This document shows, one piece after another, positions 1 through 64,000 of a stretch of DNA of 64,000 bases. The first letter of the stretch is position 1. Every line of letters starts with the position of its first letter. Location: the NCBI GenBank assembly GCA_050084515.1, contig CM114271.1:35464001-35528000 (forward strand). The letters are read 5' to 3'. Under the pieces are notes generated by a model. That model was not told where the DNA came from and did not search any database. It was given only the letters and a program-made list of their open reading frames with translations. Position numbers and translations under genes: made by a program. The stretch is from Blasia pusilla (lineage: Eukaryota).

Positions 1-867
1 GACGGGGCGTAGATCAAATGCCTGTTCGCTAGGGAAGAGCAGTCCAACATCCGGCAGAAGCTTGATCCAAGAGGGTATGGAACTCGATCCCACCATCTCA
101 TCGGCACCAATGCGCACTGTAAGACTGCCTAAACCTGTCGTTTCACAACTCTCTGGCCGTGTGAGGGTAGCTTCCCCGTTCGATGGTAAACTCACGATCG
201 CAAGCTCCCCCTTATCATGCAGAGTATCTTCTAATGGATGCTTGGGACCACCTGGGCGCTTCGAAGACACTTGGCCCTTCTTACCTCCCATGATCAGATA
301 TTGTTGTTTTTTGCCTCCCCTACCATTGATAGCCCTCTTCGATCCTGGGATTTTTGGTCGTAACCTATACGATACTTGCTCGTCATCTTCGGGGATGGAG
401 ATCAGGTCCACATTGCGCAGACCGAGAACGGCAATGCGAGCAGAGCCCAGGTGATGGGTCTTTTCTAAGGGATGCTGTAGAATAATTATCTCTGTTTTGT
501 TATTCACCACACACTGAATCCGACTGCAGATGCAAAGAGATGCTGCTTTGCAACAACTCTTGCAAAATTCGCGCCTCTTTCGCGCGGTCTGCTTCTGGCC
601 TTCCTCCAATGTACCATTATCGACCGCAAGCACCACGTGCTGCTGAAGATTGTCCACCGCAACATCTGATGTATCGTCCTCCCTCTCTGCGGCAGAAGCA
701 TTTGTCACATCCAAAGCTGAAAACTCTGAAGCAAAGGAGGCATCAACCACTTTGGAAGAAACCAGTTTCCTACTCATACGAGTGCTTGAAACCTCTGAAG
801 AATTCAGAAACGTCGCACTACACTGTCCAACCACCGGCTCTGGCATCGCACCCACGCCCAATTTCAT
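1..867 (-). CDS. DTWD2: DTW-domain protein (tRNA-uridine aminocarboxypropyltransferase, DTWD2/TapT-like); 3' part lies outside the window
   Basis: Minus-strand frame is stop-free from 1065 to base 1; it is absent from the ORF track because there is no stop in the window. From ATG 867: MKLGVGAMPE...KRREFCKSCCKAASLCICSRIQCVVNNKTEIIILQHPLEKTHHLGSARIAVLGLRNV...VGLLFPSEQA. This matches the RxxCxxC..C.C / ILQHxxE / LLFP pattern of DTW proteins. Acceptor ttgcAG at 930-929. Confidence 0.85.
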   Translation of the reverse strand, partial: MKLGVGAMPEPVVGQCSATFLNSSEVSSTRMSRKLVSSKVVDASFASEFSALDVTNASAAEREDDTSDVAVDNLQQHVVLAVDNGTLEEGQKQTARKRREFCKSCCKAASLCICSRIQCVVNNKTEIIILQHPLEKTHHLGSARIAVLGLRNVDLISIPEDDEQVSYRLRPKIPGSKRAINGRGGKKQQYLIMGGKKGQVSSKRPGGPKHPLEDTLHDKGELAIVSLPSNGEATLTRPESCETTGLGSLTVRIGADEMVGSSSIPSWIKLLPDVGLLFPSEQAFDLRPV

Positions 868-1891
868 CTCACGACCTTTCAACCAGCTCTTCACAGGCGA
901 CAGGAGTGAACATCTATGAGATAGATCACTGCAAAGTAACACATGATGACACATAGCGAAAAGTTGGTTCTCTGTCACACAGTCGAATAGCTCGCCTCTC
1001 AACGCAATGCTTGAACAGAAAAGCGCGCACACGAGATTCAGAGGGTGGTACCTCTTTCCCAAAGGCTAAGACGAACTTTCATCAAACCAACAGAGACGGT
1101 TTCTGCACTGGCAGCAGACACACAATCTTCCGGCCCAAAAGCTCATACTTCGCCATCCGGCAGATGGCCAACGCTTTCTCCCACCTGCCCTTCACCCAAA
1201 CTGACGTACGAATTAAGACAACTCAATGCACAGGAGATCGTTCCCTAATTCACAATCGGTGCTCCAGCACTAGGCGAGTTGATTGCGCGTGAAGATGCTG
1301 ACAAACAACTGCAATTTGTTTCTCGAGGCAGGCACCAAATAGCCACCCCGCACATCCAACGACTGCTACTTCGGATTCGTCGTGCTACTGCACTGAACCC
1401 TAATCAACCGACGGCCAATCCCTACCTTTCCAGCCCTGCTTCCCAAAAAGAGAAGCCCTCGTTTGTCCCCTTCAAGAGAAGACTCACGATCAGTGGGCCC
1501 ATGAGTGAACGCCATCTCATGGAGGCAAATGCAGCACGTAGACAGCGTCCCACATCCTTCGACAGCTTCCTAGCCGACATCTAAAACGGCCCTCAATCCC
1601 TAAACACGAGTGGAAAAAGAAATTCATTTTAAAACAAAAACCATTCACGACGATCACAATTTGTGACGTCCGGCACATGAGCCTCGAGGCATCAAGCAGC
1701 CTCACCATTCAGACGTGACACGAATCCTGGACTCCAGAGCTCCGCATCAATCACCGGCAATTCAACTGCAACTAAAGCGCTCCTTCATCGCCCCCTCGCC
1801 CCACCCGCAGCCACCGCTCTCCATGATTTTCCTCACTTCCTCGGAATCTACAACAACATCATCACCAACGCGTTGGAAACTCCGCACTCAC

Positions 1892-2100
1892 CTTCACCTT
1901 CACCTTCACCGAAATCGCGACGCCACGCGACGCGATTCCGGGCTCGCGAACTGGCAGCTCCGGCAGTCAAACCCACTCCTGCGCCCAACAGCTCTGACTT
2001 CTCAGGGACTTCGCTTTCTGCGTCGTCTGTCCGTCTTTCGCTCGTGAGAAGTGGTTCTGTTCTTCGCCATCCACTCCGCCACAACAAACCCTAAAACCGG
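1892..2100 (-). other. Probable 5'-UTR exon of the DTW gene with a short uORF
   Basis: Minus-strand donor AAG|GTGAGT at 1891. GC-rich leader. uORF 2070-2002 encodes MAKNRTTSHERKTDRRRRKRSP*. Confidence 0.5.
2086..2094. promoter_or_regulatory. Telo-box (AAACCCTAA)
   Basis: Exact AAACCCTAA near the inferred TSS of the DTW gene. Telo-boxes are typical of plant translation and RNA-processing genes. Confidence 0.5.
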
Positions 2101-3073
2101 ATCTTCATTAATTATGGGACGCATTTCACTGGCGCGAGAGAAAAAAGAATAAAATATATTTATATATATGTATTAAGAAAAAGGATGGAAACCCATCACG
2201 ATACAAAAGAGGAGGCATGGAGAAAAAAAAATAGACCACAAGAAAATGGGATTCACGCGGAATTCGAACAAGGGATTAGTATATTTGTCCTTCAGATTTA
2301 TTCGTATGTTTTGGTCCTTTGCTTTACTCATCAAAAAATTTAAAAAACTTGAAGGTTGCTGTTTTTTGAGCTTTGCATGAGCCATTAATTAAATAAATCA
2401 GAAAAGAAAATACTCTTTCACGTAAGGTGAAATGCACGTGCAATGCAATGACTCAATAAAGAAGCATTTGTCGAAATAGTCATAATAATCTTATTTGAAA
2501 TAAAAAGAATTCTAAAAATGAAACCACATGAGTTGGAAAGAGGACGTGTGTAATAGTTTGGTATTGATGACTCTAAGGAGGCACCTTTGCCTAATAGTAT
2601 GGAAATGGTATGTATAGATTTGATAGCTTGTAGGAGAATCAAGATGTCACACCAAACTCTAATATGGTATCTTATATGGAAGCTAAATTCATTGTGTTTT
2701 GATGAATGAAGTATGCCACACATGACCCTAATATTGGATCTTAATATTCTATGTGTTTGGTAACTTCAAATAAGATAAGGAGGATTGTAAAATGAGAAGG
2801 GGAAGATTTGCTTGATGATAGGAGTTGACCGGTGAGAAATGAAAGAAAGAACGCTTCTTCCATTTTCTTCTTGACTCCCATCAAAATTGTAACTGAACTC
2901 ATTACCAATCAACCATGGTCTTGCTCTTCAAGTTCTATCCTTAGGATGAAGCCTTCAACAATTAAAGAAGAAGTATTTGTCTTCTCTTTTTAATTAAAAA
3001 TTCGTTTAATCTCTTAAGATTATTGGACAAAACTTTTCTGCATGCATAAACTTATGTGTTATATATAACATAC

Positions 3074-3268
3074 TAGTAAGTTGTGTGTGCCTTGCATGGG
3101 AATGTACATCATTCCTTTAACTTAGTTCTCTTCTGTTTCAACTTAGCCCCTTACCCTTAACTTAAATCCTTCAAAATGACACACATCAATACGAGAGGAG
3201 TCCGTAAAACACATATGTCAACGGTAGGAGGAAGGATTACATAAACCCATCCTCTCTCAACAGTCTAG
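3074..3268 (-). mobile_element. Non-autonomous mini-Helitron-like element
   Basis: On the minus strand it begins TC and ends with a degenerate CCCATGC..GCAC hairpin plus CTAG, flanked by A/T. Related to the plus-strand TCTATATAATTAAAAGAGGAT.. start near 5610. Confidence 0.45.
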
Positions 3269-6200
3269 ATGAGTTAAAATTTCTGCACATCCAAAAATAC
3301 TCACAAGTTATCTTAACTTAAGCCAACGAGAGGATGTTAGGCAAGAAGTTAAAATTGAATAGTCTCCAAATACTCTAATAGCCATCACTATAAAAGGGAT
3401 CTAAAAGTACTCCTTCATCCCAAAGATTTTAAGGGTGAAAAAATGGAAATTTTATACACGTATGAAATCAAGATTCTAAAGTAACGTAGGAGAGATCTTG
3501 ATCCATCATAAAAACACCTAAAATTAGGGAAATTAAATCAATTGATATGTTTTCAAATACCCTAATGAATGGGATTAAATATATTTCACAAAAATTCAAA
3601 AAAATCTTCATTCCTTTCTAAGATTTTCTCGCTGCCCATTATATCAAAAAAAAACTATCACTTCCCTAATGCAGTGTGTCCAAAAAATAGATTATCCTTC
3701 CATAATAATATATAGAGTAGGGATATGCGTGTGCTTGTGCTACGCATGGATCAATTCTTGTTGGAATCAATTCTACTAAAATAAAGTGTATATGCCACTA
3801 AAGGAAGAAATTGTCAATATATTAAAAATTATATTTTCTCGCGCCATGCATAGCATCTTAAAGGGATATTAAGGGAGGTAGTGGGAAATTAGGGAGGTTC
3901 TCCGATGCTCCAAAATCCAATTTAGCTATCATTGCAACAAAAATTGTTTAGTGAGTAGCACACGGGCATACCCCTAGTGTTAGCTTATATTACTTGTATA
4001 AATCATATTTGGGAGTAGTGAAGAACCTTCCTTCATTGCTCACTCCCTCATCCTTAATATCCCCGTGAGATGCAATACATTGTGGGAGAATTTGTTAATT
4101 TAATGCGTTGACAATTTTATCATTTAGTTGCATATGCACTCTGTTTTTAATAGTATAGATAACACTTGATCACATTCCCAAAACTTCAAATCCACTTTTT
4201 CCTCTTCCTACACTCCCTTGCAACAACCATGGTTGCATGGAAACCATGTTCTTGTCCACGAACATGCCCAACGTGTACGGGTCCCGCGCGTGAGTTTTTT
4301 TAGTACCCTAATGCCCGCACGGGCTTGGGACGCGAGAAAGGGTGCTCATATCACATGAGGCAGGAAAAAAGTGGTCCACATGAAGCTTGCATTGCGGGGC
4401 CCTGTGCGAGCTTGTTGTGAGCCAATGCGGGCTTAGAGCGGGCCGATGTGGGCTACAAAATGTGCAAGGAGTTCTCAAACTGGGTGTGGGATGGTTGAGC
4501 CCGAGTCTATGTTGTGGGCGAGGTGGACTCAGCTGCAGGCTGTGAGTTCTCGAGCCCACATGAACATGTCCGTCCCATGGATGAATATGCACATGTTCGC
4601 ATATACGGAATTTTTCCGTGTGCAACTTTGGCAAAACCTTCAATCCAATCTCCTTTAAGATACAAAAGAAGCATTAGGTGTTCCAAGATAGCCTTGACAC
4701 ATTGATTCCACTAGCCATCCAAAGAGACAATATCTCATTCTAGTTACAAATCTACCATATTAGCCTTGCGCAAGCATAGTAAAACCTTGTATAGTAGCAT
4801 AGATGGGATGGATACCAAATGGCTACTTGGGGTGAGATTAGGTGTCATATTTCCACCTCTCTCCATATATGCAATGTTTCATGACAAAAGGGAAAATTCA
4901 ATGTGCTTGGGCTTATTACTCTACCATTCAATTGTAAGTTGTAAACACTTGTAAGAATGCCAACTTTGGGATCCACTTATCGTCGTCCTATTACACTAGC
5001 AATCCCCATTTTTTTTATTGTCTCACAAGAGTATAACCATCAGGTGACCCTTTGAAAATTCCAATTGTAGTAAAAAGAACTTGAAACCATTCCAAAGCAC
5101 CTATAGACTATGTGCCATCTTAAATAAAAAATTTATGCGAGGAGAGAGAAGAAAAAATTCCCAAAGATGACAAATATTTGTGCTAGAAAATCTCTCTTGA
5201 AGCTGCTTAAATCTTTTACTAGCTCATTTACGATCCCAATTACATGGACTTCTTTGTATAGGGGTCAGATTTATCCACATCGGAGATAGTTCGATCTTCT
5301 ACATATATCTCTCCTTTGTCCACCCAAGAGTAACAGATTTATGAAATTGTGGATGCATATCCAACTCATTTAGATCTATATTTCTTCAAACATTCATTCT
5401 CAAATTTATCATATGCTTCATTTCCATTTTTATTAGGATACCAATTACGTGTCCATATTTCATGTTGAGGGCCCATATTTTCTCATATTCCTCCACATTA
5501 AAAAAAACTTTTTTTTTGCTTTTTCTTTTGCTCATTTGAGCTAGGGCACACGCAGATGCATATCAACCCCTTGATGTCTATTTGTAAAGTGGTACTTTTA
5601 AAAATCCAATCTATATAATTAAAAGAGGATGGGGGTTAGGACCCTTTCCTCCGATGGTGACACGTGTACATTTTGGCCTCCTCTCGAGATGACACGTGTA
5701 ACACTAAAACTAAATTAACCGAACAGAAGAATTAGAATTAAATTAAAATTATCGCGCGAGATGCTTTGCCTTTCCGAGGGAGTTGCCTTTCCTTCCATCC
5801 GTGTATAGCACGGCCATTATGCCGGATAGTTTTATAATTTCATCTTTGTTAGCACAATGCAACTAGGCAAATGCACAAAACACAAATCTCCATAGTTATG
5901 GAAAAAAAATCAATCCAGTAAACAACCCAAAAGCTAATTATTAAGGTCCCTACAAACTCTCACTATTTTTTCCCTTGGCCATCTTGGAGCATCCACGTGT
6001 CCTCTACTATTAATTAGTCTCTTCTCCTCCGTTACCCGTCTCATAGGAAAGTGTTCATTTACATCCGTCGTGGCCGCGGGTAGCTCTGAAAAGAAGAAAT
6101 AAAACATATGTAGAAAAAAGGATGGGAAACCCATCACGATACAAAAGAGGGGTTATGGAGAGCCAAAAAATAGACCTCAAGAGGCCGGAACCGGCCCCGA

Positions 6201-7319
6201 GAGAGAAAGAAGGGGGTCTTCTCCTCTAACAACCAAAATCACCAACAACAGAGACAATGTCAGTAACACCTAGAGAACTATGACTACTACTAAATTGGCG
6301 TCTAGCATTTGCGTCTCCCACCGCTGAAGCCCATTTGCCTGGGCGCGCTGCAAAGCTATGGAAACCCGTTGTCTACAATAAAATGTCGCAGAAACAACGT
6401 CTTAACAAACAACGTCTTAACTCATGGTCAACAGCTGTCCCAAAAACAACCCGCGGGTAGCGCGTCCTCTCTTCCCGGTCCGTGGGCTTTGTATTCTCCC
6501 TCGTACGCAAGCGCACACCCAACCAATTTGGACACACTTCCTCCAAGTGATTCTATATAAAGCGAAGGAAAGGACGGCCCTTACGCACACTTAATCCACA
6601 AGTCCTCCGGTGGAACAAAGAAAGCACCACGTGGCAGGCGCGCTGCGAAAGGCGCCCGGCGCGCGAATGAATGCGTCCGCACCGGATAATATATTCTGGT
6701 GGGGCCCAGCCGCCCAAGTTCTCGAAAGCTCTACAAGATTCTTCTGACGTCGACCGTCTGAGTCGGTCTGACGGGATTGCAACCGGTGGTGCCGGAAATG
6801 CGAGCCCGGCGTGTCGGCTCTGAAGCCGAGGACATAACGTGAGGCGAAGGAGAGAAACCGCCGGTTAAATATCCGCCCAGCAGGGTAACGAAACGAAGTG
6901 ATACATATTATCTTTTCATTAAAAATTTTAATTATAAATATTATTTGGTTTAATTCCGGATGATTTTTTATTTTTCAGGAGAAACCTAATCCATTTGTGC
7001 CTTATCACACATCTTAAAACTACAATGTGTTAGATTTTTTCCATTCTTTACAATTTTTTCTATTTTATATAATATTCTACTGTTAGAAAAAGGTCTCTAT
7101 GAAAAATGAATCAATATTTTATTTTCTCATTTTTCCCCAAGGAAAAACTCCCCTTCCTTCAAATAAAATTTTCCCTCCAAATTTTTCGTGTTATGTGTAT
7201 TACATAATTCATAGTATATTTTTTGCCAAAAATTTATTTTCAAGTATATATATATATATCTTGGTACACAATATTAATTTTTGTCACATACTCATGTTTA
7301 CCTTGACAACTGGAGCACC

Positions 7320-8000
7320 GGACTTATATAGACAATCCCACCAAAAGGCCACATAAATGAAACCATGGCAATCGCACCATACTATCTTAACTATTTAGAG
7401 TAAGTGGTCTTAAATTGGCCCACATCTTGGAGGAATGTACCTTGCAAATACAGTCACTAGAGTTCCTCCCTACCATGTATTTGGAAGGCTCAACTATTAA
7501 TAAATGATTTTCTTCAAGGCCTCCTTGGGATACTACTCCAACACTCAAGTTCATCTTATCATCGAATTCCACATGTGCATGACGTTATGGTGCATAGCAG
7601 CACATATGGTCCTTCCATACCATATCATTACGAACTTCCATATCAAAAAATTGTGAAGGCAATATCCTCCTTGCTCTCAAGATATTGTGAGTTGTAGTAA
7701 CATTTAGAGTTTTTCGTGTGGCTTGCTGCGTACATACATAATCACAAGGGTGAACCTTGTAAGCATCTAAACTATAATATTCTCCTAAAACAATGGCATA
7801 ACTTAGTGTATCATAATATTTAGAAATATCTAGGTTCTAGAATGTCATGGCCATCACTCATTGAAAGAGTTTGACATAGTTAGAACACTCTCATCCACAC
7901 ACTCGAATTATCAAGGTCCAGACCTCCAAATTATTATGAAGTATTACCACCGATAATTCTATTTAGTACTCGACCAAATAACAAGAAAGACGGTGAAAAG
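7320..8000 (-). mobile_element. Highly decayed Ty3/gypsy integrase C-terminal fragment (PHD lineage)
   Basis: Minus translation ..VWKDHMCCYAP.. resembles IWKDHVRNCAPCH at ~32885. Confidence 0.35.
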
Positions 8001-8537
8001 GATGCACATCTACTAAATTACTAAATCATAGATAGATATGATAGTCGTATATCCTAATTCCCCAACTACTTTTGCGAAAAGCTATACCATGGCAAACTCC
8101 TCTTTACCTTATAGACCACCATTTTTCCAACCCTTAAATCTTAGGATGATCCCAAGATATAGTCTAATATTCAAACAAATTAAGCTAGAAACTCCGTATG
8201 AAACTCTATCCCATGGTCGATATGCACTACTTTTTGAGGTGCAATAGACTTTAAAGGAATTGAAGAGGAGAAGGCTTCTCCATTTCCAATGTGAATTGAT
8301 CGAGAGAACTGTAATTTATATCATAGTTTTAGGTGAGATATACTTGACACAAATTTTGTGAGGCATCAATGCCAATCATGGTATGATTGAGTGGGGTAAA
8401 TCACAAGGTGCATGCATGTGGGCACTTTCATTGCTAATTTCTAGATGGTTCTTTGTTGCTACTATGCCAAATGAAAGTTGGATAGGAGTAAAATTATTGA
8501 AAGGTCGAAAGTGATTGTGGAGAAGTAAAAGGATAGT

Positions 8538-9040
8538 TGTCACATCTTAGTTATCCGACATGTAGAGTTCTACCTTGTCGACAGCATAGAGGGTCAGCCG
8601 GCGTAACTTCGTCCTAAGATGTCGGATGAGGTTGGCGACACGTCCATTGCATCGGGAGTGTTATTTCTGACAATTTCACTTCTTTGCTATTTCTGGTCAA
8701 GTGACCCATTGATCTATAGATGTTCTATGCAATTGCGAAATAGTTCAAAGTACTCCATTTAAGTACTCATAACTATTCGAGTACAAGGAGGGGAATAATC
8801 TAGTCAACGATCACCCAGTAACCTGTGCACGCAAGTTACCGTTTGGAGGCTATTTTAAGAAAGAGAGAGATGGCTTTCCCAAGCCATCTGTCTCATGTTA
8901 GGCCTTAGGAGCACCTCTCTTGCTTTCTGTGTAGTAGGAATTAGGGCGATAGCATCTGGATTCCCTCATAGTGGAGGGTGGATGTGGCTCAATATGAAAA
9001 TATGGATTCAAGAGTGGAGTAGGCTATGTGATTTATTTTT
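8538..9040 (+). mobile_element. Truncated LTR, same subfamily as the solo LTR at 29958-30573
   Basis: Starts TGTCACATCT; colinear similarity to ~29958-30430 (gtcggatgagg, gatggctttcc.aagccatct.tctcatgtt.ggcc.t.ggagcacct). Confidence 0.65.
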
Positions 9041-10402
9041 ACTCTAATCTTACATGAGAAAGATGCAAAGGGGAACAAGGAATTTGTTGTATGTAGATAG
9101 TCTAGCAAGTTGCCTTGGTAGGGAGCCCTTGGAGACATTGGTTGGCGTTTGTGTTGTCATTTTTGTTTGGAAGCCCGTGCGTGGAAGTGTTGTCCAATTT
9201 TCTTAGAGTTCTGCAGGTCATCTACTGAGCTAGGGTAGAGGCGGCAGGAGCGCTTAGGTGTAGCATGCAATGTGTAATCGACGAGTGAGCGGCATAGTCG
9301 CTTAGATTAGGGCAAAAGCTTAGGTTGCATAGAGCACAGTTGAGCTAGAATTATGCATGTAGAGAAGTCCCATATGGAACCAAGTCAAAGCTGGCTCAGT
9401 TGGGGATTCTTCTGTGTAAGTGGCATCGGACAGAGTAAGATAGGTTGTGTAGGTGTTAGATACGTAGGCAAGCTAATGGAGCCATATGTGTAAGGCAAGA
9501 GATAGTAGAGGCACAAGGGTAGAAGAGGTCAACAAGGGCAACAACTAGACGAGGGACACATGGGTTTAGGGTGTGTGGAGTCAAGGGTTGAGAGAAAGGA
9601 AAGAAGGATAGAGCCATAATAACTCCAAGGTACATGGGAAGTACAAAGATTCCTACAACTACGACTATATAGAGGGTGGGCACGGCCGCATAGGGCGGCG
9701 TGCCCATAGCTAACGGATCGAAGGAAAGAAGAGTTGAGGGCGCACGGACGCGTACCAATAAAGGTCAGATGGGAAGTAGAAGGCATCAAAGTCATGCATG
9801 AGGTACATCACGAAAGTTAGAGGGTGCTACCCATGATATAATTTGAATATGAAATCTGATAGGGCTAACTTTCATATTGATTTGATAGCAATTAAATTAA
9901 TTTTTTATATCAATAAACTTTCCACGTCAATTGTATGCACAAAATTTTCTATAGCAAAAATTTCAATACAAAAATGACATCACAAATTCATCAAACACAT
10001 ATCATATTCGAATTGATATCAAAATGGCGTAGCTCCAAGTAGTTTGATGTACAACATGGGGTTACAAAGTTGGGTGAGTTTTGAATAGAGAAAGCTGGCG
10101 GAAGGAGTGAGGACGTCCAAGTACAAGGGAGTCAGGTTTGAGGGAGCGGCATAGGGCGGCGAGCGAGGGGTGGATGAAGTTGGGCTCTACGCGGCGTGTG
10201 TGCATATGCACGCTAAAGTGGAGGAGATAGCCACAAGTAGGCATGCAAGAGCAAGGTAAGTTGGTAAAGATGGAATGGAGCCTCTGCATAGGGAAGCATA
10301 CCTATGGGGGGGTAGTATAGGCACCATGTAGAGGTGGGTACGCAAACGAGCTAGAGGCATGGGTGAACCAAGTAGGAAGTGAGTAACCGTGGTAGACGTG
10401 GA

Positions 10403-11017
10403 TATCGTGCGCATACACATCGCTACGCAACATACATCGTTGTCAACAAATATACACATAAATACACACAATCCCATGCTTACTCGTGGCATCCAGAAAA
10501 CAAAACGAGAAGTACCAAAATATCTCCAATTAAATCGATCCAATCTCATATCACATCTCACACCAAGCTCTCCATGGTGTGCACTCTCTCTCATGTCAAA
10601 CCAAACCCACTCTCTTAATGAGAGGCTTAGGTTACATACACAAGGCAAGGAGGACCATAGCTCCGCCACCTCATGCCAAGAGGTTCAACAAAGAGAGAAT
10701 GAGCTCTCAAGTTCTCTCTCTTGGAGGTATATCCCCTTCCCTCTCCCAAGCTCTCTCCTCGGTAGCCTATGTTTGCAGGTCACCTCCTTGGCTCTTGACC
10801 TACTGCAGCGGGTCAAGGGCCACTTTCCAAAGTGGAAAGACAAAGTGAAATAGTAAGTTTCTCTATATGACTCCAAATGAGCCAAAACAAAGGGGAAACC
10901 TGCTCTCTCAGGTTACCCGTGGCATCAACAGATCATCCTCGACCTCTAGAGGCTGTCCTCTAGTATCTATGAAGGCGCTCTACTAGATCTCGCCGATCAA
11001 TCCTAAAAGACGTCATA
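10403..11017 (-). mobile_element. Solo LTR of the PHD/DNMT gypsy lineage, 4-bp TSD TGGA
   Basis: Diverged reverse complement of LTR 33438-34049 along its full length; TGGA at 10399-10402 and 11018-11021. Confidence 0.85.
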
Positions 11018-11239
11018 TGGATGACTAGCCACATGTGGTTGGATGTAGATATGATTGATTCGAGTTACGTAGTAGGAGAGATTTTTTAGACTTGGTGTTT
11101 TTATAGTGTGGATGGGAATTGCGACGGGAGTTTGTTTGCAAATGCGAGTCGATTAGATGTCAACTTAGTAGTACTTTATTGACTGTGGACACGAGAGTTT
11201 GTGAGGGAGTGTTAGTGATGGAGACACATTCGTCGATGT

Positions 11240-14200
11240 TGATAGGTAGTCCCCATCCGCTGCTAGGAGGTTCGATATGCTATTCAAGGAGATTTTCGTG
11301 CCGCGGAGGTTGCTACAACACATAGAGCAATCAATGTTGGACTATATAGTAGAGTGATGGCGTGCATGTTCAGCTTACCCATTTGAGTCCCTTTTCCCAC
11401 ACTTGACTCATGTCATTGGGGGCGTTAAGTATCAGGTGGAGCTTAGGCTAGATGGATGTAGCGATGATGACGAGTGTAGACTCCTTGCATGTGTACCATA
11501 TATATGGATATAGGGCGGTTACTTGAGTAGGGATTGTGTGTATGATCCGAGAGATTGTTAGTACCTTAAGTCAGCTAGTTTGGGAGGCTCAAGGTGAGCC
11601 TGAGTGTTGAGTGTGCATGAAGCTAGGTGTGTCATCATAGGATCAGCATTAGCATAGGTGAGCTAGAGAGGAGTGTGAGAGGCTATCGACGAGTCTGAGT
11701 TCTCCAGTTCACCTCGGAGTGGAGTAAGGTATCGAGGGGTTTCAAGTGAGAAAGCACGTAGACTCCCATCCGTGGTTGGATTTTCATCATTGGATAACAA
11801 TCTTGTAACAAGATCACAGATAGACGACATCGGCCATTGAGCATGTATCGTTTCTCGAGTGCAGTATGGTGACACCATTAATCTAGATAACTTAATCCAC
11901 AAGTTCAACACATGCTGCCACTTTTAAGAGATACAGGCCCCTACATGGTTCAACCCTTTCATGGCGTGGAAGAGTTTGTTCGAGCCTTTAGAGGGTCCTC
12001 CGATGGATGACTATATGGAGTTTTGGTCTTTATAATCGGTAGAGATCGATGCCTCAAGGATGTATTGGACTCCATAGTATGTGTCCTCTATTAGCTGCAA
12101 GGCATATGATGGGATAGTGAGAGGGGAGAGACCTACACCATCAGCCCGGGGACTAAATGGAGATGATGGCTGTGAGGGTGGCGAGGTGGCATAGACCTGT
12201 GGTGCTAGAGCACCATCCAATTTTATTCATATAGTGGAGTTATTTCTACAATTGGGAATTTCGAAGGAGCTAAAGAGCTAACAAGCTAAAGAGTGTTTAG
12301 GATATTCAACGGATATCGGATGAGAGTCTGAGAGAGGCATTCACACACGTGCGACGATTGATCATTAATTTCCATATATGGAGTGATGAGGCACATTGAG
12401 TACAATATTGGTACATGTTCTAGATCGGGAACTACGGAGGAGAGTTTGAGATGCTACGTTGCTTCACACGGTGAAGCCCACATTAAAGGTGGTCTTTGAG
12501 TTTTCTAAGCGGATTGAGTTCAACATGAGTGAGGAGCCGGTAGTGACCACAGGACTTTTGTGAGAGTTGACGGGTCCATGAGTCGCAGTATACATCTCCA
12601 CAAGTGCCCCAACGTGCACCAGTAGCATGGAAGCGAGGCAATGTGCCCAAAGATCAGGGTCGGTATCATGAGGCAATGGCCCGTACCAAAATACGTTGCC
12701 CAACAGGGACAGCCGATTGTCTACTCGATGTGTGGTGGGCCCCATAGGTAGAGGGACTTCCCACAACATAGTAGAGGACAGAGGGTGCCTCCAAATGCTC
12801 AAGAGCCACCTAGGATGGCCCCACCATAGTTAACCATTGCCATCGATATGGTCACACTAGAGATAGGTGTTTTGACCTTTTTCGAGAGGCACGTCCAAAG
12901 GTAGCCTGAGGGCCTTAGGAAAGTCATCTTAGTGTAGGTTGGAGAGGTTTTGGTCATGGAGGTAGAGGTCCAAAAAAATTGCCAGAGGAGATGGAGCGCG
13001 TACACAAGAGGCAATGCTTCTCTCACACATTGATCAGTTGGAGCATAGTATGACAACCATGACAATGGCATAGACAAGGATGGAGCCAAACTCAAGAGTA
13101 TCTACTTTGGGTGGCGCCTCCACTAGCTTCTTATCATGAAACATGAAAGGATTACCTTAGCATGGGATTTATGTTTAGTGTTACTCAAGTAGAGGCTTTT
13201 ATGGTGGTGACTCAATATGCTACAAAATGATCGAGCCACTTAGAGTTGGGATAGAGATAGACCCACAGGAGGGAATCGGCAAGTGATAGGCCAAAGTTCT
13301 CCAGTCGTTTATGTTTTCGGAGGCACTACAAACACCATCGAAGAGACCATCGATGGTGCCTAGATGACTAGCGGTGCCCACAAATGGGGTAGGTAGGTCA
13401 GCATCACGAGGAGTAGGAGACGACTCTTATTTTGGCTCAAGTGGAGCTTAAATAAACCACGTTGTTGGAGGTGGCCATTAGGGTGAGCAAACTCTTTTTT
13501 TTCCACCATGGATTTAGCGACAATGGGACTTGGACCAATGGAGGTGTTCCAACTGGTCGCCACATGATGTGACCATAGACACATGGTGGACTTTCCCTCG
13601 GAGCATATGCTCGGGATGTTCCCCACTCAGTCATGGCAGGTTGTGGTGGCAAAGTTGATTGATATGCCAAGTTGATCAGCCATAGAGCAAGCCATATTGA
13701 CACTAGGTGTGGTGTTGTTGGGAAATTGAGTTGGAGTGTTTCGCTTGGTTAGTCCGACCAGTAAAGTGTAACACAAAGCGCATCCGACTTGATTCGGGAG
13801 TGCATCCCTTGACGTCAGGGAGGGTATCGTGTTTGGCATTGGGGTTACAAAAATTGCAAAGGCGACATAAAGCCTTGTCCCTTTTAGATACAGATCTCTA
13901 TTGGGGGCGTGTCACCCACGTAGTATATGAATCAAAAGAAGTAGTTATCAAAGTCCAACCATAGCATACACTAGATAGTACTATGATGCGTACACGTGCG
14001 ATTACACTGGTAGAGTTGTACAATGTGTTGGTGGGGAGTACGTATGGTGTTATATCCACTGTAATTCATCCTTGATTTTTGGGAGGAGACCGTTGTTTAT
14101 CGGCCAGGGTGGCCATAAGATGATGTATGGCCAGATAAGTCAATTACCCGTGCAATTTGCGGGACACGGTGGTCGACCATGTGATGGTAGAGTGACCACA

Positions 14201-14783
14201 TTGGCAACATTCACAAGTGGTTTTAGCTGGCCAAGAGAGTTTTTTGGGGGAAAACACATACGGAGGACATCCTGACGGCGAATAGTCCCATGGAGAAACA
14301 TACTATAGCAAGTGTCAATTATCATGTTGTTGCTATTAACACTTGCTCTTCACCGGTCTCTTCACCATTATGATGTACGAGTTGTGATTTGTAGAGGAGT
14401 GCAGATGACCTCGTGAGGCACGTGTGGAGTTGTGCCTTTATCTTAGAGCAAAGAGAGTCATGTAACAATTGAGCTTTTGGAGTGGCGATGTGGACATCAT
14501 TGGATACCACACCTGTTGTGTGGCAGTGTCAAGAGGAGGGTGTCAAAGTATTAGACCTCTTCAGAGGGATTAGCATGGGATTGGTTGCAGTGTTACAAGC
14601 AAGCATACGGGTGGATCAATATCTTTATGTGAAGAGACATGAGATCACACGGCGAGTCTCATTGTGCCATGTGGCGAGGTTGATCCAGAGATATCATGCT
14701 TTATTTCTGGTATGTACAGTACATGGTATCAGCATACACTACCGGCCAATATTTTGTTGTTGGGGGTTCATGACCTGGTGACG
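11240..14783 (+). mobile_element. Decayed Ty3/gypsy internal region (leader, gag, partial pol with DNMT fragment)
   Basis: 12230-12560 translates (with frameshifts) to ..DESLREAFTHVRRLI..LDRELRRRV.DATLL..PTLKVVFEFSKRIEFNMSEE, homologous to gag at 29650-29957 (..LREAYTRLRRLI..TLRTRVREGVLL..PTLRDVFRIAENI.RNLAEE). Confidence 0.7.
14539..14783 (+). pseudogene. Fragment of a C5-cytosine DNA methyltransferase domain (motif I-II region, DNMT3-like) inside a retrotransposon relic
   Basis: GVKVLDLFRGISMGLVAVLQASIRVDQYLYVKRHEITRRVS..YQHTLPANILLLGVHDL aligns by eye with the DNMT3-type N-terminal catalytic region ([31 protein letters not shown]). Truncated before the PC motif; one frameshift. Confidence 0.7.
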
Positions 14784-14784
14784 T

Positions 14785-15500
14785 ATGCCTCGGTGGCCCA
14801 TGTCGTCCATCTCCCTCCGCGTGACAGTGTCTTTGTGTGCAACCTCATCACCAAACCCGTTGTTTGGTGATGATGATCCAACCATGGATCATCATCCTAC
14901 TGGGAGTCAGGGTGGTTCCTCATCAAAACCCCTCGACACCTCACTCCACTCCGTGCAAATCCACTACCACTGCTCAAACTACCCCATTCTTCCAAACCGT
15001 GGAAGAAGGCCGTGATGATAATTCTGTCTCATACGCTCAAGCACTCAAACTTACCGAGAGTCTCCCACACTCCTCACTAGCTCACCTACACTAATGTTAA
15101 TCCCGTGATGACCTCCCCGGTCTTACGCATACTCAATACTTGGTCTTACCATGAGCCTCTTGAACTAGCTCACCTAAGTTACTTACGCTCTCTCTGGCCA
15201 TACACACAACCCTTGCCTGTGAAATCGCCTTATATCCACAAACATGCTATACATGCAAGGAGTCTACACTCGTCATCATCGCTACACCCATCTAGCCTAA
15301 GCTCTACTCGATACGCAACACCCTCAATGATATAAGAGAAGTGTGGGAAAAGGGACTCGAATGAGTAACTTCAACACGCCCGCCATAAATATATTGCATG
15401 TACGGTCAACAATGATTGCTCCATGTGGTGCAGTAACCTTTGTGGCATGATAATCTCCTCAAGCAACACGTCAAACCCCCCACCAACAGATGGGTGGATC
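14785..15500 (-). mobile_element. Second, inverted copy of the gypsy leader region
   Basis: 15040-15500 is a diverged reverse complement of ~11240-11700 (e.g. atgcaaggagtctacactcgtcatcatcgctaca). Confidence 0.7.
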
Positions 15501-17606
15501 AACCCAGCGTGTTGGGAAGATTGATGTTGTGTGGTGTGTATATGTGACCAGCAAAGTGTATGCACATGACAACATCTTGAGACTAGCCTTTCGCAAATTG
15601 GGGCTTAGCCACTCATAGGGATCAAGGACTAGGCAAGTTAGTTGAAATATTCTTGAGCCAATTAAGTTTCAAGTTAAGGCCTAGAAGCAAGAAAGGCCAT
15701 GAGGAGTTGAGATCGACAATATGCCATGAGACTAGTTGCCAAACGTAAGGGTTAATATTACAACCATGAGATACCAAATGATGGGAGTCAAGATGGGCGA
15801 TAGCCGTGAGATATTAAAAGTGCCGGATAAGGTTATAAGGTGAGTTTGGATAAGTAAAGATGGACACAATCTAACATGAGACTCCCCTGAGTCATCCTGA
15901 GGGTTAACTGGATAAACACAGGTGCACGAGATGCAAACCACATTTGGGTTGAGGACCACAACCAACACAAACAAGGATCCAAAGTGGATATTGGGAAACA
16001 TAGGGTTCCCTTGGACAACCCTAGAATTACATAAGGGGAGGGAGTCTCTATTTCCCTACCCACTTGAGTCTTGGAATAAGGGGTTAACCATATTTCGGAT
16101 TTGAGCTAAGGAATTGTTCAAGCAACACCTTGAGGTTTACAACACGTTATGATTGGGTGAGGGGTTGGCGGAGAATGGTTAGGGGGATTAGTGACTAAAC
16201 CTTCTTAAGGAGTTGATACTCATCTTGGGAGACTCAGAACCAATGAGTGTGGGGAGGCTCCATCGAATCATCTAGAAGACGTGTGAACGCTTGGGTCTCC
16301 AAGACTCAACCCAAGTTTTCCACGTACATGACTCGAGGTGGAGATCTCTTAGACATTGGCAAGAGGAGTAGAGGTTGAATTTTGCAAGGGGATTCAGAAC
16401 ACTATTCAAGCTCACCAACATTTGGAGTACATCAAGGGTTATGTTGGTCATAGCTTGAGGATATAGTCAATCCATCATGACCAGAAATTGCATGTTTCAT
16501 TGATTAACCATGTGGGATTTAGGGCCATTGATCACAATCTAATTGTGATATGAGATGTGAGTCATGTGACGATAGATCATCATGAAATGCAATAAGGGAA
16601 ATGACTTCACTCATAGAAACTTGTGAATTTCACCTCACTCAAAAATTCACATGGAAGATTTGTAGGCATATTCTATACAGATTTTTTGAAAATTTGAAAA
16701 ATAGACATTATTTTCTTGATTTTTTATTCCCAAATTAAAATAGTTAATTTATTTTACTACTTTTCTATCATTGGGTGATAAATATAGATTCCCAAAGAAT
16801 AAAACTTCAACTTTTTTTTCCCATAAGTTCCTTGTATACTTTTTCATTACCAATAAATTTCTTCTTGTTTGCTTCTATATTTATGAATGGCACAAGAAAT
16901 TCAAACCAATGGATGCATACAATGATAAGTGGAAAGAGGTTGAAGGGACTGAACTTTAAGGGATATATGATACACCATTGTACAACTTGTATCTTGCGGG
17001 AGACTAATAAACATGCTGCTCATGAATTCATAAAGTTGTATTGTTATCCCTTATAAAAAATATTTTCTTGTTGTACAATTGCCATGTGTCAAGAAGATAG
17101 GTGTTTGTAGATCAAGAAGATACTCTCCAATAATAATATAGCCGATGGATGAAAATAATCTTAATTTACTATGGCCTCTCAAAACAACTCTACCTCGGCT
17201 ATAAGAATCCAAAATATATCACATAACCAAACTCCAAAACTAGGAAGGAGGTTACAACAATATGTCACGAACCCTCGAAAGAAGGCAATTTCGTCTCATG
17301 TAATTTTTACATTATTTATGGAATTTTTGTGCCCACCATTATCAAACCTTCATTTTGAGATGCACATTTTTCCATTTATGTGAACCGATATGGATTGGTG
17401 TGATTTTACTTCCTTCCTTCCTTTCTTTTATACCTTACTTTGATTGGTACTAGTAATAGGAGCCAAAAGCCTTGTAACAAGTCCACGTATATGGCCTACC
17501 CACATATGTGACAAATATGTGACAATTTTGAGCATACAAGCCTTGTAGATAATTTGGTTTGGAAAGGATGGTTAAAACAAAAATCAATCATAAATTGGAT
17601 TAACAC

Positions 17607-17750
17607 TAGTTAGGACCCGTGAAGGGATCGTGTACGGTCCTCTCATGTTCCCCACCCCAAAGGCCTGAACTTGAATGCCCTCTTTTATCTTTGGATTAAA
17701 AAAGACACATGTCGTCACGAGAAGACGCTCCTCCCTTAATAATATAAATT
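17607..17750 (-). mobile_element. Mini-Helitron-like element
   Basis: CTAGTTAGGACCC.. end and ..TAATAATATAAA end, shared with the copy at ~50811-50990. Confidence 0.45.
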
Positions 17751-19129
17751 ATTTTCTTTTCCACATAAGAAACGAAAACGTCACATTGAAGTTTAGTATG
17801 ATATATACCCTTTATGACTAGAAACCCGATTCCCTCCCATTTCCTTAATTAATTAATTAAATTTAAAAAGGGGGGAAAAAAGTGATTCCAGAGAAGGGCG
17901 TCCGTGCATAGGACACCACAGCCGTAGATCTAGAGGTCGACGGTGGTTAGCTCTACCAATCCACTCAGAGAGAAGCACGACAGAGCGGTACAAAGGCAAA
18001 ATATCTCGCTTGTGAACGACCCCGTCGACTTTAAGTCCAGTCCTTGGACTTTAGAAAAGCTGAAGTACGAGTACCCAGAACCCGTAGGCACGCTACTTCG
18101 TCCGGGAACTAAAGTTTACTTCTACGCAGTCGGAGTCCGAGTAAAGGTTGTTCATCGGGGCGTTTCCCGGACCGGAGGAGTCACCGGCCGGGACGGTTCG
18201 GTGCCGCCTTGGAGGGTTTAGTAGGTACGAAAAACTATTTGCCCGGACGTCCAGAAATTATATAGACATGTGTCAATTTAAATAAAATGTTTAAAGTCTT
18301 TGAATTTTTAACTGGTTAATTATACTATTAATCAAACACGTGGGGGTATAACGAGTAGAGGTAAATTTATTTTTATCAGAAGTGAAGCATTGAGTGTGAG
18401 TTTGTCTTCATCCAATGCCAAAGAGGTGTGCAATCGACAAGAATACTTGAATTAAAATCATGGTCATTTTATGCCAGTGCATAGCATAGCACGGGCGGTT
18501 GCTTGCAATTGGGAGTGTCGAATTAAAAACAAAATATTTGATCAGGATTAGTAGGAAGTTGAGGCTATGAGTTTAGTGGCCAATCCAATGCATGGAAATA
18601 ACTACAATATTAAATTATTATTTTTAGACAAACCATTCTTATAAATCGAGAAAGGGAAAAAAATCATCCTTGGAGGATCTTACACTCTTCACCCTTGAAA
18701 ACCCCCACAGAGCATTCTACCTTCCTTATCTATTAAACCACCAACATATGCGTACATATTAGTCATATGTACGCATATGAGAAAGAGCTAAAAATTCTTC
18801 CCGGACATTATTATTGAAATATTTGAAGCAGATCTTATTTCAAAAGAGATTTGATTTGATGGGGTACTTTTCATATGTTTTTTGAAATAACGGTGGTGTG
18901 GTATGACACCTATAAATTCACATGTTTTAGAATTGCAAATAAAAAGACGGTTCTCTCTAAGTTGGAGCGTACTTAACACTATTGTTGGCGAACAAAACTG
19001 AAGAAGGTGGTGACAGTTGTGGAGGCATCAACAAATTGAAGATTATGGATTTATCAACCAAAGGTGAAGGGGAAACTCTGACACTCATTATTGAGGCAAA
19101 GGGGCGAGGAAAATTTCAAGGTAAATCTC

Positions 19130-19400
19130 TTCTCGAATGTTCAGGGTAAATCTCTTGTAGTCGATTGGATTCCTACTCCTTGACAGAATCGGCCGAGCCT
19201 TCTTCCTTGATCTCCGCTTGAGATGCGATCTCGAGTTTCTAAAGGTTGCGAAACTCTTGACTCCCAAGCAGCTCACAGATCTCTTCCACTTCAAACACAT
19301 CGTCTAAGGTGACCGAAAGCTATACCAGGGACAGATCCTCGAGCCGTGAAGCCGTATCATTCAGTAGTACTACGAGACAGTTTGGACATTGGAATTTTCA
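19130..19400 (-). pseudogene. Possible LRR (RI-like) pseudogene fragment
   Basis: Minus frame LLNDTASRLEDLSLV*LSVTLDDVFEVEEICELLGSQEFRNL*KLEIASQAEIKEEG has LxxLxL-like spacing with internal stops; weak. Confidence 0.25.
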
Positions 19401-19716
19401 GCAGCGTCCAGATTTTTTTCCTCATGGCTTTTTCTGCTCAAAATCCGAGTGCACGAAGTTGCTCTGGTCCGAATTCAGCCTCTTCGCGATTCAATGAATG
19501 GTCCATTGATTAACACAGAGAGAGAATGTACTCATTAAGTATCTCCTCTCTTTCCATCGAGTTTGCTGCTACGACACTCTTCCCTCTCATCTCGATTTGG
19601 TTTTGTGGATTGATTCATTGTGATTCCGAAGTGGTGTTGGAATGGTAAGTGTAGTGGTGTGCGTGTTTATCTCTGGTCGTACAGGTTGTGTAGTTTATCT
19701 TTGGTGGTAGCCTTGC

Positions 19717-19895
<179 letters not shown>

Positions 19896-20065
19896 TGTTT
19901 TTAGTCCCTAATCTTGAGCAACCAGCTTAGGGACTCTAACCACTTTGAGGTTGGAAACATCGGGCAAAGTTTTGTGTCAAACACCGAGCAAGAAATTAGA
20001 GAGAAATTCAAACCAAAGCCCAGAGAGAAAGACTTTTACTTTTGTTTTTTTTTGTTTTTTTTTTT

Positions 20066-20251
<186 letters not shown>

Positions 20252-20439
20252 TTTTTAGTCCACGGGAAGCCATCTGGCTTATGGGACCCCTTCCACATAT
20301 GTGAAATTGACATCACTTCCGACATGGCACCTTCACATCTAGAAGTTCTCACTCAGGAGATTTGGTTTTTGTTTTTTTTTTGTATTTTTCTTTTTGTGAA
20401 GGCCTAGAATTTTATCCAGATTTTTAACCTGGGAGCATA

Positions 20440-20705
<266 letters not shown>

Positions 20706-20881
20706 TTCCTATGTGCTCTGCTCAAGAATGAAAAAAATTTCTCGTCCCCTCCAATTTTTCTGCAGCCCTACGCGGGGCAACTTGTATTGCCTCGCCCTGC
20801 CCTCTTGAGCATTACCTATGTTTTTTTCCATTCATGTTGTGTGGATTGAGCAACATTGATCTCGCACGCTCAATGTGTGTA

Positions 20882-21490
20882 TGCATTTGGTGCTTGAGGC
20901 AGTGCCTTTGAACCCTTCAACGACACCCTTCTTCCTCTCTATCCTATCTCCCCTTGAGACTCCGTTATTTCTACTGCACTTCTGTGGGCGAGACTTCCCT
21001 GCCAAGTTTCACAAGAATTTGAACCGGATACCCGTAATAGACAAAAAATTACTAGACACACTGATATATTTTTTTAAGAGGAAGATCACTCCATCAGCGG
21101 CAATAGTCGTTCAATTGCAGTCATTCAATTGCAGTTTTTTCATTCGAGCTACAATGCTGGTTTGCTTTATTAAGCCCTGAAGAGTATGTTTGCATTTGGT
21201 GCTTGAGGCACTGCCTTTGAACCCTTCAACGACACCCTTCTTCCTCTCTGTCCTATCTCCCCTTGAGACTCCGTCATTTCTACTGCACTTCTGTGGGCGA
21301 GACTTCCCTGCCAAGTTTCACAAGAATTTGAACTTGATACCCCTACTAAGACAAAAAATTACCAAATACATTGATAAATTTTCGTCAAGAGGAAGATCAC
21401 TCCATCATCAGCGGCAGTAGTCGTTCAATTGCAATCGTTTAACTGCAGTTTTTTCATTCAAGCTACAATGCTGGTTTGCTTTATTAAGCC
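20882..21490. repeat. Tandem duplication, two copies of ~310 bp
   Basis: tgcatttggtgcttgaggca...ttattaagccc occurs at ~20882-21177 and ~21192-21491 with high identity. Confidence 0.95.
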
Positions 21491-22714
21491 CCGAGGTCTA
21501 ACGCCTGTTCATTTCATTCATTCAATCCTTACGAGCAAAGAACTTTGACGCCCGTGCATCGTACAAGCTTTCTTACTAGTCTTAACTAAAAAAAAAAGAA
21601 ACTTAATAAACAAATGAGATAGAAAGAAAGGAAAGGTTGAAACAAAACTGAACTCCGGGAACAAACATGACATGCTACACAATTTAAAAATAGATGCCAT
21701 AAGAGAGAGAAAAGCCCAAATCCATTTGCTACTCGCTTTGCAGATAAAGAAAGAAAAAATTTACTTCCTCACGAGAGCGCTTCCGATGTGCAGCGGGAGT
21801 CCGCCGGAGGTGCTGGCAAGGGAAGGGCAGGAGGGCGGGCAGGACAGGTCAGCACGCTAACTTGACTGACTCGGAGTCCCAGTCAGACTTGAGTGCGAGT
21901 ACCGGTCGCTGCTTAGCCGAGAGCGGCGGGCGGGCGGGACAGGCAGGACTGAGCTCGGGCAGCGCTGTCTCCCGAGAGGAAGAGCGACGGAAGGGAGGAA
22001 GGCGTGCGACGACGAGAGGAGAAGAGTGCAGTGCGGGGACAGAAGAGAGTGAGGAGGCGAAGGAGACACAGAGAGGGAGAGGGAGAGAGAGGGAGGGAGG
22101 GACCTGCGAGAGGGAGAGAGAGAGAGACGACAAGTCAATCGGAGGGGCGCGGGTTAGTTCGGGCACAGGGGAAGAATCGATAAGGGGGCGTCGCGAGGGT
22201 GCGAGATTTGCAGAGTTCGGCGGTGATTTGATCGGGGAAGTTCTTGGCGGCGAGGAGATTGGACGATTCTACGATACGCGCGCTGCCGTTTCTTAGGTTG
22301 GGAGATTTCATGGTGGATTCGTGAGAATCTAGGTGCGGTGCAGTGTCGATCATCAGGATCGGGCCGGCCGGGACCCGTGGGCTTTCTTCGCCGACGGAAG
22401 GCAGCGCTGCGCGGTTCTAGGAAGGGGGGGGAGAGAGAGCGAGAGAGAGAGAGCGGAGGAGGAGAAGAAGGAGCTGGAGGGGGTTATCAGTCGGATTGCG
22501 GTTCCATTGTTTCTTGTCGCGCCATTCCCGTTGCCCCACAGACAGTCCAGAGCGTCTCATGGTGGGACTTTGATTCCGTGGACACGTAGAGGTTGTTTTC
22601 AGGTGCATTGGCAGTGGTTGGTTTGGTTCGTGGATACCGGTTTGCCAGTCCAATTTCCACATTTGTGATTCGTACGATTGTCGCGCCAGACGAGCGCAGA
22701 CGGAGACCAAAGCG

Positions 22715-22948
22715 ATGGTTTGGTGGGAGCATTATGGAATTTCCGATGAGGTGATGGGAACCTTCGGTCCCATTGCTATCTATTGGATATATGGAGGTCT
22801 GTATCACATGCTTCCCTCTTTTGACCAATATCGCTTGCACAGTCGTAAGGAGGAGGAGCAGAAGAACTTAGTGCCCATATCCACCGTCGTCAAGGGAGTT
22901 TTGCTGCAGCAGCTCTGCCAAGCCATCGTGGCCCTCATCATGTTCTCG
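22715..22948 (+). CDS. SBH: Sphingoid base (sphinganine C4) hydroxylase, exon 1
   Basis: MVWWEHYGISDEVMGTFGPIAIYWIYGGLY..YRLHSRKEEEQKNLVPISTVVKGVLLQQ is the typical plant SBH N-terminus; phase-0 donor GTGAGT at 22949. Confidence 0.95.
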
Positions 22949-24438
22949 GTGAGTTCTCGTCACGACATCCTCTGAGGTATCCGAGCTCTGGTGCTGCATG
23001 TGCGAGGAACTTTTGGAATGTCCAGTCCTTCTCACCCATCATACATTTGCGGAATTTCTCTCTTCTCAGAGCACCACCGTTCGTTGCATGTCATATGTCG
23101 AGTCGACGATTAATACAAACAGTTACTCTGGCGAGAAATCCATTTTCCAGAGGACTGTAAACAGTCACTGGTTGAGGCCTATGGTTGAAGGCCCCCTTCT
23201 GAGCATGAGCGGTTGTTAGTGGCCCTGTGAAGAAACGGTTAGATGCTGTGAAGACCTCACAAGTTTAGGGGCCTCCTGGTTTCTGTGGATTAACATGGCT
23301 TCGGTTTAAACTGAAGGTGTCTGCGTGCGGTCCTGAACCTGATGGCCTCTGGCAGATCGTTTGAGCTGGGCTATCCTCCTGTCCCGATTTTACTTAGGGG
23401 CCGGTCCAACTTCCCACTGATTACTAACTTGCGAAGGGAGATCACATTCTGTGGATTTTGGTCTGAATCCGACAAGCCAATGGCTCGAGATCTCGCTCTG
23501 TTAGTCTCAAATTCGTGGAGCCTTTCATTGTTGTGACAACTACAGTCTCGAGGCTGCCTGGAAGTTATGGTCGATACTCATCTCTACCCTGGAATTACTT
23601 GACAATTACGGTTTCCCCGGATTACCCCTGCATGGTTGGATCAGTGTCTAAAGTTTCATGAGATACAAGATTAGGATAGCTTCATGTGGCAATGGGGATC
23701 CTATACGAAGCAGAAGACAGAATGAGACTGCTGCCACTTCATTAGTACGGAATGGCCAAGTTTCACTTCACAATGGATGTCTTGATGTCCAGAAGTTTAT
23801 CGTTGACTGAACCTTGGAATTACTCAGTGCGTTAGCAAAGTATTTCGTTGTGGTTCCCTCTATGAAGGTCAAATTATTCGTCTGGTATAGGACAGGGAGA
23901 TGTACCAGTATTTACGGCCAACATGTGCTGTGGGATGTCTGTCTTTTGGAGTTGAGATTCTCGTTTCACTTTCAAAACTCCTCCTTTCACTTTCAAAACT
24001 CCTGTACGATGCCTCAAGTCATCCTTGTCTTCCAGCAGACATGTGCCTATGGAAGCACGTCCAATAATCCGGTTCTTGTCAAGCCTGGAAATTGTGTGAT
24101 ATCTATATGTAGGTTAAAGTTGTTTTACTGTAAAGTCAGTGGCACACAATCATGAATCTGGGTTGCTTAGCCACTAGTTTCTCGCACATGGGTGGAGCCG
24201 AATCGCGTCTGTGTTCAGCCTAGAAGGATGCGATTTGTCTACCAAAATTTTTAGTAGATGGTTCCTGCCCTATCATTGCCTAACTTTTACAATATCAGAT
24301 GGGACCTGCTGCTCTGGAATATGCTCCGAAGATGCCATGTTTGATATGATGATCGAGTACTGCCTACCCTAGTTTATTTTGGGATTACAAGAAACATGTT
24401 CAAGTGGCTCTTTCTCATTCCTCTGTGGTTGTATGCAG

Positions 24439-24984
24439 TTGACAGCGACACCAGATGTGCATATTGTTCAGCCACCGCTGCTCGTGCAAGTCGGACAAGT
24501 CCTTGTTGCTATGCTGGTCATGGACACTTGGCAGTACTTTGTACACCGGTACATGCATATCAACAAATTCTTGTACCGACATGTACACTCACAACACCAT
24601 CGATTGGTTGTGCCTTACGCATTTGGGGCATTGTTTAACCATCCTCTCGAGGGTCTTCTTTTAGATACTGTCGGAGGTGCTTTCTCCTTCTTGTTGTCAG
24701 GGATGACCCCACGGACGTCGGTCTTTTTCTTCTCGTTTGCAACGATGAAAACAGTGGATGATCACTGTGGGCTATGGTTGCCAGGAAACCCATTTCATCT
24801 TCTGTTTCCAAACAACACTGCTTATCATGACATCCATCATCAGCTACATGGTACCAAATATAATTTCTCGCAGCCCTTTTTCAACATCTGGGATAAAGTG
24901 CTCGGGACGCACATGCCCTTTGCTCTGGAGAAACGAGCTGATGGTGGGTATGAGGCCAGACCAACTAAGGAGGGAACTGATTAA
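24439..24984 (+). CDS. SBH: Sphingoid base (sphinganine C4) hydroxylase, exon 2
   Basis: Acceptor tgcAG at 24437-38, in frame. His boxes HRYMH, HSQHH, DDHCG, HDIHH and NFSQPFF..WD of the fatty-acid hydroxylase family. Spliced product is 259 aa; intron is 1490 bp. Confidence 0.96.
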   Translation: MTATPDVHIVQPPLLVQVGQVLVAMLVMDTWQYFVHRYMHINKFLYRHVHSQHHRLVVPYAFGALFNHPLEGLLLDTVGGAFSFLLSGMTPRTSVFFFSFATMKTVDDHCGLWLPGNPFHLLFPNNTAYHDIHHQLHGTKYNFSQPFFNIWDKVLGTHMPFALEKRADGGYEARPTKEGTD

Positions 24985-26519
24985 GGTCTTCATGGCAGCT
25001 GTCTCATTTCTTCATGCCTCTGCAGAGGAGTTCTACAGATGTCTTATCATATATCATTCATGAGGTGTTTTGCTTTTGTTCCGCTTTTAGCAATGTTGTC
25101 GAGCTGATTCGGAGACTTGGCTGGCTCAGCTGTGTCACTCAGCTTAAATTTCACAATTTAGCTGTGCTCTCCTGAATTGCAGAGCATAGAATGGTGCTCC
25201 ACACATTTAGTTCTCTCCACATGCGGGGACTGATGCTTTTCATAAGCAGTCTCTAAGAAAATGGCAGAGGTGTAAGAGTTTAGGATAACTGTGCATTAAA
25301 TAGATGTATCAGTGGAAAAATGTCCTGTGTACAGTACAGTGACTTCGATAGCAGAAGGGCACTTGAAGTGATCAGAATCTTTGTCGGGGCATTCTTCCTG
25401 TAGCTGACAATACTTGACATGCTGCATGGTAGTCAAGAGTCTTCCATAACAGCCCAGTCACCAAGTTTTGTACACGTACATCTTCTCTGGTACAACTCCT
25501 GTAATTTAAGATTTTTGGGAAATACGTTAGCTCTAAATCATCTTCACTATCTTGACAAGTGGAATCATTTTGAAGAGATGGGTTGATGTCTTAACTGTTG
25601 GCTCCTCCATGAGCTTATACTGGTAGTGCTGGATATATATTGGAAGATTTATGACTCATGGGAATGGTGCTATGAAGCTGACTAATTAACCAACATTTCC
25701 GCTGATCGGTCTCTGACTTGCCTCTTGGACATGCCATCACCAGCAGTGGGGCCCGAGATATTCATTCTTTGTCTTGAGGGGGTAGTAGGGGATTGCTCAT
25801 ACCAGCATCCCCCTGACCTATGATAGTTCAGAATATATGGTCTCAACAACTGAAGACTATTCATAAGAATGGGTTGTCATTGGGTGAGGGACATGTCAAT
25901 GGATATGGTGAACAGCAATAACTCAGTTTAAAGTCTTAGTATTTATTTTCTCAAATACTCGGGAAACTCTCCTGGGGATGCTTGCAGTGGATGTTTATGA
26001 ATGAAATTATATGTTGTTTCAAATTTGGTGTGCTGCTACATGGAATGGTCGTTGGCTTTTGTACCGTTATATTTCGATTTAGCTTCTCCCACGATAGCCA
26101 GGACTCCCTCATTTGAACTCTTTATTGCATCGTTTTCAGAGGCTATTGTTTTTAGGCTTTGGATCTCAGGTCGAAGTGGCTTGTGTCATCTCTCCCAATC
26201 TCTGAATGCGAATTGACGATCTCATCAGCTCATTTCCTACTGGGCGATTTTGAGGCCCGGTTATAAATTTTCTGTCCTTGTGCTCACTCAGTGGAGATCA
26301 GCACACATAAACGAAGAACATGATTCATGTTATTGCACACATAAACAATTGAGATTTGCTCAAACTTTTCTTTCTCTTGCTACATAAACAATTCTATCCC
26401 TTTTTAGTCAATTAATTATCAAAGGGTTTGATCGATTTCAAGAGCATATTTATGAGAGCTTGCACCAAATCATCTTTTCGAACATTCTCTTTCAGGCATC
26501 CTCTGACATTCGTTGAGTT

Positions 26520-27016
26520 GGTATGCGTTCATGTGTGGGTACTAGAGAGGGGCGTGGCAAATCCTCTTATTCTTCCATTTTGTCTTCTTTGAAATATATG
26601 CTCGATAGCTTTGCGGTTACGTCTTGGACTTCCCCATCTTTCTCTATTAGGTGTGCCGAATTGTATGCGGGGATCCCATTAATATCACGGGTATCAACAT
26701 TCTTTGATGTGCATATTGTGAAGAACGAGCGGCTACACATGATGTCATCAGAGAGGCAGTAGCATCCGTGGCTCGTATTGCAGGATACACTGTTGGGTAA
26801 GAGCAACTCCAAGTTTTACCTTCAACCATACAAGAAACCTCTCTTCGGAGAGTTGATCTTGTTATGTCTCGAGGTGGATTCCGGAAACTAGGTGTTACGG
26901 TGGTTATTGATCCAACACGTTCTGACTTGGCGTATCGAGCCGCACTTACCAAAGGTTCGGCGTCCGAATCTGCTACAAGAATCAAGGAGTTAAGTTTTGC
27001 TGTGAGACATGCGATT
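26520..27016 (+). mobile_element. CRE/RLE-type non-LTR retrotransposon 3' fragment, left part
   Basis: Translates to a decayed Zn finger then EERAATHDVIREAVAS..RRVDLVMSRGG..VVIDPTRSDLA..SATRIKELSFAVRHAI, a restriction-like endonuclease domain; the frame resumes at 34050. Confidence 0.75.
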
Positions 27017-29957
27017 TGTCACGTCTTTTAGGATAGATCGGTGAGATCTAGTAGAGCGCTTTCGTGAGTAGTGGAGGACACGTTCAATAGGTCGAGGATG
27101 ACCTGCTGAAGCTTCGTTTCGGCTCATTTGGAACCATATTGAGAAACTTACTATTTTAGTTAAGTACCATATTGAGTATATGATCGACTTTCTATTTTTG
27201 GTAAATGACTTTTGACCTCCTACATCTTGGGAGAGGGGAGAAGCATACCTCAAGGAGAGAGAGCTTGAGAGCTCATTATCTTTTTGTTGAACCTCTTGGC
27301 ATGAGGCGGCGGAGCTATGCTCCCTTGCCTTATGAGTGTAACCCAAGTGTCTCATTAGGACAGTGGGTTTGGTTTGACACGAGAGAGAGTGCACACTTTT
27401 GAGAGCTATGGTATGAGATGGTGTAGAGAGAGATTGGATCTTACTTTATAAAGAGAGAATGAGAGAGTGAGAGAGCTTCATGGGGGAGCTCGCTGGTCAC
27501 TCGCTGTTTTTGCAGGTTGGGGATCGTGTTCCCCGTTCAGCGGCTCATGGGAGTGCTCACCGGAGCAAGGGCTGCTTTGATTGTTCTTTGCATTTGCCGA
27601 TTTTTCGTGTGGAAGAGTGGCGCGCGGAAGCGTTGCCCAATTTGTGATAGGGATTGATCATGGGGGTGGGTTGCCCCATACCGGTGCTCCCGGGAGCACC
27701 ATATAGCTTGCTGATTTGTATTTTTACAGGTTTTACATTTTGGTTGGGAGAAATTAGCGCGGAAGCGTTGCCGAATTTTGTGTAGGAGAAAGAGACATTG
27801 GACTTTACGAAAGTCCCCTTCAGTTTTTACTAGAATGTCCAATTCCAAATATTTTTTGACGTTTTTGTAGATCGTGAAGCTGTGCGCGTTGTGCAACAAA
27901 CGGTGCGCAATTTGGAGTTGCGAGTAAAAAGTTACGGTCAATCTTGCAAAATTGCCATTGCTGGGCGATTTTTAGGGTTAAATTGTTCAAACCCTAAACC
28001 AGCCGCCACGTCGGCGGCGGCCGTCGCCGTCATAGTCACCGTTACCGGTCAACGTCGATGGTCAACCATCACCGTCAACGGTCCACCGTCCATCGGCCAC
28101 CGTCGGCCGTTGCCCAACGTTGCTCGGAGCTGCATTCGACCGTTGTCCACCCTTTGGTTGCCATTGTGGCCATTACGAATTGGAGGGTCTTCCACGACCA
28201 CCGTTGATTCTTTGACTTGCACCGCCACCACGTACTTTGGTTTGGCCACCACCGTCATCGCAGTTTCGTCATCAACCAGTGATGGTAGATGACCTCCGAT
28301 TATGGTGTTTGAGTTTTGATTTCATGCTGCTAAGTTGTGATTGGTAGCCGCTCGACGACGATCGAGTACCGTGCCGTAACGCCTGTAGCCGCAACGCGCC
28401 GCCGATTGCCACGCCGTACCGCTCGTAACCCCACCGCACCGTCTCAATCGCGGAGCCGCACCGTCATTGTGGAGCGGAGTGTGGGTTTATTGTTGATTGA
28501 GGAGGGTATGCCGTCGAGTGCCGCATCCCACCATCGAGGGCCGTGCCGTTCGTAGCCATTCCGTGCCGCCTACAACGCCGCACCATTCTACTGGAACCGC
28601 ACTGTCCATCAAGGAGTTTTAAGCAGCGTCAGTACGGGAAGAGTATGACTTGCTGATTGGAGGAGTTGTCTCCAGGACCGAGTTGGGGTCGGAATTTGCA
28701 ATTGATGAGAAGTGACATTGACATGTGTTCAGGTTACCCATTCTGGTCCTTTATCCTGCACGTGTGAAGGATTCTGGGATTTGGGTAGTTTATTTGGGGA
28801 TATTGGGTGTGTGGATGCTGAGAGCATCATTTATGTATGTGGTTTAGGGGACATAGACTTGTGTGGGATGTCCAGAGTTGAGGGTAGGTTGTCGATGAGA
28901 TGATAGCCTGGTCGATTTTCCGCACCACGCCGCTTGTTGCGGCACGTTACACGTCTCAGGGAGGGAGAATGTAGATCGAGTGCCGCATGTTTGGGATGAG
29001 TGATTGAGGGATTACTCGCGAGGTTGAGAGTGATCGTATGAGAGGGGCACGAGGGCCATCACGGCGTCCTTTTAGGATTTTGAGAGGCGAGGTAGTGGAC
29101 CTGAGAGTAGCTCTGGAGGGTTTACCGGGAGTGGTACGAGGTTTCGAGGGTCTCCACGTGAGAGACCACCTCGATCTCCTTCTGTGTCGTCTTCAGACGA
29201 GCGGGAGCGTGTAGAGGAGTTTGTAAGCACATCGCCACACATTGTGAGTGGTCCTACCAATTGGGCGTACGAGATGGACGATCAGGGTAGAGGACCGCGC
29301 AGGGTTTCAAGTGCAGCAGGCACGATTTCACAGCAGAGTTTAGGAGTTGGTGCGACTCCCAGCGGGCCAGGAGCTCTAGAGAGTTCAACCCATTTACAGC
29401 ATGGAACGGTATGTTCCAGCATTTAGAGGGGGTGCCCATGGACGATTACCATGAGTTCTCTCAAAGATATGCACGTCAGATCGAGGCGTGGAGGCTCTAC
29501 TATGACCCACATTATGTATCATGGACGGAGCCATTCCCAGATGAGGAGGAGCAGTCAGGAGAGGCTACTTCCTCTTCCACTAGTGACGTTTTAGGAGGGG
29601 TCACTCGCACGGGAGCAGTTGCACCGTCTAGTCGGGTTCGTCCCAGGTTGAACCCTGTGGTTGAGTTCTTTGCTGAGTTGAGGGCGAGCTACCAAGGGGT
29701 ACGGACGCAGAAGTTGCGGAGTATCCACGAATTCCAGAGGCGCCCGGATTAGAGATTGCGTGAGGCTTACACTCGCTTGCGCCGGTTGATCAACGTCACT
29801 CAGGGGTGACAGAGGCTCAGGCTATCCAATCATGATACGTGATGCTGGACTGGACCCTACGGACACGCGTGCGGGAGGGGGTGCTTCTTATGAACACCTC
29901 CCCTACGTTGAGAGATGTTTTTAGGATCGCTGAGAACATTTAGCGCAACCTGGCGGA

Positions 29958-30573
29958 TGTCACATCTGAGTAGCCGATAGGCCGAGATCTATCGTGGATA
30001 GGGCGTAGGAGCCAGCGGACTATCTTGAGTGTAACTTTGTCCCATAGTGTCGGATGAGGTTGAGGATAGGTCCATTGTGTCAAGAACGTCGTTTCTGACG
30101 ACTTTCATGTTGAGGTCTTTTACAGCCGGGTGACTTGTTGACCAGGTCACCTGCCCCTGGTAATTTGTGCGCGCAGGTTACCAAGGGAAGGGCTATTTTT
30201 AGGAGAAGAGCCTTTTGGCTCTTCCCAACCTATGTAAGAGAGGAAGATGGCTTTCCTAAGCCATCTTTCTCATGTTGGGCCGTTGGAGCACCTCCCTTGT
30301 ATCTGTGTGAGCTAGGACTAGGGTGCTAGCGTCCGGATTCCTTGATAGCACAGGGTGGACGAGGCTCGATATGCCGATGTAGATTGAGGAGTGGAGTTTT
30401 AGGCCGGGTGTGCCGTTTTTACTACTCTTTATTTTGTTGAGTGATCTCCATGTATATGTATGAGTTGATTTTTGTACATGTGTGCATCGATCCGTGTATG
30501 GGGAAGATCGGTGTTGTGTGGTGTAGATGTGACGAGCGATGTATGTTGTGTAGCGATATGTATGCGCACGACA
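29958..30573 (+). mobile_element. Nested solo LTR in gag, 4-bp TSD CGGA
   Basis: TGTCAC...GCGCACGACA; CGGA at 29954-57 and 30574-77. Removing it restores gag NLAEESVATMG. Confidence 0.85.
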
Positions 30574-31819
30574 CGGAGGAGAGCGTAGCCACCATGGGTT
30601 CTGGGTGAGAGTAGTCACGATTGACTGCACTACTTGTGCAGCAACGTGGACTCCGAGATAGGTCGACTGTGGCACCAGGAGCTCAAGGAGGATACCGGGA
30701 GGCTGTGCCATGGATGACAGGGGTAGAGGACCGCATAGGTTTTCGGGTGCTGTAGGCACTATAGAGGGGGGCTGGTATTCTGGTAGGAGAGAGGAGAGGA
30801 AGAGAGGAAGAGAGGAGGGTCTTTTTAAAAAAAAAGGGCCAAATCTGCCTCCTCTCTTCAAAACTTTTTGACATATAGAGACCTGCGCCTTCATATGCGG
30901 CTCAGCAGCAGCCGCCTACTATTACTTGTTGGTCATGTGGTGGAGCCCATCATCAACGCGATTCCACTCGTTAGGATCATGGACGTGTGCCTCCGCATGG
31001 AGGAGGAGATTGTGCTCAGAGGTATCTGAGAATAGTCACACTGATACCTCTGAGTTATCAGTGTGACTATTCTCAGAGGTATGGTCATAAACGCGCTAGC
31101 TGTTTCAATTTACCTCCTGAGTTACGTTCGGACTGAGGGCCTGAGAGGGCACCAGAGCGAGTAGCCGGTCCGGGTGGGCTAGAGATCGTGCACCAGGTGG
31201 TCCCGTTGGGGGCCGAGGAGCTGGAGTTTCCCGACAGGGTGGTGGAGCTCCCGTGGAGGAGGTGGAGTCCTACCACCTAGACACGTCGAGGGAGATGCTG
31301 GGCTTGAGGCTAGGATGGCTGCTCAGATACATCAGCTATAGGAGCAGATTGCCGCTATGGCATTGAGATTAACCGATGCCGGATCCGTGGCATTGACATC
31401 ATATGGAGTATCTAGAGATATGGAGGATCCTGGTTGGATGTGCGGGGTTGCCTAGATGGAGGCCGCCGCAGTTGTGATGCGTGGAGCAGCCGCAGAGTTG
31501 GATCCACAGCGGTGGAAAGCCACAAAACAGACTAGTCTTCCTCAATGTTTCACGTTGTCCAAGGCGATGAGGACCCCATTGATGGGTCCTGATCAGAGTT
31601 TGTGGAGAGTTGGTGATGTTATTGGTGTGCAAGCACGGAGGGCGATGGGAGAAGCAAGTGCGACGACTCCTATTGTTGATGCTCAGGAGGGGCATGTGTC
31701 GAGCACGTTGTTGGGGGCAGCCACCATTGTGTACCGCGCTTCTTTATTTTTTGCTTCCGATGTTATGACGTTGGGGGTACGCCCGCCAAAGCTTTTCGGC
31801 TGGCCGCTACGCTATGCAG

Positions 31820-33115
31820 AGTACGCGTAGTGCCGCATCATTTGCAGAGAGCACGACTAGTGCATCATGCCCACGAGGAGTTGGGTCACTTTTAGGTGAA
31901 GCGGACGTACAGCTTGCTCTAGGTTCAGTATTGGTTGCGAGGCATGCAGATTGACGTTCAGTAGTTTGTTGCCAGGTGCATGGTGTGTGATCAGGTCTGA
32001 GCATCGTTCAATGCTTCGACTCCACAGTTGCATCCATTACCGATCATGGGCTTAGGGTATAGATGGAGTTTGGATTTTGCAAGACCTTTGCCTTTGACGG
32101 AGCATCACAATCGTTATGTGTTGGTGATGGTTGAGTCGTTATGTGTTGATCCACTTCTCGAAGTGGATCGAGTTGATTGCATTGCTTGACAAAGCGAGTG
32201 AGGGAGTAGCTTATGCCTTCCTTGACGGAGTGATGAGTCATTATGGCGCACCGGATGAGGTGTTGACAGACTAGGGTACTGAGTTTCGTGGTGAGTTCCA
32301 GGCTTTGTGTGATCAGGCGCTGATCGACCATTGCACGACTTCGCGAGATCATCCTGAGGCGGATGGATTAGCAGAGAGAGAGTTGTGGAGACGTTGAAGA
32401 GGGGTTTACGCAAGTATGGCTTGGAGAGAGATCACCTAGGAGATTGGGATCTCTAATTGCCCTGATTGGCGATGGGATACAGATTCAGCAGGCAAGCATC
32501 CTTAGCGTTTTTTTCACCGTACTTGCTACTTTATGGCCGAGAGCCAGATTTACCTACGGCCATTCTTCGAAATGTTGGACCTTGATGACCCAGATGTATG
32601 GATGCGAGCATGTTCTCAAAGGGCTGAGTTATTTCGGAGAGTGATGCCCATGGCGTTCGAGAACTTGGCGATTGCGCAACATCGGGATACGTTGAGGTAT
32701 GCGACTATTCGGGGTGGTGGTTATCGACCAACTATCCAAAGATTTCATCAAGGAGATTATGTCTACTTGCAGCAGACGGCACCGACGACGTTGGATGTGA
32801 CTGCGGGCGCACTATCCTGAGAGTGCGTGACGTTTTGCCATCCGGTATTCTCTTGTTGGAAGGAGGCAATGGTATGGTATGATATGGAAGGACCATGTGC
32901 GTAATTGTGCGCCATGTCACCTTCCTAACATTGATGGTACAGTAGATCCGAGCTTAGCAGTAGTTCCTGCAGGCTTGCATTGTATGTTGTGTGGTTCTGT
33001 CTGTGGTGCGGCCACGATGCTAGTCTGTGATGGATATTTGAGAGGTTGGCATATGGCATGTCTGACGCCACCTCTCACTAGGGTTCCTCGGGGATGATGG
33101 ATGTGTCCCATATGT
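31820..33115 (+). pseudogene. Integrase with C-terminal PHD finger (degenerate)
   Basis: RVVP..HAHEELGHF..RCMVC..HFSKWIELIAL..HPEADGLAER..; ends [44 protein letters not shown]. Multiple stops and frameshifts. Confidence 0.85.
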
Positions 33116-33437
33116 ACATAGAGGAGATACTAGGTAGGTTTCGATTCTGACTTTTTCTGTGACATGGATGAGAGGAAGGCGACTAACGATGGGGCCACAT
33201 GAGCACCCGACCTTCTTGCTCTTAGCGTCCGAGAGATGTATGTCATGGTAGGTAGGGATAGATGGCTATCTGGAGTTAGAGGGACCTAACTACCAACTAG
33301 GGGGGCGATTGGAGATATTTTAGTACTTCTTGTCTCGTTGTTTGGATGCCACGAGTTAGCATGGGATCGTGCGTGTTTGTGTGTGTGTTCGGTGACAACG
33401 ATTTATGTTGTGTAGTGATGTGTATGCGCACGACAAC

Positions 33438-34049
33438 TGTCACGTCTTTTAGGATAGATCGGTGAGATCTAGTATAGCGCCTTCGTGAGTAGTGGAGGAC
33501 AAGCTCAGTAGGTCGAGGATGACCTGCTGAAGCTTCGTTTCGGCTCATTTGGAGCCATATTGAGGAACTTACTATTTTAGGTAAATACCATATTGAGTAT
33601 ATGATTGACTTTCTATTTTTGGTAAGTGGCCCTTGACCTCCTACATCAGGTCAAGAGCCAAGGAGGTGACTTGGGAGAATAGGTTACCATGGAGAGAGCT
33701 TGGGAGAGAGGAGGGGTATATCTCAATGAGAGAAAGCTTGAGAGCTCATTATCTTTTAGTTGAACCTCTTGGCATGAAGCGGCGGAGCGATGGTCCATTG
33801 CCTTATGAGTGTAACCCAAGTCTCTCATTAGGAGAAGGGGTTTGGTTTGACATGAGAGAGAGTGCACACCTTTGAGAGCTATGGTGTGAGATGGTGTAGA
33901 GACAGATTGGATCTTACTTTAATTTGAGATATTTTAGTACTTCTTGTCTCGTTGTTTGGATGCGATGAGTTAACATGGGATCGTGTGTGTTTGTGTGTGT
34001 GTTCGGTGACAGCGATGTGTGTTGTGTAGCGATGTACATGCGCACGACA
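33438..34049 (+). repeat. Complete LTR (~612 bp)
   Basis: TG..CA ends; homologous to 10403-11017 (minus), 27017-27448, 33309-33435 and 44590-45012 (minus). Confidence 0.9.
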
Positions 34050-34330
34050 AATTGATGGATTTACTCCTTTTGGAGTGGAAGTATTCGATCATTTATATGT
34101 GTCTTTTGATACTTTCTTGAAAACATGTGCTCACCACTCCCTTGAGAATTATCACCTTGCCCCTTTCCGTAGTCCTTCTCTTTCTCTATAGTTACTACTT
34201 ATTTTTGGCAATGTACCTCACTAGCCTTACAACGTGCCCAAGCCTTGGCATTGATACGTTGTGCGGAGGTGGTGGGGGGTCACTCGCCTTGTCATCTGTT
34301 CACGTCTGACCAACCACCAATGTTGTTGTC
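34050..34330 (+). mobile_element. CRE/RLE-type non-LTR retrotransposon 3' fragment, right part
   Basis: IDGFTPFGVEVFDHLYVSFDTFLKTCA..SLALQRAQALALIRCA continues the frame from 27016. Confidence 0.75.
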
Positions 34331-34589
34331 AGATTTGTTTCAAGCTATCACTTGTGTAGCTCGTTGATTTGGTGTTTGCGTTGGCTAGTTGCCATTTTCT
34401 TTTTGCATTCCATTATGCATTTTTTGACTCCTCTTTTGAGATGTTATTACCTTTCTTTGTCCTCTTTTGAGTTTTTTTTTTATAATAAAGTGGATATATA
34501 AACCCATCAGAAGTACAAAGAAGAAGGAGACTCATAGAGAGGGAAGCTTCAAAGTCTCATGTCGTGCAATGACATTTTTGCCCACGTAG

Positions 34590-34918
34590 GAGGTAGAGTC
34601 CCACCACCTAGACGCGTCGAGGGAGATGTCGGGTGTGACGCTAGGATGGCTGCTCAGATACATCAGCTACAGGAGCAGATTGCCGCTATAGCATTGAGAT
34701 TACATGATGTCGGATCCGTGGCATCGACATCATATGGAGTAGCCAAAGATATGGAGGATCCTGGTTGGATGTGCGGGGTTGCCTAGATGGAGGCAGCGGC
34801 AGTTGTGACACGTGGAGCAGCCGCAAAGTTGGATCCACAACGAGGGGAAGCCAGGAAACAAACTAGGCTTCCTCAATCTTTCACGTTGTCCGAGGCGATG
34901 AGGACCCCATGGATGGGT
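34590..34918 (+). repeat. Duplicated ~330-bp gypsy internal fragment
   Basis: Close copy of ~31260-31588 (gctgctcagatacatcagcta..gatatggaggatcctggttggatgtgcggggttgcctagatgg). Confidence 0.9.
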
Positions 34919-36379
34919 ACATCGGTTGCCACCATCTAACTATGTATATTATCAATCATAACACATCAACATATGAATGATTGGAAATACTCCAATATAA
35001 AATTAAATTATGCATACAATTTCAGAAAATAATCATGTTCTTGATATAAATCTGATTTATTATGTGCTAACACAACATTCACCCCCAGTATGGCTCAACA
35101 CTCAATGATACAGAATGCGATAAGAGTAAGAGATGCGAAATATCCAATAAACTATAAGAGGATGATCTCTAATCAATCTTGATCCATTCTTACTCAAGAT
35201 AATCCAATATAACAGTATAACTTTGACGTAGCATGAATCACAACAAGAGTTTGATCCAATGAAGATGAACTCCAAATAAGGTTTACCATGGGTATATCCC
35301 CCTTTCGAAAACTTCATGGTAATATGTGTGCTTAAGTCACCCAGCTAGAGTAGGTCATAAAAGACCTTGGAATACACATGCACTCCCGTTCTTATCAAAT
35401 GTCACTATATGAGAACAAAACCTCACAAAAGGGAACACTCTTCTTGTATGACATATATATCATTTTATACTAAAGATCAAAGTGTCATCACCGATATCAA
35501 AACCCTTACAATATGCCATCAGACACCCAAAAAATAACAACTATCAAAGAATGCTACTCATAAAGGCAAGGATGACCCATATACTTAGGTTAACTCAAAG
35601 GTAGTAGGTCATCTTGACCTCTTAAACTGAGACCTACAATGGATTCCTCAAGGCCTTGATGTAATCTCGTCCACCTCTCTAAAAAGTCATGACATACACT
35701 TGTGGAGGAGAAGGAAAAGGGGATCCTCATAACATTCAACTTTACCAATAACACAAACGATATCAATGACAACTAAATATTAATGACTAAAAAAGATGGC
35801 CTCTAGTAGTGATGTCTCCCTCAGCCTCCAGTAGTTGTAGGAGCATGTTGGCTTGGGTACAACACAAAACAAGAAATGCTCTTATACTCAACAATATAAG
35901 AGCACATTCACTAAAAATAACACAACACAACACAACTTAATCTTCTACGTGGAGAGGGACCTCGCAATATCCCAAGATTTTTAAAGCACAACACAAAACC
36001 TAATGAGATTTGGAAAACCTCCTAAAACAATATGAAAGGGTTACTCAAAGAGATGAGGAATTTCATAAAACAAAACCCGAATAAAGGGGCATGGTATGAC
36101 CCATTGAAAAGTACCCAAGGGGAGTCGAGATGGGAGTAGATATCCTCATTTCATACTTTAAAAAAGTAGAAAAGAGGATGCGAGTCCTTATATTTCACAC
36201 TTAAAACAAAATTTGAAACAATGCTATTGTTTCAAATTGATTTAAACGACCAATTTTTTATAAGAGGGTTGTTTCAAAAAGTGAGCATTCCATTGGTTGA
36301 AAGTGCCGAATATCAAGAGGAGAGTATTCTACAAAATGAAAGGATGCTCTCCAATAATAATATAAAATATAGATAACAA

Positions 36380-36551
36380 CTAGTGGGCAGCCTGTGCCAT
36401 GCATGGGAGTGAAGGGACTAATTATGTTGTACACATAACTCTTTTTCTTGCTACCCTTAGAATGGAAAAAATTTTCTTGTTGCCTGATTGCCACATGTTA
36501 AACAAAGAGGTGTTTGCAAATCAAGAAGGTAATGTCCAATAATAATATAGA
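36380..36551 (-). mobile_element. Mini-Helitron (172 bp)
   Basis: Minus strand 5' TCTATATTATT, 3' CCCATGCATGGCACAGG hairpin then CTAG; flanked by A and T with no TSD. Confidence 0.7.
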
Positions 36552-36759
36552 TGTTCCCTTGGCATATTCCAACTTTTCTATTTCCAAAAGTTTTGAATAT
36601 AGAAAATTCCACCCAAACTCTACCTCCCACCAGCTTCATCTAGGGTGGATCTCACTTTTACTGATGGGACCAAGCCATGAATGAAAAGGTGGATAGAGGA
36701 CAAAAATCTCTTTCGAACGTCCTTGTGAAAACACTGTTTAGAGTAACAACACACCTCTT

Positions 36760-36930
<171 letters not shown>

Positions 36931-38869
36931 AATACTCCATGTAAAATTCCCTTATCTGTGCTGATCTTAATATGACACGATAGGCTGAGCTGGTGATGGC
37001 ACATGTTGTAGTGATGGATCTTACCGGGAAGGCTGTGTAAGCCCAAGTGGTAGCACAAGGGAGATTGCTATAAGGAGCTGCGGCAGTGAAGAGGACCCAT
37101 CTCTATAGTCAACTTCACAATGGACATCAATTCGTCCCCCTAGCCATAGAAATGTATTATCGTGCGCCTACTCCTTTTGAACATCAATCTTTAGTGTTTC
37201 GGAAGCGTACGTTCAATAGGACATGCTCTCACTATTGATTTGCACCCAAACACACTCATGTTAGTCAAGTGTGGATCAATTAGCCTTCCAACTCACCGAG
37301 TTTTCAACTCGGCACCTCATGAAGCTCAACCTTCATAGTTCCTCACTTCTCAATACGTGCAAGTCTTCCAAGACTTGGGACATAATTTTTGGTTAGTCCA
37401 CGCACGTAAGACGACGTTCACACGCATATAGCTAGCTGTTCAATGGACCTTGCATGAGCCCCAAATCGAGACCCAACCAAATGAGTTGCGGGTTAGAATC
37501 CATTAAGTATCTCCAAAATCCACTCTATTGGATTTGGTTTGGGTTTCGAATCCCAACATGAAACTTCCCATCCATTTTGTGCCCTTGAGTCGCCCCGCGG
37601 CTCTACAAAGTGGGGTTCGAGTTCCAAGCACTCTTGGATACCTTCCCCCTTACTAGTTCTTCTTGCGTTCTCCGCCCTCCCCCTAACTTTAGGGAAGAGA
37701 TCTTTGGGCCCCTCTTCTTGGCCCTCAACTCAACTCCATATATAGTTATTTTTGGGAAATTTTGCAGCCTTTGCTTATGTGTTTGCTGAGATCTTCAAGG
37801 CATTGGAAGTGGCTTTGCATAAGCTTTCAAATGCTACCTTAATTATACCAAATGCATCTTGGAACTAAAATTTATGGTCCAAAATACAGTTGAGATCCCA
37901 AATGCTAATCGCGTTCCAAATTTGGTTCTCAACTCTTTGGAAACCCCTCTTCCTAGACTAGACTCCTCTCAAGTCTTTGTTCAATTTGGTTAAGGTTTCC
38001 TAGTCGCGACTATAAATGCATGAAATGCTTAACGATGTTTGCGTCTCATCTCTTGTGTCTCTTCTAAGAGACCTCTCCAACGTGCAAACCATCACAACAT
38101 AAGCCCGCTAGAGTTCTGATGTTCTGCTTCACGCTCATTTTGTTATGATAGTCGCGACACTCATCCCTCTTTAGAGATTGATGCCCTCATAAAAGAAAAC
38201 CTTTGAATGTCAAGTCTATTTGGGAAGCCGAACCCTTGACATCGAATTGCGTTTTGATAGCCGACCCGTAATTCCTCGTTTGGCTTAAGTCTTAAGTTGT
38301 CGCATGTAGCATCTCCTCTTCGATAAGCCTAGATCAATTCCTCAAAACTAACCTAACCTATCAGAAAAGCTAATTAATTCTGCTGCCTAAGAGTTCTCTT
38401 GCTCACAATATGTAAACATCCTACCTATTTACACAGTACACAAGTGATACTACTTTTGGGTCGCTCTTGTATTTGACTTAGGCGCGTCACTAAGTTCACT
38501 CATGTTATCACAAATAAGATCAACCCAAGCCTCAAGACACAATGATCTACTCCGTTGACACTAGGGTGAGCCCAAGTGTTAGTCACCCTACACTTGGTCT
38601 TGTTCTACGTGCTTATCCAAGTACAAGCTCTCACCTGAAATACTCCTTGTCTCTCCTCTTGACTTACCTCCTAAGTATAGGAGGAACTATACATTGCCAT
38701 GCACTACCACATATAAATTGCAATTAACCACAAGCATCGAATCTCCAAATCCATGCATTCCTTTATTGCAACACTAGCATATTCTAGTTATAATGATCTT
38801 TGCCCCAAGCTTCTCATGGTCACAAGTCATGTCCCTAACTACTCTGTATACTAACGGATGTGCTTTTCT

Positions 38870-39030
38870 TGCATACGTTTGAAGTCTTGCAGCACCTCTT
38901 GCGCGGGTTCGAAATCTGCCTTTGTAATCCAAGTTATCTCTTTCACATGGTAACCCTTCCACTTTACCAAGCACTCGTATTTGTTGGCCCTACGACTTGA
39001 ACGCAAGATGGTCTAGCTGCACTTTGAACT
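38870..39030 (-). pseudogene. Chromodomain at the integrase C-terminus
   Basis: ..ECLVKWKGYHVKEITWITKADFEPAQEVLQDF read from the minus strand. Confidence 0.8.
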
Positions 39031-40228
39031 TCGGTTCTTTGTTGACGATCACCAATTATGGTCTCAATATCTATCTCCGCTCGGGACGGACATTATCCAA
39101 AAGACACTTCTTCAATAATGACATATGGAAAGTCGGATGAATCTTGAACCCTTCTGGCAACTCTAATGTATACACATCCTCAAACGGTTTTGCCTTGATC
39201 ATAGACAGTCCAACATACTTGGCAGAGAGCTTTGCGGATAACTCCTTCGGAAGAGTGAGATTCTTCACACTCAACCACACTTGCTCCCCTACTTGGAATC
39301 TCACTTGGCGTCGACTCTTGTTAGCATGCTTAACGTACCTTAGTTGAGCCTCCCGCCTTCTTGCCCAGTGTTCTCATTCTTGCATCTCCACTAACAAAAT
39401 TTTTGCCGTTGCTTGTCAGGTTTGTGTTGATGTAGTACTCTTCGAAAGGGCCAAGTCAAGAGGCCCTTTTGGCTAACGTCCATATACCAAAAGAAACGGA
39501 GATTCTTCAATTGTGGAGTGCTTGGTTGCATTGGAGCAATACTTACCCATATTTAGAAATTTCGCCCAATCTCGCTCATATACGCTCACGTAATTCCTTA
39601 AGTATTGATTCATGGTCAAGTTTACCTTTTCCATTTATACATCTGTTTGGGGATGGAAGGCGGTGCTAAAACTTAGCTTGCTCCTAAAACTCACGCATAA
39701 GTGCTTCCTAAAGGCAATGATAAAATTTGGATCCCGATCTGAAACAATACTCCTAGGCAACCCATGAGCTCACCACTAGCTATCCACGAACAGTTGAGAA
39801 ATCGCATAGGCCATCGTGGAATCCATGGTCAGTACAAATCTCCCCAACTTGCTGAACCGATCAACTATCACAAGTCTAGCGTTGTATCCACCAGAATGTG
39901 GAAGACTCGTAATAAAATCCATTCTCACACTTTGCAAGGAACCTTCTCGAATCGGCAAAGGGTGAAGCAAGCCTTGTTTCTTTTCATAAGAAACTCTATT
40001 CACTTGGCAGGTCACACATGTCTTCACATATTGAGCAACATCCTATTTCATGTTGGGCCAGAAGAACCTCTTAGTCAAAATAGCATGGGTGGATTTCTCC
40101 CCTTCATGTCATGCCAAGGGGTCCGTCATGACATTATACTAATACTTTAGTCCGCAACTTGCCTTCGCGAACATAGATCCTGCTTAAACCTTAGCAAGAA
40201 ATGCCTCAAACTTGTGTTGGTCATCTTA

Positions 40229-41249
40229 TGTCGCGACCCTTATAACCAAATGAGCGCCAAGCGGAAAATCCGAACTCTAGCGGACTCACGCTAGGATGGT
40301 TTGGGCGTGGGAGTGGTCTCTTGGAAGTGACTCAAGAGACACAAGAATTGAGACGCGAACAAGGTTGAGAGTTTCACACATTTGTGGTTGCAACTAGGAA
40401 ACCTAAACCAAATGTGAACCAAGACTTGAGAGGAGTCGAGTCTAGAAAGGTTGGTTGCCAAAGAGGTGAACGAGATTTGGAACGTGACGGGCTATAGCGT
40501 TTGGGGATTTTCTTGTATTTTGGAGTATAACTTTTAGAACCAAGATGCATTTGGGACAAATAAGGTAGCGTTGGAAAGCTTATGCAAAGCCAATTACAAT
40601 GCACCAAAGATCTTAGCAAACGCACAAGCAGAGGTTGAGAAAATGGTTGAAAACAAACGTATAGGGAGTTAGGTTGAGAGCCAAAAAGAGGGGCCTGAAT
40701 GTCTCTTCCCCAAAGGTAGGGGAAGGGTGGAAATTCCCAGAAGTACTAGCAAGGGGGAGGTCATAAAGAGAGTTTGGGATTTTAACCCCACTTTGGAGTG
40801 CCGCGGGGTGGCCCAAGGGCGCGGAATGGATCGGGAGTTTTGACGTTGGGATTCAAAACCCGAACCAAGTCCAATAGAGTGGATTTCAGAGGTCCCAGTT
40901 GGATTCCAATCGATGATTCATTTAGTTGGGTCTCGGTTTGGGAAATCATGCAACGTCCATAAGACAATTGGGATCGTTAGGCATGCGAACGTCATTTTAG
41001 GTGCGTGGACTAACCAGAAAGTCTGTCCGAAGTCTCGAAAGACTTGCCCATGTTGGGAAGCTAGGAATAAGAGAAGTTTGAGCTTGATGAGGTGCTAAGT
41101 TGAGAACTCAGTGGGTTGGAAGGCGGATTGACCTAGACCAAACTAACATGAGTGATTTTGGGTGTAGATCAACAATGAGAGCGTGTCCTACTGAACGTAC
41201 GCTTCCGCAACACTAAAGATTGACGTTAAAGAGGAGTAGGGGCACGACA
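40229..41249 (+). mobile_element. Solo LTR of the same chromovirus family, inverted, nested in pol
   Basis: TGTCGCGAC...GCACGACA is a diverged reverse complement of the flanking LTRs; TSD TCTTA/CCTTA (1 mismatch). Confidence 0.88.
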
Positions 41250-42974
41250 CCTTAAGCTTCTCATCCAACTTCAACTTCCTTAGGTACTTGTTCACTTGGG
41301 TGTCCTTCATGTATCCTTTACAAACTCCAGATTTGTTTCTTTAGGGAACATTTCTCTCAAGACTTGTGTCGTCGATGACATGTACTCATCCTTGCAACTC
41401 CATGCATACGGAATGACATTATCTTTCCTTGGCTTGTGGACTAGTTCCACATTCATCAACACCAAAGTATCATGCCATTGTAGTTGTTTCGGTGTCACTC
41501 AATCTTGGGTTTCAAAATACTTGAGTGATACATTATTGGTGAACATTCGAGTCCTATGTAGTCCCAAATAAAGACGTCACTTCCTCAAGCAATGGACCAC
41601 CGCGAACAACTCTTTTCCACGAGTGAGCCATCTCTATTCGGTATTGCTAAGTTTCTTGCTCTCGTATACTATATGTCTTTGTTCCTGCACCAACATTCTT
41701 GTAATCTCAAAAACACTAGAATCAGTATGCACCTCGAACTGTTTGTCGAACTCCGGAAGCTTCAACACTAGCTCCAACGATAGGATCTCCTTGACTCGGT
41801 TGAATGCCTCATTCACTTCTTATGTCCACGTTGTGTTAGAAAACTTTGCTGTCTAATCTGTGAGAGGTTTTACTATTGTTGAAAATTTTCTCACGTAAGT
41901 CCGGTAAAATTGAACCGCTTTGATGAACCTTCTCATTTCCTTCACTGTAGAAGGCCGTATCCACTTGGAAGTCGCTTTCACACTTTATCCATATCCGCAC
42001 TTACTCCATCTACGCTAACCACATATCCCAAGAACTTGATCTTGCTCAACCCAAATTTGCTCTTCTCCACATTCACATATAGCTTGTTCCACCTAAGTTT
42101 TGACAACACCGCTCTCAAATGTCGAGCGTGCTCCTCTAGTGATATCTTATTGATCTATGTGTCATCAATGTAGATGATCACATACTCATCCGTCTCTTGA
42201 TGAAAGATTGATTTCATCAATGTGGTGAACGTCAGAGGCGCATTACGCACACCAAGGGGCATTACTACAAACTTGAACGAGCCATATCTCGTCCTAAACG
42301 CACTCTAGCTTCTCCACATCTACTTCAGTTATCCAAATGTGGTAATATCATGACTTCAAGTCAATCCTACTGAAGTACTTAGCCCTTGACGATCTATCGA
42401 AGAGATCATCGATTGTCGAAAGAGGGTAATTCTTCCTCATTGTCACTTTATTCTACGCAAGGTAATCAACGTAGAATCTCGACTTCGCATCCTTCTTCTT
42501 CACAAAGAGAACGGGCACTCCGTAAGATGACTTGCTAGTTCTAATGTAACCCTTTTCTAAGAGCTCATATAACTACTTTTTCAACACAACAAGTTCCTCC
42601 TCATTCAATCTATATGGAGCCTTTGAAGGCAGTTGAGACCCGAGTATGACCTCTATCTTATGATCGATTGCCCTATATGATGGCAACTCATGAGGAAGCT
42701 CATTTGTCAAGACCTCATCAAATTTGTTTACTACTCTCCTAAGCAATTATGGGATTTGGGTCTGGGTATGCACGTTTCTCGCTTGTAGCCTTCTCTACTT
42801 GTCTCATCAAGGAGAGAAACCCATCTTCTAACTCGGTCAAAATCCTCCTTGTGTTCACCAACTCCTTTTTCAAGGAACCTCACGAACCAACCTTACCTAC
42901 AAGCATTTGTGTTTGACTAAGACGCTCAACCTCAATGGTCTTTGCCTAAGCTCCACCTCATATGCATCCAAGAA

Positions 42975-43198
42975 TGTTTGTTCAAGCAAAAAAAGATCAG
43001 GTGGAGAATTTGGTCACATAGATCTTGTATTTTGCTTTAATTTGTTGGTTGCTTTGCACAAATTTATAATGGAAAAGGTTTTTTTGGTTTAAAGATTATT
43101 GAAGAAATTTTTGGTCATAAATTTGGAGATTTTTCTTCTACATGGAAAACCTCTTCCTTGGGTAAGAGAGCTTTGCCCTCGAAAACCAAGATCAAAAG
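42975..43198 (+). pseudogene. rps19: NUMT: mitochondrial rps19 fragment
   Basis: CLFKQKKIRWRIWSHRSCILL*FVGCFAQIYNGKGFFGLKIIEEIFGHKFGDFSSTWKTSSLGKRALPSKTKIK has S19 motifs (IWSRRS, YNGK, GHKFGEF) with an in-frame stop. Confidence 0.9.
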
Positions 43199-43213
43199 GT
43201 ATGATAGTAAACC

Positions 43214-43470
43214 ATGGCACAAAAAGTCAATCCAATTTTAGTCAGACTCAATCTGAATCGTAGTCCAGATTCCACCTGGTTTAGTGATTATTACTGTGGA
43301 AATTTTTTGTATAAAGATTTACATTTTAGAGATTATTTTGGTTCAATACCTCCACCTACTGGAAACACATTTAGATTTTGTCTCAGTAGGTGTATTATTC
43401 ATCATTTTCCTAAAAAGGCATTCATTCATGTATTTTTTGTAGATTGACTTAGACGATCAAGACATCCAAG
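43214..43470 (+). pseudogene. rps3: NUMT: mitochondrial rps3 5' fragment
   Basis: [56 protein letters not shown] is the plant mitochondrial S3 N-terminus; it lies directly after rps19, as in the native cluster. Confidence 0.92.
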
Positions 43471-44589
43471 ACTCCATCAATGCCATCCATCTCGCACACA
43501 ATGAAATTCTCCTTCACCTCGATTACTCCACATCCAAAGGTTAGTCCCAAAACTAACTCTCAAGTTCAGTGAGAATTGCTTGTGACAAAGCCTGCCCAAA
43601 TGGGTTCGTCCGCCATAGTAGTCAACAAACCCAACTCCTTTAAGATTCTTGAACTGAGGAAGGAATGCAAAGCACCAGTATCAAAGAGCAACATCACATC
43701 ATGATCAGTGATCTTGGATCTTAGGTACACAAGACTGGGCGTCCTCTTGGTGACTTGAATGGATGTTTCCACACCTCTCGCCAATACGCGCCTAGCAGCC
43801 AACGCAGTCATACTCCAGTTACTAACCTTGGGCTTCAAGCACACCTTAGCCATGTGCCTATGTTCACCATACTTGTAGAAAATCACTTTGGCATTCCGTG
43901 ACTTCGGATGGTGCGCTCCCTTCGGCTTCGCGTTGAGTTCCACTTATTTGTCTATCTAGATAAGGGACTCTCCTTGATCTCGCTCATCCCACTCCAGGCC
44001 CTTTTGGATGCCTCCTTGTTTTTTGACATCTTCAAAAAAACTTTTTTCTTGAAGGGTTTTTGGACTTGGACCTCATTTTCTCCTATCCGCTCCACCAACT
44101 TCAACAGTTCCTCGCACGTTTTCGGTACTTGTGTCATTTTGAAGAGGGCATTTTCTGCACTTGGCTTAAGTCCACTAAAGAAGATGACCTTCTTTGCAAA
44201 CTCATCCATCTTAGGTAGTGAGTTCATTGTCGCACAAAACTACTCCCGCACATAAGCGCTTAGGGATCCACTCTTTCGCACATGCATAAACCCTACACCA
44301 TCTTAGAACTCTTGGTACTCTAAGTGAGTCGGTCGCTAATCAACACCTTGAACTCCTCCCAACTCAGAGATGATCCATGAGCCAGACGTTCTTTTCGATG
44401 AGCCATCCACCACTGCAGTGCATGATCCTTGAGGAACGTGACCGCCATAGTCAACTTGTCTTCCTCCTCAGCCATTTGCACCTCAAAGTATAGTTCCAGC
44501 TTCGTAAGGAACTGGTTCACTTTCCTCGACCGCCCCATCCTCGTGAATGGTATTGGCAAATTTTTCTTGCATAGCTTCTTGCCGGAACT

Positions 44590-45012
44590 TCTTGGGTTAC
44601 ACACACAAGCAAGGAGGACCATAGCTCCTCCGCCTCATGCCCAGAGGTTCAACAAAGAGAGAATGAACTCTAGAGCTCTCTCTCTCTCTCTTGGAGGTAT
44701 ACCCCCTTCCCTCTCCCAAGCTCTCTCCACGGTAACTTGTGCTCGTAGGTCACCTCCTTGGCTTTTGACCTGATGTAGCGGGTCAAGGGCCACTTAACAA
44801 AGTAAAAAGTCAATTATATTCAAAATGGGAACTTTCCAGAAACAAGAAGTCTCTCTATGTGGTTCCAAATGAGCTGCAACAAAGGGGAAACCTGCTCTCT
44901 CAAGTTACCCGTGGCCTCCGTATGTCATCCTCGACCTCCTTATGATGTCCTCCACTACCCGCTCGAAGGCTCTCTATGAGATCTTTGTTGATCTATCCTA
45001 ATAGACGTGATA
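44590..45012 (-). mobile_element. Partial LTR of the PHD gypsy lineage inserted next to the chromovirus PBS
   Basis: Reverse-complement similarity to ~33438-33820; the element end lies 5 nt from the PBS. Confidence 0.85.
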
Positions 45013-47000
45013 GATTAGCTGTGATACCATATGTCGTGCGCCTACTCCCATTTAACATCAATCTTTAGTGTTGTTGAAGCGTACATCCAGTAGGATACAC
45101 TCTCACTGCTCATCAACACCCAAACACATTCACGTTTGTGTGATCTGGATCAATTAGCCTTCCAATTTACCAAGTTTTCAACTCGACACTTCATCAAGCT
45201 CAACCTTCTTACTTCCTCACTTCCCAACACCAACAAATCTTCCTAGACTTGGGACATACGTTCTGGTTAGTCCATACACCTAAAATGGCATTGTCACAGC
45301 TAGGTGTACCACATGTCCAATGAAACTCGCATGAGCCCCAAACAGAGACCCCTGAAATAAGTCGCTGATTGGAATCCAATAGGGACCTCCAAAATCTACT
45401 ATGTTGGATTTGGTTCGGGTTTTGAATTCCAAGGTCAAACTTTCGATCCATTCCGTGCCCTTGGGTCGTTCTATGTCGCCCCAAAGTGGGGTTTGAGTCT
45501 CAAGCACTCTTGGAGATCTTCCCCCTTACTAGTACTTCTAGGGTTCTCTGCCCTCCCCCTAAATTTTGGGAAGATACCTTCGGGCTTTTTTTTTGGCCCT
45601 CAACCCAACTCTCCGTACTGTTGTTTCCGAGAAGTTTCTCAGCCTCTACTTGTGCATTTGCTGAGATCTTTGGTGCGTTAGAACTAATTTTGCATAAGCT
45701 TTCAATGCCCTATTTTTTGTCCCAAACTCATCTTGGGACTTAAATTTATGGTCCAAAATACAGTCAAAACCCCAAACGTTAGTCATGTTCGAAATCTGAT
45801 TCTCACCTCCTTGGCAACAGTTCTTCTTAGACTCAACTCCTCTCAAGTCTTGGTTCACGTTTGGTTCAGGTTTCCTAGTCGCGACCATAAATGCATGAAT
45901 TGCTCAACTGTGTTTGGGTCTCATTCCTTATGTCTCTTGCGTCTCCTCCAAGAGACCTCTCCAACGCGCAAACCATCCTAGCGTGAACCCGCTAGAGTTT
46001 TGAGGTTCTCCTTGGCGCTCGTTTGGTTATGAGGGTTGCAACATGTATGGGGCTAAATGGGAGAGGTTTGACTCGTTCCTTACAAATTGCGCCCATCATC
46101 TCCAGTCGAGAAATGGGTTGTCATTAGCTATTTGGTTTCTCTATTGTAGGCAACGGGTCTCCCTAGCTTTGGAGCGTGCCCAAACCAATGGGCTTTGTGA
46201 CGGGCTCAGGCTATGGGAGACGTCAACCCTAGAGGTCCACTTTGTGGTAATCATGTCTCTCTAAATGTTATTGATATTATCTATGCTTTTGGTGAATTTA
46301 GCCGATAAGAAATGCCCCATTTCCGAACCGGTTGTGGCCTTCACTAACTCAACTCATTAGACTCATTAGAGGGTGTCAAAGATCTCCCTATCCGGGAATT
46401 CTTGGTCACCCGGACTTGCCCCACTCCAAAACGGGTAGCTTCCCATTATAAATTCCCCCTCCAAAACGGATAGCTTCCCATTATAAATTCCCCCGCTCCT
46501 CTCCGGTTTCTAATCATAAATACATGGGTGCGTGGTTCCAAGGTCTAGAGTCCGGCAATTCCGTATGGGCTAATCTATTGAGACTTTTTTTAAATTCGGG
46601 ATGCTTTTTATTAGTCGTCGTTTCACCTCTTTCCGCCGGTTCGGTGCCGTCGAAGATCCCCTTTCCTTGAGATAAGAGTTTGTGCCCTCTCGAATCCACA
46701 GAGCTCTCGAAACCCCACGAGCCACAGGTTCCCGTTCGCGAAGCTCAAGAAGCATCGAAAGCACGAGAAACGAGAAGGGAGGGGATGTCGAGTGAACCCA
46801 TCGAAAGTTCAGGGGGACGATTCGGATGCCTCTTTCTGCTGCACTCTCGTCTTGCGTCACCACACACATCGGATTCGGAGCTCTGGGGCATCGCCGGTCC
46901 AGAAGCGGATTCGAAATGACCTGAAGAGTGGCGAAATCCGGGGGCTTCGGCCCATGGGAGAAGGTGCAAGACCGCCATCGCCATCGCCATCGCCATCGCC

Positions 47001-47563
47001 ATGACGGATCCGAAGGCCGCCTGCGGAGCGATTTCTCCAGGGCTCCGTTCGAAGCTGCCGAATTTCTTCCCTGGGAGTCGCAGCGCTGGATTCTCCCGCT
47101 CCCGAACAGCAGCCCACAGCACTTCTGCTGCTCTGAGCCCTTCTCCTGCCGCACAGCCCCCATGGGGAGCCACGGTTCTGGGCTTGCAACTGCGAGGACT
47201 GCAGTGGAGGAACGAAGCGAATCGTCAAGCCATCGTTGCGAGGAGCGAGGAGTTCGGAAGGGGAGAAGAAGGGCGTTTTGCGAGTGGAGTTCCGCTGCCT
47301 TCGAATGCGCAGTCGGAGTGTTCGGTGGTGGGCAGAAACTTGAGGAATCTGTCTGCCTACATCGCGGAAGCGAGTCCGTCTGATTCTTCAGATTCGGGGC
47401 CAGTTCCAGTGGATCTGCTGCAGGAAATCAGAGGCACTGCCAGAAGCTTCCAGGACCGCGCAGAAACATTGAAGGAGGCGGTGGTTTCGATCGACTACGA
47501 AGTGAAACCCACTCCTTACACGCCAATCGAAGGCGATGACGCCGTTCAGTTTGCTCTCGTCTG
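47001..47563 (+). CDS. Unknown probable plastid-targeted membrane protein, exon 1
   Basis: ATG after (GCCATC)n; Ser/Arg/Ala-rich N-terminus; 188-aa ORF ending at phase-2 donor TG|GTGAG (47564). Confidence 0.65.
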
Positions 47564-47808
47564 GTGAGCCTTTCGACCCCTTCTCTTCTTCCTTTCGTGC
47601 GACTAGCTAATCGTGCGATGGACTCCTGCCCGCCCTTTCGATTTCTGGGTTCACTGCCTGCTTTTCTGAGCGAATTGGCCTGTCAACTTCGATCTCCGTC
47701 TTTAGATCTGCCACTGCCACCAGTCGATCCAGTTCGGAAGATGAGGGCAGGACGATTGTGTAGAAAATGTTGGATGAAGTTCTCAGCCAGTCGGATCGTG
47801 TGATGCAG

Positions 47809-48094
47809 CATAGCCCTTTTCCTGGCCTTCTGGGTGGGCAACTATCTTGCCCCAGACTTGATATTTCGGAACACTGTATTCAAGAAGGAGGAGGCAGACG
47901 AATTTTCCACTCCTGCCAGTGGCACTCTTCCGAAAGGGAATGAGCAGGCGGTGAGCAATCTGCAAAGTCGTCAACTGAATTCTGAGTCCAGCGAGACCGA
48001 CACAGCTCCCGGCCAGAATTCGACAGATATGAAGGCGGGTGTGGGCTTCGGTCGAGGAAGTGCATCTTCCCAGAAGAGTTCCGAAAGAAGGTGA
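47809..48094 (+). CDS. Unknown probable plastid-targeted membrane protein, exon 2
   Basis: Acceptor tgcAG at 47807-08 joins in frame to give AVQFALVCIALFLAFWVGNYLAPDLIF (hydrophobic helix), then a polar tail ending GVGFGRGSASSQKSSERR*; 282 aa total. Confidence 0.62.
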
Positions 48095-48280
48095 TGCTGC
48101 CTGATCGGATTGATGTTGCACTGGATAACATGGGGTTCCCAGCTTTCGGCAGATTTCGACAGATGGGGAGGCGGGGGTGGGCTTCGGTCGAGGAAGTGCA
48201 TCTTCCCAGGAGAGTTCCGAAAGAAGGTGATGCTGCCTTATCGGATCGATGTGGACTGGATAACATCGGATTCCTAGCGA
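48016..48280. repeat. Tandem duplication (~135 bp) of the stop-codon region
   Basis: gtgggcttcggtcgaggaagtgcatcttcccag.agagttccgaaagaaggtgatgctgcct occurs at ~48041 and ~48177. Confidence 0.92.
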
Positions 48281-49994
48281 TTCGGAGCTCGCAGGGGCTT
48301 GGGAGATTGGACTTCCTTCGAATGAGGAAGTAGTCCGTCAAAGAGAGCTTCGGGAAAGCTGGTGGTCACTAGATCATTCGTGGATTTCGCAGGGAGTATT
48401 CGTGACCGTATGAAACCGAAGCTCTGCTCACACCTTTGTGCTCCCTAGGGTTTGACAACCACAGCAGTCCACATGTTTTGGAGTTATGGTCGGATTACAC
48501 TCCAAGTTCATGTGAAGATTAAATGGGAGTAGGCCACTTGAAGATCAGAGCTCCTCGTCGACCCTTGAACGACTTCAATCTCGTCTTGTCTTGTTGGGTC
48601 TCGTTTCCTCGAAGGGTTTGAAGCGATTCATGTCAGCTTCTTGTTTCCGCTTGTGACATTTTCCCTCAATATTATGAGAGATCCCAACTGGGAAATCTGA
48701 ACTGTTTTCGCATCGACTCTGTAGGGTTACCACCCTTACTACCCAGTGATGAAGCTGTGCTATTACGCTTTAGTCTACAGCTCAAAGGAACCCTCGAGCT
48801 CTTCTTGTCAATCTCTTTCATATCACAGCCCTAGATTTGCAAGTTTCGTTTTCTCTTTTTCTTTTCCGAGGCACGAAGGTTCGGAGACACCTCTACTTTC
48901 CCGAGAGAAACAACACACCGCGAATACAGTTGTTTCAAGATCAATTTCGGCTACGCAAGCTGTGGCACACCAGCACAAAGTGCACTTCTGCTGTCCTCCT
49001 GATGATGAGGGAACTTGGAGACCGTGATCAAAGCAAGAAGAGCCTGACTATCCTTCTCGAGTGCTTCTAATGATGGGTATGCGAGTCCAGCCTGCAGATG
49101 CAAACCGTGTAGAAACAGATATGGGGTCCAGTTCGAAACTCGCCTCTGCCGCCTATCGAAGTGAAAACTGGCTGATTCAGAAAACACAGGTACTTCACAC
49201 GCATGTGGATTCTCATGCCCACAAAGCTGGGAGGTGACGAAGTGATGTACACCCACAAAAACCTCGATGAGTTTGAGGTTGTGCACTTCCAGTATCCTGC
49301 AACTTGAAACGCTCCAAACGAGTGGTGGTTTCTTGGTTCGTTTCTCCTTGATTAACCGGAGTGGGTGGTCGAATCCACGGGCCAGAAATTTGAGGGTACC
49401 TCATCCGAATCCCAGAATGGCTACGGTTCGTCAACCTCCACTTCTCTCCCATCTCCAAGATGATCTAGCCCCCTCGAGTTTCGTGCTGGGGACGGGGTTG
49501 GACACTAAGAATCCTCTCCCTTCCGCTGCCCAATCTGCAGTCGAAATTCGTGCAAGACACTGATACCCTCCACCCGAAGCCCTTTCGACATCTACATCCG
49601 TAGTCGACTACCTCCAGATCAATACGCCCATCCGAATTTCGATCGAACGACATCCGCATCTTCTTCGAATCCAGCGACCGGACTTCTTTCCTTGGATCAA
49701 CAATCACTTCAGACCACAGAAAAGAAAAGAAAACAAAAGAATCAGCTCAAACCCTCGAGAAGCTCGATCCTTGGATTGAATCGATGTTCGAGAGCCATGC
49801 TGCCTACCACTGGTGCTTCCCAAGAAAAGTGGATCGCTACTCTTCAGCTGCAAGTTCCTGTTTCAGAAGGAGGCATTAGCACTGACACGATCGTCATTGT
49901 TGGACAGGTCTTTCCTTCCTTCATTGTTGGACCACTCATTGCTATGGCAGCTTGTTTCCATGGCAACCCTAAGCACTCTCCCATAATATTATAG

Positions 49995-50550
49995 ATGAAG
50001 ATTATGTTTTAGAATTGTTCTTGAATTTCTCATGGTTCCATTTTGGTTTATTCACGATTCCTACTCCAAATATGATATTCATGCTTCCTTCTCCTCGAAT
50101 ATGATATGGTGATTACATTTCATAGGTTTCTTTGGAATTGTTCTTGAACTTCTGATGGTTCCATCTTGGTTTATTCATGCTTCCTTCTCCTCGAATATGA
50201 TATGGTGATTACATTTCATAGGTTTCTTTGGAATTGTTCTTGAACTTCTGATGGTTCCATCTTGGTTTATTCACGCTTCCTACTCCTCAAATATGACATG
50301 ACTAGTGGGCAGCCATGCCATGCAGGTGAGTGCACAAAATCTTTTATTTGCTGCTCCTAGAAGAGAGAAAACATTTTTTTTTCCCATAGAATAAAAAATA
50401 TTTTCTTTTTGTCCCGCAAAGAGATGTTTGCATATAAAAAAGCCAATAGTAATATAGATGATTACATTTGAGAGGTTTCTATGGAACTGTTCTTGAACTT
50501 GTGATGGTTCCGATCTTTATTTATTCACGCTTCCCACTCCTCAAATATCA
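49995..50550. repeat. ~96-bp tandem repeat, about 4 copies
   Basis: Unit gattacatttcataggtttctttggaattgttcttgaacttctgatggttccatcttggtttattca.gcttcct.ctcctc.aatatga at 50111, 50207, 50460, plus a degenerate first copy. Confidence 0.92.
50302..50458 (-). mobile_element. Mini-Helitron (157 bp) inserted at A^T in the tandem repeat
   Basis: Same ends as 36380-36551; removal restores the repeat unit (..catga|tgattacattt) with no TSD. Confidence 0.78.
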
Positions 50551-53500
50551 TGATCTTTCATTTTGCGAATCATTCTCTTTTGTAAACTCTTTCCCGCTTG
50601 GCACTTGGACTAGCCTTCCATTTCAGAACCAATAAGATTCCTTCATTCAAAATTGACTTAAAAACACATTTTAAAAATTTCTATTATTAAAAGATTAATA
50701 TTACTGATGAAGGAAGTGGTTAGAATATCTTGAAAATTTAAACCCGTTGGAATGAAAAACTTGCCTCAAGTGAGAACTTCCATTCTTACAATTCTTATTA
50801 GTATACCTTACTAGTTAGGACCCATAAGGAAACCCTACGACGCACGATCCACTCCATGTTCCCGTAATGGGGTTACGCAACATAGCACCCCCTACCTGAA
50901 TGCCCATCAATGCAATACAAGTACATTGAGGGTTCAAAGGAACACAGGTATTGTCATTTGAAAATCACTCCTATGGTAATAATATAAATTCTCAAGTTTT
51001 GCTAATCCCAGCTCAGAAATGACTTTTATGTCCCCATATTTAGTAACCACTGGTATTAGTGGATAGCAGTGGATATAGGGATATGGTGGAACTCCCAGTA
51101 GCATCATATAGTAACTGCGCTAATCGTAGGGTTCCAGACTTGCGCTAATAGAAAGGTCCCATGTGTCTACAGCCAATCCTCTTCGTTTTGTTTTATTTTA
51201 TGGGGCTTTCCTAAAAATAAAATGCGCGTCTGCCAGTCCGACTGCACTTACCATTTCGATGCCTCAGACGTTCACCATCATTTTTATTTTTAGTTAGCAC
51301 AGATTCCCGAGCCACAGCCTCAGATCGATCGCACTCATTTGATTTGATTCGAAACTTTCAACTTCCAGTGCTTCCATCGAGGTTCGTGAATCATGGTGAG
51401 GTCGCATGAGGTCGAAGAGCTTCTCTGCTCATCTGCTCTTTGGTTGGTTTGTTGTGGCGGTCTCCGACCTAAAGCGTCGAGAATGGGAACACTCATCTGT
51501 TTTCACGCCACTCCAACCCAATTGCATATCTGCGAGAGTCGGACGGATCGGCAGACGATGCCATCCCCCTACCGTTGAGGTGCAGCTTCGTTTCGTTTCC
51601 CCTCGTCGATGGAGATCGAAGTAGAACCAAAACCGTCTGCCTTCGAATCTGGAGAGCAGTCAATCGAAATGGGTTAGTTACCCTTTGCTGATGGCACTTG
51701 TGTCCCGAGCGTTGGTATGACAATATGTTTCACTCTCGAGTTATTCGTCAGCTCTTGGAGCTGTCTCGAAGACTGGAGAGTTTCGATGGAGTAGTGATAG
51801 TACATGACTGAGGTTGTCTTGGGGTGGTTCCAGAGGTGATGGGTGTGGATATGGCGTCTTTGGGTTGTCCTCGCAATCTACCATGGTGAGGAGTGTGTGG
51901 TGGTAGAGGGGCTCAGCGGAAGTATGATTGAGGAAGCAATCGTGTCTGGGGAGTTGAGGTGTTGTTCACTGTTGCTGGTAATTTGAAGGCGAAGACACTC
52001 GTGAGCAAGCTCATCGAGTGTGGAAGAACTCTGCTTTCAGTCGTGAGTTGCTCACGTTTCTGATGGCGCAGAATGGAAACCGTCACAGAAGAAATATGTG
52101 GAACTGCTGATGATTGCTTCTAGACATCTGGAACTCATACTCACGAGTCACCATAATCTCAGGTGCTTAGAAAGCTGAGAGGAGCTGAAGGCTGAAGACC
52201 AGTTACCGAGTTCCTCGTCATCACCACCACCCCCCTTGAAGTGACTCTGTTGGCATCTGGTTCCACAGCCTCCCTATGGAGCCAGAAGGATGAGGAAGGA
52301 GCTGATGAATGCGGGAGATTTGCAGTGAGAAGAGTTGACAAGTCGAATAGTGTTGAAGCGAAGCAAATTGTCGTATCGAACTCTTTTTGTTACTTCAGTT
52401 GAGCAACTCAACTCTCCCTCTTCAACTCTCTCAACTCCCCCTCTCAATTCCATTTGTGGGGTAGCAGATCACCTCTGGAATCACAGGATACGATCTCTTT
52501 CTTTGGGCTTCCCGTGGACAATTCGTCATTCATTGGTGCCCTTGATCGGATCGTTGACCATAGCCTTTGTGATATTCAACTGACACCTCAATGTGCCGAA
52601 CACCATGATCTCAAGAGTGGTTGTTCCTCTCCCAGACCTTCTTAGAGAGGGGCTCAGTTTCAAAGGTGTCTGCTTCTCAAGTGTGTCAACAGAAATCGCT
52701 TTGAGGGGAGCTCGAAATCCAGGATGTTCGTGTCTTCTGGTGCTCTGAAGTCTGGGCAGGACGTGATTTTCTTCCCATTCTGAGGCTGCTTGAGGTCCTC
52801 GCAGATACAGTTCTGCTGCAGATGGATGGCGTGAAGCTATTTTCTGGTCGTGCTCCAGATATTCTTCGTGCAGATAAACTGGCTCCATACTCTTCTCATC
52901 CTCATCGACAAGAACTCTTTGTCCGTAAATAAACCCATGCACGCATTGAGCACACCCTAAGATTGAAGGTGGGCGGCTAATCAATGACCTGCAGCAGTAG
53001 AGTTGGTACTGCTCATAGTCTCACACGATAGTTTCAATTGCAGTCAGACCAATGTCTGCCATTCTCACTTCCGCCAAGTTCGGTCTCCCCCCAATAGAGT
53101 GCTTCCTACAGCAGTATTCAGCTTCCTCCCATTCTGTAGAGGGCGAAGAGATCAGTAAAACATGCGTGCAGATCATCCTTGTGCAGAATTTAAAGCAAAA
53201 GCAAGAATTGAGGGGTGTACCTTTCTTTCGCAGTTCTGTCTTTCGATTAATTTGAGTGTATGTAGTACCTCTGCCAATCCAGGTTACCTGGATTGGCAAA
53301 AGTTGACTATTGAAACCCTTTTCTTTAGAGGAAACCGACTGTTCATCAATTTGAAGTACAATCCAGGAAACAGGGATGGGCAACTTGGTTTCTGCAGTTA
53401 CTAAGAAGCAGTCGACTACATACGGAGGGAGTATGAAGACATGGTTGACTGGCATAGTAACCATGACTCTGGGTGCCGACTTCTGACTTGTAATGAGGTT

Positions 53501-54529
53501 TGATAAGAGCATACCTAGATCCCACCAAGAACAGTGGATGGGGAATTGGATCCTGGTGTCGACCCTGATGTGGAAATTAATGAAAGCCACGCCAGAAGAA
53601 AGCAAGCAAGTCGACGTGCCTCCGCAAGTGACTGCGATCTCGATATGCGGGAGCAACGACCAATCGAATGGGAATCAAACGCCACAGAGAAACAGTGCAG
53701 CAAGCTGATGCAATCAACAGTGCAACAACCTGATACAATCAACAGTGATCACAAGCTCCAATAGACCATAAGCGTAGAAACCCAGGGGATCCCAACCATA
53801 TCTGCCTCCTCCTCGCAGTCCCTGTCGGTTGGCGCCCTGAAAGCTTCACCTCAGATCTGAACAAATGTCGGATCCAAGAAGCCCAGGGCAGGATCGTCGG
53901 GGCAACCCATGTTGATGCGAGGTAGGCTGTGTTGATGGGTCGGGTTCCCTCTCTCTCTCGAGTGGTCGACACCAAAAATCAGTCATCCCACGACCTGATC
54001 ACGACCACCCACGAACCACCACGAAGTACAAAGCAGTGTACATGTGAGAAAACCCATCACACGAAGATGAAGACCAAGATCGAAGTACGAAGTAACGCCC
54101 AGCACACCACATAGGACTGACGATCACGTAAATTAAAACGACGAAGCCTGGACTGGCCAAGGCAAACCTTACAGAGCATGAAAGCAGAAGAAAAAGAAGA
54201 AGACGCTGAGGAAATGAGGAACAAGTAGGAGAGAAGGAGACTGAGATTGAAAGAAAGCAACGTGTGACCTGAACTGGCAGGGTGTTCCGATCCCATAACC
54301 ACAGATAAATCCAAGCTGCCAAAGAGAGACTTCGCATCCTTCTTCCCATTGATGCTGCCAGATGGATCCCGATCCCTGCTCGCTGGAATCGCCAACCACC
54401 GTTTTTCTCATCGTCCACTTCTGCTTTGTACACCCACTTCTCCGTAGAATCATACCATCGTTTCTTGCTTGCTTGCTCCTAAGAATCATTCTGGCATCCT
54501 CCATGGCTGCTTCGTTTGCAGGGAGCTTT

Positions 54530-55445
54530 CCTCTCAACCAACAGTTTGCGAATCTCTTTGTCACAAGAACAATCATCCAAAGTTTCTCGTCTTGCACTGG
54601 TCCCCATCCTTTGCTGCTGATTCGTTTGCTGAGAATGTTCGTCTCACCACAACAATCATCCAAATTTCGCTCCTGCCACTGATTTTGGCGCTGGCCTCCA
54701 TCCTCTGATGCTGCTCCCTTTGCTGAGAGCTTTCTTCTCACCACAACCATTCTCCAAATTGGGTTACCGCCACTGATTTCTGCACTGGCCTGGCCTCCAT
54801 CCCTGCTGCTGCTTCCTTTGCTGAGACCTTTCTTCTCACCACAACAATTTTCCAAATTTGGCTCCTGCCACTGGTTTTCTGCATTGCCCTCCATCCTCTG
54901 CTAGTGCTTCGTTTGCTGATAACTTTTTTCTCACCACTACAATTATCCAAATTCGCTCCTGCATCTCATACTGTAAACGTTTCAAATACCCCCTGAAGGA
55001 CCAAAGTCTGGTAGAATGTGATAACCAGTTTCTTCCGGTCCTCCATTACAAAATTCATTGTTATGGAAGTTATTTCAGAAGTTACTATACTACCTATGGT
55101 ACTAACAAGAACAATCATCCAAAGTTTCTCGTCTTGCACTGGTCCCCATCCTTTGCTGTTGATTCGTTTGCTGAGAATGTTCGTCTCACCACAACAATCA
55201 TCCAAATTTCGCTCCTGCCACTGATTTTTGCACTGGCCTCCATACTCTGCTGCCGCTTCCTTTGCTGAGAGCTTTTTTCTCACTACAACAATCATCCAAA
55301 TTCGCTCCTGCCACTGATTTCTGCACTGGCCTCGATCCTCTGCTGCAGCTTCCTTTGCTGAGAGGTTTCCTCTCATCTGGCAGTTTGCGAGCCTCTTGGT
55401 CAGCACATCAAGCATCCAAATTGAGCCCTTGCCACTGATTTCTTC
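54530..55445. repeat. Diverged ~93-98 bp minisatellite array
   Basis: Repeated caaatt.gctcctgccactgattt..gcactggcctccatcctctgctgc.gcttcctttgctgagagc.tt.ttctcaccacaacaatcatc; near-identical block at ~54565-54710 and ~55105-55250. Confidence 0.88.
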
Positions 55446-58400
55446 ACTGCCCCCCACTAAGCCCCATCCCTTTGGTCGCAGTCCGCGAACATTTCCGTCA
55501 CTAGAATATAATCCAAATCTCGCTCCTGCCACCAATCCATGCATCAAACTCATGGACTGCCTGTTTTCAATCCAAATCCCTCCTCAACTCCATCCTTCTT
55601 GCTTGTGCGAATGCTCCTGGGCTCTCCCACAGTTGCTTCGTATGCTGGGAACATTCACCTCAAGCAGCAGTCTGCGAAACTGTTTGTCACAAAAACATAA
55701 TCCAAATTTCGCTCCTGCCACCGATCTGTGGATCAAACTCATGCACTGACTGTTTTCAGTCCAAAGCTCCCCTGACCTCCATCCTTATTGACTGTGTGAA
55801 CCCTTCTGGCGTCTCCTGCTGTTGCTGCATTGGCGGACAGCTTTCCTCTCAGGCAGCAGTTTCGCTCCTGCTGCTGACGTTTGAGTCAAGCTCATGCACT
55901 GAAACTGTTTTCAATCCAAGTTCCTTCTCGTTTATGCAAATTCTTCCCAGATCTTCCCCCGCCGCTCCGATTGCTGACAACTTTCCTCTCACCTTTCGCT
56001 CATATGGCTGATGCTTGCGTCAACCTCATGCACTGACACTGTTCTCAATCAAAATTCCTAGGGCCTCTATCCTTCTCGCCTGAGCAAGTTCTTCCCAGAT
56101 CCTCTGCCTCAAGCAGCTGTTCTCAAGCTCAAGCTCAGCTCGCAACATAATAGCTCCAATTGCTGCCACTTTCCTCTCACCTTTGCTCATGCTGCTACAT
56201 GCGTCAACCTCATGCACTTCACACTGTTCTCAAGCTCAGCTCGCAACATAATAGTTCTCCTATATAGTATTTCTAGAACCTCTTGGAAGGGAAAAATATA
56301 TTCCAAGGAGAATGAGTTTGAGGAAAACTAGTTCTCTTTTGTTGAAACTCGTTCCAATATGTTTTTGGAATATATTTTTTCTCCCTTTTCTCCAAGTCCT
56401 CTTCTTAGTACCTCTAGCGTAGACTATGATAGTGGATCAAAGGGGGATTTCATCCGAACATAACAGAGAGTAGATTTTGCATAGAGTAGAAAGCTTATGC
56501 GAAATTGTTACCACCCTTCTAACCAAATGCTTGCGAACATAAAACATCAAAACTCTAGGTAGTTCACACTAGGATGAAAGGACGTCACATTCTCATGATC
56601 AAGACATGAGTCATGGAGGCGAAATGTGGTCCATAATTGGGCGTCTCAAATGATGATCAATATAGTTTGTAAGAGCTCGACCAATCGTAGGGTAGAACTT
56701 GAATAGAGTTTAAGTCTTACAAGAGTTGGACTCTAAGTAAATTACAACATAGTTTCGAATATACTTGAGCGCTTGGGCTCAAGGTTATAGGTTAGAATGG
56801 TTAGACCCAAGATGTGTTGGTGATAACGAACATGGCGTTGGGAAGCTTGTAAGGAGTTAGTTCTAAGGCATCAAAAATTTTGACAAAGGTTGAAGAAGAA
56901 TTAATGAAACAATTGATACAAGGTGGCTGAAAATTATTAACATGATATAATAATTGCTCCACTAGATGGTGAAGTAAGCTGTGTCACAAGATGAATTAAT
57001 TAATTAGATAACTGATTGTTGTGAACCCTTAAAGTCACTTGCAATTGGTAGGGAATAGCGATATATGGTAGAACCATTGTCTTGGGAACAGACAATGAAG
57101 AACTTATTCGTGTGTTCGATAAACATGATGAACTAAAAGGAGATCTCCTTGCATGTTATGGAAGAATCAGGAAGATGGATGTGATAATATATTAGTAGCC
57201 TTAGCTTGAACGTGATAGCACTCGCGCGTCTTCCTTGGTGTCCAACGAGATACGACGTTGAAGCTGACACGAAATTTTTGTGCTTAAGGGACGTAAGAGA
57301 TACAAAATTGTTGATGTGCTTGTATCTCATGCCATGTAAAGGTGATAGGACATAGTAGTCGTAGTTTAAGAGTGATTACATGTTCCACAACTCGTAGTCT
57401 ATATTACTTTCCTATATAGCATGAAAAGAAAAAAATGTAGTTGTATAGCAAGGCAGGCAAGTGGTGTTACAAAGTTCAGTTTTGTAACTTATTGGTAGCA
57501 CGTTATTGTAATGACTGAATTGGAAAAACTTCGTAATAAACAGGGGTGAAGATGAAGATATTCAATTTACATTGCATCTTTTCATACACAAAATAAAGAT
57601 TTGACAAAGTTGGCACAAACATAAATGAAGGGTAGTAATTCTTAAGAAATGTTTGTTGTCATTCGATCAGTCTTGTCAATGTTCTAGCATCAATAAAGGT
57701 TCAACTTGCTAATACCAAAAATCCAGTGTCGGGATCATGTTGAATTCCAAAAAGCACAAAGAACCATAAAGTTACTAAGGCATAGGAAACAACGAGTCGA
57801 GTTGCAACATGTGTGCAACGGTTGTATTTTCAAAGGGATAGATATTTGAAAATACTCGTTAAGGAGACGAACCTCGATATTAACTTTATCGAGTCTCTCG
57901 TGGAGAATAAGAGTTGAAGCAATGTTCTATGCTTGATCTTTGCCTACGTATTGGAAAACTTAGTGCAAAGTGTTGTTACGCATTTCAGATTTGTTTATCT
58001 ATTTATGCATCACCCCCATATTCTCAACTACGGCATTGAAAATAGATAGTGGAACCATGGTCGACGAGCCAACTTACCCTTGTAAATTTGGTGTACTCTT
58101 TTGTTTCTCATTGTATAGCTACTTGGGGCAAAAATTGAATGGGTATAACAATTCCCAAGTAGGCAAGCGATAGTCACTGGCTGTGGAATTGAGCTACTTG
58201 TTCTTCTGCGAATCAGAGAATACAATGGATGAGAAGCAAAATATTAAGCATAAAATAGTCACCATGAAAAGTGCATAATTAAGATCGTGGATGAAATGCA
58301 TGAATGAAAATGATGCCTTCATGAAAAGGCAGAGTGATATGAAAGAGGTGCAATGGTATTGTGGGCAGGACTGCACATGTAAAACTGCCTAACTAGGAAC

Positions 58401-58999
58401 AAAACCTCATAGAAGTGCCTACACATGCATGAAAGCAAAAACAAAATTTTAAACCAAGAAGACAATGAAAAAAGAAGCACAATATCTGCATATAACAAAA
58501 GTGTAATTGTTGATTTCTGAAATATAGTTTAACATCAACTAATATTATCTGGCATGAGTACATCTAGCACAATAGTTGGCTGCCCGCGCCGATCTAGATA
58601 TATAAATGGATACGTGTATGCACATAGCCAGCCCTTCACTACAATATAGGGATAGTAGGATGTAGTGAAATTTCTTATATTGAGGCTAATTGAAAAACTA
58701 GTGCATGGAAAAGTGTCGGCTGCGGATATAGATTTTAGCTATTCCTGTAAGAAATGATAGAGGTTGTGTCTATTCCTTAAACAAGCAAGAACACAAGCAT
58801 TACAAACAAAGAACAAAATTGTACAACAAATTGAGATCAGCGAAAAGTTGGGAATAGCAACAATGAAGGATGGCGTACTTGAGATACAGTTACTAAGTAC
58901 ACTTCCTCTTGTTGGGTGATCCTAGCAGAAGTGGTTCCTCGTATAAGGTACTATTTCTTTGTAGGTGGACCGAAAAAGAGCGGCTTACAAAGAAAATAT

Positions 59000-61100
59000 C
59001 ATTGTAGGATGTGGTTGCATGTACAAACTCAACTTTTGCACTACTATGTTGTTCAGAATCAGGTGTGTCGGAGATGAGAGGATGTGTCTTCTTACTATCA
59101 AAGTAGGGAATGAGAATACAATAGGTTTGGGAGTACATGTGTGCTTAATTAGTTCTCAAGATTTCTATAAGACTTAAATGAACTTCAAATTAGTGTGTAC
59201 ACTAAAAAGTACATGGTGAAAATGTGTTAACAACAAATGCATGTTTGCCTACGTAAGCAGCAGCTAGATCTGAAGGACAAGGGGAACCATACCAAGGTGG
59301 ATAAAAGCACAATAAGGCTACTATCGATAGGTAATGGGCCAACACACCTGATGAGTTGGGCCACTGGCCAACTACTCTTATACAATGTGAGCTACAATAA
59401 AGCAAATTTCATGTAAGTTATGAGAATTTCATGTAAGTTACTAAATTCTCAGAGATATCTATATGAGACAAGGCAAGGAGTGAGACAACTATGAACCTAA
59501 GAGAACATATCAGAAAATATTTTTATCAAGTGCAATAGGAAGCTTTTCAAGGTAGGCAACGACAAATGCAACACATACTAGAACACATATCTATTGGTAT
59601 CACAAAGAATTAGCACACTATACCGATGCACAAGAAAGGACCAATAGGGAGGTCAGACCTGTTGTAGATTGCTTGAGTGACAACCACCTTGTACTGGTAT
59701 AGTATCATGGGGCTTCCCCTAATGCATGCGTATTACAATCAATACTAGAGCTTGTGAAACATAGAATCCTAAGTGCCATAGTAAGCTCATCTATTACTTG
59801 CGAACTTGCTCCCTAATATGCACACAAAAATTGTAGAATTCAATTAGAACTGGTGCATAGAGAGTAGGTTTCCTGCTACGATAAAAATTGAGAAAGATGG
59901 ACTTAGAATTGTAGAATAAAAGGTCCAAGGATGTGAATCGGGCAACAACTCTAGGGTGTGCACTAAGGCGGGTCAACAATGTACTGAGTTTGAGAGATCT
60001 CACCTTGAGACAATGCTTATCGAGCACCAAAGGGTCGCAATAGAGATAGGAAAGGAATCCGCTTCCCCATGCCGTCAAGTGTAGCAGAGAAACTTAAGGC
60101 TGGGCATAGTTGAGCAACCAGTAACAACAAGTGGGAATTTTCCTTGCACATGCGGGAAGTTGCGCAACTACTCAACTATGTAGGTTGATGTCTAAGAACT
60201 TACCAATAGGAAGTGCCTTATGCCCTAAAGCTACATCTATTGATGTGTAGAGGATGAATGGGGACTAATTACCCATGCATGAAGCTTCACAAATATTGGA
60301 CGCTACTCGCTCATGTCTAAAAATTAATTCATGCACACCACTACAAGGCATTACCCGTAAGTAGCTATGTGCACAAATAAGGAATCTCGCCTCAAGAAGA
60401 ATGAAGTGGATAGACAAACTACTTCTATTTTTGGTATGTAATTGTAATCATTTCACGGTGCCTTGATTTGGGAGCGAGATTGGCTCAACTTGAGGCTACC
60501 CAAGTGAGGCAAGCCCATCAGACCTAAAAGTAAATTCCTGCAGCCAACCATGATTTCTTGTTGGTAGATAGCTATGAGAATAAGAGAAGAGAACCACCAA
60601 TTCACATATGAAATTAATCAAAAGATAAATAAAGAACATGTAACTCACGACCTAGTGCTTTCAAGTGGCTGCCACTATGGCATGCGCCTAGTGGTGGTGC
60701 ATTAGTTCCTATGGTGCATATAGCTCACTGTGCATAGCAATTGGCTATGCAAGGTTATCTCATCGCAATGCAAATAAAAGATCTTTGGAACACACCATAT
60801 AATGGTGAGCTTACATGCTATGTGCAACAAACATTGAGCAAAAAAAAAAAGATTCGATGGGAAGCAGAAACTACTCCTTTAGGAAAATTTTCTATTACGA
60901 CTACTCCAACTGGTTGATGAATCGCTCATTTGCATTCCACCAATGGGTTGCAACCCACTCATGTGTTGTGCTTGATAGTTCTTGGGCTCTTGAATCAAGA
61001 TATGAGTATGCGAGCTTCAAACATGCTACGCAGCCCAACGCATCCTAACTTCTACGGATGTCCTCTTCACCCATTGAACGAATGAGAGAAGTGACACGTC
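59000..61100 (+). mobile_element. Very decayed LTR-retrotransposon pol remnant
   Basis: ~60370-60430 reads QIRNLASRRMKWIDKLLLF, like the end of gypsy RNase H; otherwise no long ORFs. Boundaries are approximate. Confidence 0.3.
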
Positions 61101-63249
61101 CTCTTAATACCTCGTGGATACCTTCACCTCCTTCTACACTTGGGAGCGGCGTGCCATCACAAACTTCTGGAATTCACTTTAAGCACTCTTAGTAGGGATC
61201 GTAACTAGCTTGGAAATGTTGAAATGGTAGTTTGGATTGAGGATCACAAGCAGAGGCCTAAGAGGGGATTCTTTGGATGAAGGAGATTTGAATTTCTCTA
61301 GAACTATATAAGAAGGAGACAATCTTTAAGGGAGTTTGGAACTTGAACTCCACATTGGGAACCTTAAGGGTTGAACCAAGAGCACAAGATAGATCAAGAG
61401 GTTGATATTGGAGTTTTGACACCAAGCCAAGTCTAGCTAAGTAGTGTAGTTTTCGACACTAACCTTCGATCTTGATCGGGAAGCACAAATGTTGAGTTTC
61501 AATTAGAGACTTATTAAAGGTCCATTGAGTAGTTGGGACCACCAAGTGCACCAACACTATTTTAGATTCTTAGACTATGAAGGAAGTGTGTCCCAAATCT
61601 TGATTTACTTACCTATGTTGGGGAATAATGAGTTATGTCAAGAGTTGAGTTTTCTTGGTGCTATTGAATTTGAGGAGTGACCCAAGATCTAGACTTGAAA
61701 GACGCAAGGTTGGTTGACCCAAAGTATGGATAATGTGAGTGTATTTAGTTGTAGATGAGTAAGGCGAATGCTGAAGGAAGCAAGTGCGTAACATAAAAAG
61801 TAAAATTTTAAAAATAACTTTGAAGGAGCCCAAAACAAGATTACCTTGCACACTAAGGTTATGATCGTGATACTAGCATGTTATCATTAACCTATAGGAA
61901 CAAACGTTTGATTTTAGGCATATCACGTGAATACTCTATTTTTTAATTAACATTTTATGGATGTGTCACAACAAATTTTTTAGTATAATCCATTTTCATA
62001 CAGTCAACACTAGGATTGATTTTAAAAATATAAAATTTAAATATTTAACATTAAAATATCTTAATGAAAGGGTAAGGAAAAAGGCCGTTATTTTTCAAAA
62101 CAAGATTAGAAAAAGAAGAAAACGACGTAAAATACCCACATGTTGATGTATCGGGGGCTTTTCTATTATGGGACCGGGAATTAGAATCCAAGATTTTGCT
62201 GTGGTAATATGCTGTTTTACAATATATATTTGTAAGAAAATGGATATTTTCTCACTTTTTGGTCCCTTGGATGAGCGAAGGACATGGCGGATCTAGAATT
62301 GATGCCTTCTTTGTTCTCTGGTCCAGAGAGGTGCTGAATGTACGTTTGACACGTGTCAAACAAGCGAGTGGGCTGGCCCACAGGCGTTCAGCTGGAGCGA
62401 GAACCGTCACCGTCGAGAAGGCGCATTCTTTCTGGTCTCTCTCAGTTTCTTTCTATTATTCTAGGACAGACTCTCGACGGCGAATATCCTCCGTCGCGCG
62501 GCATCCGGCGGCGGCGGAGGCCGCGTCACAACAGCAACTGAGAGCGACGGCCGTCTGCCGACGGACGGCTCCCGACGGTTTACACACTCTCGCTGCTATG
62601 ACACTCTGCACGAGCCACCTCCTGTTGGCGCCGAAGTCATATTCAACCGAGGGCTATATGGGATGCTTAAGGTCCCTGCCTCTGTTGCGCTCACCCGTAG
62701 CAGCTCTTTACGGCGATTGCCACAAGAATGAAGGGTCGCCCGGTTTTGTAATTGGCTCTGCCCCTTTCTGAAAATGGAGCCCAACTAGACCTACATGGTC
62801 GGGTCAAAGCTCGGCCCTAGAGCTTTGCAGAGTGACCATCCTTGTAGGATCACATTCACAAGAAATCCAAAATGTAAGGGCGAATCCTTGGCCGCTTTTG
62901 TTAATCATTCACGAGAGGAGATCATACGTGTCGACGCCGAGATGGGAGAAATTTTGCTCTCAAGCTCTTCAACCATGCAGTCCTACGCGTCCGCGTGGTC
63001 GACGACAAATAGCAAAGCTCGAAACCTCGTTTACTCTACCGGCTAAGAAGTATGCACAATATCTACCATACCTTGCACCACTTAACTTTATCACGACGAT
63101 GCGGTTTCGTCTTGTCCTCCCCCAATTATACGTGGTTGGTTCTACACATGGTGAGTGTCGTCGAATCTAGGATTCTCATGGTGTGCATCTAACATGATGT
63201 CTTGTTGGGGTGAGAGGATGGCCACTCATCACTCCATGGGAGATAGCAA

Positions 63250-63640
63250 GTTTCATATTGCTTGTAAGAACAAGTTCCATATATAGAGAAAATTAAACTA
63301 CTCCATTTGCACGAGCTATATACAACGGATGAGTGTGATGTGATGGTGGTCGACGTGGTAGCTAGAGATCCTCTATGAGGGTTAGTTCGGGCACATGTGG
63401 TTGCACAAGAAAGATTGCTACAAGGAGGGGAGGCGGCATCATGGAAGAAGACTCAACTTTATAAAGTCTTCTTCACAAAAGGGATTGCTTCGCTCCATTA
63501 CCTATTGAGATGTGTGGAGTGATGGGCTCTAGGTTGACATTTTCTTTATTGAGTGAGCCCTCTTCTCTACTTTAAAAATATGTTGTCATTGCTATTCCGC
63601 TTTTTAACAATGGGTCTCCGTTGTTGTGCAACGTGCCCAT
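63250..63640 (+). mobile_element. CRE/RLE-type non-LTR retrotransposon 3' fragment
   Basis: VMVVDVVARDPL..EAASWKKTQLY..DCFAPLPIEMCGVMG matches the RLE-domain pattern seen at 26900/34050. Confidence 0.55.
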
Positions 63641-64000
63641 GCCAATGGGATTCTTGACATGCATAGGTGATGGGAGATGCCATTGCTAGAGCCCTTCTTG
63701 ATGGTAGCTATGTGTCTTTACCCATCCCTCATACTATTTCTACGGTTAATGAGGTTAGATTTTAAGGGATTCGTGTCTTCTTCTTTTTTTAAACCTGGTG
63801 TGGGTGAGCCATGTCTTATTTGCCCATGCAATTGCATGAGCGCAAGGCGTAATTATAAGTTAAAAAAACTACCACCATCTACTGAAAAAACCCACAAAAA
63901 ATCCTCTCCGAAAGTTTATAGATTGGGCTTTCAGTACTACAAGACCTATCAAAGCTCACCCACCTTATCATCTCCATCATCTATCTTCTATATCTATGGA

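Follow-up and report, generated by a model that had tools for sequence, protein, structure and literature searches.

Two decayed Ty3/Gypsy copies in a Blasia pusilla window, and intact relatives that join a DNMT3-like domain to an integrase PHD finger

Features of the window

The window, i.e., the whole 64,000-nucleotide stretch of Blasia pusilla DNA analysed here, contains two decayed retroelements on the plus strand, which we call relic A and element B. The best match of both is one hypothetical protein of Sphagnum fallax, P0002, which includes gag, DNMT and integrase segments and serves as a common ruler below. Relic A (11.25-15.04 kb) retains gag, a CCHC knuckle, traces of a protease (PR) and, of a DNMT3-like domain, the N-terminal ~65 residues:

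11252..11703, plus strand: 452-bp segment 5' of the gag, with an inverted copy (15040-15494) as the boundary of relic A
11901..12086, plus strand: gag core, matching P0002 aa 18-58 at 49% and the element B gag by tblastx
12832..12894, plus strand: CCHC zinc knuckle, read by eye, with a tblastx match to element B 31065-31127
13487..14124, plus strand: decayed protease and post-protease region, matching P0002 aa 396-529 (E 1.7e-12) with six stops
14473..14778, plus strand: DNMT3-like N-terminus (motif I region), an open 102-codon remnant with a profile match at 14530-14724
15040..15494, minus strand: inverted copy of 11252-11703, marking the point where relic A is truncated

Segment 11252-11703 and its inverted copy are 76% identical over 455 columns (blastn), and protein comparison of the former gave no match. 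The knuckle has lost its first Cys and matches the ZnK profile at 12847-12894 (E 0.002), while the PR profile matches at 13776-14124 with E-values of 1e-4 to 2e-3. The DNMT3-like remnant lies in line with gag and PR. When the Gypsy-DNMT profile was run over six frames of the window, it gave a single match (14530-14724, plus strand, E 1.4e-16) at profile positions 3-67 of 342, so 65 of 342 positions are left; only the motif I region is represented, with no signal from motif IV onward.

What remains of element B (27,017-34,050) is gag with its knuckles and an integrase that ends in a PHD finger. Its features, and those of its repeat family elsewhere in the window, are as follows:

27017..27448, plus strand: 5' terminal repeat 'a', 82% identical to 33438-33921 (blastn)
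29297..29803, plus strand: gag core, matching P0002 aa 5-132 at 40% over 169 aa (E 1.4e-30) with one stop
30879..31178, plus strand: zinc-knuckle region of gag, matching P0002 aa 212-283 at 40% (E 2e-11)
31803..32950, plus strand: integrase, in three frames with several stops
32978..33118, plus strand: PHD finger at the end of the integrase (Pfam PF00628, 2.3e-5; family profile, E 2.1e-17)
33308..33436, plus strand: first copy of repeat 'b', 91% identical to 33922-34050 and preceded by a G-rich tract
33438..33921, plus strand: 3' terminal repeat 'a', pairing with 27017-27448
33922..34050, plus strand: second copy of repeat 'b', completing an a-coding-b-a-b layout
34588..34918, plus strand: duplicate of element B internal sequence 31257-31587 (90% identity, 331 bp, blastn)
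10405..11013, minus strand: solo 'a-b' repeat unit of the element B family (blastn, 74% for 'a' at 11013-10554 and 86% for 'b' at 10530-10405)
44591..45012, minus strand: truncated further 'a' copy, 72-77% identical to the other 'a' copies

An earlier note on this DNA, made from the letters alone, had proposed a DNMT-bearing relic and a PHD-bearing element, and the profile matches above bear out both. It had also reported LTRs of the lineage at several places, and there are indeed four 'a' copies: 27017-27448, 33438-33921, 10554-11013 (minus) and 44591-45012 (minus). The 'a' copy adjoining relic A points the other way and is therefore not the LTR of that relic. The sequence at 34588-34918, just beyond element B, is a fragment of another copy.

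Stop-free reading frames were of little use here: Pfam on 242 such ORFs from 10-36 kb gave no retroelement domain, only a sub-threshold PHD and a host FA_hydroxylase, so stops had to be read as X. Pfam then found Integrase_H2C2 at 31845-31997 (1.3e-10) and PHD at 32981-33115, the latter at 24.8 bits, above the cut-off of 24 (the stop-free PHD ORF, at 22 bits, lies under it). Family profiles resolved the integrase into H2C2 (31818-32015, E 2.6e-22), DDE core (32028-32546, E 6.9e-32) and C-terminal domain (32575-32950, E 6.8e-31), and the ZnK profile matched the knuckles at 31059-31154. Element B thus has an H2C2 zinc domain and DDE core 3' of a gag with CCHC knuckles, the combination by which we assign it to Ty3/Gypsy. 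Its PHD finger has seven of eight zinc ligands left (the fourth Cys is now Tyr) and contains one stop codon.

Neither Pfam nor the family profiles gave any PR, DNMT, RT or RNase H signal at 27.4-33.3 kb, in agreement with the earlier statement that this copy has lost its PR-RT-RH stretch. Protein comparison of the leader (27450-29250) gave no match, and the junction sequences at the element's ends showed no convincing target-site duplications. Nothing in the window is functional: these are fossils only.

Intact relatives and their domains

No copy in the window has DNMT and PHD together, so the proposal that an autonomous ancestor encoded both is best judged from relatives, and these bear it out. 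P0007, at 2358 aa, is a single polyprotein in which PR, DNA_methylase, RVT_1, RNase H, H2C2, rve and PHD all occur. At all three full-length related DNA loci (L001-L003), ORF1 is gag-PR-DNMT and ORF2, after one in-frame TAG, is RT-RH-IN-PHD; two more loci (L004 and L005) end at contig ends and were left out of this count. Where a DNMT-bearing Gypsy polyprotein extends 60 aa or more beyond the integrase, a PHD is present in 71 of 75 cases, as it is in 10 of 11 relatives of the element B integrase core (Pfam). The outcome named beforehand as refuting, that full-length relatives never carry both domains, is therefore the opposite of what is seen, and the guessed DNMT site, between PR and RT, is correct for the lineage.

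These intact relatives come from environmental contigs and share 50-65% protein identity and about 66% DNA identity with element B. The ORF2 of L001-L003 is 90-95% identical to P0004 and 64-66% identical to P0001 and P0003 (best matches of the element B integrase). Pfam and the family profiles found no RT or RNase H in relic A or element B, so the Pol order PR-RT-RH-IN cannot be shown by the window copies, but it is present in P0007 and L001-L003. As the relatives show, the intact plan of the lineage is gag (with two CCHC knuckles), PR, DNMT3-like domain, RT, RNase H and IN-PHD.

The domains occur in two layouts. Named members with gag-PR-DNMT, TAG and RT-RH-IN-PHD are Sphagnum and Closterium, and those with a second order, RT-RH-DNMT-IN-PHD, are the green algae Haematococcus and Monoraphidium. 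In all four loci that span the ORF junction, the TAG is followed by CAA-TCA or CAG-TTA (a CAR-YYA context), which suggests that this single codon between ORF1 and ORF2 is a leaky stop. The PHD is less constant with the DNMT on the gag side: it is present in three of the six proteins with this order and room after the integrase. One subclade (P0031, P0032 and P0041) has the same domain order as relic A's lineage and a full integrase without PHD, so relic A's own family may also have been without one.

A profile of the L001-L004 DNMT domain was compared with the PDB. The top 29 sequences were DNMT3A, 3B and 3C (1e-10 to 6e-8), with M.HaeIII (7e-6), M.HhaI and plant DRM (2e-3) ranking below. The writer domain is therefore probably a DNMT3-like C5-methyltransferase, a class assigned from this ranking of PDB matches. 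In the relatives, motifs I, IV (PCQ), VI (ENV), VIII, IX and X follow the canonical order, and across 13 proteins that share 44-73% identity the residues we assigned to them do not vary.

Both domains are under purifying selection in the intact relatives. The per-domain dN/dS that had been proposed as a check came to 0.05-0.13 overall: 0.07-0.13 for DNMT (L001-L004) and 0.05-0.06 for PHD; dS was saturated in every pair except L002-L004, a pair that gives 0.13 for DNMT and stops short of the PHD. All eight zinc ligands of the PHD are present in eight of nine aligned relatives; in P0007, the exception, Ala replaces the seventh. Among solved structures, the PHD matches KDM5A PHD1 best (1.2e-15), followed by CHD4, KDM5B PHD1, Lid, ATXR5, UHRF1, PHF21A and AIRE. 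The fingers of KDM5A/B PHD1 and of these other proteins read the unmodified H3 tail.

Relationship of the two relics

The claim that relic A and element B have homologous Gag holds: tblastx aligns 11901-12086 with 29336-29521 over 62 aa at 44% identity, as part of a collinear chain (E 2.4e-20). P0002 is collinear with relic A across gag, PR region and DNMT (its aa 679-739 match the DNMT remnant at 48%, E 2.6e-11) and with element B across gag, knuckles and an integrase that is 73-79% identical. As a gene model of a decayed copy, however, P0002 may be a chimera. In a gag tree, relic A and element B are mutually nearest, along with P0002, with poor support and with relic A filling 15% of the kept columns; the two relics do not fall into unrelated clades, the other outcome that had been named as refuting. 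The repeats flanking relic A are unrelated to those of element B. RIP-type and CpG statistics did not discriminate, and since CpG depletion and G>C skew are the same in the relics and the intact relatives, they are uninformative on methylation.

One could doubt that the DNMT-like ORF of relic A belongs to a retrotransposon at all: it might be a fragment of a host DNMT3 pseudogene, or a chance match, beside a gag relic. Pfam finds no DNA_methylase there, and with the ORF alone the ten best PDB matches are DNMT3A but at a non-significant E of about 0.75. Against this, where a word-indexed search among proteins of 880-2800 aa gave no match, an exhaustive HMMER search of 1.84 billion proteins returned 47 matches at E<=1e-3 (best 1.5e-20, 64% identity), and all 47 match the N-terminus of the Gypsy-polyprotein DNMT profile. 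Furthermore, the alignments of P0123 and of P0002 to relic A each stay collinear on one strand, covering first the protease region at 13.5-14.1 kb and then the DNMT at 14.5-14.7 kb. A host fragment or chance match is thus already contradicted, and we consider it highly improbable.

A more serious concern is that the copies come from different families, relic A's with DNMT and without PHD and element B's with PHD and never DNMT, in which case the gag likeness would reflect distant common Gypsy ancestry only and the link between the domains would be false here. The PHD-less, DNMT-bearing subclade described above makes such a relic A family conceivable, and Chlamydomonas Gypsy-7a_cRei, drawn with a PHD and without a DNMT (PMC9940879), does the same for element B. 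The gag tree is weak, and blastn finds no nucleotide likeness between relic A and element B beyond the 'a'-type repeats, which are foreign to relic A. Against this, P0002, the nearest named relative of element B, has a DNMT segment 5' of its very similar integrase. The nearest intact relatives of element B (the P0004 group) belong to elements with DNMT in ORF1, and the gag region of relic A is matched by P0002 alone among the 162 proteins compared. We therefore regard unconnected families as unlikely. Relic A and element B are very probably old, dead copies of two related families within one green-plant Ty3/Gypsy lineage, of the published Gypsy-DNMT3 kind.

Proposed mechanism, known systems and meaning

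On this reading, relic A would have kept the front half of an element as far as DNMT motif I, and element B would have kept the gag and the integrase-PHD end while losing all between. In an intact element, ORF1 (Gag-PR-DNMT) would be made in bulk, and occasional read-through of the TAG would append RT-RH-IN-PHD. The PHD, given its predicted binding, could anchor the complex of integrase and cDNA at H3 tails whose K4 is unmodified, off active promoters, where the putative DNMT3-like activity could carry out de novo cytosine methylation of the new cDNA or the insertion site. We infer from the domain content that such elements may combine PHD-guided integration with methylation of themselves.

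Gypsy elements with DNMT3 were already published in 2018, so this work adds detail to a known kind. KnitGypsy-Dnmt3 of Klebsormidium nitens is described as a Ty3/Gypsy element that has a non-rearranged Dnmt3-like domain in its polyprotein, conserved catalytic residues, Ka/Ks <0.2 and DIRS-like A-coding-B-A-B repeats (de Mendoza et al. 2018, PMC5890265). Going by the description in its figure legend, that layout is the a-coding-b-a-b layout of element B, and the DNMT dN/dS of our intact relatives falls within the Ka/Ks range given there (PMC5890265). What differs is that the copies in our window are dead fragments and that the nearest named relative comes from a moss. The main text of that paper makes no mention of a PHD or any histone reader, though its figures may show a domain drawing, and one text supplement includes neither PHD nor KnitGypsy terms (PMC5890265).

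Other Gypsy elements have readers. The Chlamydomonas PHD elements are likewise green-lineage Gypsy LTR retrotransposons with a PHD finger in Pol (PMC9940879), and PHD is described as a common accessory domain (PMC8557442). For Gypsy-7a_cRei, the figure legend lists GAG, PROT, RT, RH, PHD and INT, with no methyltransferase among them; PHD is named before INT, whereas here it is 3' of the integrase and the lineage has a DNMT (PMC9940879). Chromoviruses fuse a histone-tail reader to the integrase C-terminus, which is thought to steer integration (10.64898/2026.05.21.726589; 10.1101/2021.11.30.470311). Their reader is a chromodomain, whereas the finger here is a PHD most like KDM5A/B PHD1, with a different predicted mark and a DNMT added. 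EpiLTRs, as described in a 2026 preprint, are single LTR retrotransposons with both a chromatin reader and DNA-methylation writers, namely a chromodomain, DAM (an adenine methyltransferase) and a DNMT, encoded at the 3' end of pol, whose sister group is DNMT4 (10.64898/2026.05.21.726589). Unlike these, the lineage here has a DNMT3-like writer, a PHD reader and no DAM. Together, Gypsy-DNMT3 and EpiLTRs make the reader-writer idea less new than the earlier note assumed. In searchable literature text, we did not find the near-constant PHD partner of Gypsy-DNMT3, its putative leaky-stop layout, the second order RH-DNMT-IN-PHD or the pairing of two layouts.

The catalytic domain of animal DNMT3A/3B/3L is the nearest solved relative of the element DNMT. 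The ADD domain of the animal DNMT3 enzymes reads the unmodified H3 tail. By analogy, the elements may follow the same logic by combining a methyltransferase and a reader of that tail. Unlike the animal proteins, the element shows no ADD or PWWP, and its reader and writer occupy different polyprotein regions, which a stop codon separates in the closest intact relatives.

We tentatively extend this to a Gypsy clade of green plants and green algae which keeps a KDM5-PHD1-like reader on its integrase and a DNMT3-like writer under selection in two layouts, though we hold this broader view to be somewhat less probable than its negation. If it is true, the RT-RH-DNMT-IN-PHD layout could release writer, integrase and reader as one protein, able to integrate cDNA and methylate at the same nucleosome, while in the gag-PR-DNMT layout the methyltransferase would be produced in Gag-like excess.

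Methyltransferase-carrying retrotransposons raise the question of whether a parasite writes the very mark with which hosts silence it. Our results suggest that the Gypsy-DNMT3 kind extends to the source genome of this window, and that in databases it is almost always accompanied by an integrase PHD, a predicted histone reader. What looked like a peculiarity of one species would then be a widespread and testable module: one can ask where it lands, what its methylation state is on arrival, and whether its reader and writer work together in the manner of animal DNMT3 enzymes.

Two decayed Gypsy copies in the window

The window sequence is eukaryote-like with many decayed repeats, and the longest ORF in 10–36 kb is no more than 219 aa. 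Pfam found no retroelement domain in the 242 stop-free ORFs of that interval (each at least 50 aa), matching only FA_hydroxylase and, below threshold, PHD (22 bits, ORF 32831–33094). A second Pfam pass, on six frames read through with X in place of stops, gave Integrase_H2C2 and PHD, both on the plus strand.

Features of relic A (DNMT-bearing), element B (PHD-bearing) and their surroundings
10405–11013, minus strand: a-b repeat unit adjoining relic A, from repeat comparison
about 11.25–15.04 kb, plus strand: relic A
11252–11703 and 15040–15494, inverted: 452-bp repeat bracketing relic A, 76% identity
11901–12086, plus strand: gag core of relic A
12832–12894, plus strand: CCHC knuckle of relic A, first Cys lost
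13487–14124, plus strand: decayed protease region of relic A
14473–14778, plus strand: open 102-codon stretch of relic A, DNMT remnant
24373–24981, plus strand: host-type FA_hydroxylase, full Pfam domain (1e-24), open 203-codon stretch
27017–34050, plus strand: element B, from self-comparison repeats and domain profiles
27017–27448 and 33438–33921, plus strand: repeat a of element B, 82% identity to each other
29297–29803, plus strand: gag core of element B
30879–31178, plus strand: zinc knuckles of element B
31803–32950, plus strand: integrase of element B, spanning three frames with several stops
31845–31997, plus strand: Integrase_H2C2 in element B (Pfam 1.3e-10, stops as X)
32978–33118, plus strand: C-terminal PHD finger of element B
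33308–33436 and 33922–34050, plus strand: repeat b of element B, 129 bp, 91% identity to each other

The order of its terminal repeats gives element B an a-coding-b-a-b layout, with a G-rich tract directly before the first b. Its PHD finger keeps 7/8 zinc ligands, contains one stop and just passes Pfam (32981–33115, plus strand, stops as X; 24.8 bits against a cut-off of 24). The earlier note held that this copy had lost its PR-RT-RH stretch, and indeed no protease, DNMT, RT or RNase H profile matches anywhere in it: element B is a dead copy derived by deletion.

In 10.5–15.3 kb Pfam gives no domain even with stops read as X. Searched alone against PDB, the open stretch of relic A gave a top ten that were all DNMT3A motif I, at a non-significant E of about 0.75. 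Exhaustive searching with HMMER across 1.84 billion proteins yielded 47 relatives at E≤1e-3 (best 1.5e-20, 64% identity), all 47 matching the N-terminus of a Gypsy-polyprotein DNMT profile, and that profile has a single match in the window (14530–14724, E 1.4e-16, positions 3–67 of 342). The DNMT remnant is therefore real but covers the motif I region only, and the earlier note was right to place both a DNMT-bearing relic and a PHD-bearing element here.

Relic A ends at 15040, at an inverted copy of its pre-gag segment that marks the truncation of its DNMT. No protein matches this 452-bp repeat, nor is it related to the repeats of element B; an inversion and a second copy in reverse are candidate origins. 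The adjoining a-b unit was rejected as an LTR of relic A on its minus orientation; the best reading makes it a solo remnant left by element B's family. The FA_hydroxylase stretch is likely a host gene exon between the two elements.

Other repeats were seen in the window. A decayed piece of integrase C-terminus from the same superfamily (7522–8275, minus strand; profile E 2.4e-12 at 7588–7875) stops just short of the expected PHD position. Another decayed Gypsy element with RT, RNase H and integrase (39461–42692, minus strand) shares only about 28–31% identity with the DNMT-PHD lineage, and profile search gave it neither a DNMT nor a PHD match. One of three repeats of about 1 kb (37160–38159, 40229–41247, 45034–46043) sits between the integrase and the RNase H of this element. 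Long simple repeats of dinucleotide period occur at 19720–19892, 20066–20247, 20591–20705 and 36761–36928, with 90–100% mutual identity.

One lineage carrying both domains

The claimed homology of the two Gags holds (44% over 62 aa, collinear chain, E 2.4e-20). Element B's integrase core retrieved 11 proteins at 61–67% identity, 10 of them with a Pfam PHD, and the only named one is P0002, a hypothetical protein of Sphagnum fallax. P0002 is collinear with relic A (gag 49%; protease region, E 1.7e-12; DNMT 48%, E 2.6e-11), being the sole match to its gag region among 162 proteins collected, and with element B (gag 40% over 169 aa; knuckles; integrase 73–79%). In a gag tree, A, B, P0002 and P0159 are mutually nearest, although the tree is a weak one, with A filling just 15% of kept columns. 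By these sequence comparisons, A and B belong to one lineage and represent related families within it rather than two copies of a single family. Sphagnum being the one named hit, it would point to a nearby moss as the probable source.

Both domains are present in intact relatives. For example, P0007 (2358 aa) has in one chain a protease (663–711), DNA_methylase (953–1137), RVT_1, RNase H, H2C2, rve and PHD (2300–2344). Searching its DNMT region among proteins of 1296–4127 aa gave 105 proteins (P0007 and P0012–P0115). By domain profiles, 78 have the integrase C-terminal domain, 75 with at least 60 residues beyond it, and 71 of these 75 carry a PHD; the remaining 27 stop short of the integrase C-terminus. 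A caveat is a subclade of the same domain order (P0031, P0032, P0041) in which a complete integrase is followed by a different short tail without PHD; only 3/6 proteins of that order with room after the integrase have one.

Five DNA loci (L001–L005) were retrieved with an alignment of 13 gag-PR-DNMT proteins (44–73% identity), L004 and L005 being cut by contig ends. All three long enough (L001–L003) have a gag-PR-DNMT ORF1, one stop codon, then a same-frame 1047-aa ORF2 encoding RT-RH-IN-PHD. These ORF2s have 90–95% identity to P0004 and 64–66% to P0001 and P0003, the best matches of element B's integrase. The earlier note inferred an ancestor encoding both domains, which relatives with one or the other but never both would have contradicted; the counts in polyproteins and loci instead support co-encoding in this lineage, as judged from sequence.

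L001 (9285 bp) is a complete eukaryote-type Gypsy-DNMT-PHD element whose contig is assigned to the genome bin of an uncultured cyanobacterium; most likely the bin is contaminated. This contig begins and ends with the same 127 bp, which is the pattern of an LTR assembly that has collapsed.

Two layouts occur among the 105 proteins: DNMT between PR and RT (with Sphagnum and Closterium as the named members), or between RNase H and integrase (Haematococcus and Monoraphidium). DNMTs of the second layout group as one clade in a quick tree built from 104 DNMT domains (SH-aLRT 99; 76 rows, one with unknown layout). P0115 (Closterium sp.) is a gene model combining a Copia-type RVT_2 with a Gypsy-DNMT-matching region (41% over 37% of query); either a model that fuses nested insertions or a DNMT-carrying Copia could account for it.

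Domain types and a proposed working

Against PDB, the L001–L004 DNMT profile aligned in canonical motif order; its best 29 sequences were DNMT3A, 3B and 3C (1e-10 to 6e-8), followed by M.HaeIII (7e-6), M.HhaI (1e-4) and plant DRM (2e-3). Residues that we take to be motifs I (FxGxG), IV (PCQ), VI (ENV), VIII, IX and X are invariant in the 13 gag-PR-DNMT proteins. The PHD of P0001 is nearest to KDM5A PHD1 (1.2e-15), then to the CHD4, KDM5B PHD1, Lid, ATXR5, UHRF1, PHF21A and AIRE fingers. Such fingers bind the unmodified H3 tail, which by analogy is a lead to what the PHD of P0001 may bind. Pairwise dN/dS among L001–L004 is 0.07–0.13 for DNMT and 0.05–0.06 for PHD, with dS saturated except in L002–L004 (dS 0.26, DNMT dN/dS 0.13), a pair that does not extend to the PHD.

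Coding-strand G>C skew (+0.11 to +0.26) and CpG o/e (0.55–0.85) were compared between window 8–14 kb plus 18–34 kb and the L001–L003 coding regions. Both are alike in relics and intact relatives, so the skew is a family property, not decay.

ORF1/ORF2 junctions
L001: 3489–3497
L002: 5083–5091
L003: 4661–4669
L004: 2081–2089

In all four loci spanning the boundary, a single TAG, with the same frame on both sides, is followed by CAA-TCA or CAG-TTA, the CAR-YYA context found at leaky stops of plant viruses. The DNMT is on the ORF1 side in all four, which would put it on the abundant, Gag side of the stop.

The working proposed here concerns live relatives; none of the window copies is functional. 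ORF1 would yield Gag-PR-DNMT in bulk and, given the leaky context, occasional read-through would add RT-RH-IN-PHD. The PHD would anchor the integration complex on H3 tails unmethylated at K4, comparable to the chromodomains of chromoviruses at H3K9me; methylation of the new DNA would fall to the DNMT3-like enzyme. According to the abstract of a 2018 paper (PMC5890265), retrotransposon DNMTs methylate CG sites de novo, and self-methylation of cDNA is proposed there.

Standing among known elements

The same 2018 paper describes Gypsy elements of Klebsormidium nitens that contain a Dnmt3 domain. Their catalytic residues are conserved, Ka/Ks is under 0.2, and the repeats follow a DIRS-like A-coding-B-A-B order. 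In the literature text searched, the term Gypsy-DNMT3 occurs only there and in a 2026 preprint (10.64898/2026.05.21.726589), which has the wording "streptophytes (Gypsy-DNMT3)" and presents as new "EpiLTRs" combining chromodomain, DAM and DNMT. PHD fingers are already published for Chlamydomonas Gypsy elements (PMC9940879, PMC8557442). The 2018 paper's main text lacks the term "PHD", which appears in the preprint's acknowledgements only, and the paper text searched contained no description of the DNMT-plus-PHD pairing.

The KnitGypsy-Dnmt3 drawing may already show a PHD, and on that account we class the copies in the window with the published Gypsy-DNMT3 kind, as new, decayed members. Their novelty is modest because the kind is already published, and it is the database-wide picture of DNMT-PHD Gypsy elements that is worth a specialist's look.

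Follow-up and report, generated by a model that had tools for sequence, protein, structure and literature searches.

A DNMT3-like fragment in a decayed Ty3/gypsy retrotransposon of Blasia pusilla and its relatives among bryophyte polyproteins

Dinoflagellates and one charophyte alga are known to have retrotransposons that carry a cytosine methyltransferase of their own, and the benefit of the enzyme to the element is unsettled. Two such systems are SymbioDIRS-Dnmt3 of Symbiodinium and KnitGypsy-Dnmt3 of the alga Klebsormidium nitens, both described in de Mendoza et al. 2018 (PMC5890265), in agreement with the original prediction for the present locus, which had mentioned DNA methyltransferase (DNMT) retrotransposons as reported from dinoflagellates and charophyte algae. 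According to that paper, de novo CG methylation was reported for the DNMT of the Symbiodinium DIRS element. Passages in PMC12344493 and in bioRxiv 10.64898/2026.05.21.726589 speak of retrotransposon-borne DNMT3 "in streptophytes", with de Mendoza 2018 as the cited source.

The survey table of PMC5890265, as excerpted here, includes Physcomitrella and Selaginella and is without Marchantia and Sphagnum. The words methyltransferase, PHD and Marchantia are absent from Neumann et al. 2019 (PMC6317226), and a transposon-borne DNMT in bryophytes goes unmentioned in the excerpts used of PMC11982613, PMC9033089, PMC6453930, PMC8616336 and PMC5784723. Our search of the full-text literature, with subscription journals outside its scope, did not turn up any land-plant gypsy element reported to carry a DNMT. 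A DNMT-gypsy family seems, then, to be previously undescribed in land plants.

Here we analyze a stretch of 64,000 nucleotides from Blasia pusilla (contig CM114271.1, positions 35,464,001 to 35,528,000; hereafter the window), in which a C5-cytosine DNMT fragment had been predicted from the sequence. We consider it about 90% probable that the predicted peptide is the N-terminal part (motif I almost up to motif IV) of the DNMT3-like domain in a Ty3/gypsy LTR retrotransposon with the polyprotein order gag(CCHC)-protease (PR)-DNMT-reverse transcriptase (RT)-RNaseH (RH)-integrase (INT)-PHD, and that the copy in the window is old, dead and truncated at its 3' end.

The relic in the window and its decay

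The stop-to-stop open reading frame at 14473-14781 on the + strand translates by program to AFGVAMWTSLDTTPVVWQCQEEGVKVLDLFRGISMGLVAVLQASIRVDQYLYVKRHEITRRVSLCHVARLIQRYHALFLVCTVHGISIHYRPIFCCWGFMTW, exactly the peptide of the original prediction; position 14539, where that prediction began, is the G of GVKVLDLF, and VLDLFRGI, which is the SAM-binding motif I, occupies 14548-14571. A phmmer search of 1.84 billion representative proteins returned 47 matches at E<=1e-3, 11 of them at E<=1e-10, the top one being P0003 (E 1.5e-20, 64% identity). BLASTP against P0002 (270 aa) gave 40/77 identities at E 4e-24, and the resemblance of the peptide to its relatives is far from chance. The Protein Atlas lists a DNA_methylase cluster that is most frequent in Streptophyta. 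No second copy of the peptide was found by tblastn within the 64-kb window, and a search of public sequencing runs yielded small shares only (<=0.15), with no RNA holder listed.

The coding remains around the peptide extend over 11874-14807 (+) and are collinear with polyproteins of Marchantia polymorpha across their residues 20-959, that is, with gag, protease and DNMT. As the tblastn reference we used P0052 (M. polymorpha Mp_4g09160, 1278 aa), which has two CCHC knuckles followed by VLLDSGAQPL and the DNMT; eight high-scoring segment pairs (HSPs) in the window cover its residues 20-959. The features of the relic are as follows.

11252-11815, + strand: LTR and/or leader of the relic (its 5' non-coding region), forming the left arm of an inverted repeat (blastn, MAFFT)
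11874-12551, + strand: decayed gag, N-terminal part (tblastn, P0052 aa 20-244, 38%, E 4.9e-28, 10 in-frame stops)
12683-12879, + strand: decayed gag, CCHC zinc-knuckle region (tblastn, P0052 aa 290-350, as aa 290-321 and 332-350 in two frames)
13224-13768, + strand: decayed stretch from gag to protease (tblastn, P0052 aa 449-629, as aa 449-512 and 529-629 in two frames, 6 stops)
13749-14112, + strand: aspartic protease remnant (tblastn, P0010 aa 92-212; LDSG, with D-S-G at 13791-13799)
13779-14727, + strand: stretch matching P0052 aa 634-942 (tblastn)
14233-14727, + strand: linker and N-terminal part of the DNMT3-like domain, holding the predicted peptide (frame 1, with motif I)
14727-14807, + strand: DNMT continuation past a frame change, YQHTLPANILLLGVHDLVTYASVAHVV, ending three residues short of the place of the GWPCQG catalytic loop (tblastn, P0052 aa 943-959 at 14727-14777; P0050 carries this last piece on to 14807)

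The inner end of the left arm lies near the expected gag start codon, which collinearity with P0052 places at about 11817. Pfam zf-CCHC occurs in P0082 and P0101 at the place equivalent to the decayed zinc-knuckle region. The reading frame at 13707-13964 contains RIRLDSGVHPL, and in P0079 the DNMT is preceded by an Asp_protease_2 match (28.3 bits; cut-off, 24.3). Since gag and the LDSG protease are collinear with the reference on the + strand, the decayed gag and then the protease stand ahead of the DNMT and share its reading direction; the DNMT fragment had been said to lie on the same strand as a decayed gag, downstream of it and free of introns, and our tblastn map agrees, with the protease in addition and no intron-sized gap.

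The eight P0052 HSPs contain 32 stops, and successive pieces lie in frames 3, 2, 1, 3, 2, 3, 1 and 3. Motif I reads LDLFRGI in the window, versus LDLFGGI in the aligned relatives; it is recognizable, with the first Gly of FxGxG mutated to R. The terminal piece at 14727-14807 matched P0050 aa 377-403 (48%), P0014 aa 293-309 (71%) and P0052 aa 943-959 (65%). Motif IV (PCQ, with the catalytic Cys) and motif VI (ENV) are missing from the window copy, in which homology stops at 14807. The absence of the catalytic PC motif had been anticipated; the end of homology had been put at 14783, and the homology in fact continues in another frame. The hexapeptide LPPRDS at 14809-14826 was considered as a decayed GWPCQG and was not counted, only its Pro and single-base differences at two codons fitting. 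The relic at 11874-14807 comprises gag, PR and DNMT only, with no RT, RH or INT. Because of the 32 stops, the frame changes, the Gly-to-Arg change in motif I and the end of homology ahead of PCQ, the window copy is judged from its sequence to be long dead, unable to make an enzyme and without function.

A Pfam scan of the 102-residue window peptide returned no family even at E<=10, so that the DNA_methylase match expected of it by the original prediction was not obtained. The fragment is without the PCQ/ENV part, and it is there, at profile positions of about 44-157, that the PF00145 (DNA_methylase) match of most relatives lies; in two relatives the match begins at profile position 3. The scoring region thus lies mostly beyond the retained part, and the blank result does not contradict a DNMT origin. 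The 91 reading frames of at least 50 aa in 8000-20000 likewise gave only sub-threshold chance matches in Pfam, and the identity of the window copy as DNMT and as gypsy therefore rests on homology to its relatives.

Relatives of the fragment and their domain orders

The relatives with species names comprise 19 proteins of Marchantia polymorpha, two of Calypogeia fissa and two of Sphagnum (S. troendelagicum and S. fallax). In the intact relatives the DNMT lies within the Gag-Pol reading frame, as a single reading frame. The inference that a land-plant gypsy lineage carried its own methyltransferase in pol is thus matched by named relatives in three genera. These proteins are annotated as "hypothetical protein" or "DNA (cytosine-5-)-methyltransferase" and could consequently be miscounted among the DNMT genes of a genome.

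The assignment to C5-DNMTs, already proposed for the fragment, is strengthened by the relatives, P0002 scoring 27.2 bits against the PF00145 gathering cut-off of 22 bits and running on beyond the matched stretch into WPCQGH and then ENVPLL. The cut-off was passed by 6 of 21 representatives scanned and by 8 of 11 long relatives. Catalytic motifs had been proposed as a check on the family, and they were largely intact: PC[QN] was present in 61 of 67 family proteins (type B, defined below, 23/23; others 38/44) and EN[VT] in 57 (21/23 and 36/44, respectively), with a motif-I-like pattern in 45 of the 54 that have enough sequence ahead of motif IV.

To place the enzyme among DNMT classes we compared a whole domain, L007:9959-11308, with all solved structures. 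DNMT3A ranked first (E 5.4e-11, chain residues 7-267 of 285), followed by DNMT3B and DNMT3C, then M.HhaI (1e-3) and DRM2 (0.14); the motif order is non-permuted, unlike that of DRM. The stretch that had been termed DNMT3-like on sight aligns with DNMT3A in this search. By this ranking, which is one of similarity to solved structures and not a rooted phylogeny, the DNMT of the family is closest to DNMT3.

The proposed Ty3/gypsy context was also borne out, the relatives carrying a CCHC gag, a protease, RVT_1, RT_RNaseH, an integrase and direct LTRs. Their Pfam order of RVT_1, RT_RNaseH, Integrase_H2C2 and rve is that of a Ty3/gypsy pol with a DDE integrase. A scan of metagenome contigs revealed 53 family loci. 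In four of these (L007, L023, L031 and L046), direct LTRs of 307-342 bp, 86-94% alike, stand about 8.7 kb apart, giving an element of about 9.1 kb. Pfam matches to their reading frames showed DNA_methylase directly followed by RVT_1 in L007, RVT_1 and later rve with PHD in L046, and Integrase_H2C2 with rve in L031. Reading frames of at least 400 aa occurred in 7 of the 53 loci; the longest on confident members (L001-L046) was 508 aa, and the longest overall, 773 aa, lay on L053, a marginal match. The metagenome copies examined individually were broken by stops.

We counted domain orders in the 23 loci of at least 6 kb with domain matches. The order PR-DNMT-RT-RH-INT-PHD, which is that of LTR-bounded copies, was found in 8, DNMT-RT-RH-INT-PHD in 4, PR-DNMT-RT-RH-INT in 4 and partial orders in 7; none of the 23 deviated. 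In P0079, P0082 and P0101, Pfam detected zf-CCHC and an aspartic protease and then the DNMT. Among 67 long family proteins, whose domain order was determined by blastp to reference segments, 40 had the DNMT ahead of RT or after PR (type A), 23 had it between RH and INT (type B), and 4 contained a DNMT alone. The full order of type A is read from these sequences as gag(CCHC)-PR-DNMT-RT-RH-INT-PHD. Type B was represented by 16 complete members of 1693-2295 aa, and in four proteins its Pfam order was RVT_1, RT_RNaseH, DNA_methylase, Integrase_H2C2, rve and PHD. The order gag-PR-RT-RH-DNMT-INT, suggested at the outset for the window element, therefore fits the sister branch in its RT-RH-DNMT-INT portion and does not fit the branch of the window copy, in which the DNMT stands between PR and RT.

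Several further observations concern the polyproteins. A PHD finger (Pfam PF00628) closes the integrase of the family, scoring 34-50 bits in the relatives (for example, L046:13316-14440 and P0092 aa 1847-1891), at the position where chromoviruses carry a chromodomain. Many type B reading frames, among P0085-P0112, are about 2000 aa long and unbroken from RT to PHD. In L007, the DNMT reading frame (9959-11308) and the RT reading frame (11309-12172) are in frame, with one stop codon between them (11306-11308). PR and DNMT only were found in 27 of the 67 proteins, and eight of these (P0073-P0080, 1228-1437 aa) stop about 110-150 residues beyond the DNMT segment. The single stop in L007 and the proteins with PR and DNMT only could reflect either decay or a programmed read-through boundary.

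In an unrooted IQ-TREE tree of 56 DNMT segments (quick search, no outgroup), type B formed one side of a branch with an SH-aLRT value of 98. The window peptide fell into a clade, also with an SH-aLRT value of 98, with P0050 of Calypogeia fissa, P0056 and the Marchantia group; this position should be taken as indicative only, because the peptide contributes 80 residues, has a branch length of 0.82 and was placed by a quick search.

These data bear on whether the peptide could instead derive from a DNMT3 gene of the host, as a pseudogene or as an exon that this single copy of an element had captured on one occasion. The cellular DNMT3 enzymes are the nearest solved structures to the family DNMT, and Pfam detected no transposable-element domain near the peptide in the window, as a host gene would have it. 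The peptide, however, is collinear with gag and protease, an arrangement (PR, then DNMT) that recurs in 34 of the 67 family proteins; it has no intron, shares 52-64% identity with the element-borne relatives and lies within the transposable-element clade of the tree. We consequently regard a host-gene origin as extremely unlikely, and we retain the reading of the peptide as part of a Ty3/gypsy polyprotein.

The 3' end of the relic and its surroundings

Beyond the last DNMT residue, and about 60 bp away from it, the relic is succeeded by one more feature.

14868-15494, - strand: right arm, repeating the relic's own 5' non-coding region in inverted form (blastn, MAFFT) and standing in place of the rest of the DNMT, RT, RH and INT

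The inverted segment had been predicted to start at 14785, which was not upheld by the MAFFT alignment and its start at about 14868. In blastn, 11252-11703 matched 15494-15040 with 75.8% identity over 455 bp (E 8e-88), and MAFFT extended the similarity of the arms to about 11815/14868 with one 75-bp indel. The 5' arm had no match in the 64-kb window besides its inverted partner, so that there is no direct 3' LTR. A primer-binding site and exact LTR ends were not definable in the window upon inspection of the LTR ends and following bases of L046 and of the window arm.

We read the 3' end as the product of a rearrangement by which a truncated copy would have come to adjoin another 5' end in inverted orientation. 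That the inverted arm ends almost at the gag start is tidier than expected of a random rearrangement and counts against this reading. The arms (11252-11815 and 15494-14868, 76% alike, with their inner ends near the gag start) might instead be true termini; the window copy would then be a derivative that carries an internal deletion between DIRS-like inverted terminal repeats, and not a rearranged LTR element. Inverted repeats also occur within L024 and L036, and KnitGypsy-Dnmt3 combines a DIRS-like repeat arrangement with gypsy domains (PMC5890265, Fig. 4 legend). In the part of the same paper that sets it out, however, the DIRS arrangement is A-coding-B-A-B, with direct and not inverted repeats, and wherever a relative has paired terminal repeats, which is so in L007, L023, L031 and L046, they are direct LTRs. 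The family, moreover, encodes a DDE integrase (rve, Integrase_H2C2), and neither a tyrosine recombinase nor the phage-integrase domain by which a DIRS element would be recognized appeared in any Pfam scan of the relatives. Inverted termini are thus unlikely.

The junction at about 14807-14868 could also be an assembly error, the real locus running on into PCQ, RT, RH and INT. Such repeats are easily misassembled, and no contig from four public runs bridged the junction; the contigs from these runs were short, however (longest listed piece, 268 bases), and the missing bridge says little. The summed read depth of the public runs was uneven along the relic and is not a copy number. Against an error, the arms, at 76%, are too diverged to have been collapsed in assembly, and the relic is decayed throughout, so that a truncation is not unusual. 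We regard a misassembly as very unlikely and retain the reading of a rearranged, truncated LTR element.

A second relic of the DNMT-gypsy family was detected by tblastn further along the window.

29274-33256, + strand: second relic of the family, whole extent
29274-31797, + strand: gag of the second relic
31821-32903, + strand: integrase of the second relic
32876-33118, + strand: PHD finger remnant of the second relic

The Pfam PHD match at 32831-33094 (22 bits, E 1.6e-4) is slightly below the cut-off of 24, and PR, DNMT, RT and RH are absent from 29274-33256. Together, the two relics in the window represent both ends of the family architecture. A 331-bp piece of the second relic (31257-31587) is repeated directly at 34588-34918 with 90% identity.

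The window contains other elements as well. The minus strand at about 37160-46043 holds a gypsy element unrelated to the DNMT family, with RT/RH at 42668-41415, SH3_Tf2-1 at 39074-39373 and a weak Ty3_capsid at 44323-44634; its direct repeats of 1 kb (37160-38159 and 45034-46043) are 77% alike, and a third copy (40229-41247) is inverted inside the element. Four copies, 72-84% alike, of a repeat about 400-740 bp long occur at 10394-11017, 27017-27448, 33308-34050 and 44591-45013, and one of them adjoins the LTR of the minus-strand gypsy element; the repeat is probably the leader or the gag start of that family. An integrase fragment at 7603-8242 (-) is 36-44% identical to the INT segment of L046 and distant from both relics. 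Also present are a tandem duplication of about 310 bp at 20875-21494 (91% alike), a tandem-repeat block at 54491-56233 with periods of about 95-190 bp, and two host-like sequences, a DTW-domain reading frame at 1-1065 (-, 41 bits) and a fatty-acid hydroxylase exon at 24373-24981 (+, 88 bits).

Possible role of the family and comparison with known systems

By analogy with the proposal made for DNMT-carrying retrotransposons (PMC5890265), the DNMT of the family probably methylates the new cDNA of the element or its integration site. The integrase-fused PHD finger, in turn, probably reads histone tails and so influences the choice of integration site, by analogy with the chromodomains of chromoviruses, which are said to steer integration in the introduction of bioRxiv 10.64898/2026.05.21.726589. 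More broadly, we tentatively propose that bryophytes, including Marchantia polymorpha, may hold an undescribed and recently active Ty3/gypsy clade with a write-and-read chromatin module (a DNMT3-type enzyme plus an integrase-fused PHD finger), in which the orders PR-DNMT-RT and RH-DNMT-INT would go back to one acquisition. This clade would continue the algal Gypsy-DNMT3 lineage in land plants and would thus be an ancient self-methylating retrotransposon of streptophytes.

A land-plant family would bring the question of DNMT-carrying retrotransposons into a tractable system. The family offers many annotated copies in Marchantia polymorpha, conserved catalytic motifs and the additional PHD reader, and Marchantia permits the reading of methylomes and transcripts at the loci, assays of the domain and knock-out of host methyltransferases. 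The interest of the family is heightened by its PHD finger, by the occurrence of two domain orders and by its presence in a genetic model plant.

Among cellular enzymes, DNMT3A, DNMT3B and DNMT3C share an identical motif order with the family, and the entire catalytic domain aligns; in contrast to them, the family is without a detected PWWP or ADD domain, its enzyme domain lies inside a retrotransposon polyprotein, and the similarity is moderate (E ~1e-10). The EpiLTRs of Cymbomonas and Euglena, as described in parts of bioRxiv 10.64898/2026.05.21.726589, are likewise LTR elements that join a DNMT to a chromatin-reader domain. Their DNMT, however, groups with DNMT4 and they also have a DAM adenine methylase and a chromodomain, whereas the family described here has a DNMT3-like DNMT and a PHD finger as its reader, with no adenine methylase seen.

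SymbioDIRS-Dnmt3 of Symbiodinium, in the account given in the relevant sections of PMC5890265, resembles the family in having a DNMT3-type domain in Pol and two coexisting domain orders, as in types A and B, and differs from it in being a DIRS element with a tyrosine recombinase, versus the DDE integrase and LTRs found here. No protein named from Klebsormidium occurred among 60 family matches, which is weak evidence from a shared-word search. KnitGypsy-Dnmt3, according to the same sections, shares with the family an intronless DNMT3-type domain in the Pol polyprotein of a streptophyte gypsy-type element, with key catalytic residues retained. It has a DIRS-like repeat arrangement, whereas the relatives described here have ordinary direct LTRs, and its host is an alga, whereas those of the present family are the land plants Marchantia, Calypogeia and Sphagnum.
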